Shown one piece after another: positions 1 to 64,000 of a stretch of DNA of 64,000 bases. The position numbers and the translations under genes are program-made. How positions within the stretch are numbered: position 1 is the stretch's first letter; every line of letters starts with the position of its first letter. Origin of the DNA: Amoebophrya sp. A120 (Eukaryota > Protista > Dinoflagellata); the NCBI GenBank assembly GCA_905178155.1, contig CAJINV010000001.1, forward strand, positions 4,488,233 through 4,552,232, given 5' to 3'. The notes beneath the pieces are model-generated. The model saw nothing but the letters and a program-made list of their open reading frames with translations. It had not been told where the DNA came from and made no database searches.

Positions 1-3000
1 CCCTTTGCCCTTAATATTTGCAGGCCCGCCGATTTTGCTGCGGTCGCCGAAACCCCCGAACCCGAAGCCACCGCCGAACCCGAACGGGTTGGGCGGCGCA
101 GACATGTTGGACAACACTTTCCGCGTCGCGTCCAATAGCTCGTACTGCATTTTCGCTTGCGTCGAGTTCTCCAGCGTCATTACGATCGAGCTACTACTCG
201 TTCCGGTCTGCATCGTCTCCAGCTCTTCAGCAATGATTCTGGTCTCCGACACCGACGTTGTCCCAGACGACGATCCGCTTTTTGTACTAGCTGTATCAAC
301 TACCGCTCCATTGCTATTTTTACCGGCGCCCGTAACTGGTTTTATACTACTCTCTGCACTTCGCAGCGCGACCATCCGGCGGCCCTCGCGTGGCTTCTTC
401 GTGAAGCAGGGCTGACACACTAACCCTGCTTCCTTCAACGCCAGGAGCTCGTGTCGATGGTGCCACCCACCTTTCGGCACGCGGTAGATATCCGGGTCCT
501 CCCCTTTCGCCACGTTAGCAGCGTGCTCCGCCTCGTAGCACTTTCGGCAGACGTAATAGCCCACATCGTTCGCCTTCTCGCACACCTTGCAGTGCATCAA
601 GGAGATAAAGAACGGGATCTGCGCCCGCGCGTTCTTTTCGTTCTCTTCGTCGCTGGAGGAAATCATGTCTTCGTCGTCGCTGCTGTTAACAAAGTGCCGA
701 GACTCCACCCCCGTTGCCTCGTAAACCCAACTTCTGGTCACGCGGTTTCGCCGCCGCTCGCGCGTGTAGTGTCGCCCCTTCGACTTTTTCCTTCCCGCCA
801 ACTCCTTCTTTCCACTCCGCGCCGCGGCGGCGAGCTTGCGCGCGAGTTTCGACTGCTTTTTCCGCTCCACCCACGCCTGAATGCGCGCTTTCCAGTACTC
901 GTCGTGCCCTTCGCGCACGTTCGTTTCACACCTTGCGCACTTCATTTCCTCGGCGTCGTCGTCGTTGGACGGAATGGAAAAGCTTTGCAGCTGCTGCCCC
1001 TCGGGGCAAAACACCAGCGTGCTGGGCTGCTGGTTGCGCCAGACAAAAAAAGCGTCATCCTTCTCTTCGTTCGTCAGTCGCACGTCCTCCGGAAGCAAAG
1101 CCTCCACACGACGGTAGTTGCGGTAGGGGAGTTGCCCGATCCGCTCGCCGAGCAGACCGCCAATCAGCGTCCGGTCTTCTCCCTCTTCGTCCCCGTGCTC
1201 CCGCTGGATCACGTTGGCATACCGGTCCGGGTCGTAGGTCGCGGGGGTGAGTATGATGGTCTTCGTGTTGACAAAATCATTGTAATTTGCGTTATCCGCA
1301 AAGTGGTGTTTCTCGCGCAGCCTCTCCGGGTTTGCGAAAAACTGGTTTCCTCTCCCCACGGACTCCAACTGGTCGCCCATCTCCCGGAGGCGCAAAGAGG
1401 CCAAAAACCCGAAGCTCGGGGGCCGCGCAAGAGCGGGCAGACAGCGGACCGCGGTCGCGACTTCGGACTCCTCGTGCTGCAACGGGAGGAACCCCATGCT
1501 GATTTTGTCGTTCGGCTGCGTCTCGAGCCTTCGCCGGACACTGATCCGCCCGAGCTCCAAAAGCGTCGCTGCTTCCAAGTCCAGTGCGTCGTGGTCGATT
1601 TTCTTCGCATCTAGCACGGGTAACAGATTTCCCCGCACCTGGCCGCAGCGAAGCAGGTCCAGCGCCATCCCCGTCCCCGTGCGGCCGAGGAAGGGGTCCG
1701 CATACAGGCCGCTCGTCCGCGCGTGCAGGTGCGCGAGAAAGAGCCATGCAACACGCTCCTTCTGCGCATGCAGCGTTTGCAGCTCTCGCTTGACGGTGTA
1801 GCGAAACAGCGGCGGCTGGCGCAGATTTTCCAGGTCCACCTCAACCCCGGCCGGGGAGCACCAAGCCCCGGCGAACTCGTGCACGGCCGCTTCGGCCAGC
1901 AGGAATTCCTGCTCCTCGCGGGCTCTCTTTTTCACTCTCTGCAGTTCCAACCACTCGGTTTCGGTCAACTTCACTTTTTTCTTCTTTTTCTTCTGCTTGC
2001 GGCCAGACTTTTTGCCTTCGCTTCCACGTTCATCGCCGTCTTGCAGCTTCGCCAGTTCGCTTTCTCGCAATTCGGAAACACGCGCGCCTTCCTCTGCCTC
2101 CTCAGTGCCGCGCGCAGGAGTACTGCTCTTCTTCTCTTTCTTTTCTTTCTTTTCCTCTCCTCCCGAGGGACCCTTGGTGTCTTCATCAGCCAAGTCTGTA
2201 TTTTTCTCCGCTCCAGCGTCTTCTTCCTCCTCGCTACCCGAACTAGATGAGGCACCCTTCCCTTTCCCTGGCTTCCCCTTCTTCGGCGGGGGGTTTAGCT
2301 TCTGACTTCGCTCTTTCACAAAGGACAGCATTTTTTCGAACCGTTTCGATCGGTCCTTGCTCCACGCGGTCTGCTCTTCCTTCCGCAACGACTCAGCTAA
2401 ACTCGCCGGCGGCCGATACGCCGGCGCGTCTTTCAGCGGTCCGTGGGGCATGAGCAGAATCTCTCTCCGCTGCGATTCGGCGTCCACCGCGTCGAGCAGC
2501 AAGCCGTGCTTCAAGGTGCACAGCGTCCCGAGATTCTGGTTGGCCGTCGCGACCTTCCACCCAGCGAACTCGCGGGAATGGAATTGCACGCCGCCGACCT
2601 TCGATTTGCTGCTCAATACGACATCAAATCGGATGTTCTGCAGTCGAGGGAGTTGCACGAAAACCCCGATGCTTTTCGCTGCAGATTCGAAGACGGACGC
2701 GACAGAAATCGCGGAGTATCACAAGAAAAAAGTGTTACAGTTACACATGTGTTGTAACTTCAGCAACACAAATTTGCTCTGCATGAGAGGAAAAACTTGC
2801 AATGCGCAGACCATAAGGTAAAAAACGTATGAAATGAAGCTCGGAAGCATTTCTGGCATGACAGAGGTGGACTGTCATGCTGGGCTTGCAACGCAATGTG
2901 TAACTCTAACACTTTTTTCTCGTGATACGGAGGTAAGTTTGCTCAGTGGCTGTTCGTTGGTGTCCGTTCCATCCGCAGAAGAAGCGGAGTCATTTAGTTC

Positions 3001-6000
3001 CTGCTGATCCTCCCGTTGCACTTCTATCCCGCCGCCGTCCTTATTTCTCGCGGACTCTCTCAGCTCCGCACGCAGACTTCGTGCGGCCGCTTCCATATCA
3101 CCAGAACTTGTCGCAGGAACTACTCCGCCTGTATTCAATAGTACACCGGCTTGCTGCTGTTTCCCTTGTCCGTCGGACCCGGCTCGCGCGGAGGAGAGCG
3201 CTACGGAAGTAGAGGAAATGAACGACGGGATGCTTTCGTTCAACGCGAGCTCTTCCAATTGAACCTGCAACTCGTCCGCGGAGGGTTCCGCCCACAGGTG
3301 CACGTAGGGCCAGGGCGACAGTCGCTTGAAGCCGCCGTTCCGGTAAATTTCCGCGAAACTTCCCGAACAAATGTCCACCAAGGCGCACCCGCTTCGCAAG
3401 TCCGTGACTTTCCGGCTGTGCCAATCCAGGACAAACGCGGCGGAATTCAAGCAGCCCTTTGCAAAGTCTCGGTGATCGTAAGTCTTCGGGCGGAAGAAAA
3501 ACTTCGCCGTCTTCTTGATCATCAAAGACCGGTGGTGTTTCGAGCCGTCTTTCGACGAAGCACGGGAGAGCCGAGGCTCCGGGGTGTCAGGTAGTTGTCC
3601 AGAGGTGTCTTGGTCTACTGGTGCATTTGGACCTTCTTCGACTTGTTCCTCTATTTCGCTAAACTCCTCTACTTCGTCCACAACCACCCCGCCGGAAAAT
3701 GCCTCCTTCGCTCGAATATCAAATGCAAAAATGTCTGGGTCTGGAAGTCATGCACATTTTGCATGACTCCCGTTGTCTGTGATGCATGCCGTAGCATCAC
3801 AGATTCTATGAGGGCTTCCTGATGCCTATACCGTGTCAGAAATGCCATCTCACCGTGGCAAAAAGAAAAACTGGACCGCTTTTGCTGTTCATGCAATACA
3901 GATTTATTGTAGAATCCAAATCCAGCATCACAAGTTGCATCCTTCCAGACCCAGACATATTTGCAATGCATATCGAATCAGACTTTTCGGCGCTGTCTTC
4001 GCGACCGCGACGCCAAACACCTGCCCGTCAACCGGCGCCGTCGCCGCTTTGTTCCGAACAAACCGCGAACGCCGACTGTCGAGCCTATCAAGTGCAAAAA
4101 TGTCTGGGTCTGGAAACTTGTAATGCTAAAAATGAATGATAGACGCACTGCAATACGCAGCTATGCATGACAATTTTTTTGGCTGCCATGTCTTACGTAT
4201 TCCGCATGGCAAACTGCGTTTTTGCATGACAGGTAAGAGGGCTTTTTAGTGCCTGTGCAACACAGATTCCCGAGTCATGCCAGACAAGCATGACAAACTT
4301 GCATTCTTCCAGCAGACCCAGACATTTTTACATTTGATACGCTCCGTCGTCGCTGTTTTTCCTCAAAAATTTTGCTTGTCCGCTTGTCGCGGTCAACGCA
4401 CTTGGTGTGCCTGGCGTCGACTTGGTTTTGAACAGCGCCGCCGGCGTCGACTTCGCGTTCAACAAAGCCAGATCAACGCTAGCAGTTTCGTGCTCTGCGA
4501 GAGCGAACTGACTTCCAATCGTCGGCAACGTTGGTGCGAACGAACTAGTACCCTGTTGTGAGCTTATTTTCGGCAACGGTGGCTGGATCGCGGAAGGCAT
4601 TAGGCGGCTGCTCGCTGCCGCAGCGACGGGTGTGTTCAGAGCGGACCTCGGTAAGGCCGACGACGTCGCCGGGGAACCGCGCAAGGTCGTGGTCTTCGAG
4701 ATCACGCACCAGTGGCTGTAGTCGTATGGAGAGAAAAAAGTTTGTCACAGTCACTAACTTGCAGGCTTTGCATTACAAATTTTCTTAGCATCACAAATTT
4801 TCCTTGTACTGCAGAAACACTAGGGAAATCCCTAATGAAGTTGGGCTGTGATGCATTTTTATGCATGACAAACACTTTTGTATTGCAAAAATGCGCATGA
4901 GTGATCGTGACGAACTTTTTTTCTTTGATAAGTCGTCGATCAGCTTGAATGGCACGTCCATCTCCTTCTTCGGCTCGGCCACTTTGTTCTTTTCGATATT
5001 CCGGTAGAACACCTTGTGCGGGATCAACTTCGCGCGCACCCCGTCCCGCTCTTCGATGATCAGCGGCGTTTGCATGAAGGGCTTGAAGTAGCAACTGAAC
5101 CCCTTTTCCTCGTCCTGCCAGGGGTACCGCCGGTACTGCACGCGGTGAATCTTCAGCGCGTCCCACTTCTGCTGGACCGCCAGCTGGTCCTCTTCCGAGG
5201 AGATTTCGTCTTCACTGGAGGATTTTTCCTCACTGTCCCCCGATGAATCGGAATCCGACATGCCGTCGCCCCGGCCTCGTTTTCGGAGGTAGGCTCGTTG
5301 CATCCTCTCCTCCTCGGAACTGTCCGTGTATTCACCGTAATTTCTGTACCCGCCGCCGCGTGGCGTGCTGTCGCTGAAACTGCCGGAATAATACGAAGAA
5401 TCGTCAAAAGAGTCGTAGTCGCTGTCTGAATCGTCGTCGTCCCTCCGCGCGTCCTGGCTGTTTCCCGCGGAAATCGGGGGTCGAAAGTAGAAGTTCGCGC
5501 CGTTGACTGGGACGGTGGTCTTGTACCCCAGGCCGTCTTTGGTCGGCTGCACTGCGAACATCGCTGTGCCGAACAAGCGCTCATAAATCGGGTGGTCGTA
5601 GATCGACCGCGGGAGGCGTTGGCACGGCTTCCCGTTTACCAGGAATTCCCCGGAGAGGATGTTCACTTGTAAATGACAGTAGCGACGGACGGTTTTCTTC
5701 TGCAGGGAATCGAGGGAAACTGCAGCTGCTTGTTCGCCAAACAGCTTCTCATCTTGGATTTTCGCGAGCAGTTTCCGATCCTCCGCCGAGCTGTCGTCCT
5801 CGGTCGATGCCGCAAGGATCCCTGCAGCAGTACTCCCGGCCGCGGCCTCGGTAATTTCGAGGAGGTCCTCCGGGTCCAAGTACTCATCGTCCTCCGCGTC
5901 GCCGTCGTCCACCACAAATTTCGCGTGATACCAGGGGGACAGCGCGTAGAACTGTTTTTGCGCCACGTCAAAAACTGGTGGAGAGGCCCAGTTCGCGTGG

Positions 6001-9000
6001 TTGCGCTTCAGGATACGAATGATCGTACCGACCTTGTCCACCTGCTTGTCGTTGTTCTTTTTCGCGTTCTTCTTCCGCACTTGCTTCTTCGCACCTGCAC
6101 CTGGCGCTGCCTTGTAGTTCCCGCCTTTCTTCGCAGCAGCAGCAGCAGCATCTGGCTTCTTCACGATGATCGAGGTCGTGTTGAATTTGAAACAGGACTT
6201 CTCCAAAACCTCCGCGTCTACCGCTCCCTCGTCTTCGGGCTCGTCGTCACTGTCCTGCGTTTTTGCCGCGTTTTGTTGGCCAGCTTTGTTCGTCGTCCCG
6301 CCGACTACAAAGGTGGACTTCTTCAGCATGCGCGCTTTGTGCTTGTCCACGCGCTTGCCCTCGTCCTTGTCCTCCAAACGAAAATGCTCCTTTGCGCCGG
6401 TCCGGATCCGCATCCACAGCCGGGTGTTCCAGCCCCGCGCCCACTGCATGTCGGCGGAGATCTCCGAGATGCGCACCACGTTTCCCTTTTTGATCTCGTA
6501 GTTGATGTCGTTTTTCACGTAGTTCTTGACCAGCTCCGCGGGGGTGCTGCACCTGTGCAAATTTGTGTCCTGTTCGCAGCGCATGTGCATTCTCGGAAGT
6601 TTCCCGGCCGGCGTGTCGGCGTAGGAGCCCGGCGCGCCGCGGACGGGGAAGCAGGGCAGCGGAAAATTTTCCTGGAGCATTTCCGTGACCTTTTCGTCGC
6701 TTGCTGGATCGTAGTTTGTCCACTCCAGCTCCACATTCTTCGGGAGCTCGCTCCAGTACGTTTTGGCAAACAGCGTCAACAGCTCCCCTTTCCGCTTCGC
6801 AATCAACTCGTGGACCGCAGGGGAGACGGTCTGCGCGACGGTCTCGGCGTGGTAAAGCGAGCCTTTTAGTTCGTCCGGCACCTGGCCTTCCAAGTGGTCA
6901 GAGAGTTTGGACCGAAAGAAGAGCCAGGAGAGAACGTCTTCTTCCGAGCAGCAAAGAAGGTTTGTATCTGTTCTGGGCGGAAGGCTTGCTGCACCTTGCT
7001 TTTGCTTCCCTTTTCCAGTTCCCGCTGTTTCTGAATCGATTGCGGACGCAGATACAGCCTTGCTTTTTGCCTTTGCTTTTGCCTTCTTTGACACAGTAGG
7101 TTGGGAGTCATGCTTTTCTTGTGTAGAAGTTTCTTTGCTAGTTTTAGTGTTGTCCTTCGTAATAGCAGCAACTACGCCACTTTTCACCCACTTGCCCGGC
7201 ACCTCGTCCGTCGAAACAAACGTCAGAGTGCCCATGGTCGCGACGCGCACGATTTTTTTCCGAATTTCTTGCATTTCCTTGTCGTTTTTGCCGCACTTTG
7301 CCGTTGCTGCGGAAAGGCGCTCGATCCAGTTTTGGCACACCCCCCGACACGTTCGCAACACCTCCGCCGGGTACACTTGCGATTTCGCATCAGCGTGCTC
7401 GTAGTTGCATCGCGCGATGAGAATCACCGTTGAGAGGACGTTCGGGTTGCTCCAATTTTCCAAAACGTCAAACACCAGCTCCTTCAAGTGTTTCGCGCAG
7501 AAATCATGCACAAAGTCCGAATCCCGCAGCCACTCGCACACTTGTCGCCGCCACGTTTTTGTCGTTTTCTCCGCCAAAACTGTGAAGGTTGAGAACGGAG
7601 AAAACACGTTCGCATCCGACACGGCCGACGCTTTTTCGATTTGCTTGATGCTCGACCGATCCAAATCGTACCCCGGCCCCGCTTGCCACAGCACGGATTG
7701 AATCAACGTCGCCACGTCCTGGTTCTCGAAGGACAAGGACCTCTGCGCGACCGCTTTCACCAGGCGCAGCATCTGCAACCGCACCCCGGCGCGCATTTTC
7801 CCAAACGCCTCGAATTCATTCAAGGTGATCGCCTCGTCGGCCGCGTTCTTCTGTGCGATGACCTGATTCTCATCGTGCGTCCACTCGTTCAGCCACTGCT
7901 CAGCAAGGTTTTTTTCCTTGTTCGCACCCTGGTTGCTATCACTTTTGTCGTCCTTCTTCTTCCCCTTGTTTTTCCCACCCTCGTCCTTTTTTGCCGCCGA
8001 CCCCGCAACGACCGCGTTACTCACGACGTTCACCGAGTACTTCTTCTGCGTCAAGCACCGCAGCCAAAAGCGCCTCTGCAACACCCAGTTCCACTCGTCC
8101 ACGCTGCACTTCAGGCGCGGCCGCTGCTCCCCATCCGCGCCCTCGAACGTCGCCAGTGTGTTGAACCCGTGGTTGGAAATAAAGGTCGGGTGTCGGGCGA
8201 CGTGCAGCAGGTTGCACTCGCACTTCTTCAAGCCCTTCGCTAAAGACTCGCAGTACTTCTTCGTCCCGCGGCAGATCGCTTTTTGCTTGCTGGACGCGAG
8301 CCTGATCTTGCAGACGCGAGACCGGTTCCATTTTTTCAGCGCTTCGTCCGCTTTCCACTGGTAGAGCTTGTCATTTTCGGTGTATCACAATGAAAAACGC
8401 CCCCGCCCCCGAACTTGGGAGCACTTGCATTGCAAACCTTTCCAACAGAAACACTCGCTCTTGCATCTAGCAGCATCACAGATTTCCAATCTTGAATAGC
8501 GAAGATCTGTATTGCAACAGATCCCAGCAAGAGTCGCGCTTGTCATGCAAGCAATGCTATATACGCCTAGACTCTGCATCACAAAAATTTTCATATTCCT
8601 TTCATGCATGACAAAAAGTTTTCATTTGGAGACTTGGCATCACGAATTATTGCCACTTTGGGGGTGGGGGCATTTTTCACGGTAATACGGTGCCGTTCGG
8701 GTTCGAAAACGTCCCCATCTCAATCGTGTCTTTCCGAGTTTTGTCGGAGGGGTCGCCGCAAAACGTGCGACAGAACTCGTACAGCGCGTCCCGCTGGCAG
8801 GAAAGCAGGCCCGGTTGGCGCAGTTCGAAAATGATTGCCATGTGCTCGTTCCGCTCGTACTCCGTGCCGCAGGTCGGCAACAGCCTGGCGTAAACCTCCA
8901 CCTTCAGATTGGCCGCCTGCTGCTCCAGCTGGCAGCGCTCGCACCGCTGGATTCTCGGCCCCCCGCCGAAGAGCGAAGGGCCGAAAAACCCCCCGCCGCC

Positions 9001-12000
9001 GAGATCATGATCGTCGTTTTCTTTGTCCTTATCATCCTTCTTGTCCGCCTTTTTCCCTGCGGCAGCAAGGGCAGCGTCGGAACAGGTGCAGCCCGCCATG
9101 GTTTCTAATTTGTCCATCAACGCCTCGTACTTGGCTTGTTTTTCCCGCTTCTCCGCCAGCTTCTCGGCCTGTCTTCGTTTGCACTCGGCCATCAGGTCCG
9201 CGTAGCACTCCAGCATCTCGCTGCTGCGCTCGGCGAAGCGGACCGAAAACGCATCTTCGTGCACCGTCCAGGTTGGCGGGGTCATCGGCTTTTTCGGCAC
9301 GAAAATACATCCGTCGAGAATGGGGGGGTAGCTGTGCTTCAAAGCCTCCGCTTCGCGCTCCACGAGCCATTTTTCCAGGGCATGAAGGAGCTGCTTCTGC
9401 ATTTTGGTCGTCAAATACAGCCGCTCCGTCAGTTTCCAAAAAGGAACGCCCGGAACCAGGTTGCTGCTCTTCTGATCCAAATCCTCATCGTCGTCCTCCC
9501 CTCGCTGCAAGATTCCCCAGAGCTTCTGCCCGAGGGAGTGCTCCAGCAGCAGCGGCCACTCCTTGCAGGCCTTCTTATCCAAGTAGCACATGATCGCGAA
9601 GCAGGTCAAGATGACTTGGCTCTTTCCCCGGACATCGTGAGCCTTGATGAAACTGGAATTTGTCGTCAGCAGGTCGTTATGGATTGCAAAAGTGTCTGGG
9701 TCTGGAAGATTACAAGATTTGTCATGCTTGTCTGGCATGACCAAAAAGTTTGTGATGCGTGTCCAAGAAGAAAACCTTTTGCCTGTCATGCAAAAACGCA
9801 GTTTGTCATGCGAAAAACGCAACACAAAGAAGCGCAGACCTTTCTCATGCTTGGCTGTGCATTACAGAGCATTCACTATTCCCAACGCAGCATTACAAGT
9901 TTCCAGACCCAGACACTTTTACATTTGATAGTCGTTCGATTTAAGCACGTTGTGAAACATCATGCCCACTTCCGCATACTTGCGCATCAAAACGAGGAGG
10001 TTCTCGCAAAACTCGTTGTCAATTTCCAGCTTTTTCTCGTTCAAAACAATGTCCTCGTCGATCTCCCCCTTGTCCCGCATCCGCTGCGACTTCTTGTTCG
10101 CTTTTTGCCGGGTGGAAAGCAGATGCTTCCGGACGTCGGTCGTGCTTTGCGTTGGATTTTTTTGCACAGCAGACGCTGTAGTTCTCGCTGCAGGGCTGAA
10201 GTTATTTGCATTTATGTCTGTCGTCGGTTTGTTGTACTCTTGATCTAGTGAATACCACAAGTGCCATACTGCAGTGTCAATATCCGCCAACACCGCGATT
10301 AAATCCGCCTCTCGGAGCGGTCGCTTCTCCGACGCGAGGCACAACATACTGATGTACGTTTGCACGTTCGCCGCGGAATTCATTGGGCCCTGGAACCGCG
10401 GAAAAAACAACGGAACCGCCACACTCGGATTCTCAATGACGATTTGTTCACTCTCGTCCCCAGCTGCCTGCTTTCCCGTCGCGAGACTCAGCACGGTTTT
10501 CGCGGTCCTATCAACGTACGGATCGTGCTCACGAGACAGGAGCTGGAAGAGAAATTTCTTCGCATTCGGGAGTTGGTGTGCCACGTCGACCGACGCAGAA
10601 GGGCCGCCTGCCGCTGGCACGAGGGCTTTCAACTTCGTCGGATCGCAGGCAAGCGCGCGAACTTCTTCCGATTGCTTGCTCCAGAGCTCTTTCTCCACCC
10701 AAAGATTGGTTTTTTCCACAATTGCTAGCGCCGTTCCGCAGATAGATTGCAAGGAGGTTTTCGCTGCGGCGAGTGTATTATTCGATAATTGATGTCTTCT
10801 TCCTATTTCATCGTATGGAGAAGCAGCTAAAAGTTGCGGCAACACCATCTCTGCTCGTTGCAACAGGATAGTTCCGATTGAGATTTTGTTCTCCACTTTT
10901 TCACCCGCCGCTCCAGTAGAAATCTGGTACTTCTTAATCTTTTCCCAGCGATTCGCCAACTTCCTGGTAGCTTCCACCAGCGCGCTCTGCGACACCGTCT
11001 TCAAGATGCACCGGTCCACTGGTAGCTGTTTGTCCATGTAGAACGCGGACAGGCACTCCTGGCAATAATCCAACCTACAAACGACGCAGTGCGCATAGCC
11101 CTCACTGGACGGCTTTACAGTGCGGCATCCGTCGCAAGAATAATTCCGCGGCGCCCACGTCAGTATCAAGGGTGTCGGTGTGTGGTGTCTCCTCGAGCAA
11201 AAGAACAGCACGCGGTCATTTTTAGAAGTTGTGTAGGGAGCGAACTTAGTACTTGATGCACCTCGTCCTGCATCTTCCATTATTGCCTCGTCAACCACTG
11301 GAGAGCAGAAGTTGTTTTCTGCATTTGTACTATCTATTTGCTCGGAGTTTATTTGTTCCTTTCCGCTGTTCTTCCCCACCTCGATTTCAACCTCGTCACC
11401 TCCGTACCCGTGAGTGAAGTCCCGTCGTGCCGGGCCGAAAAAGAAGAACTTTTTCTTCTTACTCGCCTGTGCGCCGCGCCCCCGTCCTTTCATGTAGACC
11501 CGCCTTCCCGTCTCCGATTCGCGGAACAGGTCGTCTTTTTGGAACGGAAGTTTGTCTTCGTTCCAATCGTCTTGCAGTACGTTTCCCTCGATCCACCTTT
11601 TCGCAAACTCCGCGTCTGACAGAATCTCTTGCGGTTTCTTGCCAATTCGCTTCAGTACGTTCCCCTCATTTTCTTGTAGCTGTCTGAGCTCGTCCTGCAC
11701 CTGCTGCAACGTTTTCTCCAGCGCGAAAGACTGCAGCGCGAACATCAGCATTTTGTAGGGCGCTTCGTGCCCGTACAGCCGCACGCAGGCGAGGTGCAGA
11801 ACCTGCTTCAGTGCGATCCAAACGGCGGCACGCCGCCAGGGACGCTGCAACGGATGGACGGCCTTGCCATCGTCGTCAAGATTTTGCTCCCCGATGATAG
11901 AGTCCAAACGACACTCGTCGCGAACCTTCTTTCGCACCGAAATCAGCAAAGCATCGACCTGGTGCGGGGTAAGAATTTTTGAGTGCCATCCATATGTTCT

Positions 12001-14608
12001 ACTTCCTGTAGTCCTCAATGTGTGCAAGACATTGCTTCTATGATCAATGCTCTGATAGAATAGTCAACTTTAAAGTTTCCAAAATGACAATCCGAACCTC
12101 TTTGTTCTTCAAGTCTGCCGTGGTTTTCTGCACCCAATCAAAATCCGCATTGCGGACCGCCGGGTGCAACCTTTGCACGACCTCCGCACCCTTGTCGTTT
12201 GTACAAGTCGTCGTCAACAGGGTCGGCGGTGCTTTCTCCTGCGCATTGTCGACAACCGCGACGGCGGCCGGCTTTCCCCCCGAGTTCTTTCCCTTCTTTC
12301 CCCCTCCTGGTGGCACGACGGAAGTAGATGCGGTGTTCGCAGCCACTTCCGGCACAGCGCTCGCAACCGCGGCCGCAGCGACCACACTCGTCCCTTGCGA
12401 ACAATTGGCACTATCTCCTTCGGCCTTCATCCGGTTCCACTTACTCTGAAACTGGTCCACCAAGTGCACTGCGTCGCCCACGTCGTAGACCAAATCGCCC
12501 CCCAGCACCGCCATAAGGAACTCCGTCACAAACTGCGGTTTGTCCACGTCCGAGTCCATCTGCCCCGGGCCTTTTTCCGCCCGCTTGCAGGTCGCCAAGC
12601 GCTGCGGATTCCAATACAGGTCGGACAGAAGTAAGGCGAAGGACGGGGTCGTGATCCTCGCCCACGAAACGTAGCCGCCGAGCGACTGCGTGGCCTCGAA
12701 CTCCTCGACCACCTCGTCGTCCGGCTCCGGCGCGTATCCGATGCAAGAGCGTCTCCACCCCATAGCTGTCTTGCAAATCTGCATGGTAAAAATGTTTCTC
12801 ATGCGGAGCCCCATTAGAAGCATTTTCCAGTCGTGTTTTGTGATGCTTGAATCAGCATGACGTCCTAGATCTGTTATGCTACTGGAGCTAGCTGGACAGG
12901 ACTACACTACGAGGCCAAACCTGTCATGCGCAGCAATCAAAGCTGGTTGATTTGTCTAGCAGATTTGAGATTTCCCATCTTGAGTATGGGGTGGGGACGT
13001 TTTTAGATAGGATAGCGCGGTCAACTTCCGCTTGCGCTCCGCCTCGCTGTCGTCACTGGATTGTTGCAGATCGAAGTCGTCCATGAACCAGTCGTCGCTG
13101 AGATCGGAATTATTAGCCCGCGAAGACACGTCGGAGGAATCGCTGTCGTCGTCAGAAGCGCTCCCCGCCGAGTCGGAGTCGGACGACGCGCGTTTTGTTT
13201 TCCGCTTCATCTTTTTCTTCTCCTTTTTCAGCCGTTCCTTCATCTTTTTCCGCCGCAAATCGTCCATCTTCGCCGTTTTCTTCTTCGCATCCAGTGTCCG
13301 CTTCAGCATTCCGTCCACCCAGCCGAGCTTTTGCTCCCAGCCCGGGTCGAAGAGGTCGAAATTTTCCAGAAACGTTTCCTCCCGCTCCTTGTCGTCCTCC
13401 TGCGCCGGAAGGTCTTCCAGTCGCACGACTTCCTTCAGCTTCAATTTCAACGGGTGGTTGGCCAGGGCACGCGGAATCTGCTGCTTCAGATCGTTTGCGT
13501 CGCCGGAGGACGCGCCTTGGCCCAGGACGGCGGAGGCAGACGAGACGGCCACGTCCCAGGAACACACGTACACCTTGTCTTCGTCCTCTTGGTGCCGTTC
13601 CATAAACACCACGGCATTCTGCGCCCGGACGTAGAAGCACCACTGCTCCGCTTTGTCCAATTCCAGCAAGCTGTCGCGGATCTTGGCGGCCGTCATGGGG
13701 CGGAAAAACTGATCCTCGGGGGTCGTGACTCGGTTCGGATAATCCGCGGGCAAAATGTCGGCCAAGTCGTACGGGAGGGTGGGCGTGACCTTTGCCCCGA
13801 AGCCACCGAACATCCCAAACCCCACCGCTCTTTCCTCCTCCTCGTCGCGCGCCGCTAGGTTTGCGTGCATTTCGGGATCTAAGCCTATTCGGGGGTTCTG
13901 TTCCAGCGCACAGGGGATGCACATCGCATACTCGCATACGCTGCAGAAAAACATCTTTTCCTCCGTGATTTTTCGCATCTGGACCTCGTCGTCTTCATCC
14001 TGGTAGCAGCAACCCGGACCCCGACACTCCACCTGCGGATCGTGGCTGCGCAGCCGGAAGCAAGTGGGAACTCCCTCGATGTACGTCAAAGGATGGTCGT
14101 GCATACAAAAGACACGGAGGGATCGCTCCTCCTCATAGAACCCCTTTTTTCCGACTGATGCCTCACGACCTGCAGGAGCTCCAGGAGCGGTTTTTGGCAA
14201 GAAAGCACCACTGTCCTTGCTCACAGCAGCGGGCAAATTCTTTTCATCCACCGGCTGCGCATCAAGCCTCTTGGACGAGAACCAGAGCGGATCGAGGTCG
14301 CTGTGCAAGTCGCAAAAGCGCGCGAACAGCTTCCCCAGCTTTTCCAGGTGTGCATCTTCGATTCCAAAGAGCGGCGCGCAGGCGTTTCCGGTCTCCTTCA
14401 GTGCAGTCGAAAGTTTCTCTTGCTGGAAAGACTGCAAGAATTCCAGTACCGCCTGTTGCGTCTTCCGCGGATTCTCTTCCAGTTTGTTCGGCAGATCCTG
14501 TTGCAGAAAAATCGAGCTAAACACCCGATTCATCTTCAGCACGCTCGGCAGTGGCACAGACGAGGGAGAGGACTGGTCCTCCATTTTTTCGTAAACCGCT
14601 TGGACCAT
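1..14608 (-). CDS. Giant (>4000 aa, truncated at window edge) DUF6606/DUF3638-DUF3645-type protein (putative VTD-like deubiquitinase family); 7 introner introns + 1 canonical intron
   Basis: Approximate exons 14608-13015, 12729-12098, 11958-9931, 9672-8688, 8377-4931, 4719-4341, 4084-3973, 3711-2928, 2711-<1 join in frame. Family-like motifs: FYVRAQNAVV, PWRRAAVWIALKQVL, FGKMRAGVRLQ..WQAGP, VNILSGEFLVNGKPCQRLP..HPIYERLFG, LIDDYSHW, QNLGTL, TSGLYADPFLGRTGT. Canonical GT-AG intron at about 11959-12097. The catalytic region would lie beyond the window. Confidence 0.75.
2717..2927. mobile_element. Introner/MITE family B (211 bp), TSD CGGAG
   Basis: TIR tatcacaagaaaaaagtgttacagttacaca / tgtgtaactctaacacttttttctcgtgata. 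cggag at 2712-2716 and 2928-2932. Excision gives KLTS-AISVASV in frame. Confidence 0.93.
3717..3972. mobile_element. Introner/MITE family A (256 bp), TSD TCGAA
   Basis: TIR tatcaaatgcaaaaatgtctgggtctggaa / ttccagacccagacatatttgcaatgcata. tcgaa at 3712-3716 and 3973-3977. Join KSLIR-AKEAF. Confidence 0.93.
4086..4339. mobile_element. Introner/MITE family A (254 bp), TSD not recognisable; GT-AG-compatible intron 4340->4085
   Basis: Family A TIRs. On the minus strand GC|GTATCAAATG...TTGATAG|G joins DDGA-LDSRR in frame. Confidence 0.88.
4725..4930. mobile_element. Introner/MITE family B' (206 bp), TSD AGTCG
   Basis: TIR tatggagagaaaaaagtttgtcacagtcac / gtgatcgtgacgaactttttttctttgata. agtcg at 4720-4724 and 4931-4935. 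Join LIDD-YSHWCV. Confidence 0.92.
8383..8687. mobile_element. Introner/MITE family C (305 bp), TSD CGGTG
   Basis: TIR tatcacaatgaaaaacgcccccgccccc / gggggtgggggcatttttcacggtaata. cggtg at 8378-8382 and 8688-8692. Join NPNGT-ENDKLYQW. Confidence 0.93.
9678..9930. mobile_element. Introner/MITE family A (253 bp), TSD GTCGT
   Basis: Family A TIRs. gtcgt at 9673-9677 and 9931-9935. Join LKSND-LLTTNSS. Confidence 0.93.
12735..13014. mobile_element. Introner/MITE family D (280 bp), TSD GCGCG
   Basis: TIR tatccgatgcaagagcgtctccaccccata / tatggggtggggacgtttttagataggata. gcgcg at 12730-12734 and 13015-13019. Join RKLTA-PEPDDE. Confidence 0.92.
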
Positions 14609-15200
14609 GATTCTTTTATTTACCCAGTCGCCTTCGGGACGAGGACTTATTTGTGACGTACCATAGTCCCCTCACGTCACTCAACTCGCCCGTCACTCTA
14701 CCAGGGTGGGGGCTTGCGCACTCTCATCGGATCGCGTGAAAGAGCGGGGCCTCTCTTTTTTCTTACATCAAAAAAGCCCGAACGAAATCATATCTGGACA
14801 GCACGATTCTACTCTACATTAGAATTCACCTGGCTTGTTACTGTCTGTGCGCAAAATAGGAACGATTGCAAAAAAGAAGCCCGATTGTTCCATTTTGTAT
14901 TCACAGCCATCTATTTCCCCACCATGTAAAAATCCACTTTGAGTCCGATTCCATGTCCCCTTATTGTAACCGATCTGGTAAGTACCAGCCGAGACCTCAA
15001 CCTCAGCACACCGACCGCCCATGAACAAATTGACAATTATCGCTGTCTCACGCTACCACCTGTGCGCTTCTGCGACTTTTCGGATCCGGAAAGATCAATC
15101 AATGCGCTTCGTTGATGTATTTTGTCGCTGTCTGCGCACTTGCGCGATATCTTTCACCAAACTTGGTTTTCTCAATGTAGCTCACATGCTCTACTGTCCT

Positions 15201-16205
15201 TCATCTGATCCTGGATCCACTCAAATCGCCGTGTGCTTTCTTGTCAAACAAGTATACATACGTGTAAGCGTCCCAGTGCCGATCATTCAGGTAATAGAAA
15301 TCGCGCTGCGTGCGGTAAAACTGAAAGCCCATTTTTTCATACAGCCTCTGTGCCTGCGTGTTGAAACTGATGACATGCAGATATATTCCGACAAAGTCGC
15401 TCCTCTGCCCTGTATTTTCCAAAAACCTCTGCGCGTCTGTCTTCGCTGGCGCAAACTGAATGGTGGTCGCTTCGCAGCTCCCGTTGCCTTCGTCCGCTTT
15501 CACGAATGTTGCGGGGTGCACATCTTCAACTGCTCTTCCACTGGTGTCATCATGACTTGTTGTACCTCTCACGTGCGTTATTCTCCTCGCGCTACTATTA
15601 TCCCAGCACGACGAGGAAAGTCCGACTTCGACGGAGCTAGAGGCTGCTGTTGTACATCCCGAAGTAGATGCACTGCAGCTCCGCCCCGGTTCAAACATGT
15701 TTAAACCGTGCTGCACCAACGCTTTTGCCAATCCCAATCCCCGGGCCTGCTGCGCCACACCCAAGGTAGCGATGTACAGAAACCTCGGGCCGAGACCCAA
15801 GGCGAGCGGAACGTCGGCCCTGGCCGCCAAGTCGTACCGGAGGCACAGAAGGCCCACAATCTTCTTTGCGCTTTCACCTTCTGGCGTGCTGTTCGTATGC
15901 GCCGTGATGGACAGCACCTTCCCCCTTTGCACGTCCTCGTAGAAATTTTGATCGTACCGTACAGGGAACCAGTCTAGGTGCAGATTTTTTACCCGGAGCA
16001 TCTCTTCGTCGGAGAAAGAATCTCGACTGCCAACGCCGACCCGAAGCCGGCCCTCGCTATTTCGCACCAGCGGCTCTTTCAGGTTGGAGTACGCAAAGGG
16101 GGGCGGGGCGGGCCAGGACGGGTAGGCATTCGCGCGCTCCCGGCGCTGCCGCGGAGAACGGCGGAGCCGCGCAGTCGCATGGTCTGGATGCTCTCCGGCA
16201 GCCAT
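15201..16205 (-). CDS. GNAT N-acetyltransferase, NAA60/NAA50-like
   Basis: Motifs LHLDWFPVRYDQNFY, LYIATLGV..ARGLGLA (acetyl-CoA loop), IYLHVISFN.QA.RLYEKMGF, FYYLNDRHWDAY. Ser/Thr-rich insertion in the middle of the domain. Confidence 0.85.
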   Translation of the reverse strand: MAAGEHPDHATARLRRSPRQRRERANAYPSWPAPPPFAYSNLKEPLVRNSEGRLRVGVGSRDSFSDEEMLRVKNLHLDWFPVRYDQNFYEDVQRGKVLSITAHTNSTPEGESAKKIVGLLCLRYDLAARADVPLALGLGPRFLYIATLGVAQQARGLGLAKALVQHGLNMFEPGRSCSASTSGCTTAASSSVEVGLSSSCWDNSSARRITHVRGTTSHDDTSGRAVEDVHPATFVKADEGNGSCEATTIQFAPAKTDAQRFLENTGQRSDFVGIYLHVISFNTQAQRLYEKMGFQFYRTQRDFYYLNDRHWDAYTYVYLFDKKAHGDLSGSRIR

Positions 16206-16814
16206 TCTAATTCGACAATCGAAAGGAATCTAAGTAGGCTAATAAAATGGCAGGAACCGATGTTGAACGTAGCGTGGGTGTTGTTCCTTGTTTGACGACA
16301 ATAGCTGCTTGGAGTTGTGAAATCATTTGAGCATTGCGAATTGATGAAGAAAACGAAACGATAAGAGAGAAATAACATTTCAAGTTCATCCAAGCTGCAA
16401 GACCCAGATCGCTATCATATAACAACTGGCACGTGGAACAAATTCAGTGGAATCATCAGCAAAAACGGAGTTTCCGGCAAAGGAAATTCGATGGCGCGCC
16501 TTAATTGGGATCATCACGATCTGATTTTGAATCGGACCTGTGTCGTCCTACGCCGAATGATTTTATTTGGGTCTGCTGGATAGAAAGTACATTTGGGATA
16601 ATTTCACGTTACGAGGAAGATTTTTTGGATACAGAGAGAGGAGGTAATGAGCGATTTAAAGAAACCCGTTTTTTTGTACAGTAGATTTTCAACATACATT
16701 TTCTTTCGAAAGAATCACCGTCAAGAAATGAAAGAGCCAACGGCAAGATCCGGAACTACACTGTTTCACTCCGTAGATAATGAATCCGCTCCCCTTTTGT
16801 TGTCCACCCAACAC

Positions 16815-17511
16815 CTAGGAAACAAGGCGACTCGCAAGTTTTGCTCGGAGCGCCGAGAGCCACGCACCACTACCAAAAGAAATCGTGCCGAAGATGAGAA
16901 GAACCACACCCAACAAAATCATTACTGCAATGCGGCGGCCGCCGACTGTCGCGAGATTCGGCACGACGCTGTAGCCATTGCATCCGTATTGGGTACAGAC
17001 GCATATCTATCACACAGAAAAAAACGGGCAGGTCATATTTGTAATGCAAAAGTAAATACACAAAAAAAATTGTATTGCATATCGTAAATAGCATGCTACG
17101 AGGCCGCCCATGACAGATTTTTATTTTCTGTGTATTTATTTTTGCATTACAAATATGCCCTGCAAGCTTTTTTCTGTGGGATAATATCCTAGGGTCGCTT
17201 GCGTTGGCGTAGTAGCAACAGGCTGTGGGGCACGGTTCGTATTTCATCTCGTACATCGACACGTCCTTAATGTTCATCTGCTGTCCGTCGCTCCTCTCCG
17301 TTCCGCGGATCAAGCTTGTGCTTGCTGTGGCGTCCCTGCGCACGGTCGACATGAGCACCCTCGGCGACATCGAGCCGGACCGTGGCGACATAAACGGAGG
17401 CGCTCCTGCTCTCGGGGACGACACCATCGCTGCTCCTGGCGAAGACACTGTCGCTGCCACCGGCGCACCAACGAGTGCTGCGCCATACTGACTTTGTTCC
17501 GGCGAGGACAT
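16815..17511 (-). CDS. Small protein with SPR-rich N-terminus, Cys-rich segment and C-terminal transmembrane helix (one introner intron)
   Basis: After removing 17008-17183 plus one TSD: MSSPEQSQ...PCPTACCYYANASDPR-ICVCTQYGCNGY...IAVMILLGVVLLIFGTISFGSGAW...LVS*. Confidence 0.7.
17008..17183. mobile_element. Introner/MITE family E (176 bp, long foldback TIR), TSD ATATC
   Basis: ~55-bp TIR tatcacacagaaaaaaacgggcaggtcatatttgtaatgcaaaagtaaatacaca / tgtgtatttatttttgcattacaaatatgccctgcaagcttttttctgtgggata. atatc at 17003-17007 and 17184-17188. Confidence 0.92.
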
Positions 17512-20024
17512 CCTGCTGAGAGTGTTTAAGTAGCAGGGGTACACAACTGGGACTGGCGCTAGACAGAGTGAGAGCGAAACACACAAAAGAGAACGATGTA
17601 ACGATGTAGCAGTTTTGCAACTTCCGTCCTTCGATTGACACTCACACAGTGAACATGAACGACGTCGATGGGAGAAGAAATGCAACCCCAAATGGACATA
17701 CGACACCTTCTACGACTTCGCGACGAACTGTTCGAGAGCGTCTGAACACGACGACTTTCTCTTCTACAGCCCTCTCATCCATTCATGGAAAGCAGCCAAC
17801 GACAAAAACGGCACGGCCTATTCACAGTATATTTTGAGCACGAGCGACATTGAGAATGAGAGTTATACGATTACGCAGCGAGAGAGAGTTGGTCCTACGA
17901 ACAATAGGAGAGAGGCCACACACGACACTGTGTCAGCTCGGATGCGGTAGTCGTCGCTACTTGGACAACAAGCGGTGAGGCAGTGAGCAGTTGTTCCATC
18001 AATCTAAAGCAAGAGGGTGCGCGTTTTGCTCATGCTCTCGAGAGTTTTACATTTTTATCTTGGATACGTTTATCTAATTTTGTTTTCGCGGAATACTTGT
18101 ACATACATAGGAAAAGGAAAGTGCCGAAAACAATCAATTTTGCTAGGACCGGTATTCCTGACAAACCAATGCCCGTAGCCTGTCGGTAGTACCAGTCGCA
18201 TCACTAAATCAACTGCGAAGATGCGCTTGTCATTGCCAAGATGAAACTAGTTTTGTAGGATAGACTGCGAGTAGATAGCCAATTCAAGCACAGATTGGAA
18301 ATAAAGCGAAGGCGCCTTTAATTTGGCATTTTTGGTACAGTCGTAAGAGAAAAATATTTGTACAAAAGAACCGGTTTGATACAGAAAGTCTCAAGTCCAA
18401 TTTTTATACTCTTTTCGAGGGAATAAAGTAGCACATCCCACAACTACGGTGAAATGCGCGCAGTGTCACGCGTACGTCGCCCCGACTTGCCACACCGTCT
18501 CGGATTGCTGTTTTTGTTGATTTGTTTTATGCGATGTTGCATATTATCGAAGCTTGTTCCTTCGATATCGATGTCTCCTCCTACTGATCTCATGCACTAC
18601 AAGATAAAACTGAACAAATGCGTGATGATCGATTGTGGAAACGCAGTAAAGCGAATACCTCATCCAAGCCCATGTCGTACTCTTCCTTTGTGTAGCCCGT
18701 CTCCACGGTCTCATATTCTTCTTTCATCATTTTCCCAAATCCCGCACCTGTATTTTTGTTCGTGTGCAAACATCAGTACTACCTGGTCATGCACCATTCC
18801 AAACAAAAAGGGGACATCCACCTATCATGTCGATCACTTTGGTAAGTAGGCATCCGCGCACAAAACCTATCGCACTATGTGCCTAAATTACCTCTCTTGT
18901 CCGTGTACAGGTTTGTCATCTCGTCCGGAGCGTCATCCGGCACGAAACAGCAACAAACTCCGCCCATCCTGTGTTGGTAGAAAATCGAAAAGGCCGCGCA
19001 AAGGCTTTCCTCTCGATCGATCGATACCTACGAGTACAGACCTTTCTACGGCACTTTTGCCAACGCGCGCGCAAACGCTACAAGAACCCAGTCTGCTACT
19101 CGTATGGTAAGTATCATTGCATGAGGTTTACGGATTCATACACATACGACGAGTGTTCGTATACTTTCCTGCTTCTCCCTTACGCACTCTACGATAGCAG
19201 TAAAAGGCGACGAATGCGATAACTCAATTTATCGAGTGTGGTCCTGTTGGTAGGATTGTTTTGATGCGAAGCGACAGTATGTCTATTTCTCAAAGCACAA
19301 TGTATGTATCCCCCAGGTCGGGTGCTGTCCCCTTTACGAAGATCGAATCCTTCCCTGACTTATTTTTCTCTCGACGACACGACGAATATCGACCCAAATA
19401 CTTTCTACTCACGCTCTCTAAATTGCAGTCACGATCAAGTCGACCCCGACTCCGGTGCGGAAGTTTTCCATTCCCACAGACGTAGAACAGAATTTTGCAA
19501 AACGCGCAATGCTCGCTAGCGGAGTCTGCGGAGGATAAACTCACGCGCAGACCAATCAGCTGCCGAAAAATGTGTCCTAAACTACACTGCGCTTACTTCA
19601 GAGTCAGAAAATTCTCGGTCACAGCGCGTATCCACCGTCGAAAGTTTTCGCTTAATTGCGCGGCTTCCAGCAGCCATTCTTAAAAAACTACATCACGCAT
19701 TGGCAGGACTATCTTCAGGGCTCTTTTTTAGCGGCCGGCGCCAGTGCTACACGAGAGGCGTGGCATGACAAAAGAAAAACCCAGCTAGTCCGACTTCTCA
19801 TATCTTCAGGGCTCTGTTCTCTTTTCATCAGAGAAATTCAAAGCACTACATAGATACCACTGTCAACTACAGCTCAGATCGCCTGTATTCTAGAGAATTT
19901 TTCTTTACCTACATACCTATCTCAGCAGGTCCTCCATTTTTCGAAAGCCGTCGAGAAGATTTTCAGCAGACACTCACATAAGGAATCAGACGCGATGACA
20001 GCAGGAAAATTTACATTATGGCTC

Positions 20025-20098
20025 GCCGTTACTACATTAGTCACATTCATTGATTTTGATATTAAGGAGCCGTTACTACATTAGTCAAATTCATTGAT
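20025..20098. repeat. 30-bp direct repeat x2
   Basis: gccgttactacattagtca(c/a)attcattgat at 20025-20054 and 20069-20098. Confidence 0.8.
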
Positions 20099-20421
20099 AG
20101 TACTTCTTTATCTATTAATTTCTATCTGAAGCGTGCCTGTTATCGTTGCTCGCTTACTGTGTAAAAGATACTCAATGCAAATGCTGCATAGGAAAATTAT
20201 GGCACAAATAGAAAGTCGCGCAAAATTGACCTGCTCTACTGAACTGTGGGCGAACAGGACTGAACCAGTGGTCAGTTCCATGATTTCCCAAATGAGGAAG
20301 ATGTTCAGTGTGGTAGAGGCCTCCGCTTTATTCTTCCTCTTCGTACGACGAAAGCAAAACCTGCATGAAGAGCCCCAAAAACTTCTGTACCAGCCCCACC
20401 GCCAGCACGTGTTTCCGCATG

Positions 20422-21760
20422 CTACCTCCATCCATGAGTTGCCGACACGGCACGAGTAGAACCAACACGACGCCCGTCAAAGCGAGAAAAAAGCCGTACT
20501 TTTTCCGCAGGTAAAAGACAATGTCTGTCTGTTGTCGGCGGCCTTCCGGCTGCCAGAGCAGCTGTAGATTTCAATTTTTCTTTTTCCCCAGTGGCAGGAG
20601 TGAGTCTTACAAGTACAAACGATCTTTTCGAACCTAGCGCGCCACAAGCTTCATCCAGATCCAGTAGCCATCGAACTAGAACCACCCTACCAGAGCGTAC
20701 TACAACAACATCGCATCATGCCAACAACGAAACACGCGTACCAGTCCCACGTCAGTGCTTCGTTCCACAATGCCACATCCCGGGTGCCATAGCAGGGCTA
20801 AAAATACCAGTACGGGTGGGCCTATCCAAGCTTCCTTACTGTCCGTAACTGGCCACGATGGCACGAAGAATGCAAACACGTCGAACAAGCTGGCGATTTC
20901 CCCGACCACAACGAGCATCGTAAACAGCGCGCAAACGTGACTGCAACAGGAAGACCTGCGGACTTTCGGAACGGCAAGGTCGACGACGCTAACGCGCCTC
21001 CCAGTGTGCGGGATTGTGGGCGAGAAAAAATTGGTAAACGTGCTCTTCTTCCGCTCCAAATCAATCTCGCGGCCACAAGCCGAGAGACGGGCCGACCCGT
21101 AGTCGTGTTGCTCAGCACTTTGGGTCCACGAACCCAGTATAGTCTTTGTTGCCACTGTTTCACCTTTTGAATCGCCTCCATCGCTGCAATAGTCCACCTC
21201 CGAGTCGTCGTCGCTCGGATCACCTGTGAGGGGTAGATTGTTGAATAAGTAACGAAAAGGACTAGTGGGTGCAGATTCAAAAAGACGCACGTGAGCGTGA
21301 GCCTACAATTTCAAGGGGAAAAAAAACTGACTTACTTCCCGCCTCTCCCCTAAACACGGGTGGGTCCTCGTCGACGAACGCCTTGGGCACAATTTGCGAG
21401 AACATATTTAGGAGTAGCACGCTGTCAACTACTTAAACCGATTGCTTTGAAATCGGTGGCCCTCGTTAATAATCCCGAGAAATTGTTCAAAGACTCGGAG
21501 CTATACACGATCTATCAGGTGTAAACATGAAAGATTCCCACGTCGATCGATCAGTACATACTGTGCGACACCAAGATCATGTTTGCAAATGCGATCATTG
21601 AAGCACCAAAAAGAATCCGGAAATAAGGGAAACATAGGACAATCACCGAGCGATGAAAGAAAATAAGAAAGAAACAGAAGACGCGGCGGAAAGAAACCGT
21701 GAGAAAGTCAAAGTGCGGATCGTCCTGGGGCGCTTAATAAGTGAGAACCGAAATAAGAAG
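20422..21760 (-). CDS. Possible multi-exon hypothetical membrane protein (boundaries uncertain)
   Basis: ORF 20700-21290 has an acidic stretch followed by hydrophobic segments. Plausible GTAAGT...CAG intron at about 21335-21223. No recognisable family. Confidence 0.3.
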
Positions 21761-22908
21761 TACTTTTTCTTCGCCAAGTAGAACACAATCCCGAGATGAA
21801 TCACTTCCACCTGGCAAAACGCAGTTGCCGGACTGTTTGCGACTTTGTGTTTTTTTCTGTTTTTCTCCATTTCCCATAGGAACAGGGAGGTCTACGAAAA
21901 TCGTTCCTGCATCCTTCGTTCACGTTCGACTGGCTAACCAAGAGTCTGCACCACGATGTTCGTATCAGTGTCAGAGCGGCCAGGGACAGCCCCTCAGGTC
22001 TTCAGAGTGTAGAGCGTGCTTCTTCGTGGTGCAAGCTAGTAGTGTTCTGCTGAAACCAAAGATATGTTTTTTGTTCCCGCGATCCATATAACAAGTTACA
22101 GGCGTGCTGGGTAAGAAAATCTACCTTTCGATCTTTATTTACACTATCCATCAATCTTGTTTCGATTTTGACATCATTATACAAGAGTTTTGTACTCCAA
22201 TGCCAAAAGCCAGTCCCTTCGTAGATTTAGATTCCAGTGATTCTTTTTCGGAGTGCAGCGTAGCATGGAGTGCATGTGCTTGCAGGAGCTATTTTGACAA
22301 CTACATCCTTGGAAGAGTATTAAGAATCGCATATTACAGTCTGATGCAAAAGAAAACATCTTTCAACAAACGCTGTGTATACACAATCAAAAACATCTAT
22401 CCAATTAATGGGGAGTCTCACATCCCACTTCCGTGTTCGAGTGCTGTGAAAGCGCTATCATTGTGCCGTTTCTATCGGTTACTATCTGTCTGAGCGACGG
22501 TAGTGTCGATTCGTGCCATCATGTACCATTAGTGTTTAGTTGACCTCTCTATTGTTCCTATTTTCAATGCCATTTTGTTGAGTAGTAGTAAAGAAGTATT
22601 CATCAGAAAACAATGCATTCTAATTTTAAAAAACTCAGCAGCTTTTTTTTCGAGCACACAGAGCCCGAGACTACAAGCGCATCCTCGCAAGAGGTCGCTC
22701 GCACACAGTGTTCGCAACTCCTTGCAAAGGGTGAGACTGCAGCTCAGTAGCTGCTGTTTCTCCAAAATCTAGCCGGTTTCAACACAGATATAGAAGATCC
22801 AGTTCTCTTTTTACCTTTAGAGCCCATATCACATTCACATCAACGACGGGTGAAAATCTCCCGAAAAACCGTAAGATTCTTCCGCATTGTCGTGTAGGGT
22901 GAAGTGAT

Positions 22909-23488
22909 TTACCAGTAGCCACCGCCGTATCCCTGGTCCTTTCCGCCGAAGCCCTTGCCCTTTCCCTTTCCGCCCTTGGCGCGCGGGACACCATCTCCGT
23001 GCCCGGTCACGTTGGAGGCACAAGACTTCTGCTTGCGGTCGTCCCACATAGTGTCGAAGTTCACGGTTTCACCTGAGTTGGATATTTTCATCTACGTGTA
23101 GTACAAAAGTAATATCCAGAAAATCCCCTGAAAATGAAATCAATGGCAATTTGCATCTCAAACTGTCAACCAAGCATCAGGCCATCAAAGCACTTTATAC
23201 CATCGTTCAAGCTCTTGTATCCCTGCGACTCGATGGCGGAAAAGTGGACGAAGATGTCTTCGCCACCCTGGTCCGGCGTGATGAAGCCTGATTTGCAAAA
23301 AATTTTGTTCCTTTTTGAATACACATGATCTATCCGCGGGGCTGAACAGCACACATAAAGAAAAATCATCATATTCGATCGCTCGGCATAAGAGCGACAT
23401 GTTCAAAACTCCGTGGCATCACTGACAATCAAAGTATACCGAAGCCCTTCTCGGAGTTGAAGAATTTGACCGTTCCTTGCTGGGACAT
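22909..23488 (-). CDS. Cold-shock domain protein with Gly-rich tail
   Basis: Exons 23488-23440, 23287-23201, 23072-22909 with canonical GT-AG introns give [35 protein letters not shown]...GETVNF...[12 protein letters not shown] (RNP1/RNP2 motifs). Confidence 0.93.
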
Positions 23489-24642
23489 TTTGGCTGATTT
23501 TGTGTTAGCGCAAAGCTGGAGAAACAAGGGACAACTGAGAGAAAAGATACGATCTTTCGAGCAGTGGACTGAAGCGTTTTTTTTGATTATAGTTGGAATT
23601 GTCGCAGAATTGGAAAATAGGAAAACACGTAGCGCATCATCGACAGATCAAACCACGACACGGACTCAAAGGACACGGACGGGCAACCAACCAAGCCCTG
23701 TTACTGGCCGAGGCTGGGGGAGCTTCGTTAGGAATTTTTGTAATTTGAGGATCCGCTCCTTGCTTGAGCTTGCAGTACGTTCCGTCGCATCGAAGTGGTG
23801 CACGTGAGCGCAAAACACGCAACGCACATATCGCGCGAGATGACCACAAAAAAAAGTACACCATCTTCGAAATCTTTCTTATTCGCTTTCTTGGATGCAT
23901 TCAGTGAAAGTTCGGCTTGGCACTAACTCGAAGTCAATTCTGTGCACTTGCAACACAAACACAAAGTTCTCTGAGAGCAGCTCTTGAGGACACACGGACA
24001 ATGCACATTCTGCGAACTTCATGGCGCCGACTAAGAAATGTAATCTGCCAGACTCTGCGTGTAGCGTATCTGAATCTATCTATCCACTATCACAAAGCTG
24101 GTAAGAGTCAAGACAAAAAGTCCTGGTATACATGCTACCACTCGTGCTAGGAGTGGCGTTGTTTAGAGCAGATCTTACTTTTTGCATACGATGCATTCTG
24201 GTAGAAAAGAAACATTGTAGGACCGACATGAATCGAGCAACGATTCTAAAATTCTTGTATTGATCACGTTCTAAAATGCTGGTGATAAGCCGCCGCTGTT
24301 CATGAGCACGGCGGCATCTCTGGCGTATAATCAAAATTCAACTATTTCCGTGAAGAAACGAACGAATCGTAAGGGATTCTTTACCATTTTTCTTTGTAGA
24401 GTCTGCAACCCACAACTCTCTTCCTCTGCACGATGCTCACACATCCACAGCTACACCGATCTACTAAATCTGCGTAAGTACAACTTGACTGATCTTTGCG
24501 ACCTTGATGTTGATTTTGGAAACAGACATGACTTGATTTTGAAACAACAGGAGTATAATAGAAAGCAAACACCTTTCTTCTCGAATTCTTCTATTTTTGC
24601 GGTGGTCCCAGCATTCATTGTAGTTCCGCCCTCTCCCCGTCC

Positions 24643-27600
24643 CTACACATTCAACATGGATAGTAACGCCGTTCCCTTCAAAGTCCAGAAGCTCGGCGTC
24701 TCCATCGTGTCCATCTCGATGGGCAACACGAAGTTGGTCGAGTGACCCGTCGTGGATAACGTCCCCGCCCGGATGGAGGTTTTGTAGAAGGGACACAGGT
24801 ACTTGTCTGGATCCATCTTGTGGTCTTTCGAGGGGATGAAATTGATCAAGGGACACGTGTTGTACATGATCCCGTAGTCCTGCTCCGCTATGGAAGCGTC
24901 AGAATCGAAATTGACAAAATCGAAACATTTCTGATGCACAAAATCGATGTCAGCTGGAGCCTCAGTTTCCAAGTGGCGCATGACAAATTTCGGGAGTACC
25001 CAAATCCAGTCTGTCATGCTGTTTGGGCAAAGAAGACTCCTCCTGTAATGCTACTCTGGCTGCACATTGGATACCCCTAAACAGGATTACAATCGGTCTC
25101 ATTTGCGTGCTCCCCAATACAGGCCTTCAGTGCCCTACATTTTATGCATCATAAATTTTTCGACTTTGTCGATTTCGATCCTGACACATCCATATCCGCT
25201 AAGCACATGTTATCCATGTCCCACTTGGCCCCGTCGAAGAACATCCCGTACGCGATAATACCCTCGAACTTGTAGTTCTCCGGGTCCGCTTTCTGAGCGG
25301 CGATAAACGTCGCGGGATCGTCAAACTCAATCGGCTGGAACTCAAAGGAGAGAATGTCAACCGGGATCACGTTCGTGCGCGAGTAGTTCTGCTGCACCGA
25401 CGTCAGGTACCCCTGCGGGAAAAAGAAGGCGGAAAGCCAGTAGCACGGCGGTACGTTGTTTTTCACCCACCCGTCGAAGAACGCCACACGGTCAATGAAG
25501 TCTTCGTAGCTGTTGTGCGATCAGGTTAGTTTCAGAACAGAGATCGATCTAGTGGTGCGTTCATATTTTATATAATGACAGACATCACATCAACTTCAAT
25601 TTGCACACCGAAAATCCTAAAAGGATCGCGCACGTGCATGCAACAGGGAATCGCGCAAGGAAGTGCGAACATGCGCAACACAGCAGAGCCCGATAAGGAA
25701 GACAGTACTAGCTGCTGAGTGGCTTCAGACTCGGGTAGGAAACCTTCATCCACAGTGCGGGCGATTGGTTGTTCTGTAAGCTAGAGAACATGGCGTCGAG
25801 ATCTGCGGTCATAACGACGAAACCCTTGATGGCCTTCTCCAGCTCGCCCAGCGTCTTTCCCACTTGCGCAATCAAGTTGTTGAAGCGAATCATCTCCTGG
25901 CGCAAACCTGCGGAATTAGGAAAAATTGCGTACTTTTCGTGCCTCCGCCGGAAGCGGAGTCAATAGTTTCTTTGCGGATTTTCGGCAGGAAGCACGGCAC
26001 AGCACGTGAGAAATCTACACATGTGTACCTGTGCCCATAGGGTTTGTCATGCCCTCTACGCCGTCCTTGTTGATCAGATTCGCGAAGGTCGTTGGGTGAC
26101 AGCCCTCTTCTGTCAACTTCTCTGGCACGCGGCCTTTCTGATCCTGTTTTTGTGTTAATTGGTTTTAGCTATGCAAGCTCGTTTAGAATCAGCAGAACGA
26201 AAGTAAAGTAACGTATCTTCATTCGGTTTCAGACCCGAAAGATGATAGTTGAAGTATTCATCATAGTGGCAGTGGGTGCGCGGCTAGACGTTGTGATTCT
26301 GGCTTGGACTGTCAGCAGAACGAAAGTAAAGTAACGTATCCTCATTCGGTTTCAGACCCGAAAGATGATAGTTGAAGTGTTCATCATGATAAGTACTCGA
26401 AGCGGAGGTGCAACTGTCTGATCATTTGATGTCCGCGTCTTTTTTCTATTTTCACAAGAGAAAGCTACCTGCACGATTTCTTGCACGACCTCCTCAGGCG
26501 ATTTTCCGCCGCTACCACCTGCTTCTCGCGGCTGGATTTCGAGGATCACATTGAGCGTCTTCTCGGCCTGTGGTGGGTGCAATCATTCTTTGACTGACTC
26601 TGATCTGCGTTGGGCTTTCGATCGAAAACAAAAACATAAACAACGGCTTTTGTTACAACTCATCGCACTACCTATCTAAATCCCGCAAGACTGGCGCAGT
26701 AAATCAGAATCAGTAGCAGCGTGACGAAGATGCTCTTCTCATCTCTAAATAAAACAATCCTATCGATCATACCTCCATCTGTAGGAAGCTGATGTTCGCA
26801 TTTTCGTGCATCCCGAAGACTTCTGGCTGTTCTGTGAGTGGTAGTCTTTCCGCGTACGCCCGGAAAGTTATCGCAAGAAAAGCTCCCCCCTCCCCATATT
26901 GAAAGCGCATCCGTCTGAAAATTTGTGATGCAGCTTTGTGCCTGCTTTCCTCCCGATATCCGCAGGCCAGCCGTCGGGGGTCCCTCACCCCCGACACGCC
27001 GAACATCCTCCTTCCACGCGCAGCGTCGGAGGGGTCGCGCGTAGCCCTGGAGGTCATACATGAAACGAGGGTGGCGCTCGTATAATGCAGTAAAACACTG
27101 CACAGGAAATGAGGAAGTCAGAAAGGAACACAAATGCTCTGGGATGACTGTTTAGGAACATCCCAACAACCTCCGCCAACCACTGCCCTCGAATACACAA
27201 GAGAAAGCCGAAGCTAACCCAACTCCGGATACCCTTCCCGAAGCTGGACTGACCTGACCTGATGCAGCTTTGTGGCCACAAGTTCTGTCTATCTTGCAAG
27301 AACGCAAAGCCAGAGAGTCCGCCGCATTATGCAGGCGGTTTGTAATGCTGTTGGGCTTACAGCGTAGACATTTGCCACGCTAGTCGCCTACGTCAAAACC
27401 TCTCGGCTCAGGCTTGGCATATGCCTGCAGTCCTCTCCAGCAAGACAGACCGGATTTGTGTACGCAACTCCAGCATCAGAAACTTCGTTTCGATATGGGG
27501 AGGGAGGATTTTTTCCTTTGATAAAAGTGTCCACTTTCCCCAGGTCCCCATCGGGGATGGCGTACGTTCCCGAGGACGAGAACGCGTACCTGGGGTCGTC

Positions 27601-30600
27601 CGAAAGACAGTTCGGGTTCATGAAATTCGCCAGAATCGCCATCAAACACTTCCGATCGTTGTCGTCCGTGACGCGGCCTCCATAGTTGATTTGCCCGACC
27701 ACAAAGTTGATGGTGTCCCACGGCACGTCGCCGTCTAGTTCCAATAGATTTTTCACCACCTCGGTCGAGCACTCCAGATCGCTGTCGTTGAACTCGTAGC
27801 GGATATTGAACCCGAGCGGCCCGAACTTTCGCCTCTCTTGCAGGGTTGCGTGGAACATCTTGAGTGAGAACTGAATCTTCCTCCACGCGAGCGGTTTGCT
27901 CCCGGATTCCATCCCCAAGTCGTCATCGGTGAGAGTGATTAAAGACCGCTTGATGTTGGCCCGCATCCCCTTCGGTGGTTCGTTGGTCAGCTTCACGCCG
28001 TTCTGCAACACCGGGACCGGAAAGTTCGCCGAGGGCATGGAGGTGAGGAACAGGCGGAACTCCTTGTTAATCGTGTTCGACTCCTCCAGATTTTCGCACA
28101 GTTTCTCCAGTGTCGGCATCCAGGACACCGCCAGATGGCAGTTTTGGAGCAGCACCCAGCTGCCGTCCTTGGCCCCGTTCTCGATCAGCTTTTGTGCCTT
28201 GGGACCCTGCCCTTGCCCGAGCGAGATCACACCGAGGGTCTCGTCCTTCCCCATCTCGACGCAGAAACGGAGAAGCATACCAGTGGGGTCTGCACCGGTG
28301 ACGAGCACGAAGATAACCGGCGTTGCCTTCGTGGTATCCGCGTAGACTTCTGCCATGGTTGCGGAAGGGAACACGACGAAGCCTTCCCCAAGAGAGAAGT
28401 TCACGTACTCTTGGATTGCGAGGGAAAGCTGTTTTCATTTGATGGCGATTTGTTCGAAGCACATTTCATACTCATCAACCTCAGAGGCGATACCAGTTTT
28501 TCTGTGATGAAAAAACTTCTCATGCTGACTATCAAGGGTGATCAAGAACTGACGTCGATGCACATGATCAAGTACCTTCTCCGCTCGCATCGCCTTGGTC
28601 AGCAGCATCTGATGAAAGTACTGCAACTCGTGGGTCTCGGCGTAGTCACACGGTAACGGAATCAGGTGCGGATCGTCATCGTCCGCCCACTCCATCCACT
28701 CATCTTTATGGTCCGCGACGTGCTGGCACAAATCGTGGCAGGCGCCGCCTGTGTGCGTAATTAGTAAGCGGGTAACCACGAGTTATGACTTCTTTCATAA
28801 AATTACCAGAAGCATCCGCAACACCCAGTTCAAGTGAGTCAGAAGAGCACCTCCCACCTGCGCACACTACTTACCACTCAGCTCCTGGATGCCGTAGACG
28901 TACTCCCAGTCCTTGTCTTGCAAAAACTCCGGATCTGGGTTTGGTGGCTTCTTGCTCAAGTCCAGGCGCCCGATCCCTCGCAGGAGCAAGCTCCACAGTG
29001 GGTAGACCAACTGCTGTTCTGACCGCTGGATGGAGGACAAAATCATGAAACTGAAAATCAATTTCGTGTCCTCGAACAATCCGCGACACACGTTGATGAA
29101 GATGCTGCCGAGGATCTCCTCGTAGACGTATTTCAGTCTGGTCGCCAGCGGGTCCTGGCCTCGCGTAAGTGGCGGTCTCTTCGCGGTCTTGAAGCACTTG
29201 TCATACAGCTTCATGAAGTAGAACAGCGAAAACTGGTACCTGAGCATTGCCATTGCCGTAGAGAATTTCGCATGCAGCACTGCCCACAGTGTCGCAAAAC
29301 GAACGCTCTTCTTTGCTTTTTGATGCAGTGTTCAAGACATGAAAAAAATGAAGACAGAAACCAATACAAAAAGAGACACACAGTGTGTTGATTCCACGCC
29401 AACTATTAGTACATTGGATTGATGTTCGCCAAATCCGCGATGACGAAGTAGAGGATGGCGCCGACTTTTGGCAAGCTGGTGTACAGTGTGCACGCCTCGT
29501 CGATCTCCTTTTTCGTCTTTTCTGCATCCGCAACGCGGATGTTCACCTCTGCGGACGTGATTTTTGATTTTTGCAAGGTCGAGATGAGCACTTCGTCATC
29601 TAGAATGTTGCCCTCAGACTCAGATAGCAACCTCAAAATCTCGTTTTCCAAATCTTGCAGGATGCTGTTATCCTCCGCCAATTGCAGCACTAACTCCTCC
29701 ACTATCGCCATTTTGTCCGGAATCTCTTTCTGCACCGTCACGTTCAGCAGCTGCTCCTGCAGCCCGCTCATGGTCACGGTGAAGTTGATGATGGTGACCT
29801 TGATGCAAATTTCCGGGAAGTAGTGCGGGTTGGCCAACTTCGTGATCAAATACAATTTGAAGTTAAAGTCGTAGTCCACCTCATTGTCACCGATTTTGAT
29901 CACTTTCCTCCCGTTCACTTCCGTCACCGCTTTCTGCAGAATCGGCTCTAAAGCTGGATCGAGCGTCTCACCCAAATCCTCCAGCATCAGTGCCTGCCCC
30001 ATGCGGATGCAATTCTCTAAAAACAGCAGCATCTTCGGGTGGGTCATTTTGATCACTTTCTGCTCTTTCCCCTCCTTCTTCTTGATCCACTTGTTTGCCT
30101 GCGCCTGCGGATCGATCATCAGCGGCCACCGCTTCCCGCGGGTGACGAGAATCGCGTTGTTCACGGACACGGCGTCGGTGGGCAACCCCTGCAGGTTCCA
30201 ATTTCGGATCTGCACCGCGTCGCCCATGATCTCCTTCAAATCGAATACCTCCCCGCACGGAATACTGTTTGCCTTCGTCGCCGCCGTCCAATTCGTGCAA
30301 ATGTCTTGCCGGTAGTCGCCGGTAAACGGACCGTAGTAGGAAATCGCCGCGGCGGACAGGAAGACGTCCCCAGTCAGAAACACGATCTCCTGCTTGATCA
30401 CTTCCACCGTCGCCGCCCATCGGACCCCCTCGTCCGCCAGTCCGACGGTCAGAATTCCCGCACGCTTCAACCGCGATTCGGTCAGCGCCGCTTCCTCGAT
30501 CAAACTGTTCTTCTCGGCGATCGTATCGTCCAGTTGCTTCTGCAACCCGGCGACCTTGTCCAAAATCTCCTGCAACGCGTCCTGCTTCTCCTTCAGATCG

Positions 30601-33600
30601 GACATTGCTTTGTCCAGCGACTTATCAAATGTAAAAATGTCTGGGTCTGGAAAAGTGGAACTTGTAATGGGTGTCATGCATTCCCGGAGAATCTGTGTTG
30701 CATGAGCAGCAAAACAGAGGCTTTCTTTGTCATGCAAAAACGCAATTTGTAATGCGTGCTAGGCATCAGCAGGCCTCTCAAAAATTTGTCATGCTTGGCT
30801 GCCATTGGAAGCGCTTCAATCATGCGCAATTCAGCATCACAAGTTTCCAGACCCAGACATTTTTGCATTTGATACAACTCGCTCATCTCCTTCACTTTCT
30901 GCCGCTTCGGCTCCACGTCCTTGGCGACTTTCGAGTAGATGTCCATCGCGTGCTATCCTGAGTAAAAACGTCCCCACACCAGGGTTGTAATGCAGATTTG
31001 CAAAGACAGGAAGACTTGTAATGCGCATCCCCATGAGAGCCATTTCCAATCGTGTTTTGGAATTTGTGATGCTGTGAACAGGATGAGCAGATGAATCTGT
31101 GACGCGGCTGCACTTGCTAACCTGCACTACACTGCAGAGCGCAACTTGTCATGCGTGACTCACAAAACTCCTAGGTTTGTGTTGCAAAATCCCCATCCTG
31201 ACTCTGGTGTGGGTACGTTTTTACTCAGGATACGTGCGTCCACATACACAGCGACTTCGCGGCCTTCGACTGCTTCTCCACCATGTCTGGCTGGTAATCA
31301 CTCCTGCTCGTGTACTTCTCCAACTTTTTCAAAATCTTCGGGTCGATGTTGTCCTTGTCGAAAGTTTTCAGCCGATCGATGAAGCCGCTGTCGTTTAACA
31401 CTTTCTTCTATCCTGAGAAAAAACGGGGCCCACACACCAGAGTCAAGATGGGGAATCTGCTAGACAAATCAACCAGCTCTGGTTGTTTCGCATGACAAGT
31501 TTGCCCGCGTAGTGTAATAATCCTGTTTAGCTAGTTCCGAAGCATCACAGATCTAGTACATCATGCTGATTCTAGCATCACAAATTCCAAAACACGAATA
31601 GAAAATGGCTCTCAACATGGGGCGTCGCATGACAAACTTTTTTTGCATGCAGATTTGCATGACAACTCTGGGGTGGGGGGGACGTTTTTAAATACGATAT
31701 CTTCGCCCCGTCCCAGTCCATCTTTTCCCCGAGGAGCAAATTCACCGCCTCCATGGTCACCTGCACCAGGGAGGGCGGCTTCGCGAAGGACTTGATCTCT
31801 TGAATATCCTTCTTATCCAACGAATTCAAGGCTTTAACCGCGTTGTTCAGCGCCGGCATCGCGATGTCCAGATCCCGCTGCGCGTCCGCCTTGATCTGCC
31901 CCACTTCGTCCGCCTTTTTCCGCACCACCGCCTCTTCCGCGCCCACTCGGTCCTTGATCACCCCCGCCTTCTTCTGCTCGTCCTTCACGACGGGGATGAG
32001 CGCCTCCGCGTCTTTCGTTTTCTGCGCGATAAACGGCTGCTTCTCCGTGAGTTCCGCCTGCAGGTTCGCGACGATCTCGTTGGCGTCCTGAATCTTCTGC
32101 ACACCGGTGGACAAACGTTTCAAATTGATGTTTTTTTCCTTCTTCTTCTCGTCCAACATCTCCAAATAAAGCTGGATCAGGTCCAGATAGGATTTCGGCG
32201 TGGTGTACACGTTTCTCCTCAGCCGGGCGAGGAAGATTTGCGACGTGTTCAAAATTTCTTGGTGAATCGCGCAACAGGATTGCGCCAAGTTGTTTCTCAT
32301 CTCCTCGTCCACATCCTGCAAACCGGACAAGAACCGCTGCGCCACCGCGATCAACGCGTCATCCGGCCAGGGAAGGAACCAGTCGATGGTCATGCAGTTG
32401 ACTAGCGAGGGGAACATCCGCATGCGGACGCGGAGCGCTTCCCCTACCGGCGACACGACAAGCACAATGTGCAAGTCCTCCCGGCACCTTTGCACAAACC
32501 AGGCGTAGACCGCGTCTTTCGCTTCGTTCCGGCCCTGTTCCTTCGCGACTGGCCGCAAGTCGTTCACGATAGCGTCGACCTCGTCGTTGGCGAAGAGACT
32601 GGGCACCTCCCCGGAGTTCAGGATGTTGTTGATGTCCTCGATGAAGGTCTCCGTGATGATCTGCGTATCGGAGAACAAGAACATGGTCGGACTGCCCTTC
32701 CCGCCGCCCGCTTGGCGCAAGAAATTTTTCACGTCCTCGTGAAACGCGTCCACGCCGTACCCTTTGGCGAGCGCAATCTCGTACTTCAACATTTCGGACA
32801 AATGGCACGCCAGTCGCGCGCACGACGACCGACCGGAACCGCCGACCCCGACGAGCAAGCTGTTGCCGCGGGGCTGCGAGAAGACGCGCGCGGTGCGGCA
32901 CATGTGAAACACGCAGTCGCGGAAAAAGACCAAATTCATTTGCGTTGGGTAGGTCAAATTGTAGTCGTCGTTGTAGTCTTCCATGATCTTCACCAGTTTC
33001 CCCATATCCGTCGCCTCCTCATACAGCTTCTCCTCGGCCCCCGGCCGCAAGCAGTTGATCCACACCATGCCCTCCCACTGTTCGCGCGCCAGGTCTACGC
33101 GGAACGTGGACTTTGTCATTTCCGCGAGGACGCCGCGCAGCCAATCTTTGTCCCCTTGCGAGATCAATCGGTCCTCAAACACGCGGGAAACCTCGTGGAT
33201 CCACAGCTTCACGAATTTCTCCGGCGTGGAGGCCTGCTGGGGTCGCACCATGAGGACGCCTTGGAAGACCTTGGACACGTCCCGCAAATTGAAGGTGTAG
33301 TGCGACCTGGACGGGGTGGGGAGAAGTTCTTCCCCGCACCGGGTGTAGACCTCGATCGCGCCGGTGACCGCCTTGGAACAGAACGTTTGCACGTCGGGCT
33401 TGAACTTTCCCAAAAAGCCACCCAGGATGCTGTCGAAGATGAGTTTCATGGCGTCCTCGGAGGTGGCCGGCATGCAGAGAATGCAGTAGTGCCGGCTCAG
33501 TCGCGGCGTCATGTTGGCACGACCACCGCCGGGCGGGGCCGAGCAGAGGAGGTACCTGGTGTCTTCGATCATCTTCCAGAACAGCTTTTTTCGGTCGTAG

Positions 33601-36600
33601 CACCCCGAACGGTCCAGCATCAGGCGGATCACCTCGATCGGCGGCTGCGCGCCGTACTCCTCGACCTTTGGCATGTTCACGTCGTCGATCAGGATCGCGA
33701 CCTTGCGGCCCGACGGCGCGCCCAGGAGATTCTTCCTCTTCTTCTCCAGTTTCGATTCGATCGTCATCTGCGTCGACAGCGCGCCGGTCTGCGCGGAAAA
33801 AGTCATGTAGATCGGGTTGGTGCGGGCCATGAGTTTCATGTTTTCCAAAAGATTCGACAGCACCACCGACTTCCCCACGCCCGTCACCCCGGTCAGGTAC
33901 ACCGGCGCGCCGTGTATTACAATGAAAAATGCCCCCACCACGGAATTTGCAACAGTTTCTCATGCAAAGTTTCGAAATGAAAGCTTTTTGAATTGCACGA
34001 AAGGACTACGAGCCTTTCTGATGCAGAATCTAGATGCGCAAGGTATCTTCTGCATAACAGATCCGGCTGCTGTTGGGATCCTTTGCAACACAAATTTGAG
34101 CTATTCAGCATGGCAAAATTGTGATGTTGATAGATGCAAGACGGGGAATGTTTTCATTGGAAAGGTTTGCAATACAAATGCTGCCAAGTTCGGGGTGGGG
34201 GCATTTTTCATTGTAATACCGTGGGACACGAGTTTGTCCGTCGCGTACGCGAACCGGACTGTGTCGACGTTGGGCACTAGAAGTTGAAAGTAGGACACGT
34301 TTTCGTCAAACTTGAATTTCGGCACCAGCTCCGTCCAGCCCTTCCACTTCGGGCCGACGGAGAGGTCGACGTACCCGTCGTACCCCGCGCCGCCACGGGG
34401 GAAGGAGACGTCGCCGAACCACTTTTCGCACTGCTGCCCGAAGACCTGCCGCGACTTCGTATCCAGACTGCTGCCCAGAGACCAGTGGTACGCGAAGCAG
34501 AAGACCGGCATCAGCATCTTCTCAAAATCCGCCTCGGGCATGTTTCTGACGTCCGCGGGCTTCTTCAGCAGCGCTTCCACGTCCACCGAGGCGCCCTCCT
34601 CGCTGTTCAGTGCGTCTTCGGGGAGCGCGTCGGAACTGCTGCAACCGTTGGCGGTCGCGGCGTTCCAGTTGAAGACGGCGTCGAACATGCTGCAGAGAGA
34701 AATGACCAGCTGGGCGTCTTTGGTCACAATGGGCTCCTTCAGGTCCTTTCGAATGAAGTTGATGCCTCGGTCGACGAACTTGTCGAACATCATGTTGATC
34801 TTCTCCTTCAACGGCGCCGTGTACGGCTTTTCTGGAAGGGCCTCGAGCCTGTGGAAAAAAATGGCGTCGAGGCAGGAGGTCATCAAATTAGTGGATTTAC
34901 TGCATTTCAAACTTTTTTGTAGAAAGTAACTACATCTGAAATCAATGATGGTGAGACCGGCGGGAAATCAAGAGGGGAACTCACGAGCCCAGCAAGACAA
35001 CTACAAAACGAGATTCATCTACTTACAACAAATTACGACATCCTATACCAGCTCATCATGTATGGACGCCAGCCCAGATCGGACTCCGTGACGTAGATGA
35101 CACCCAACCGGGAGACCGTCGCGGGACTGGCGACGGCCAAGTCCTCCACCTCGAAGGCCATGCGCATGGTGAAGTTCAGTTTCATGCGCTCGCCGTTCGC
35201 GAGGCACAGGGTGACGTTATCGTCCAGCACCGTGTTCATGGACTCGATCCAGATCGCGTCGATGGGTCCGTCGAACATGGTCCACTTGTAGTCCTGTGTC
35301 TCGTCCATCTGGAACTCACGGATCATGGAACTCGCCAGGCCATCCGTCCATTCTTGCGTCATCTCGTTGAACTCGCCGTAGAGCTCGCCCATGGTGATCG
35401 CTTTCGGGTTCAGCACCTCGTACCGGACCGTTTGGAACCGCGCGTCCGCGTGGCCCTCCGCCCGGAGCATGGTGAGCGCGCGGGCGAGAGTGTCGAAAGC
35501 ACAGGACTTCCCGCCGGTGGTGGGGCCGACGATGCAGATCCCGAATCGGACCATCATGGTCTCGAAAACCTGGATAATCTTCCCGATCTGCTTCTCGTTC
35601 AGCTGCATCTTCTTCTCCAGCAGTGACGTTTCAATGCACCGCTTCAGGTCGCCCATGTCCAGGTAAGGAATCTCGAGGCCCGGGAACAAGTCGCCGACGA
35701 TGGCGAAGAACAAAGGCAGATCTTGCGCGAGAAACTTCGGTGCGTTCGCGTCGCGCATCGCCCGGACCAGTAGAATATCTTCGTCCATGTCTGGATCTTG
35801 TCGCTTCAAGCCACCCGCCATCACCAGCACGGACTTCACGGCCCGCATACCGAAATCGTAGTGGTCCTGCTTCGACAGCTGTTCGGACGAGAGTTTGAAC
35901 AGTTTTGTGAACTTACCGGACAGCTTTTTCGCAGTGCCGAACCCCTCGGCGAAGAGCATAATCTCCGCGATCAAAGTGTAGTCGGGGACCATCATCGCCA
36001 CCGGGCGGAACAGCACCTTCAGGTTGTCCGGGAGCTCGGTACGCCCCGCGTAACCCGGGTTCATCGTGATGAAAATCCCGCACGTACCCTTCACCCTGTG
36101 GATTTTTCAGAGGGGGAGCTGCCTTGGCAACCTTTCTTATTCTTTCTCGTAAAACAATGCATAGGCATACGGAGTATCAACGCGTACACAAGCTACGGTC
36201 AGAGATAGAACGGCACGAGCAAAAAAGAGATTGCGTACAAGACACTGGAGCAAGTAAAACTAGTACCTCAGATGCCTGCCCTCAAAGACCATTTCGTGTG
36301 CTTTAGCCAGCAGCGCCATCCGGATCTGCAGCACTTGCTGGGCGATCACGGAAAGCACCTCGATGGAGATACGGTTGAACTCATCCAGACAGGTCCATGA
36401 CCCCGCGGCGATGATTCCGGAATACAGCTTTCCCATCATCTTGTAATCGATCTGATCGGAGCAGTTGAACACCACGCACTGACGCGCGATACCCTTCGCC
36501 AAATCCTTCGTTGACTCCGTCTTCCCCGTTCCGGCCGGCCCTGCAGGAGCGGCACCGAGACCTCAAGGATTTTTTTGTGATTATGTGTCACGAACCCAGA

Positions 36601-39600
36601 CAAAAGTGACATTCATCAGACGCAAAGAATGAACACGAAAACTTTCAATACAGATATGCAACGCGCCGGTGATGGTCATCCAGCAGCGATCTGTCAGCCC
36701 CGTGATCACCAGACGGCTCATCGCTCCCATGTATTCGTAGCCGTAGATGATCCGCGCGTCCACCTGCCGCACGATGCAGTCGTCCACTTCTGTGTCCCAG
36801 TAGAACCGCAGCTGCTGCTGCCACTTGAAACTATTCGTTGAGGTCACGCGCGCCTCCACCAGTTCTTCCACAATATCGCGAAAGTGCACGTCCTGGGTGA
36901 CCAGACAGGTGATACCGCGACGCTGGTTCGCGGTGAGGTCCGTCCGGACCAGCTCGATAAGCTCATCAAGCTGCTGGACCTGCTTGGCGTACGCCTGGGT
37001 CATGGAAAGCGGGACGGGCTCCTTGGAACCTGGCGCAGATTTGATGAAAAACAGTTTATTCCCCGCGTGTTTAAGTACTTCCCTAGCATTCATTCATTCG
37101 ACCAGTTTCAAAACCCGGTCCTGCTTGCCTCTCTACTGAAGCATCAAAAAACCGCTCACCTTTCGTTTTCGAGGCGCTTCTCGGTTCCTCCCTGCTCTTT
37201 GCCGCGGCCATGTTGGAGAGCAAAACCTCCCCCACGTCGGCGGTCCACATGATTGCGCCGACGCAGGCCAACACCTGTACGTACTGCTTTGCGGCCCACT
37301 GCTTTCGCGGGATTTCCTTGTAGTCTTTCCAGCCCTGTTTCACCACCGCGTGCACCGATTTCACCATGGACTCCTCCACTTCGGCCAGCCACTTCTCCAC
37401 GTTTCCGCGCGCTTTCATCGATTTGTAAAACGGCACTTTTTCCTTCTCCGGCGAGAACATGGCCAAAATCTCGTTGGATTTGCCGCCCTGCGCAAAGTCG
37501 AGCCGCACCAGTGCGTCGAAGCACTTGATCAAGTGCGGCTGCACGGCCTGGACGACACGCGCCTGCGACAAAATCGCGAGCAGATCGTCGTTGGAGAGGA
37601 AAAAGAACCGGGGGAACGCGAGACACTTCGACAGCAGGTACTCCTCCAGTGATTTCTGGATCTGATCCAGGGTTTCGTTGTGCTGGACAAAAGTTTGCAA
37701 CCTTCCCTCCTTGGTGCAGCAGAGGATCGCGCTCGGGTTCTCGTAGCACTCCTTCATCGTGTTCTTCCAGTCGGTGTCGACTTCCGTGAATTTCGTGCTT
37801 TCTGCGGGCAGCTGCTTTTTGATGTCGCCGGACGCGAAAATGGACTCCAGGTACATCCAGTTCTTTTGCAAGTTCAGCCACTCGTCGAGCGTCTCCTGGA
37901 ACACCAACAAATCCGAGGCCCACTTCTCGACCTCCTCGCGGATGGGCCCGACAAACCGACTGCCCGCGATGGTGGAGACGTTGACCATGGAATCTTCCAA
38001 ATTGGTGATGATCTCCTCCACATTGCCCAGGATGAACACCTCCTTGCTGTCCTTGTATCTGGCGAGTGGCAAATCGCAGTCCTCCCACACTTTCTTCACC
38101 TTATCCAACATCTCGATGAGCGCAACCTCGGCCGTAGCCTGCCCGCTGATCACCTGCAGCGCCTCGGTGTGCACGTCCACCTTCATCTCCAGCAATCGGC
38201 CGAGCGTGAACTGTGTTATAGGATTTTGAACAATCGTTTCGTCAAAAAGAAGAAACTTTTTGGATGATCATTGAGACATTTGTTTCTGTTCTGCTACCAA
38301 GATACAGAAATAAAAACCGCACCCCTTCGTCCTGCATGTCGACTTCGCCAATGAGCTCGGAGATTTGCTGCCAGTGCCGCTCTTGAAGCGCTTTGTTTCT
38401 CAAGCACTGCACCACTGGGATGGTGTTTTTGAAGACGGCAATTTGCTCCGCCCACTTGGGCGCCACGGCATTGTTCGGCATAGCCTTCGCAGATTGGTTT
38501 GCGGTTTTCAAGTACAACGCAATGTCCTTGTTCATCTGCTCCACATCCACGTTCGTGAACGTGGTCTCCTGCCACCCCGCGGACTGCTGCGTCCAGTTGT
38601 CCAGCCCCCGCCACAGTTTGGCCTTCCCGTTAAACGCCAACTTCAGGTCGTCGCAGTTCTCGAACGCGCCCACCTCCATGCCGAGCTTTTCTTGGTACAC
38701 CTTGTACTTCTCGCCTCGGTCGATCGACTCCAAAACCGCCTGCTCGCACTCGTCGAGGAATTCGAGAATCTGCTTTCGGCCCTCCTCGGTTTCCATCAGG
38801 TCCACCTTGTCAAACATCGGGTCCTTCAATTTTGCCTCGTGGTTCCCAACGTCCGTGTACAGCTGGGGAATTAGACCCTCTAACTGCGCCTGGAACTTCA
38901 CGATCTCCACCTCCATCCGGTCCGTGCCGATCTGGATTGCGCCCTGGCACACGGTCAAATAGTTCGTCATCTCGTTGAAGGCCGCGCGCTCGTTCTTCTC
39001 CAACTTGATTTTGTAAGTCTTGATGATATCCGTTAACCTGATCACCTCTTCCGCGTTCGCCTCCAGGCCCTTGAACCGCTTCGTGAAGTCGTTCAGGTAC
39101 TCGGAGTACGCGACGTACTCACTCACGTCGCGCGCGGTCTGCCCGAGCCTTTCGTTGGCCTGCTGCAGCTCCACGGTGATGACCTTTTGCTTTTCCAGCG
39201 CGAGTTTCGGGATGTACGCGGACATCAGGTCCCAGCAGCGCTGCGGGGAGGGCAGCAGCATCTCCTGCATCCGGCTGCTGTCCAGCTCGAAGAGGTAGAG
39301 GTTCTTCAGCGGCTGAATCGCCCGCATCGCGTCTTGCTGCGCCTTGTACTTGTCCAACGCGGCGACGAGATCGTCCAGCGTCGCGTTCGCGAAGGTCTCG
39401 GTATCAAATGTAAAAATGTCTGGGTCTGGAAGAGTGCATCTTTGTCATGCTTGTCTGTCATGCACGTTACCCAAGAGCACCATTTTTCTGTGATGCAGAA
39501 ACGCAGTTCGTCATGCAGATTAGGCAACACCTAGAAGCTCAGAAACTTGTCATGCTGAGCCAGCATTTGTGGCCTCATCATGAGACGCCACCCAGCATCA

Positions 39601-42156
39601 CAAGTTTCCAGACCCAGACATTTTTACACTTGATACTCGGAGCAGTCCTGCAATAATTCGTTCTCCACGAACATCTCCGCGAAGCCCTTGTACTTACTGG
39701 CGTAGTCGATGACGAGGCCGAAAAGGCTGTCGAAGTTCTTCCCAATCGACAGCAATAAGTCCTTGAAGCCCGGGTCGCTGATGATCAGCAGCGCAAGTTC
39801 CGACGGTGCGGACAGGAGCTCTGCGTTGCTCTGGTCGTCGGGCGACGGCGCCTCGGAGACCGCCTCGCCGCTGGATTTCGTGTACGTGGAAAGCTCCGGC
39901 AGCGTGACGAAGGCGGGGGTTTTTGTCACGGTCTTGAGCCCCTCGAAAAGCGCGTGCTCTAAGTAACTGCGGAACTTACTGGCCGACGGTTTGAACACGA
40001 TCTCGCCCTGGCGCTGCTTGCACTCGACGACGAACGTCGGTGCGACGTTGTCGGGGTAGGGGGCCTTGTATCCTATGTAAAACCGTCCCCACACCAGAGC
40101 CAAGCTGGGGATCTCGCAACACAAATCGAGAAGTTTTGGGGGTCCAGCATGACAAGTTCGTCTCTGTATTGTAGTGCAGTTTAGCAAACACAGCCGCAAC
40201 ACAAATCCATCCACTCATCTTGTCGACAGCATTACAAAGCGCAAAACGCGACTGGAAATGCCTCTCATGTGGATGCGCATTACAAATCTTCCTGTAGCTG
40301 CAAATCTGCATGACAACTCTGGGGTGGGTACATTTTTGCTCAGGATACTTTGCCGGCGTCCTTCTTCTTTTTCGTCGCGGCGGGAGCGTCGTCCGTGTCG
40401 TTCGCCTTCGCCAGGAAATGCTCTAACAACTGCAGTAGCCTTTGCGTGGAAAACGTGATCATCTCCACAATTCCGGTATTCAGCAAATACTGCGCGGTCC
40501 GGATAAACTTCGTCAACTTGCGGCACTGGGTTCTCGTCGTCGCTCTCTCCGTGTACGTTACCGTCTTCTTTTTCTGACTCGCGCCCAGATCGCCGCTGGT
40601 TTCCGCCAGCTGCGTTTCCTCGCTAGCCTCCGCGGTTTCGCCGAATCCGTTTGCCTCCAAAAACTTTGCGAGAGAAACGCGGCACGACTCGACTAATTCT
40701 TGCTTCACCTCCTCCCACAGCTGCTTCAGCTGCTGCAGAATGTCCTGGATTCTCTCCTCCTGGGCCTGCTGAAACTGCGCCAGGGTCCACGTCTGCCGAA
40801 GCGGGATTTCCAAGATGTTCCAGGTGGCAAGCTCGGAACATCTGAAGTTGTGTATCCGTCGTTCTTTGGGTTGAATTCATGCGAGCTGTGATCCAATTGA
40901 TTTGCGGAAGAAGGACGTGAATTGAAGAGAGACAGTCGATGAAAAACACACTTACGAAAAATGACAAAGTACTTTTTTCTGATGTTCAGCAAACTTGTCC
41001 GCAGCGTTGCGTCTAGCAGGAACAAATTTGCGTTGAGCGTTTTACTGCACTTCTTGACCCGCTGCCGCATCATGGCCTTCTTCCACACGGAAAAGAGCTT
41101 CCACCGGCTGTACTTCTTGAAAAATGGGATTTTCAGAATTTTCGAGTGCAAATCCTGCTCCACCTCCCAATCCTCCAGCCGCGAAAAAGTCAGCTCTCCA
41201 TTACAGAAGTGCGTGACACCGCGGGCGGAGATCGTCATGTAGTCATTCGGGTCGATGCGCGAGAAGGGTATTATCTGATAGGGTTTTGTTTTTCGGTCAA
41301 TGTCGTATGTGGAGCAATAAATCCAACTACTGCATGAAGAAGACATTTGAGAAACACCTACACCATTTTTTTCTATCCTCATCAAATGCTTCGATCTTCT
41401 ATACCTCGAAGTCATTCGTCCCCGTTCTTGCCATGTAGCAGAACTCCTCCGACAAGGATTCGTGTTGGGTGATAAAGTTCACGAAATCTCGTGGATTTAT
41501 CACATGGTCTGGGGTTGCGGTAGCAGGCTTGGACATAAAATCCACCTTGCTCTTTGACATCGTGGTCTCCTCTGGCAACGTCGCAGTTTCCTGTATGATT
41601 TTTTCGTTGGTGCCGCGGGGATCGACAAAATTTCAATTCAACACAGCCATCCATGCGTGTACTACTTACCATCAAAAACGCGCCTTCATGTCGCTTCAGC
41701 CATTACTGCCATTTGAACATTGTTCAGGAGTGCTTACCATACCTGTATACTGACCGTTGCTTTCAGTGGCTGCGTTGTCGCAAGAGGATGCGTCGACGCT
41801 GCTGCAGTTGGTGATTTGGTTGGGCTTCCCGCCTTCTCCTCCGCCTTCTTTATCCGGGAGATGACATTGATCCCGCCCTTGCCATCGTACTCCGAAGCCG
41901 GGGGCAGGGCAAAGGGTCGGTAGCTGGTATGCGGGACGGGGAGTGGTGCTCCGTAGACCGGCTTACTGGAAGAGCTGGCCGCCGCGAGTCCGGAAGCTCC
42001 GACGGAGCTGCTCTTCGGTAGGGACGACGACGAACTGGCCAGTTTTGGCCGTTTGGCGGCATTCGGGGCGCCCTGCTGGTAGAGCCGGGAATACAGCAGC
42101 GCCTCACTGGCCCCCGCATCGGCCTCATTGGGCCGCTTCTTGTCCGGTTGGCTCAT
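24643..42156 (-). CDS. DNAH6: Axonemal inner-arm dynein heavy chain (DNAH6-like); many canonical introns + 8 introner introns
   Basis: AAA1 GPAGTGKTE, CLDEFNRI, FITMNPGYAGRTELPDNLK. AAA2 GPTTGGKS. AAA3 LTGVTGVGKS. AAA4 LVGVGGSGR. WPLMIDPQ, WVLLQNCHL, C-terminal YKTSIRAGTLSTTGHSTNFV. The start at 42156 and the DNAH6 subtype are less certain than the dynein call. Confidence 0.93.
24889..25194. mobile_element. Introner/MITE family F (306 bp), TSD TCCGC
   Basis: ~50-bp TIR tatggaagcgtcagaatcgaaattgacaaaatcgaaa / tttcgactttgtcgatttcgatcctgacacatccata. tccgc at 24884-24888 and 25195-25199. Join NMCLA-EQDYGIMY. Confidence 0.92.
26189..26387. repeat. 76-bp direct duplication inside a canonical dynein intron
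   Basis: 26189-26264 and 26312-26387, with 2 mismatches. Confidence 0.85.
26869..27523. mobile_element. Introner/MITE family G (655 bp), TSD AAAGT
   Basis: TIR tatcgcaagaaaagctcccccctccccatattgaaa / tttcgatatggggagggaggattttttcctttgata. aaagt at 26864-26868 and 27524-27528. Join KVDTF-RAYAERLPLTEQPEVFGMHENA (conserved dynein motif). Confidence 0.9.
30623..30874. mobile_element. Introner/MITE family A (252 bp), TSD CGACT/CAACT
   Basis: Near-perfect 30-bp TIR. TSD copies differ by 1 nt. Join VKEMSE-(S/L)LDKA. Confidence 0.92.
30954..31232. mobile_element. Introner/MITE family D (279 bp), TSD CGTGC
   Basis: TIR tatcctgagtaaaaacgtccccacacca / tggtgtgggtacgtttttactcaggata. Join SLCMWTH-AMDIYSKV. 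Confidence 0.93.
31409..31699. mobile_element. Introner/MITE family D (291 bp, opposite orientation to 30954 copy), TSD TCTTC
   Basis: tcttc at 31404-31408 and 31700-31704. Join DWDGAK-KVLNDSGFIDRL. Confidence 0.92.
33915..34218. mobile_element. Introner/MITE family C (304 bp, opposite orientation to 8383 copy), TSD CCGTG
   Basis: TIR tattacaatgaaaaatgcccccacc / ggtgggggcatttttcattgtaata. Join KLVSHG-APVYLTGVTGVGKS, just before the AAA3 P-loop. Confidence 0.94.
39402..39635. mobile_element. Introner/MITE family A (234 bp), TSD CTCGG
   Basis: Family A TIRs. ctcgg at 39397-39401 and 39636-39640. Join LQDCSE-TFANATLDDL. Confidence 0.93.
40069..40347. mobile_element. Introner/MITE family D (279 bp), TSD CCTTG/CTTTG; GT-AG-compatible intron 40348->40065
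   Basis: Family D TIRs. Minus strand AAA|GTATCC...GATACAAG|GCC. Join KDAGK-APYPDNV. Confidence 0.92.
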
Positions 42157-42860
42157 ATTTCCCGAGTCCCCGGAATCGTCATTTTTGTATAGTCTACGGG
42201 TTGCTGATCAGCCGAAGTGGCGGCTGTCACAAAACGGACAGCACACCACGACAGCACGAGCGCGGTACAAAATCACGACAAAGCCCGCACTATATTGTTC
42301 AATCGCAGAAACGAACATCTTGGCAACGTACCAAGGCACATCGCAAGCGATCCGACCACGAGCATGATCTCTCTGTCTCTCTGGAAAGCGAACGATCTGT
42401 ACATCAGTCTCCCTCAATCGTAGTCGAGATCATCAACGACAGAGGCGATCTTTCTCTTCCTACTGGCTTACGACACCGCCGACTGGGAGTCGAGGGATTC
42501 AAAACAAGAGGCATCGTACATCAACAGACAAAACCCGCAGATGACGGTCTTTACTGGAAACACGCATAATGATAAATTAATTTCCTTTTCCTTCATACGA
42601 TTGCGCCACGTAACCGAGGCCGGAGTACTGTTGCCATCGCACTGCAACTCTCTTATCGTGCAAATTTATCTGTCCATTGTTGCTTGGCAGTTGCGGTCAG
42701 AATTAAAAACCGATCCTGTCCTAACGCATCATAGAAGGTCTTGAATAATCATTCATCGCAGTTTTCGTTTCCCAATGCAAAATTCGCTCCTACACCGCCC
42801 TCCAAAGCAGCACGACACTAGCATGCTCCGCGCTGCCCCACTCCGCAATTGAATCCTCCC

Positions 42861-45150
42861 TCACGACGCACTGGTCGCCACCTGCCACCAAGCGTCTTTC
42901 CTCTCCCCAAACTGCAAATTGAAGGCAAAGGCCACCCGGGTCAACGGCGATCCGCTGTGCGCGCCGACAAAGTGGATCAAGTACGAAGGGAAGCAGACGA
43001 GGTCCCCGGACTGCGTGAACACGTAGTGCGGGTGGTGGAAGGGTGGCCCCGGCTGCCACTCCCTCCGCAATCGCTTCTCCCGGTCGCGCTCAGTTTTGAC
43101 CTTTTTCGCCCCGTTCTTGTAGTTTTTCTTCGTTTCCGCGTCTTGCGCGACCGACCCGGTTGTGATGTTCTGCTCCTTGCCAAACGTGCTCTTTTCGTAC
43201 ACAAACGCCGCCGACTCGTAGTCGCGCAACACGGAGCCGCCTCGCGGGTCGACCAGAGCAAGCGGTGTGCGATTCGGGTCCGAAGCCAGGTAGTACACGC
43301 AGCTGACTAGCGAATCCTGGTGCGCGTGCACGTGGTGCCGCCCGCCTTTGGGCAAGTACACCTGCGCCCAGAGCACCGCCGAGCCGCGCAGATTTCGCAC
43401 ACTATCGGCGAAACGTTCCTTTCCGAGTAAGTGCTGCGCGTAGGCGACGGCTTCGGCGCGCACCACGTCCGATATTTTGTACACCTCCTTACTGACTTTG
43501 TGTAACTCCGGCCACTGTTTCTTGATGCGCTTGTTCCATTCCTTGCGTTCCGAAAGGTTGTCGTAGTAGAGCAGTTGCTTCCCGGGCGAGGCCTTGGACG
43601 CCGCAGCGGCGGCTTTCGTGACCGAGCTCGTTTTCTTGCCGCGAGTTTTGTCATCCTCCTCTTGCGGATGCAGCACCATCTCGATGTTGTCTTGCCATAT
43701 CTGAAAAAACCTGTCCGACAGCGAGACAAAATGCTCGTTCCGGACCTCATCCTCATCCGCGTTGTCTATTTGAGGATCCTCGTCGCTGCTATCTCGTGTA
43801 GTTCCCGCCCGCTTCGCCGCTTTTTCCCGCTCCAGCTGCTCATGCAATTGCCGCATCTTGTTCTCGAACACCTTGGCGACCTTGCTCCGGCTTTCCGGCG
43901 TGATGCTGTCGATGTGTTTCACGCCGACCCGGGTGGCGAAGAGAGGCTCCGTGTGCCAGACAGACGGAGTTTGCCCACTCGGGGTCACGTACTCAATCGT
44001 AGTTGCGTTCATCTTCTCGACAGAAGTGGCTCTTTCTGCGCGTGCAGCTGCGGTTTCTGGTGAGGCGAGAACCTGCTGGGGTTCTGTGATTTGATTGTAT
44101 TTCGCTATTTGTGGTGGCAAGAATTGTCCCAGCGAATTCTCCACATCGTAAAAGGGCGGTCCGTCCTTCCGGAACCGGAGAACGAGCGGATGATCTTCCG
44201 GTTTGTTTTTAAGCCACTCGTCGACACTCTTGCGGACGAACTGCGAGCTGCGCGCCCGGGACTTTTTCACTGCTTTCTTGATGCTAGTACCCCGCTTCTG
44301 CAGCTGCTTCTGCAGGGAGGAGGATGAACCGGTGGAGGATGGGACGACGGGCTCGTTGTTCTCGTCGTCGTCTTCTGAGCTCTCCTCCTCCTGCGGCTCG
44401 GTCTGGAAAGCCAGTTTGTCAAGATCGATTGCGCGGTTGAGAAGACCAAAACTGTACACCAGATTGGAGCTGTGCCCGCGACCTGTTTTTGGGTTGAGCT
44501 TGATAATGATGGTGCGTTTTGTTAAACAAACGAAAACGCTTGATCAGACATATACGGGTGTAAAGAAGAGCGAATCCACATATAGCTGTCCCCATTCAAA
44601 TTGTACCGTCGCTCGCTTCTTCGTCCTGCTCTGCTAGTTCAGCAGTCCTTAAAATTAGCAAGCCGGCGCGGAACCAGACGGCAGGCAGGCTAGGGGCCAT
44701 TTCCAGGGCCGCAACGATGTGGTTTTGCGCTTCGAACAGTTTCACGAATGGGTCACTCTGCGACGGGTCCCTGCCGCTGGCCTGCTTGAACGCAATGTCG
44801 ATCAGTCTTTCCGCCTCGCCTAGATACCAGGGCGCGCGGGCTTCCGCGAAGCTGTGCACCCACTGGGCTGCGTTGGGCCGCGCCGCGGCCGTGGTGTGTG
44901 CCCGCATGGTTATGGGTGGAGGAAGGCGTAGGCTTTCTGATTGCTCCGGGGAGATTTTTGCTGTGCGCGCAGCTTGGAAAAAATCGCCAGGGGAGCCCGC
45001 GAGATCCGTCGTTGTGGACAAAGCGAACTCGCTGCAGTTCTCGTCTGCTGCGTCGTCCACCGAGCATTTTGGCGGCACTGGGGGATCGGCTGCGGCGTGG
45101 GTAAACCGAAGTAGAAAGAAAAAGCAAAACGAAAGTGAGAGAGCCATCAT
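42861..45150 (-). CDS. Secreted protein with TPR-like segment and C-terminal 2OG-Fe(II) oxygenase (TIGR02466-like) domain
   Basis: Signal peptide MMALSLSFCFFFLLRFTHAAA. HxH motif WAQVY..GGRHHVHAHQDSLVSCVYY, then LVDPRG, GDLVCFPSYLIHFV, RVAFAFN. ORFs 44596-45150 and 42861-44459 are probably joined by an intron. Confidence 0.75.
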
Positions 45151-45642
45151 CTTCTGGTCGAGTATTCACGTATCGAAGTCGCCCTATTTGACTTTGCCAT
45201 GAGTCACGAAATAGAAGCGTAGTTATTCAAATTGAGATTGACACTTGTCTCTCACACACAGCAAAGGAGATGAAAAGCAACTGCCAACCAACACCGGACA
45301 TTTGCGTAACTCCTGAAACGTGCAAACACAAAACTTGACAGAGATAAGCCAGCTCCAGATCAACGAAGCAGTGGCACCACACCAGCACGTTGAGAGATTC
45401 TATTTGTTTTCTTCAGAAGCGGTGCGGCATTTTGAAAAGCCAAACAGAACGTCAAAAAAAGTGAAAGATCAAAAGCGAAAAAAAGGATCCGGTGCTAGCT
45501 CACAAGTTTCTGAGAGTGGGAGCGAAGTAATGTATCTTCTCGAGGTGGTAGAGTTCCGTTTTTGTTTCAAAAAAGTTTCAGAAAACAAGTCGCCAGCAAG
45601 CCCCACACTCAATTTTTGCAGCACTGTGTTGAATCTGAGTAC

Positions 45643-47539
45643 TTACATGGAGATGTAGGAATTCAATGTGTTATCGATCCCAACTACCTCGAAAGGGGAC
45701 ACTGTCGACTTCTGCAAGCGCAGAGCGGTTGCAACAAGTTCGTAGGAATTCAATGTCTTATCGATCCCAACTACCTCGAAAGGGGACACTGTCAACTTCT
45801 GCAAGCGCAGAGCGGTTGCAACAAGTTCGTAGTCCAGCCTCATTTTCTCGCCACTCGTTAGCGAAGCTCTCACCTGGTCCAGCAGCTCGTCGGAACAATA
45901 CCACGCGTGCTTTACGGTCCACTCCGCCACAAACTGTTCACGGCGCAACTGTTCGCCACACAGGCCCACCGCAGCGGTATAATTATCCTGCCAAGCGCGC
46001 CGCTTGCCTGCAGACAAAAGCATCGCCTTTTTCTGTTCGTAGTTCTCGTCTTTCTGGTCGAGCGCATCCACTTTTTCATGCATCAACTGCTGTCCCAGTC
46101 CGTGATCGGTCGTCTCCAGCTGCCACACGATGACCCGCTCTTCCCGGAATCTCTTCCGAAATTGCGATGGACTCAACCCTTCCACCAACCGCAAGAAAAA
46201 AGGATAGTCCATACTTTTCCACCCAAGTCGCTGCTTTTTCGGGATCCAGTTTTCAATCCGTTCGGTGGTGAAGTGACTGCGGAAAAAATGGCGCGCAGCA
46301 TCGTCCAAGCCCAGGATGATTTTCCGATTTTTTTCTGCTATACACCTTTGGTGGAGCCCTCTTGCCACCACATCCGGTTTTGGGAGGCTGTAGCCTAGCC
46401 CTAGTTGGCGACTTTTCCGCAAAATTCTCAAAACAGCGCTCGCGGGATTCCCCTCCATAGTTTCAAACGGTGCCAGCTGCAATTTTGTTCCCTCGTAGGC
46501 TTCACCGCGTTCACAAGCCACAGCAAGGTTGCAGTCAGTCCCGGGCGCCGGCAACAAGGCGAGCTTGGCCATGCTCTTGCACCACGTATCAAAATCCGGA
46601 GTAGTGTATTTGCGCGGCGCCTCCGCTTGGGCGGACCAGGTCACGACAGGGCTCGCACCATCATCATTCGGGTTGCTCGTATAGCACGGCACCCATTTGA
46701 ACGCAATGTCGTACCCGATTCGGATGCAGTTGATGTCGAAGCCCTGGATCAGCCGTTCTATCTCGGCGTGGTTGGTGTTGATGAAGTTCAACTCTATCAA
46801 TTTGCCGCCTATCATAACCTCCTCGCTCGTGACCTTCAGCAGCCGATGACGCCAGACGCGGTCCGTTTCCAGCTCTGCGAGTACGTCCTTCGCGTCGGAG
46901 CAAAAAAAAATATCTACATCGTTGTAGGGGAGTTTGGTTGTATGAAAAGAAAAAAGTTCGCCAAGGTCACCACTCGGCAAGTTTTGCATAACAAAGTTCT
47001 GTCACAGCTCTTTCTTGTTTTCTTATATTGCACAAACAAAAGGGAGTTCGCATCTCAAACTTGACTGTGATGCATTTTGATTTTTAGTACGGACGACAGA
47101 CAAGAGTTTGAGCTTCGCATTGCAAAAACGCGCATGCGTGACCGCGACGGACTTTTTTTGTTGGATATGTTTTGCCCTGCGAAGCCTCAAACACCGCCAG
47201 TGCGCTGGGGTAGCTTCCGGCAATCATGTAGTTGCAGCATGGACGCTTTAATTTCGCTGCTAGAGTCTTGGTCGCGACCGAAACCACGGCCGATAGCGGC
47301 AAAGGCTTGTCGATTTCGACGGCCGGTTTCGGAAAAAGGATTCTAAGTAAAGGATTCTCGGGCTCTTTCGTTTCCTCGTCCTTGTCGAGCTTTCGGGCCT
47401 CGGACAGAGCTTCGTCGTCGGAAGGAGGATCAACATGAAATGTAAGACTCCGTGAATCGAAACCGCCAAGCGAAGGCAGCTCGTCCGGATCCTGGGTATT
47501 GCTCTCTACCGAGCGCATACGCTTGTTCACTGCAGCCAT
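45643..47539 (-). CDS. Nucleotidyltransferase-like protein (Pol beta fold), paralog 1
   Basis: After introner removal: YMIAGSYPSA...GKT-KLPYNDVDIFF...IELNFI...LIQGFDINCIRIGY, i.e. a GS + DxD + FD pattern. Confidence 0.65.
45655..45832. repeat. 87-bp in-frame tandem duplication (29 aa x2)
   Basis: Units 45655-45741 and 45742-45828 encode YELVATALRLQK(L/S)TVSPFEVVGID(K/N)TLNS twice. Confidence 0.92.
46941..47167. mobile_element. Introner/MITE family B' (227 bp), degenerate TSD GGTTG/TGTTT
   Basis: Termini and interior match the 4725-4930 copy (gcattgcaaaaacgcgcatgcgtgaccgcgacggactttttttgttggata). Removing element + 5 nt is in frame. Confidence 0.87.
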
Positions 47540-48396
47540 GGTGCGTGTTGGTCGTGCTTGTCGTTGTCGCTCGCCAAAAGGATTTATTTTTTGTTTTTAT
47601 GTTGAGAGAATGAATTCCGATGGGGATAACATTCAGTAAGTCTTGCAATCTTTCATTTTCATTTTGTTTACACAAAGAAATTTCGTACGGGATTGATACA
47701 GTGGAAACCAGAAATGAGTGCAGTGGATACTTGGTTTGGAATCAAAGAGTCGCTATATTACATACTTTAGAGGTTTTCTGATAAAGATCAGCAATGACGC
47801 GTTACGAGAAAACAACCGACAATTGAAAGTCGTGACAAAAAGTTTGTGTACACTGAAAGCCAATTAACGTAAACCTCATGTCGCGGATAGAGACGCACGC
47901 TGTTTTTTCTTGTTCCTGTTGCGGTGTGTAGTGGTGACAGTCTTCACTAACATCAAGTGTTACAACTATGGACTGACGATTACGAAATCCGCAGATCCTG
48001 CAGTGTGTGCGTGAAGCACGTTCGACAGTCAGACGCCCAAATAAGAGATGCGTTTTTCACGAAAGCAGTGAACCTTCATCGTCTTGCAGCAAAAGTGGGC
48101 CTTCGCCTTCTTCGTACACCTACCAGCAGAATAATTCGCAACACTAGAAGGATCTTTTCATCTTCAGACCTCGCAGCAACATGATCCCTCGTGATCTTGA
48201 CGCTTCAGCAGTTGCTTCTTGACTCACGACAGTGATCGCAGAGACTTTTCGCGTCACGATAACCACATCCAGCGAAACGCGGCTCTTCAGAAAGAAGCCA
48301 ACCGCTTCCAGTTCCTGCTGAACAGTCCAACTCGCTCGGCGAAACTGCCGCCAAACAGCGCCGCTTTATTATTTGCATGGTCGATACACAGTATTT

Positions 48397-48437
48397 TTGA
48401 GCATTAGCACAGCATTGTTGAGCATTAGCACAGCATT
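48397..48437. repeat. 21-bp tandem duplication, intergenic
   Basis: ttgagcattagcacagcatt(g) x2. Confidence 0.7.
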
Positions 48438-48611
48438 TGACGTCTCACTATAGACAAAACAAGAATAAGAGATGTAGCTCGTCGAAACAACTCACACATA
48501 GTTTCTGTTTCTTCCGTCACTTATCCTTGACATTGGCACTCCACTTCCTATTTGACTGTTACTTTTTATCATTGCGGGATCGAGCACGACGAGAATCGGA
48601 ATGAGAATCTA

Positions 48612-50232
48612 CTACAGTATGTAAAGCAAGTATGTATGAATGCCCACTTGCGTTTCATCCACTAACTCAGCCAGTGGCGACGAATGCGCGCCAGCGTCCG
48701 TGCGCGTCACCCGCTCTTCCAGAATCGCACGCAGCCGGACTTGCTGCTCCGCGCTCAGCAACGGCTCCACTTGGTTTCGGAATTCCTTGCTGGCGTAGAG
48801 CGCGTACTCACTGAGCCACTTCTCGCGGACGGTGGCAAAGGAATTCGTCCGGCAGATGCGCAGCGCTTCGCTGTATGCGTGCTCGTAATTTTTAGCAGCT
48901 CGACCGGCGGGGTCCTCGAGCATCGCCTTTTTCGTTCCGTAGCCCTCCGCAGCAGTGTCTAGCTTCGCGATCTCCTTTTCCGTCCAGTCCGCCTGCACAT
49001 CCGCGTCTACGCTTTCCAGCCGCCAGATCTCCACGCGCTCCTTCGTGAGCCACGCACCGAATTGCTTTGCATTCATTTCCGTGACCAGCCGCATGGAAAA
49101 CAGCCGGTCGATCATGCTAAACTCGCGGGAGTGTATGCATTGCAATATGCAGTCTGGGTTTGGAAAGTTGTGAAGATCATGCATGAACAATAAGAGCACT
49201 GCACTGCGCTGACAAGCATGTTGACAGATTTTTTCGTGTCTCTGTGTCGTCTATTCCGCATGAGAAACTGCGTTTTTGCATGACAGACAAAAGAAGCCTC
49301 CGAGGCCACACAACACAGAGCGCAACGTCATGCCAGACAGACATGACAAGTCTCGCAATCTTCCAGGCCCAGACCCATTTGCATTTGTTAAGGTGCCGGC
49401 TCTTTCTATTCGGGACCCAAGTCGGCAGCTTCTTGATGTGGAAAAGGTTCCGGATCCACCTTTGCTCCTTTGCGGGGAGCTTCTTAAACTTCTCAAAATT
49501 TTCCTTGCCGATTATCCGCATGTGAAGCTTCGCCGCCAGCGCCTTCAGGTCTGGGAGGACGTAGGGAAGACACAGCTGCCCGGCCTTCTTGATCACGCGG
49601 ATGAACGAAGCGCAGGGGTTAGTGTACAGCATGTCCTCCAGCGGCACCATGCGCAATTCCGTGCCGGCCGCGTTGGGGTCCGTAACCGCACAGCGCATAG
49701 CCTTCAGCCAAGACTCGAAGTCTGCTGCCCGGTAGGTTTCCCGGACTACTGGCCTGATTTTGTACACAGTGGCGTCGATATGCTGGTAGTCCTGCTGGAT
49801 CTTGTAACCCACCCGGATGCAATTGATATCGAAGGCCTCGACCAACTGCTCCAAATCGCAATGGGCGTAGCGTATCAAGCTCAGCTCCACTTCTTCGCCG
49901 TCGATGGTCACGGCGTGGCTCGCGCAGTCCAAAACTCGCGGCTTCAGCGGGTCGCCCTTCTGCCAGTCCTCGAAAAACGACCCTGCGTAGTAGACGTCGA
50001 TGTCGTTGTACGGAGTCTGTTTCTCCGTCCGGGTCTCGCGGTCTATTTCAACAGCCGCCGGGTATGAGCCGGCGATTATGAAATCCGTGGGGTGTCCCAG
50101 GTAGCTACGCAGCAGCTCGTCCGCTCGTGCAACCACTTTGGACAGCGGTAAGGGGCGCTTGGGAGCCAGGCTTTCGAGTACCGGGCGCGTTTTTGGCGCA
50201 AAGGCAAATGCCTCATCACGAGATCGCTTCAT
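48612..50232 (-). CDS. Nucleotidyltransferase-like protein, paralog 2
   Basis: FIIAGSYPAA...TPYNDIDVYY...VELSLI...LVEAFDINCIRVGY. Colinear with paralog 1 through to the C-terminal region (ERVEIWRLES vs ERVIVWQLET). Confidence 0.65.
49134..49390. mobile_element. Introner/MITE family A (257 bp, decayed), TSD GAGTG/AGGTG
   Basis: tatgcattgcaatatgcagtctgggtttggaa ... ttccaggcccagacccatttgcatttgtta. The join RKSRH-SREFSM is supported by alignment to paralog 1. Confidence 0.88.
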
Positions 50233-50748
50233 CTTCTGAATTGTCGTAGATACGCAACTTTACTTAATTACATTGGGTACTTACTGGTGTCTCGTGCAAG
50301 TGCGTCATTTCCATTCAGATTTTAAGGTTCAAAGCCCCGCGAAAAAACGATTATTTGAATGAATATTTGCGATTACGATGCCCCTGGCTGCTCTCGCACT
50401 CGAGATTTTGACAACAGTTGCGCTCGAGCCGAGTTTTTAGGCACAACGAAGCGAAGAGACGACCTTCAAATTGAACAGAAAAGAACACGATTTTCGACGA
50501 AATCACCTTTACAGACTGCTTCTCGCAGTCCGGCGGTTGACTTTTTTAATTCTGCGCTCCAAAATCAGTAAAACAACAAGACTAGACTGCGTCTTTCGCA
50601 ACGGCATTCAACGCTGAGCGAGATTGCTGTAACAGCTGCAGCAGCTCCATCGACTATTGTACAAGATCGCGCGCGACCTAAACCAAGGGTTATAAAGTGA
50701 GTACATTTATTGGTGGACGTAGTTAATTTCATGAAGACAACTACAGCC

Positions 50749-51937
50749 TCAGGCACAATACGCACCGTGATAGATGCCGTCCCAGAATTCTACAAGATAG
50801 GTCTGGAGCACGCGCACACTGTCCTTGATTCGTTTATACGGCCAGGATTTCAAGTGATCCGTGTCAGCGCCCTTCATCAACTCCTTCACCAACAGGTCCA
50901 TATCATCCAGCGCCTCGGCGTAGAACCGGAAATAAGTGATGTCATGATCGGAAAGGCGATACCTGGGAGGTATTGATAGTTCGACCAATTCAGGAAACGC
51001 ACTTACCCGAGTCTGCACTTCCCGGCTTTCGCTTTCGATGCCAAAAGCATTCGTGTCACAAAAACCAAAAAAAGTAACTATACTTTGGATTCGCCTGCAC
51101 CGCCGCTACGATGTTTTTGCACATTTCCGCCCACACTGGATACAGCAGCGCGTAGCAGACTGCTATCATCGCCGGCGTGGTGTGCGTGACCAGCCAGGAG
51201 GTGTACGCCGTGTAGCACTGGCTCCTTGGCGACGGTTCGTACCTTTCCATCTCTTCGTCGCTCAGCTTCAACGCTTTCTGAAAGTGCTTCAGGTGGTCCG
51301 CCGCGAACTGACACGCGATACGGGAAAACTCGAAAAACTTTCCCACCGTATCGTCTTTCCTGCCTTGGTGCAAGTCGTACGCCACGGTGAAAGTTCGAAG
51401 GTCACTCCGCACGACGTAAAAACTCTCTGCGACAAGCTTTCGTGCCCGATTCGTGGACAGTTTCCCGTTCCTGGCGTCCCGTATAAACGGGTGGTCAGTC
51501 AGGTAGTTACTATTCTCGAGAAAAAACGCCTCGGCCTTCAGCAGTGGCATGCAGTCGCTCCACTTTTCCAGTTTCACGGCCGCTGCGCTCCGCGCCGATT
51601 GCTCTCCCTGCTTTTTCGCGCGGGAGGGACCTAGTCGTTTAGGGGGTTGTGAAAGCGCGTCCTCTCTAGGGATAAAAAAAAAACGCAGTAGATAGGAGTT
51701 GAGTAGCAACATTGAAACAACGCCATCAAACAAACGCTGGTAAGTACATTTTAGCGACATCAAATAAACTATACTCGGCGGTCTTTGTTTTTCATATTTT
51801 TTTGTCGGCGAGTCCGCTTCGGGAGGTTTTGGCGGCCGCACCGCGGTGGCGGGCGGTTGGTCGCTCGGGGCGGTTTCTATGTGGGCCGGTCGCTTCCGCC
51901 TGGATTTTTTCTGGTCGTCTGCGGAAGGGTCAGTCAT
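50749..51937 (-). CDS. TenA/THI-4 (thiaminase II-like, heme-oxygenase fold) protein
   Basis: HPFIRDARNGKL, ESFYVVRSDLR, PSPRSQCYTAYTSW, YPVWAEMC, YFRFYA, YLVEFWD. Probable GT-AG introns at about 51631-51774 and 50962-51082. Confidence 0.7.
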
Positions 51938-52322
51938 CTTTGCCGGCGTGCAGGTCCGCTAGCAGCAGCGATTGGAGGGCGAAAACACGGAGAGAAAGCA
52001 GAGCAAGAACAGATTGAAGACGCGCGGTGTGTACATTCTTTTTTTCAACTTGAACTTCTTGCTATTGATTCCTAGTGAGTTTTCTAGACAGAGAGAATCC
52101 GAGCGGATCATTTTCTGACGGACGTCGACGTCTGTACGTATTCACAGCCATCTCCGCGCTCCTTTTGTTTCCCCTCTTCGGCGTTTCTGCTCCAGATCCA
52201 AAGGTGCCGCATATCATTCGCTCGCTCGTAGAGACAGAGATCGCAACAGCCGGAACAGAACAAACATCAAAGGAATACAGCAATTTGAGTACGTGTGTAT
52301 CAGTCACCGGAGCGACCACGTT

Positions 52323-55300
52323 TCAAGAATCGTATGCTTCTGGAGGCAGCAGTGATTGCTCCGGATGGGGAGCCAAAATGCGATTTTTCGTAAACTCATC
52401 ATACACAGCAACGAAACCGGCAGCTCGCCTGCAAGAATTCGCTTTCGAACTCGTAGTGAAAACATGCGCTGCGTGATCAGGACATGGCTTCGTCGTTCTC
52501 TCCCAGAGCGGTACCATGCTCAGCCCCGCGGTTGCTGATCTGTCAAAATGCAACGACAGCCCGAGAACTTTTGCGGTTGGTCGCGCGGAGACACTTTTTC
52601 TCTGCTCCAGCACCTCCCTTCTGCTCTGCCCTTTCTTCGTATGCAGCTGCTTTGTTCTCCTCGTCGTGAGTGAGCGCTGACTACGGCGGACAAGCCGGTT
52701 GCCGCAACTTCTCGACGATGATCCGCCCACTGTTCTAGCGCAAACTGATTCTAGCCTTTTCCTGCGCTTTTGGGCTGGCGTCGTCAGCCTCCTATCAGGT
52801 GGAGATGTTGGTCCAGCCGCAAATAATGGATCCGTGTTGACAGGCGGGCCACTCTCCTCCGTTTCAGCGAGGAGGACGACCACCTCCACGGTCGCTCTTT
52901 TCTGCTGCGCGTGGTTCATTTCACCTGCCGACAGGACAAACCCCTGCACCCCCCCGCCGATACGCGGGATGTTCCCCGCGGACATCTGACAATGCTCCAG
53001 CGTCGCCTTGGGATTTCTTCCGCGAGCCTCCACCCAGTGACAGACTTCAAAGCTACCATCGAACTTCAGGAGCCACAGAGTGCAGCTAGAATCGCCAACC
53101 TCGTTTCCGTGCCCCGGCAGTAAGTGATCACAGGAAACCGCAGCCGCGTCCGCTACGTTCGTCCTGACTACGCGTGCTTCGCCCGTCAATAATCGCCCGG
53201 CGTCGTCCAGGAACAACTCATCAACGTCGTTTCTCTCATCATCTAATCTACCACCTTCAGTCCGTCGGAGCACCCGCGACCTGCTGCTCGGCGATTTTCG
53301 CCAGGCATGCTGCACACCGGCGACCATCGAATCCCCTTCGGTTTTTCCGAACTGCGCTCGCCCTTCTCGACTCAGCCAAACCTCCCGCAGCGCGACCATC
53401 TCCGCGATTTCCTCGCTCCAGCTCTCCTTCTCCTGGATGTGGGTGCAGTACCACAGTAGCCCGACCACCCAAAGTGAGAGAAACAGGGACATGGCGATCA
53501 GGAACATGAACCACGGGACGTTCCCCGGCCGCATCTGCTGCGCCCAGCAGCGCCGGCCGCTGTTTGCCAGGAGCTCCTGCTCATCTCCCAACGTGCTGTC
53601 CCCGAGCGTCTCGTCCGCAATCACGGAATTGCGACCGACCGGCGCGTCGGGCCCCATGCGAATCCGGTTGAAGTGGTTTACGGGGAAAAAGGCACAGCTC
53701 GCCGTCACGGTGTTTTCCGCGGCCTCGGCGGCACGGCTGCAGGCGTACCGGTTGTTAAACAGCGGCTCCTGCGAATTTGCCAGCTTTTCATCCTCTTTCC
53801 GAATCGCGCTGCGCTCCTTCTCGGAAAGCGTTTGCACGAGTCGCCGTCGCAGCTTTTCATTCCACGAAGGAGTAATTTGCTCCTCCACTGTTGACTCAGC
53901 TCCGGAGGTGCTTTTCGTCGTTTCGGTGGAAACAACGCCGGCCGCGCCCCCTCGTTGTTCGAACAAAACGCTGCAGTCACTGCTTCGCGCACTCGAAGGA
54001 TGCTGTTGTCGAAAGGGCGGTCTTAACTTTATCGCACCTCCACTCTCTGTCGTGGCCAAAACCCGTAAGTGCCTTTCCAAGCGTGCGAGCGGAAGGCAGA
54101 CGCGCTGCTGCTCCCCGGCTTGCTGCGCGGTTACGCCCGGGATAATAGCGCTCTTCGTGATCGGATCGTACAGACACGCAACTTGCTCCTTGTTCTTCTT
54201 AATGTTGTCCACAAAGTGACCCGCGACGGAGATACAGACAAGCGGAATCAAATGCCCGTCCAGCGGCTCGAGTAAATGCGAGGCAACGCGCTCGTACTCG
54301 CTGATGAGCGACACCGCTTGCGCCGGAAGCTGCACCTGCTTGTCCCGCTGCAACCTCCGTAGCGAGCAGACAGAGAGGTAGGCGTGCAGGTACTGCTCTG
54401 GCGGTGGCAGGAGCTCACAACTCTTCTCGTCGTGTTCCTCTGGATTAATATCAACTTCGCCGCCCTCAACGACCACCGGTTCGACCACTGTATTTCCGCT
54501 GCGGTAGTCCCCGCTTTTACTATTTCCGCTACTCGACGCCGCACGCAAGTCCTCGCTGAAGCCGCCCCACTGGCCGAACACGTCGAGGTAGAGCACTTGC
54601 TTGAACTGGTGCGGTAACTTCACCTGTTCGTCGGTCCCCGCTTTCACCAGGAACAGAACCACCGCCACCCAGCAGATGTGAAACACGAAAACCAGCAACA
54701 CGAAGTAAATGTGGAACCGGTACCAGTGCCAGCGGTAGGTGGTAACCGCGGCCGTGGAGAAGAACGCGGGTAAAATGATGAGCAGCGCGACCAGGCCAAA
54801 GCTTCTGCCGCCCAGGTCGAAGTCGATTTTCGCCACCAGCAGCACGTTCACGGCCATCAGCAAACAGCAGCCCCAGGAGGCCCACTCGGCCTGGCTCGCG
54901 TTCTCCGTCGCGATCCCAAGACAGAAGTACCACAGACTGAAGAGCAGCGAATTCAGCCCGATCGACGTGCCGGCCCGCGCGTACGCGTCGTAGCTGATAA
55001 AATTCGCCTGCATGCGCCGGTACAGCTTCACGTGCTCCAGCGACGTCACTTCGATCACTTCGGGCGTTTGCTCCACGTTTTCAGCATCTGTGTCTACTGC
55101 GTCGCCCTCGCTCTGCAAGCCATTTTCACCAAGTACTCCAGTACTGTGCGAACTACTTTGACGCTGTCCTGCTTTCGCTGCTCCTGTTCTCGCATCCTTA
55201 TTATTCGGGTCACTCAACCCCTGTTTCAGCTTCGCCTCCAGCTTCTTTGCTGCGACTTTGATCAGTGGCACGCGCAGCATGTCCTTCGCCGAATAGCCTT

Positions 55301-55844
55301 CGAATTCCGTCGCGTGGAGTTGCAGCGCGTCGAGCTGTTTCTCTGTTGGGATGGGCAGACGCACGTACTGCGTCAACAGGCGAACCGCGAAGGAGTGCGA
55401 GGCGACGGACGCGTGCATGGCCAGCCAGAGGCTCAGGAAGAAAAGCAAAAAGCCGGAACACAAGCTCAGAATCTGCAGGCACCGCAGCCACTCGGGCGCG
55501 GCGTCCAGGTGGCCCTTGCAGAGCATGCGGACGCTCTGGTCGAGCAGCAGGGCGTTGACAATGAGGTACAAATCCATCTTGCCGGTGGTCAGCTCCATCA
55601 GGTCGCGGACGTCGTCCCGATACAACTTGCCCTGGTCCACCCGCATCTTTTGCTCCTGGAAGCCCCGCTCCTGCCATTGCTTCGCGTCGAAACGGAAATT
55701 CTCCTTGTTGTAATCGAAAGCGTCCTCCAGGTCTTCCATTTTGCTTCTTTTTCTTGTTACGTGAATCGATTTAGTTACTTTATTTTCCAATCGTTGCACT
55801 TGTTTTTCCCTGCGATTCCGCGCCCTCCCCGAGAAATGATTCAC
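52323..55844 (-). CDS. Large multi-pass membrane protein of unknown function (intronless; start may be MEDLEDAF ~55739)
   Basis: 1173-aa ORF with several hydrophobic helices. N-terminal FDYNKENFRFD..RDDVRDLMELT..MDLYLIVNALLL..SLWLAMHAS. Confidence 0.75.
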   Translation of the reverse strand: MNHFSGRARNRREKQVQRLENKVTKSIHVTRKRSKMEDLEDAFDYNKENFRFDAKQWQERGFQEQKMRVDQGKLYRDDVRDLMELTTGKMDLYLIVNALLLDQSVRMLCKGHLDAAPEWLRCLQILSLCSGFLLFFLSLWLAMHASVASHSFAVRLLTQYVRLPIPTEKQLDALQLHATEFEGYSAKDMLRVPLIKVAAKKLEAKLKQGLSDPNNKDARTGAAKAGQRQSSSHSTGVLGENGLQSEGDAVDTDAENVEQTPEVIEVTSLEHVKLYRRMQANFISYDAYARAGTSIGLNSLLFSLWYFCLGIATENASQAEWASWGCCLLMAVNVLLVAKIDFDLGGRSFGLVALLIILPAFFSTAAVTTYRWHWYRFHIYFVLLVFVFHICWVAVVLFLVKAGTDEQVKLPHQFKQVLYLDVFGQWGGFSEDLRAASSSGNSKSGDYRSGNTVVEPVVVEGGEVDINPEEHDEKSCELLPPPEQYLHAYLSVCSLRRLQRDKQVQLPAQAVSLISEYERVASHLLEPLDGHLIPLVCISVAGHFVDNIKKNKEQVACLYDPITKSAIIPGVTAQQAGEQQRVCLPLARLERHLRVLATTESGGAIKLRPPFRQQHPSSARSSDCSVLFEQRGGAAGVVSTETTKSTSGAESTVEEQITPSWNEKLRRRLVQTLSEKERSAIRKEDEKLANSQEPLFNNRYACSRAAEAAENTVTASCAFFPVNHFNRIRMGPDAPVGRNSVIADETLGDSTLGDEQELLANSGRRCWAQQMRPGNVPWFMFLIAMSLFLSLWVVGLLWYCTHIQEKESWSEEIAEMVALREVWLSREGRAQFGKTEGDSMVAGVQHAWRKSPSSRSRVLRRTEGGRLDDERNDVDELFLDDAGRLLTGEARVVRTNVADAAAVSCDHLLPGHGNEVGDSSCTLWLLKFDGSFEVCHWVEARGRNPKATLEHCQMSAGNIPRIGGGVQGFVLSAGEMNHAQQKRATVEVVVLLAETEESGPPVNTDPLFAAGPTSPPDRRLTTPAQKRRKRLESVCARTVGGSSSRSCGNRLVRRSQRSLTTRRTKQLHTKKGQSRREVLEQRKSVSARPTAKVLGLSLHFDRSATAGLSMVPLWERTTKPCPDHAAHVFTTSSKANSCRRAAGFVAVYDEFTKNRILAPHPEQSLLPPEAYDS

Positions 55845-56310
55845 TGTTCATGTTCGTTTTCACTACCTTCAAGTACAACTGCCTCGTCGAAATACAGTGC
55901 GTGATCGCACTTTTTGAAAACAAATGGCAAACGTTTTGCTTTTGCGATAAAGTGGGTCCCTTTCGTTGGTTCAGCGCTTTTATTCTGATAGTAAAACCAG
56001 AATATTGTCTCATGCGCTCGAAAGAAAAGCACGACTTCTCCAGGTCGTGCGCGTGATAAAAAAATCTTTTTGGGCACATCGAACACAAATTTCGATTGCG
56101 CTGAAGATAAAACTTTCGGCGACTACGCACAAGAGCGGCGGGAGGACATGATTCTTGTTACAAGCATTTCTAGTACAGAGCGAACACTTTGCAAAAGTGC
56201 AGCGCAAATACGGACAAGCCAGGTAATGGCAGTACAATGTGTAGTTGCGCGCTCAACGCCTAACAGTGTGAATGCCGAAGTATTTTTTGCGTGCCAGAAC
56301 ATCATCAACG

Positions 56311-57479
56311 TCACCCACCCCCGCCGGGCCGATCCGCAACATGATAGGAGTCGGTCGCCTTCAAGTATTTTCCAGGCGGCAAAAGCGGCGCACCGTGCAG
56401 CAACCGCATGGCCTCGATCTCCACCGGATCTAACGCCGATCGGTCCATGCGCGGGCTCAGACTCGCATTCTTCGGACTGCCGACACCCGCCGTAGGACTC
56501 TTTGGCTCTTCCAGGACAAAGTCGCGCCAGGTCTGCAGTCGGGGTGCGCTTCTTGTCCTCCGATTCGCGAACGGAAGTCGGGAGGTCGAGGAGGTCGCGG
56601 CGTTTGAAGTTGCCCCGGTCAGCAATCCGGTCGTGGACTTGCTCGTCGCTAAATTCGTTCCACCGGCGTGAAGATTTTCGACATTGAACAAATCCTCCGG
56701 ACTGGATCCCCCCCCTTCATCGAGCTGTATGTGAAGGTGCGCTTCGTCGCTCTCGGATGCAGTCGTCGACTTCGAGGAAGAGACTGAGTTTCGGAGTCGT
56801 TCGAACGCGTCCTGCGGCAGGCGGACAATCACGCGGCGCACGTGCTCGAGGCAGACGTGACCCTTGAACTCCGGATCGAACTCACGGCAGGCCCGCGCTA
56901 GGTGCTCCAGCGTCAGTGTCTGCCAGGGGATGATCCGCTTCTCCTGCAACGCGTACAGGAAATGCTCGAGTGGCAGCACTCCGTTTACTTTTCCTGTGAA
57001 ATTTTTCGACATTTCCTTCATCTTATTGGGCTGAGTTGACGTTTATGGCACTTTTCCAACGAACCTGCGAACTACTTCTCGATCAATTTTCCATCACCCC
57101 GAACTTAATGTACAAAATCACACGAGAAAAATAGCCAACCATTCGGATTTGTACCATCCCTCCGATCACAGTAAATTGCGAAGATGTCCCGCACACGTTG
57201 TTTCATTTTACTCGCCCGCCGCCGAATCGCGAGCAAAATTGCCATTGCGTGCTGCTGCGGCTCCGTGTAGCTTTCCGCAAACATCCAGTCGTTCCAACCG
57301 GGGTGAATTTTGTCTTCGCTCTCGACGATTTTGTGCCGTCGCTTGTAGTGCCGCTGGTCGATAGCATGCGGATTCCGTATGAACGCGGACGTCCTCGCGA
57401 GTTCCTTGTTGATGTATTTCGACCGGGCACTATGTGCATTCGTACTCCTCACACCAGAACCTGTTGGAGAATTCATCAT
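56311..57479 (-). CDS. Hypothetical protein with degenerate EF-hand-like segment
   Basis: ORFs 57105-57563 and 56311-57021 are probably joined by an intron. VRDIF.. and REFDPEFKGHVCLEHV. Confidence 0.5.
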
Positions 57480-57818
57480 TTCGGATCTCTGGGAGCCGAA
57501 GCCGATGCCCTTCTCGTCCACATACTGTACGCACAGAAAGTCAGTGCGCTGAAACACGTGCACGAGAATACTTGACGTTGTTTCATCATCCGGAGGTCGT
57601 GTGATTGTCTGAATACCAATTGATCAGGACAGAAAGAAAAAGATTCTGCTCGATGGTTTCGTATTCAGCAACAAGACATTTCTTTCGCGCGTGTGGAATG
57701 CTGGTTCTCTCACTAAGCAAAAAGCAGAGAGACCAGCTTGGATTTGCGCACAGAGCTCTAAACTGATTTTCTAGTCATTAGTTTCCTCTACTGAAGTAAC
57801 TAAGTAGCCATCGGAAGA

Positions 57819-58673
57819 TCAATCAAGTGTAGTGATCATTTTCGACGATTGTAGTTGCGAATAAAACATAGAATTTTTGTCGGTAATATGCATGGTACTT
57901 GTGTGTGGCCGCTTGGGGTACCACGATTTGTTCGGCACTCCGTCAATGTGGTACTGGGACACAAGCCCCTCGGGTTTGTCGTAATACGTTGCTGGCGTCT
58001 TGCGGTAGGCTAGCGGCTGCGGTGCTCGCAGGATCGGCTCTTGTAGGTGTGGCCCGATCCCGCGACCGTATGTGTAGAAAAAGCCCGGTTTCTTCGGAGG
58101 CGCTTCCGAAAGCTCGTAGTCGAGCGGCTCCGCTTGCGGATTCGGGTACGGGTCTCGCCAGCCGAAAGGCGAGTAGGTCGGCGGGTGCGGCTCACAATTT
58201 GGGTCGATTACTCCAAACGTAGACTTTGGCTTCCTATCCAGGATCTGCGTCAAACGGCTCTTCCCGCGGGTGCTCGCGTTTCCGTATTCGTATCTGTAGA
58301 GATTGATGCTGAATCAGTCAGAACAGTTAACATAGCAACCTAGAACCACGAATACGCACTGAGGAGAAAAAAGTACCTGCACAAAAAGAAAACGCTGAAT
58401 GCAGAACCACCCACGTAGTACATACCTCAAGACCGTAGTCGGGGGACGCAGTGCCGCGCCAGTGTCCACACAGTGCTTCAAAAACGCAGTGCATTTTTTC
58501 ACCGGGTTATCTTCTTCAGAGGGTGCCCAGAGCGAGATCCCCTGCTCATAGTCGTACGCGTCCATGAGCCGGAACCCCTGCGCACGCTGCTTCTGCTGCC
58601 ACACATCCTGGCACTTCTCCTCCACGACCTTTTTCCTCCGCAGATCGGCCGAGCTCGCGCGACTTGCGAGCAT
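57819..58673 (-). CDS. Hypothetical Pro/Tyr-rich multi-exon protein
   Basis: Coding-like ORFs 58314-58673 and 57819-58253 separated by AT-richer intron-like sequence with a GTATGT donor. Confidence 0.45.
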
Positions 58674-59546
58674 CCTGAAGCGCCCGGGCCTTGATAGAAG
58701 GACTCAAGTAGCAGCACCTGCTTTTTTCGTGCGTTTTCTATTTTCCACCGGCGGCGCAGTCTACTCCACGCGGCCTGCCCAGGCGAGAAAACTACTCCTC
58801 CACTTTCTCACACTATCTTTAGCTTTTCTTCGAAGCCGCGGCACACGACGGAGAGAAAAAGTTGTTTTAGGTCATCTGCTCATTTTTCAGCTCCACGGCA
58901 GAAACTCGGCATAGCGTTGCTGATCGTCTTTGCTAGCAAGCGAGGGAAAAATCCATTTAATCTTCAGACTTTACATTTTTTTACATGAGGTGGGCAAAAC
59001 CTTTGTCACATTATACAGAAATAAACTTCCAAATCATAGAGAAACAAGTCTTGTGTGACAACGATGAAACCAAGTGAGCAATTCGAAAAGAGAAACGAAA
59101 AATATTTTGAATGGTCAGAACTACCGCCGTGTGCCTATTTTTGGTGAATTATAATGAATTGTTGAAGACCAAGAATGAACGTGGCCAAGTACGAAACGGT
59201 GGATATCGGAAAAGCCACAGCAGAAAGCCTGAAACAACTCGACAACGCACAATCGTAGTTCTTGAGATTCTTTTGCACTCTGTCTCTAGCACACTCGTCA
59301 CACGATCCAACATCTACGCTCTTCTCCGATGGGTTTATTTTCCTTCTACCGCCAACTAAGAACGTCCCTCTATTCGACATAGCGAATAAATGCAAAACAG
59401 TTACAGTCAGCGACATCAACGGTGAATGCCGACGTTGCCAACATTAGCAGAACATGATCAGGCGATACGAGTGTGTAATACCACCGACCGATGACTCTCG
59501 AGCGGAAGCAAGTGCAGCCGCAGCGTCGTCGAGTCAGCCACAGTGC

Positions 59547-62500
59547 TTAAAGGTCATCACAGGACCAGAACTCCTCCTCGTTTCGATTTCGTTTTGGCCC
59601 GAGCAGACTTTCGATCTCGAACAATTTCTTTTCCATGCCCTCGCGGGACTCCACCGTGGGCCAGGGCTTCGCCACCCCCTGCTGATCCGTGAGTTGGGCG
59701 CGCTTGCGCAAAATCTGCACCGCGCGCAGTCGCTTGTGCACCGACTCAATCTGGCGCATCTCCGACTCCACAATCTTCTCGTGCTCGTGCTTCGTATGGT
59801 AGTACTTCTTCGCGCGCACCACAGAGCAGTTCCAGGAGCAGTACCAGTGATCCTTGGACAAAACATCGAACCGCTCCTGATTGACCTTCAACTCCGCCAA
59901 AGCGGTCCGCAACTGCTCCTCGATCTGCAACCCCCGCGACACGTAGCGCTGCTGGCCGTCCAGCAGCTCTTGGAGGGTGAGCATCAGCTGCTTCTGCTCC
60001 TCCCCGGGGCCAAAGTAGGTGCCGCCCGGGCTGGTGGACAGCAGCGGTGGTGCCGTCGTGGTGCCGTCCTGTGGCTGCCCGCTCGCGGCGTAGCTGTTAT
60101 AGGACGAGCTGTGATTTCCTGATCTTCGCAGTAGTAGATCCTGGTCGTATATGTCGAGCTTTTGTAGCCGCTTTCGTAACCGGTCCGCCTCGTTTTTGCG
60201 CGCGTCCAACGCCTGCGACACTTGCTGGAACTCGTGCGTGAGCGCGGACACCTCGTCCTGCGCGTCTTTTCGCGCGAAGAACGCGTCGTAGTACTTCGCC
60301 GCGCGCTCCACCGCGTGCTCGGAGATCTCCTGCGCGAGCAGGGTCTGCGTGTGGCCCCACGCCCGCAGCGTCTCCATGTGCCGGGACTCCAGGTTCGCGA
60401 GCTCCATTAGCAGCACGTCAAACTCCTGTAGCAGGAGTTCGTGACCGGAAGCGGCTGGCGGCACCTGCTCCGGGGCTGGATTTTGTTCCCCCGATATTAT
60501 CGTAGACCCTCTTTCTATTCCTGGCTCGGACTCGCCTTCCGACCGCTGCTTGCTTCCGTGGCGCGACGGCCCGCTACTGGAGGTGCCAAGGGACTGCTTC
60601 GAAGTGGTGCCAACATCGCCTGCTCTACCGAGCAAAACCGGACCTCCGGTCGAAATTGTTGCACCGCTTGCAGCAGTACCCGTCTGAATCGTGCCTGGCA
60701 TCACATACTTGTTGTTCAGATCTGCCAGGTCGCTGGGCGGACAGTACAGCGGCGAGGTTGCTATCGGTGTGTTTCCGCTTTTCCTTCCGATGCGCATGTT
60801 GTTCGCGTTGCGCCAGTCATCCAAAATGTCGTCGCGCTCTGAGGAGGGCGTCAGACTACTCGTGTCAGACGATTCGCCTCTTGCGGAAGCCCACGCGCCG
60901 TCGCTCGCGCTCCCGTAGTCGCTGTGGTAGGCTGCGGAATCCGACGTGTAGCCCTGCTGCAACTGGCTCGTGCGGGGGGACAGCGCCGTGTCAATCTCCA
61001 TTTTATTCCGTTGCTGCAAGTGCGCCGGGACGGGCGAGGCGTAGCTGCTGCTACTCCGACTGGGGCCGCTACTCGACGACGCGTGTGGCTGCACCGGCGT
61101 GGAAGCGGAGCTGGAGGACGCAGCTGCAGCGGCGGCTTTGTTCGCCGCGACGTCCACATGCGAGTAGGTGAGGGACCGAAACCCATTCGGCGACTCGCCC
61201 GCGATGATGTCTTGCAACAAGTGATCCACGTCGTTTTCCTCCACGGAGCCGCTCTCGAACGAGGTCTGGACCGTGGGCCGACTGCTTCCGCTGGTGCTTT
61301 CGCGCGTTGGGTCGGGCGGAGGGGGCGGTGGTGGAGGGGGAACAGCAGGGGTCGAGCTACTAGACGCTTGTTGAAGAGGACCTCCGACGCTGCTCAAACC
61401 GGGCTGCTGCATCTGCTGCGCCGCGGGGTCTGCCGCTCGGTAGGCGTCCAGAAGATTCTTCGAGAGCATGTCGTTATTTTTCTGCCTACTGGTCTCTTCG
61501 CTTGACGAAGAACTGGAAGCTGTTGATGTGGATTTTGCATTCGTCGTGACAAGAGCAGTGCCCGATCCGCCCATCCGGTACGAGGGCAAGGGCACCGGTC
61601 CGACGCTACCTGGCTGCGAACTACCGATTGGCACGCTCGCGGCCCCACCACCTGAATAAGCCAACACTTCGTCTTCCAGAGTGGGCACCGGCAGCAGCGG
61701 TGGCGGCGTGTGCGGCGGATTCTGGCTGCCATTTATTGCGGACGATGGAGACTGCACAACTCGCTGCGTTGGAGCAAGTACTGCGCTAGTACTGTGCTGT
61801 TGCTGCTGCTGCACCTCTACTTCCGCCACCGTTCGGGAGGAGCTGAGTGCCGTCGCGCTGCCTGCGGCGGTGGAGCTGGCGCTGGCCGCGGTCAGTTTCG
61901 ATTCCAGACTCGTGCGGGACTCGGGCCTATCGATCTCGACAGCTTGTTGCTGCTGTTGGTCCTGCACAAACCTGGATAGGAAGGCCGCACTCTGCACTTC
62001 CGTCCAGTGGTGTTCTTGCAGGACATATCCTGAGTAAAAACGTCCCCACCCCATAGTTGTCATGCAGATCTGCAAGCACAAGAGCATTTGTAATGCGCAT
62101 CCCCATGAGAGGCATTTCCCATCGTGTTTTGGAAGTTGTAATGCTGTCAACAGGACAAGGAGATGGATTTGTTATGCGGCTTCCCTTGCTAAACTGCATT
62201 ACACTACAGCCTGCAACTTGTCATGCGTGGCTCCCAAAACTTTCAGGTTTGTGTTGCAAAATCCCCATTTTGACTCTGGGGTGGGGACGTTTTTACAAAT
62301 GATAGCACACGAACCAGTTCGGGGCGATTCCAAGGGCCGATGTCGGCCAAACCGCGGTCAACCCCGTCACCATGCTTCCCCCCAAGAAACTTCGGTATGT
62401 TCTCTTCGTCCACAATCTCACATAGCGCCGGGTAGAAATCTGGATGATTTTTGACAGAAAAATTTGCTTGATTCTCAGTTATATACCTGTCGTTCGCGTA

Positions 62501-63808
62501 AGGGTAAGTAGTACCGCAGTGCCAAATAAGACTCAGCGGCAGAACTTCCGTTGCTTAAAAATTCGCTGGCTGCAAAGGTAGTGCGAGCAACGGAATCTCG
62601 TTGTGCCAAGATCTACTTCAAGAAGAATCAATGCGCACGATCAACGAAGCTTCGTCTTCACTACTTACCGCTTCCGTAGATTGAAATCTTCTCCAGAGTT
62701 TTTTCATCCAGCAAGGGCTTCACAAAGCTCCAAGCTAGAGAAAACACCCGCGGCGCATTGACGATGAACATGCGGTGGAGGGTCTCGGGGTAGTGGTCCT
62801 GATTTATCGCGGACAGAAACTTGATCAGCTTCCGAATCATGGCGTGCGTGACCAGGCGGAAAGATAGTCCGGACAGATCGATGACGGCCACGGAGCTTTC
62901 GATCAGGCGTCCCGCCGCCAGGGAGCAGCACGGGAAGCGGATGCAGTCCCGGCGCTCGCACTCTGAAATGAAATACTCGATGATCTCCTCTTCCGTGGCA
63001 ACGGAAAACAACCCGCCCGCGTCGATTTTTCCCACGCAGTCGATGTACAGAGGCATACCTGTCTTGGTCGTACCGTGGTACCTGAAGAAGTTCGAGGAGG
63101 AGGTAGTGGCAGATCTATTGTGCTTTAAACTACGCCCCTTTATTTGCAATCGGCAACGGTCAGCGTCAGAGAGACCCACGCCAAGGGAACCAATTAAAAA
63201 CAAATCCTCTCCAGCACGTCGGTAATGGTTATTTTTGCTTTTCAAACAGAACAACACGACTTCATTCCGCCTTACCCCGTCGGGTAGTATTTGTTCAGCT
63301 GTGGGATACGGGCCTGGATGCTCGCACTAGCACCTGAAACGTGCAGCTGAAACACCGGAACTGCGCTCAGCGCCCCCATCTTCGCGCTTGGATTCGGAAA
63401 TAATGGCTTCGTGCGCCATTGAAAATGACGGTTCAACAGGTCAGTTACCTTCTCCAAGTTGAAGTCGCGCGCGCGACAAAACTTCAATAGCACCATCGTG
63501 TTTCCTGTGAGGTGGTTCGTTTTCGTATTTCGACCTTAAGAATGAGTGCAGCAGTTCTACCATGTGAACCAGCATGAATTTCATCATTGACGTAGGCCAC
63601 ATTGAACAATCTTTTTCTCTTGAGGAAACATAAAACTCCAGGCAAAACCAAACCGATTGATACCAAATGCTGCGTCGACCGTTGCCTGTACGGCAAAGCG
63701 CCGCCGCACCTCCTCGAGCACTTGTGACTGCGCTGGAGTGAGGTTTCCCGGAAACCCGACTGGTGGCTGCATTGGATACATCGACGCGCTCCCGTTCATG
63801 TTGCTCAT
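59547..63808 (-). CDS. Sec14/CRAL-TRIO lipid-binding protein fused via a long low-complexity linker to an SH3BP5-like coiled-coil domain
   Basis: GFPGNLTPAQ, LLKFCRARDFNLEK, KYYPTG-YHGTTKTGMPLYI, VIDLSGL, NQDHYPETLHRMFIVNAP, VDEENIPKFLGG, DIGPWNRPE. This joins across the introner in frame to ORF 59547-62150, which contains AVERAAKYYDA..AQ and VVRAKKYY. Confidence 0.75.
62026..62304. mobile_element. Introner/MITE family D (279 bp), TSD GGACA/GCACA
   Basis: TIR tatcctgagtaaaaacgtccccacccca / tggggtggggacgtttttacaaatgata. Join RPELVRV-LQEHHW. Confidence 0.92.
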
Positions 63809-64000
63809 GGTCTGTCTTCATCGAGTAGATTAGTTACTCACAGCACCCACTAGGCCATTTGCAACATTTAGTACGATTGGACCTATACCAACTGGGGGGT
63901 GAGCACCAAGAGGTAGACACTCGCTGTCAATCCAATATGTAGTACGTGCAAGCTGTTCGTAAGCGCGGATGCCATCCTCTTCTAGGGGTCGGGGTGTGAA

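What the first reader, a model, noticed from the sequence alone, without database searches (positions are those of the whole stretch)
2712..62309. 17 of 19 elements cannot be excised precisely at GT-AG: structure-guided splicing or DNA-level excision
Seen: sense-strand TSDs are unrelated to each other (CTCCG, TTCGA, CGACT, CACCG, ACGAC, CGCGC, GATAT, GCGGA, ACTTT, GCACG, GAAGA, CACGG, CCGAG...). Sliding the junction through the six equivalent positions gives GT-AG only for the 4086 and 40069 copies. The same genes also carry normal GT-AG introns (e.g. 11959-12097, 34849-35048), so two removal regimes coexist. Inference: the TIR stem brings the two TSD copies together and defines the junction. 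The route could be a relaxed spliceosome, a non-spliceosomal endonuclease/ligase, or programmed DNA excision like ciliate IESs with pointer repeats.
Basis: partly seen in the sequence, partly recalled or inferred. Interest (0 to 1): 0.8.

Follow-up and report, generated by a model that had tools for sequence, protein, structure and literature searches.

The report
Amoebophrya introners cut at fixed offset
These are the already described transposon-derived introns of the marine parasite Amoebophrya A120, which are missing precisely from spliced transcript assemblies without using GT-AG ends; four readable junctions suggest one fixed cut position, likely made by a relaxed spliceosome.

Summary
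Real, but already known. The window encodes an NCBI protein of Amoebophrya sp. A120 (100% identical). Its 19 clear elements (plus one doubtful) match that strain's published introner elements: inverted repeats starting TAT-N7-AAA, 5-bp direct repeats, non-canonical ends (PMC7789003). Only 40069 gives GT-AG in any of the six registers; the GT-AG at 4086 is not one of them.

Removal of element plus one repeat copy is seen in spliced contigs or deposited models for 14 of 20. No cryptic GT-AG use was seen.

One junction with diverged repeats (49134) is unambiguous: the intron starts 1 nt before the 5' repeat and ends 4 nt after the 3' repeat (TT-CT). Three others fit the same register. This places U at +2 and A at +3, as in native GTA donors. 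In 97 related elements with a perfect repeat and a known gene direction, no G or AG is selected.

Likeliest is RNA splicing by a relaxed spliceosome (0.55). A Euglena-like stem-and-spacer pathway is the main rival (0.3). DNA excision and reverse-transcriptase artefact are unlikely.

The parts
2717..2927 (-). TIR element, 211 nt, repeat CTCCG (sense); predicted intron 2713-2928, GT-CC
   Evidence: P0001 removes 216 nt
3717..3972 (-). TIR element, 256 nt, repeat TTCGA; predicted AT-CG
   Evidence: P0001 removes 261 nt
4086..4339 (-). TIR element, 254 nt, diverged repeats GAGCG/GGCTC; model fits register 4 or 5 (GT-CT at 4); nearby GT..TAG not used in the model
4725..4930 (-). TIR element, 206 nt, repeat CGACT; predicted TT-AC
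   Evidence: P0001 removes 211 nt
8383..8687 (-). TIR element, 305 nt, repeat CACCG; predicted GT-CC
   Evidence: P0128 removes 310 nt
9678..9930 (-). TIR element, 253 nt, repeat ACGAC; predicted CT-GA
   Evidence: P0128 removes 258 nt
11959..12097 (-). canonical GT-AG intron, 139 nt
12735..13014 (-). TIR element, 280 nt, repeat CGCGC; predicted CT-CG
   Evidence: P0128 removes 285 nt
17008..17183 (-). TIR element, 176 nt, repeat GATAT; removal untested, host frame unclear
24889..25194 (-). TIR element in dynein gene, 306 nt, repeat GCGGA; predicted AT-GG
   Evidence: ungapped homology after element+5 removal; no transcript piece shown
26869..27523 (-). long TIR element in dynein gene, 655 nt, repeat ACTTT; no Pfam hit in two overlapping ORFs
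   Evidence: spliced contig piece begins at 27524, other side not shown
30623..30874 (-). TIR element in dynein gene, repeats AGTTG/AGTCG; contig piece end implies register 4 or 5 (GT-TC at 4)
30954..31232 (-). TIR element in dynein gene, repeat GCACG; predicted GT-AC
   Evidence: (summed length)
31409..31699 (-). TIR element in dynein gene, repeat GAAGA; predicted AT-AG
   Evidence: (summed length, outer border)
33915..34218 (-). TIR element in dynein gene, repeat CACGG; spliced contig skips 309 nt = element+5
34849..35048 (-). canonical GT-AG intron, 200 nt
39402..39635 (-). TIR element in dynein gene, repeat CCGAG; predicted GT-GA
   Evidence: (summed length, outer border)
40069..40347 (-). 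TIR element in dynein gene, repeats CAAAG/CAAGG; the only GT-AG, and it lies in register 4
46941..47167 (-). TIR element, 227 nt, repeats AAACA/CAACC; predicted AT-AC; not covered by transcript contigs
47967..48261 (.). doubtful decayed element, repeats with one mismatch, no coding context
49134..49390 (-). diverged TIR element, 257 nt, repeats CACCT/CACTC
49130..49391 (-). observed removed segment, 262 nt, ends TT..CT, zero sliding: 1 nt before the 5' TIR and 4 nt after the 3' TIR
   Evidence: (X3, X4, X5; one sample)
62026..62304 (-). TIR element, 279 nt, repeats TGTGC/TGTCC; predicted CT-TC; not covered by transcript contigs
1..14610 (-). host gene 1, large protein (deposited pieces P0128 and P0001; P0001 carries PF12340 and PF12359), with 7 elements
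24700..41750 (-). host gene 2, axonemal-type dynein heavy chain (approximate span), with 8 elements and many canonical introns

Best explanation
These are Amoebophrya A120 introner elements, small inverted-repeat transposon copies with 5-bp target duplications that are missing precisely from spliced transcript assemblies, likely removed from the RNA by a relaxed U2-type spliceosome at a likely fixed position, 1 nt before the first repeat and 4 nt after the second. Shown: identity with the published class; removal of element+5 in 14 of 20 cases (7 in spliced contigs, 7 in deposited models); the exact cut in one case. Inferred: that the 1/4 register is general; that the donor is read as N-U-A (the repeat's TAT start mimics the native GTA donor with +1 free); that the acceptor is set by distance from the 3' repeat and needs no AG; that the spliceosome is the catalyst. 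Because each repeat end supplies the signals, the element would work in either orientation and at any target site.
For: Organism and class. Precise removal. Retention gives in-frame stops in 18 of 18 coding cases. Seven of eight dynein junctions aligned to homologues, with no gap at the junction; 40069 gave no hit. Register: 49134 is exactly 4; 30623 and 40069 are 4 or 5; 4086 is 4 or 5. Only 4 fits all; if registers were random, the chance that the other three fit is (2/6)^3, about 0.04. The only GT-AG copy is canonical in register 4. Native donors start GTA in 6 of 8 and GTAT in 4 of 8 (the eighth read). Table S4 of PMC7789003 lists nine predominant A120 motifs, all starting N-T, and nine for A25, whose repeats start TTA, all starting TT, so +2 U is kept under two different repeat ends. 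The paper finds most spliceosomal proteins and U2, U4, U5, U6 but no U1 in A120. Elements lie both ways relative to transcription, 48:38.
Against: No lariat, inhibitor or direct-RNA data were seen. The spliceosome is inferred only. There is no enrichment of G at +1 (27 of 97, flank 0.30) or of AG at the end (7 against 7.7 expected), and an available AG 3 nt upstream is ignored in the 4086 model: unusual for a spliceosome. Strong stems (z about -3 or lower in 18 of 20) would bury both sites. Only one junction excludes register 5. X3-X5 are one sample, are only guessed to be RNA, and may be the data behind the deposited models. The 30623 call rests on a piece end, not a listed joint. Table S4 may reflect aligner placement.
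Confidence: 0.55

Rival explanations
1. RNA-level removal by a separate, Euglena-like pathway (non-spliceosomal nuclease and ligase, or a dedicated complex) that measures fixed spacers from the terminal stem: N1-TAT...ATA-N4.
For: No selection on either terminal dinucleotide. AG ignored at 4086. Arm-to-arm stems are predicted for 17 of 20 elements. Euglena uses a stem-anchored spacer code, N3CDG...CH'G N5-6|R, tested by knock-in (PMC12501133 abstract), and its introns leave as circles (PMC11282704 section 6). U1 snRNA was not detected.
Against: At the one exact junction the five terminal pairs have predicted probability 0.0, and the same holds for 31409. TIR positions 4, 5, 7 and 10 pair in only 49-68% of 109 elements. 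The register reproduces the native donor at +2 to +4. One copy is an ordinary GT-AG intron in the same register.
Confidence: 0.3
2. The precise junctions are reverse-transcriptase template switches across hairpins flanked by direct repeats; in vivo the elements leave through nearby cryptic GT-AG sites.
For: A hairpin with direct repeats is the known recipe for such artefacts (PMC8240250 passages). All transcript evidence here is assembled contigs, presumably from cDNA. Open in-frame GT-AG pairs exist within 40 nt for 18 of 20 elements.
Against: The 49134 joint has zero shared letters. At 30623, 40069 and 49134 the product is not the one given by the longer (3-nt) shared stretch. A mature mRNA would no longer hold the element, yet the one 15-kb contig that lacks the canonical introns has the precise lengths. 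Homologues show no indel at 7 junctions.
Confidence: 0.07
3. Programmed DNA excision at some life stage, with the 5-bp repeats as pointers, as for ciliate IESs.
For: Transposon-like ends and flanking repeats. Only one DNA-like run was laid, and contigs drop rare variants. Other life stages were not examined.
Against: X1 contigs, which retain canonical introns, run unbroken from exon into element at 12 of 12 displayed borders (5 by at least 31 letters, 7 by 24-29). The 49134 junction is a chimera of both copies with no overlap, not a retained pointer. The cut is asymmetric with respect to transcription although elements lie both ways. From general knowledge, no germline-soma split is known in this parasite, so precise DNA excision would erase copies that have instead aged to about 66-85% identity.
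Confidence: 0.05

Closest known systems
Introner elements of Amoebophrya sp. A120 (Farhat et al. 2021, PMC7789003)
   Same: Same strain by protein identity; repeats starting TAT + 7 nt + at least three A; 5-bp direct repeats; about 240-nt non-canonical introns; coexistence with GT-AG introns; hairpin idea already proposed.
   Different: Nothing in kind. The paper's Fig. 3 legend calls the border position unknown and the splice sites variable relative to the hairpin; data here point to one register. [quoted passage not shown]
Euglena nonconventional introns (PMC12501133; PMC11282704)
   Same: No GT-AG, terminal inverted repeats, slidable direct repeats, fixed spacers between stem motif and cut that are shorter at the 5' side.
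   Different: Motif CDG/CH'G with spacers 3 and 5-6 and a purine at the next exon start. Here TAT/ATA, spacers 1 and 4, and no purine bias (56 of 97 against 0.563).
Fritillaria borealis non-canonical introns (PMC11282704 section 6; PMC13326754 abstract)
   Same: Transposon-derived, with TIR and TSD, escaping GT-AG, removed by a modified U2 spliceosome.
   Different: Preferred ends AG-AC and AG-AT; U1 retained and U2AF duplicated. Here no terminal preference apart from the repeat-borne +2 U.
TIR/TSD introners of algae and other dinoflagellates (PMC9860276, PMC12130899 passages)
   Same: Non-autonomous DNA transposons that become introns and leave the mRNA unchanged.
   Different: Those carry or co-opt GT/GC and AG from the target duplication. 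Here target sites are unfiltered.

Membership tests
Amoebophrya A120 introner elements | Occurs in Amoebophrya sp. A120 | tested here: met
   P0128, 100% identity over the whole query, named Amoebophrya sp. A120 by NCBI
Amoebophrya A120 introner elements | IR starts TAT, seven variable bases, then at least three A | tested here: met
   17 of 20 sense 5' ends, counted (not 24889, 47967, 49134); definition
Amoebophrya A120 introner elements | 3-5 nt direct repeats at the borders | tested here: met
   13 of 20 perfect 5-mers, 7 diverged
Amoebophrya A120 introner elements | Repeated families; removed as non-canonical introns | tested here: met
   self-BLAST families; removal in 14 of 20
MITE (non-autonomous TIR DNA transposon) | TIRs, constant-length TSD, no coding capacity | tested here: met
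   89 of 103 related elements have an exact 5-bp repeat; at every other length from 2 to 8 at most 9 of 103 match; no Pfam hit in two ORFs over the longest copy
MITE (non-autonomous TIR DNA transposon) | Cognate transposase and empty sites | not testable with these tools
   no genome held; no fetched locus matched the window over more than 320 nt
U2-type spliceosomal intron | GT(GC)-AG ends | tested here: not met
   1 of 20 in the window; 8 of 109 possible elsewhere
U2-type spliceosomal intron | U at +2 and donor-like +3/+4 | tested here: inconclusive
   holds for all 20 if register 4 is general; directly seen once
U2-type spliceosomal intron | Lariat intermediate, dependence on U2 and U6 | not testable with these tools
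   needs lariat sequencing or inhibition
Euglena nonconventional introns | N3CDG...CH'G N5-6|R signature | tested here: not met
   ends are TAT/ATA, spacers 1 and 4, no purine bias
Euglena nonconventional introns | Stem joining both ends | tested here: inconclusive
   predicted arm pairing of 20 or more bases in 17 of 20, but terminal pairs open at 49134; prediction only
Euglena nonconventional introns | Excised as full-length circles | not testable with these tools
   no raw RNA reads cover the window genes
Ciliate IES (features recalled, not from a call) | One pointer copy retained at the junction | tested here: not met
   49134 junction takes 4 bases from one copy and 1 from the other, with no overlap
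Ciliate IES (features recalled, not from a call) | Element-free somatic DNA | tested here: inconclusive
   one DNA-like run shows unbroken borders; only 15 of 602 joints were displayed; rare alleles and other stages not seen
Reverse-transcription artefact (falsitron) | Hairpin with flanking direct repeats | tested here: met
Reverse-transcription artefact (falsitron) | Junction within the shared repeat | tested here: not met
   zero shared letters at 49134; not the longer shared stretch at 30623 and 40069
Reverse-transcription artefact (falsitron) | Absent from direct RNA reads | not testable with these tools
   no such run was listed

The most novel reading that the evidence does not exclude
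Amoebophrya A120 runs a second splicing system, convergent with Euglena's, that ignores both terminal dinucleotides and cuts by a simple ruler code, N1-TAT...ATA-N4. Any insertion of these transposons, at any site and in either orientation, is then silent in the mRNA.
Probability: 0.3. Interest if true: 0.75.

Novelty: already known. Interest (0 to 1): 0.36.

Why it matters
The class is published, but how about 60% of this parasite's introns are removed without GT-AG, and apparently without U1 snRNA, is still open. A fixed 1/4 register would turn 'no clear signature' into a testable rule (N-U-A donor, distance-set acceptor). It can be checked in hours on existing RNA-seq by using only introns whose repeats have diverged, and it separates a relaxed spliceosome from a Euglena-like pathway. 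It would also explain why these transposons spread through coding exons without target-site choice.

Tried and rejected
(1) My idea that 4086 had become a GT-AG intron by a 3-nt deletion: rejected, since P0001 reads DDGADS, not DDGALDS.
(2) An excess of repeat mismatches at positions 4-5 (13 of 19 in the window): it vanished in the larger set, 1/2/3/3/3 over 12 oriented mismatched elements. Dropped.
(3) Selection for G at +1 or AG at the end: none. At the six position-5 mismatches the 5' copy has a purine in 5 of 6, too few to use.
(4) Cryptic in-frame GT-AG use: candidates exist but none was seen in contigs or models.
(5) No RNA holder was listed on record. 46941, 47967 and 62026 had no contig cover. 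Window 1-24399 was never laid.
(6) No whole genome was held, and the metagenome records could not be extended.
(7) Rfam: 0 matches at gathering score. Earlier scan notes: none.
(8) Rows dropped: one search kept 100 of 111 elements and oriented 46; one search oriented 109 of 143 (method check on the window: 17 of 17 confident calls correct among 18). The generic scan found 13 of my 20 window elements at their true borders plus one inner mis-call.
Full report
OBSERVATION. A scan for TAT...ATA spans with an exact flanking 5-mer and paired ends gave 12 hits up to 400 nt, against 0-2 in each of 10 shuffles. Relaxed scans and reading added the rest, for 19 clear elements and one doubtful (47967). 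Median length is 268 nt and GC is 0.34-0.53. All host frames that could be identified are on the minus strand. Thirteen of 20 repeats are perfect. Sliding through six registers gives GT-AG only for 40069. The GT..TAG at 4086 removes element+2, which is not one of the six.

WHAT IT IS. An exon of gene 1 is 100% identical to an NCBI protein named Amoebophrya sp. A120. The dynein exon's best named hits are dinoflagellates. Farhat et al. 2021 (PMC7789003) describe, for this strain, more than 60% non-canonical introns of about 240 nt, inverted repeats starting TAT + 7 nt + at least three A, 3-5 nt direct repeats, hairpins joining the exon borders, a nearly full spliceosome and no detected U1 snRNA. 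I read the abstract, sections 10, 11 and 16, passages, supplement legends and supplement part 3 of 5 with Table S4; figures were not available. Seventeen of 20 sense 5' ends fit that motif. The finding is this published class.

IS REMOVAL PRECISE? Retaining an element gives in-frame stops in 18 of 18 coding cases. Removing element+5 gives the longest two-sided open frame for 16 clear cases, ties at 26869, and is not the best for 24889 and 47967, with 17008 weak. Contig 9 of run X3 (guessed RNA; canonical introns are gone) skips 309 nt at 33915, exactly element+5. Its record coordinates imply 837 nt for 30623+30954+31409 and 523 nt for 39402+40069, again element+5 each; inner borders are known only from the sums. 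Runs X3-X5 (one sample) skip 262 nt at 49134. Deposited models P0001 and P0128 remove element+5 at all seven elements of gene 1; they may rest on the same RNA data. That makes 14 of 20. Seven of eight dynein junction peptides align to homologues with no gap at the junction (26869 has a one-residue gap 7 residues away; 40069 gave no hit). Open in-frame GT-AG alternatives exist within 40 nt for 18 of 20 elements, but the two closest for each element other than 40069 need shifts and nearly all change the protein. None was seen in use.

WHERE IS THE CUT? Perfect repeats hide it; diverged ones show it. Let k be the number of bases of the upstream copy kept in the exon. At 49134 the joint 49129 to 49392 has zero sliding letters and equals k=4: the intron is one base, the element, then four bases, with ends TT..CT. 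At 40069 the contig piece starts at 40348 with no mismatch, and at 30623 the piece ends at 30617; both mean k=4 or 5 (the second is read from a piece end). At 4086, P0001 reads DDGADS, which only k=4 or 5 gives; the GT..TAG would give DDGALDS. Only k=4 fits all four, and 40069 is GT-AG exactly at k=4. The chance that three random registers fit is about 0.04. In k=4 every intron begins N-T-A, like native donors: GTAT 4, GTAC 2, GTTC 1 (its eighth row was mis-set, and that intron reads GTGC). The paper's Table S4 lists nine predominant A120 motifs, all N-T, and nine A25 motifs, all T-T, where repeats start TTA. Its text says no clear signature was found and that the border is unknown. Aligner behaviour could shape that table.

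WIDER SAMPLE. Of 103 whole TA..TA elements, 89 have an exact 5-bp repeat. Across families, 109 of 143 could be oriented by coding signal. Target sites match flanking composition: G at the would-be +1 in 27 of 97, AG at the would-be end in 7 against 7.7 expected, GT-AG possible in any register in 8 of 109. The main family lies both ways relative to transcription, 48:38. So insertion is not filtered for splice dinucleotides, and the needed signals are in the symmetric ends. No transcript data exist for these loci.

MECHANISM. Elements fold far better than shuffles in 18 of 20 cases, but the terminal pairs are predicted open at 49134, 31409 and 46941, and several inner positions pair in only half to two-thirds of copies. 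This fits reading of a short motif and a distance better than measuring from a perfect stem base. I favour a relaxed U2-type spliceosome (0.55), with Fritillaria as precedent (PMC11282704 section 6; PMC13326754 abstract and two passages). Against it are the complete indifference to G and AG and the buried sites. A Euglena-like stem-and-spacer pathway is close behind (0.3; PMC12501133 abstract and passages). Template switching (PMC8240250 passages) predicts junctions inside shared sequence, which 49134 lacks (0.07). For DNA excision, X1 contigs keep canonical introns and cross 12 of 12 displayed exon-element borders unbroken (5 by at least 31 letters, 7 by 24-29), but only 15 of 602 joints were shown and contigs drop rare alleles (0.05).

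NOVELTY. The class, the non-canonical ends and the hairpin idea are in print. I found no statement of a fixed register for Amoebophrya in searches, or in passages of PMC12130899, PMC9860276, PMC12005148, PMC11453091 and PMC12621601. The library lacks most subscription papers. [quoted passage not shown] Verdict: already known, with a small, testable refinement resting on one exact and three bounded junctions.

Noticed in passing
window, inside the elements: An 8-nt motif GCATNACA and its reverse complement occurs 66 times in 5599 nt of elements against 3 times in 58401 nt outside, in both orientations and in 19 of 20 elements. It may be a transposase or splicing-factor binding site; I did not see it in the sections of PMC7789003 that I read.
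   Followed up: partly
window 1-14610: Deposited models P0128 (13144-7626, partial) and P0001 (from 7274) split what is one open frame after intron removal; joined with the part beyond the window it would be about 6,700 aa.
   Followed up: partly
window 30954-31232, 40069-40347: With the preceding G these copies begin GTATCCTG, which resembles the minor-spliceosome donor as I recall it; the paper reports no minor spliceosome in this strain.
   Followed up: no
window 17008-17183: A 279-codon minus-strand frame (16870-17709) reads through this element without a stop, so removal may not be needed here.
   Followed up: no
window 30623-30669, 31433-31470 (runs X8, X9): Raw RNA reads with the same species label carry these repeat ends with other flanks but do not cover the window genes: the families seem to exist and be transcribed at other loci in a different isolate.
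   Followed up: no
window 26189-26387 and 45655-45832: Near-identical short duplications (76 nt at 123-nt spacing in a dynein intron; 91 nt at 87-nt spacing at a gene's 3' end).
   Followed up: no
window 26869-27523: A 655-nt member, more than twice the usual length, with an internal segment of higher GC; two overlapping ORFs gave no Pfam hit.
   Followed up: partly
L084:77-328: A related element whose first base has changed to C; in register 4 its intron would start GC, an accepted spliceosomal donor. Its orientation was called but not.
   Followed up: no
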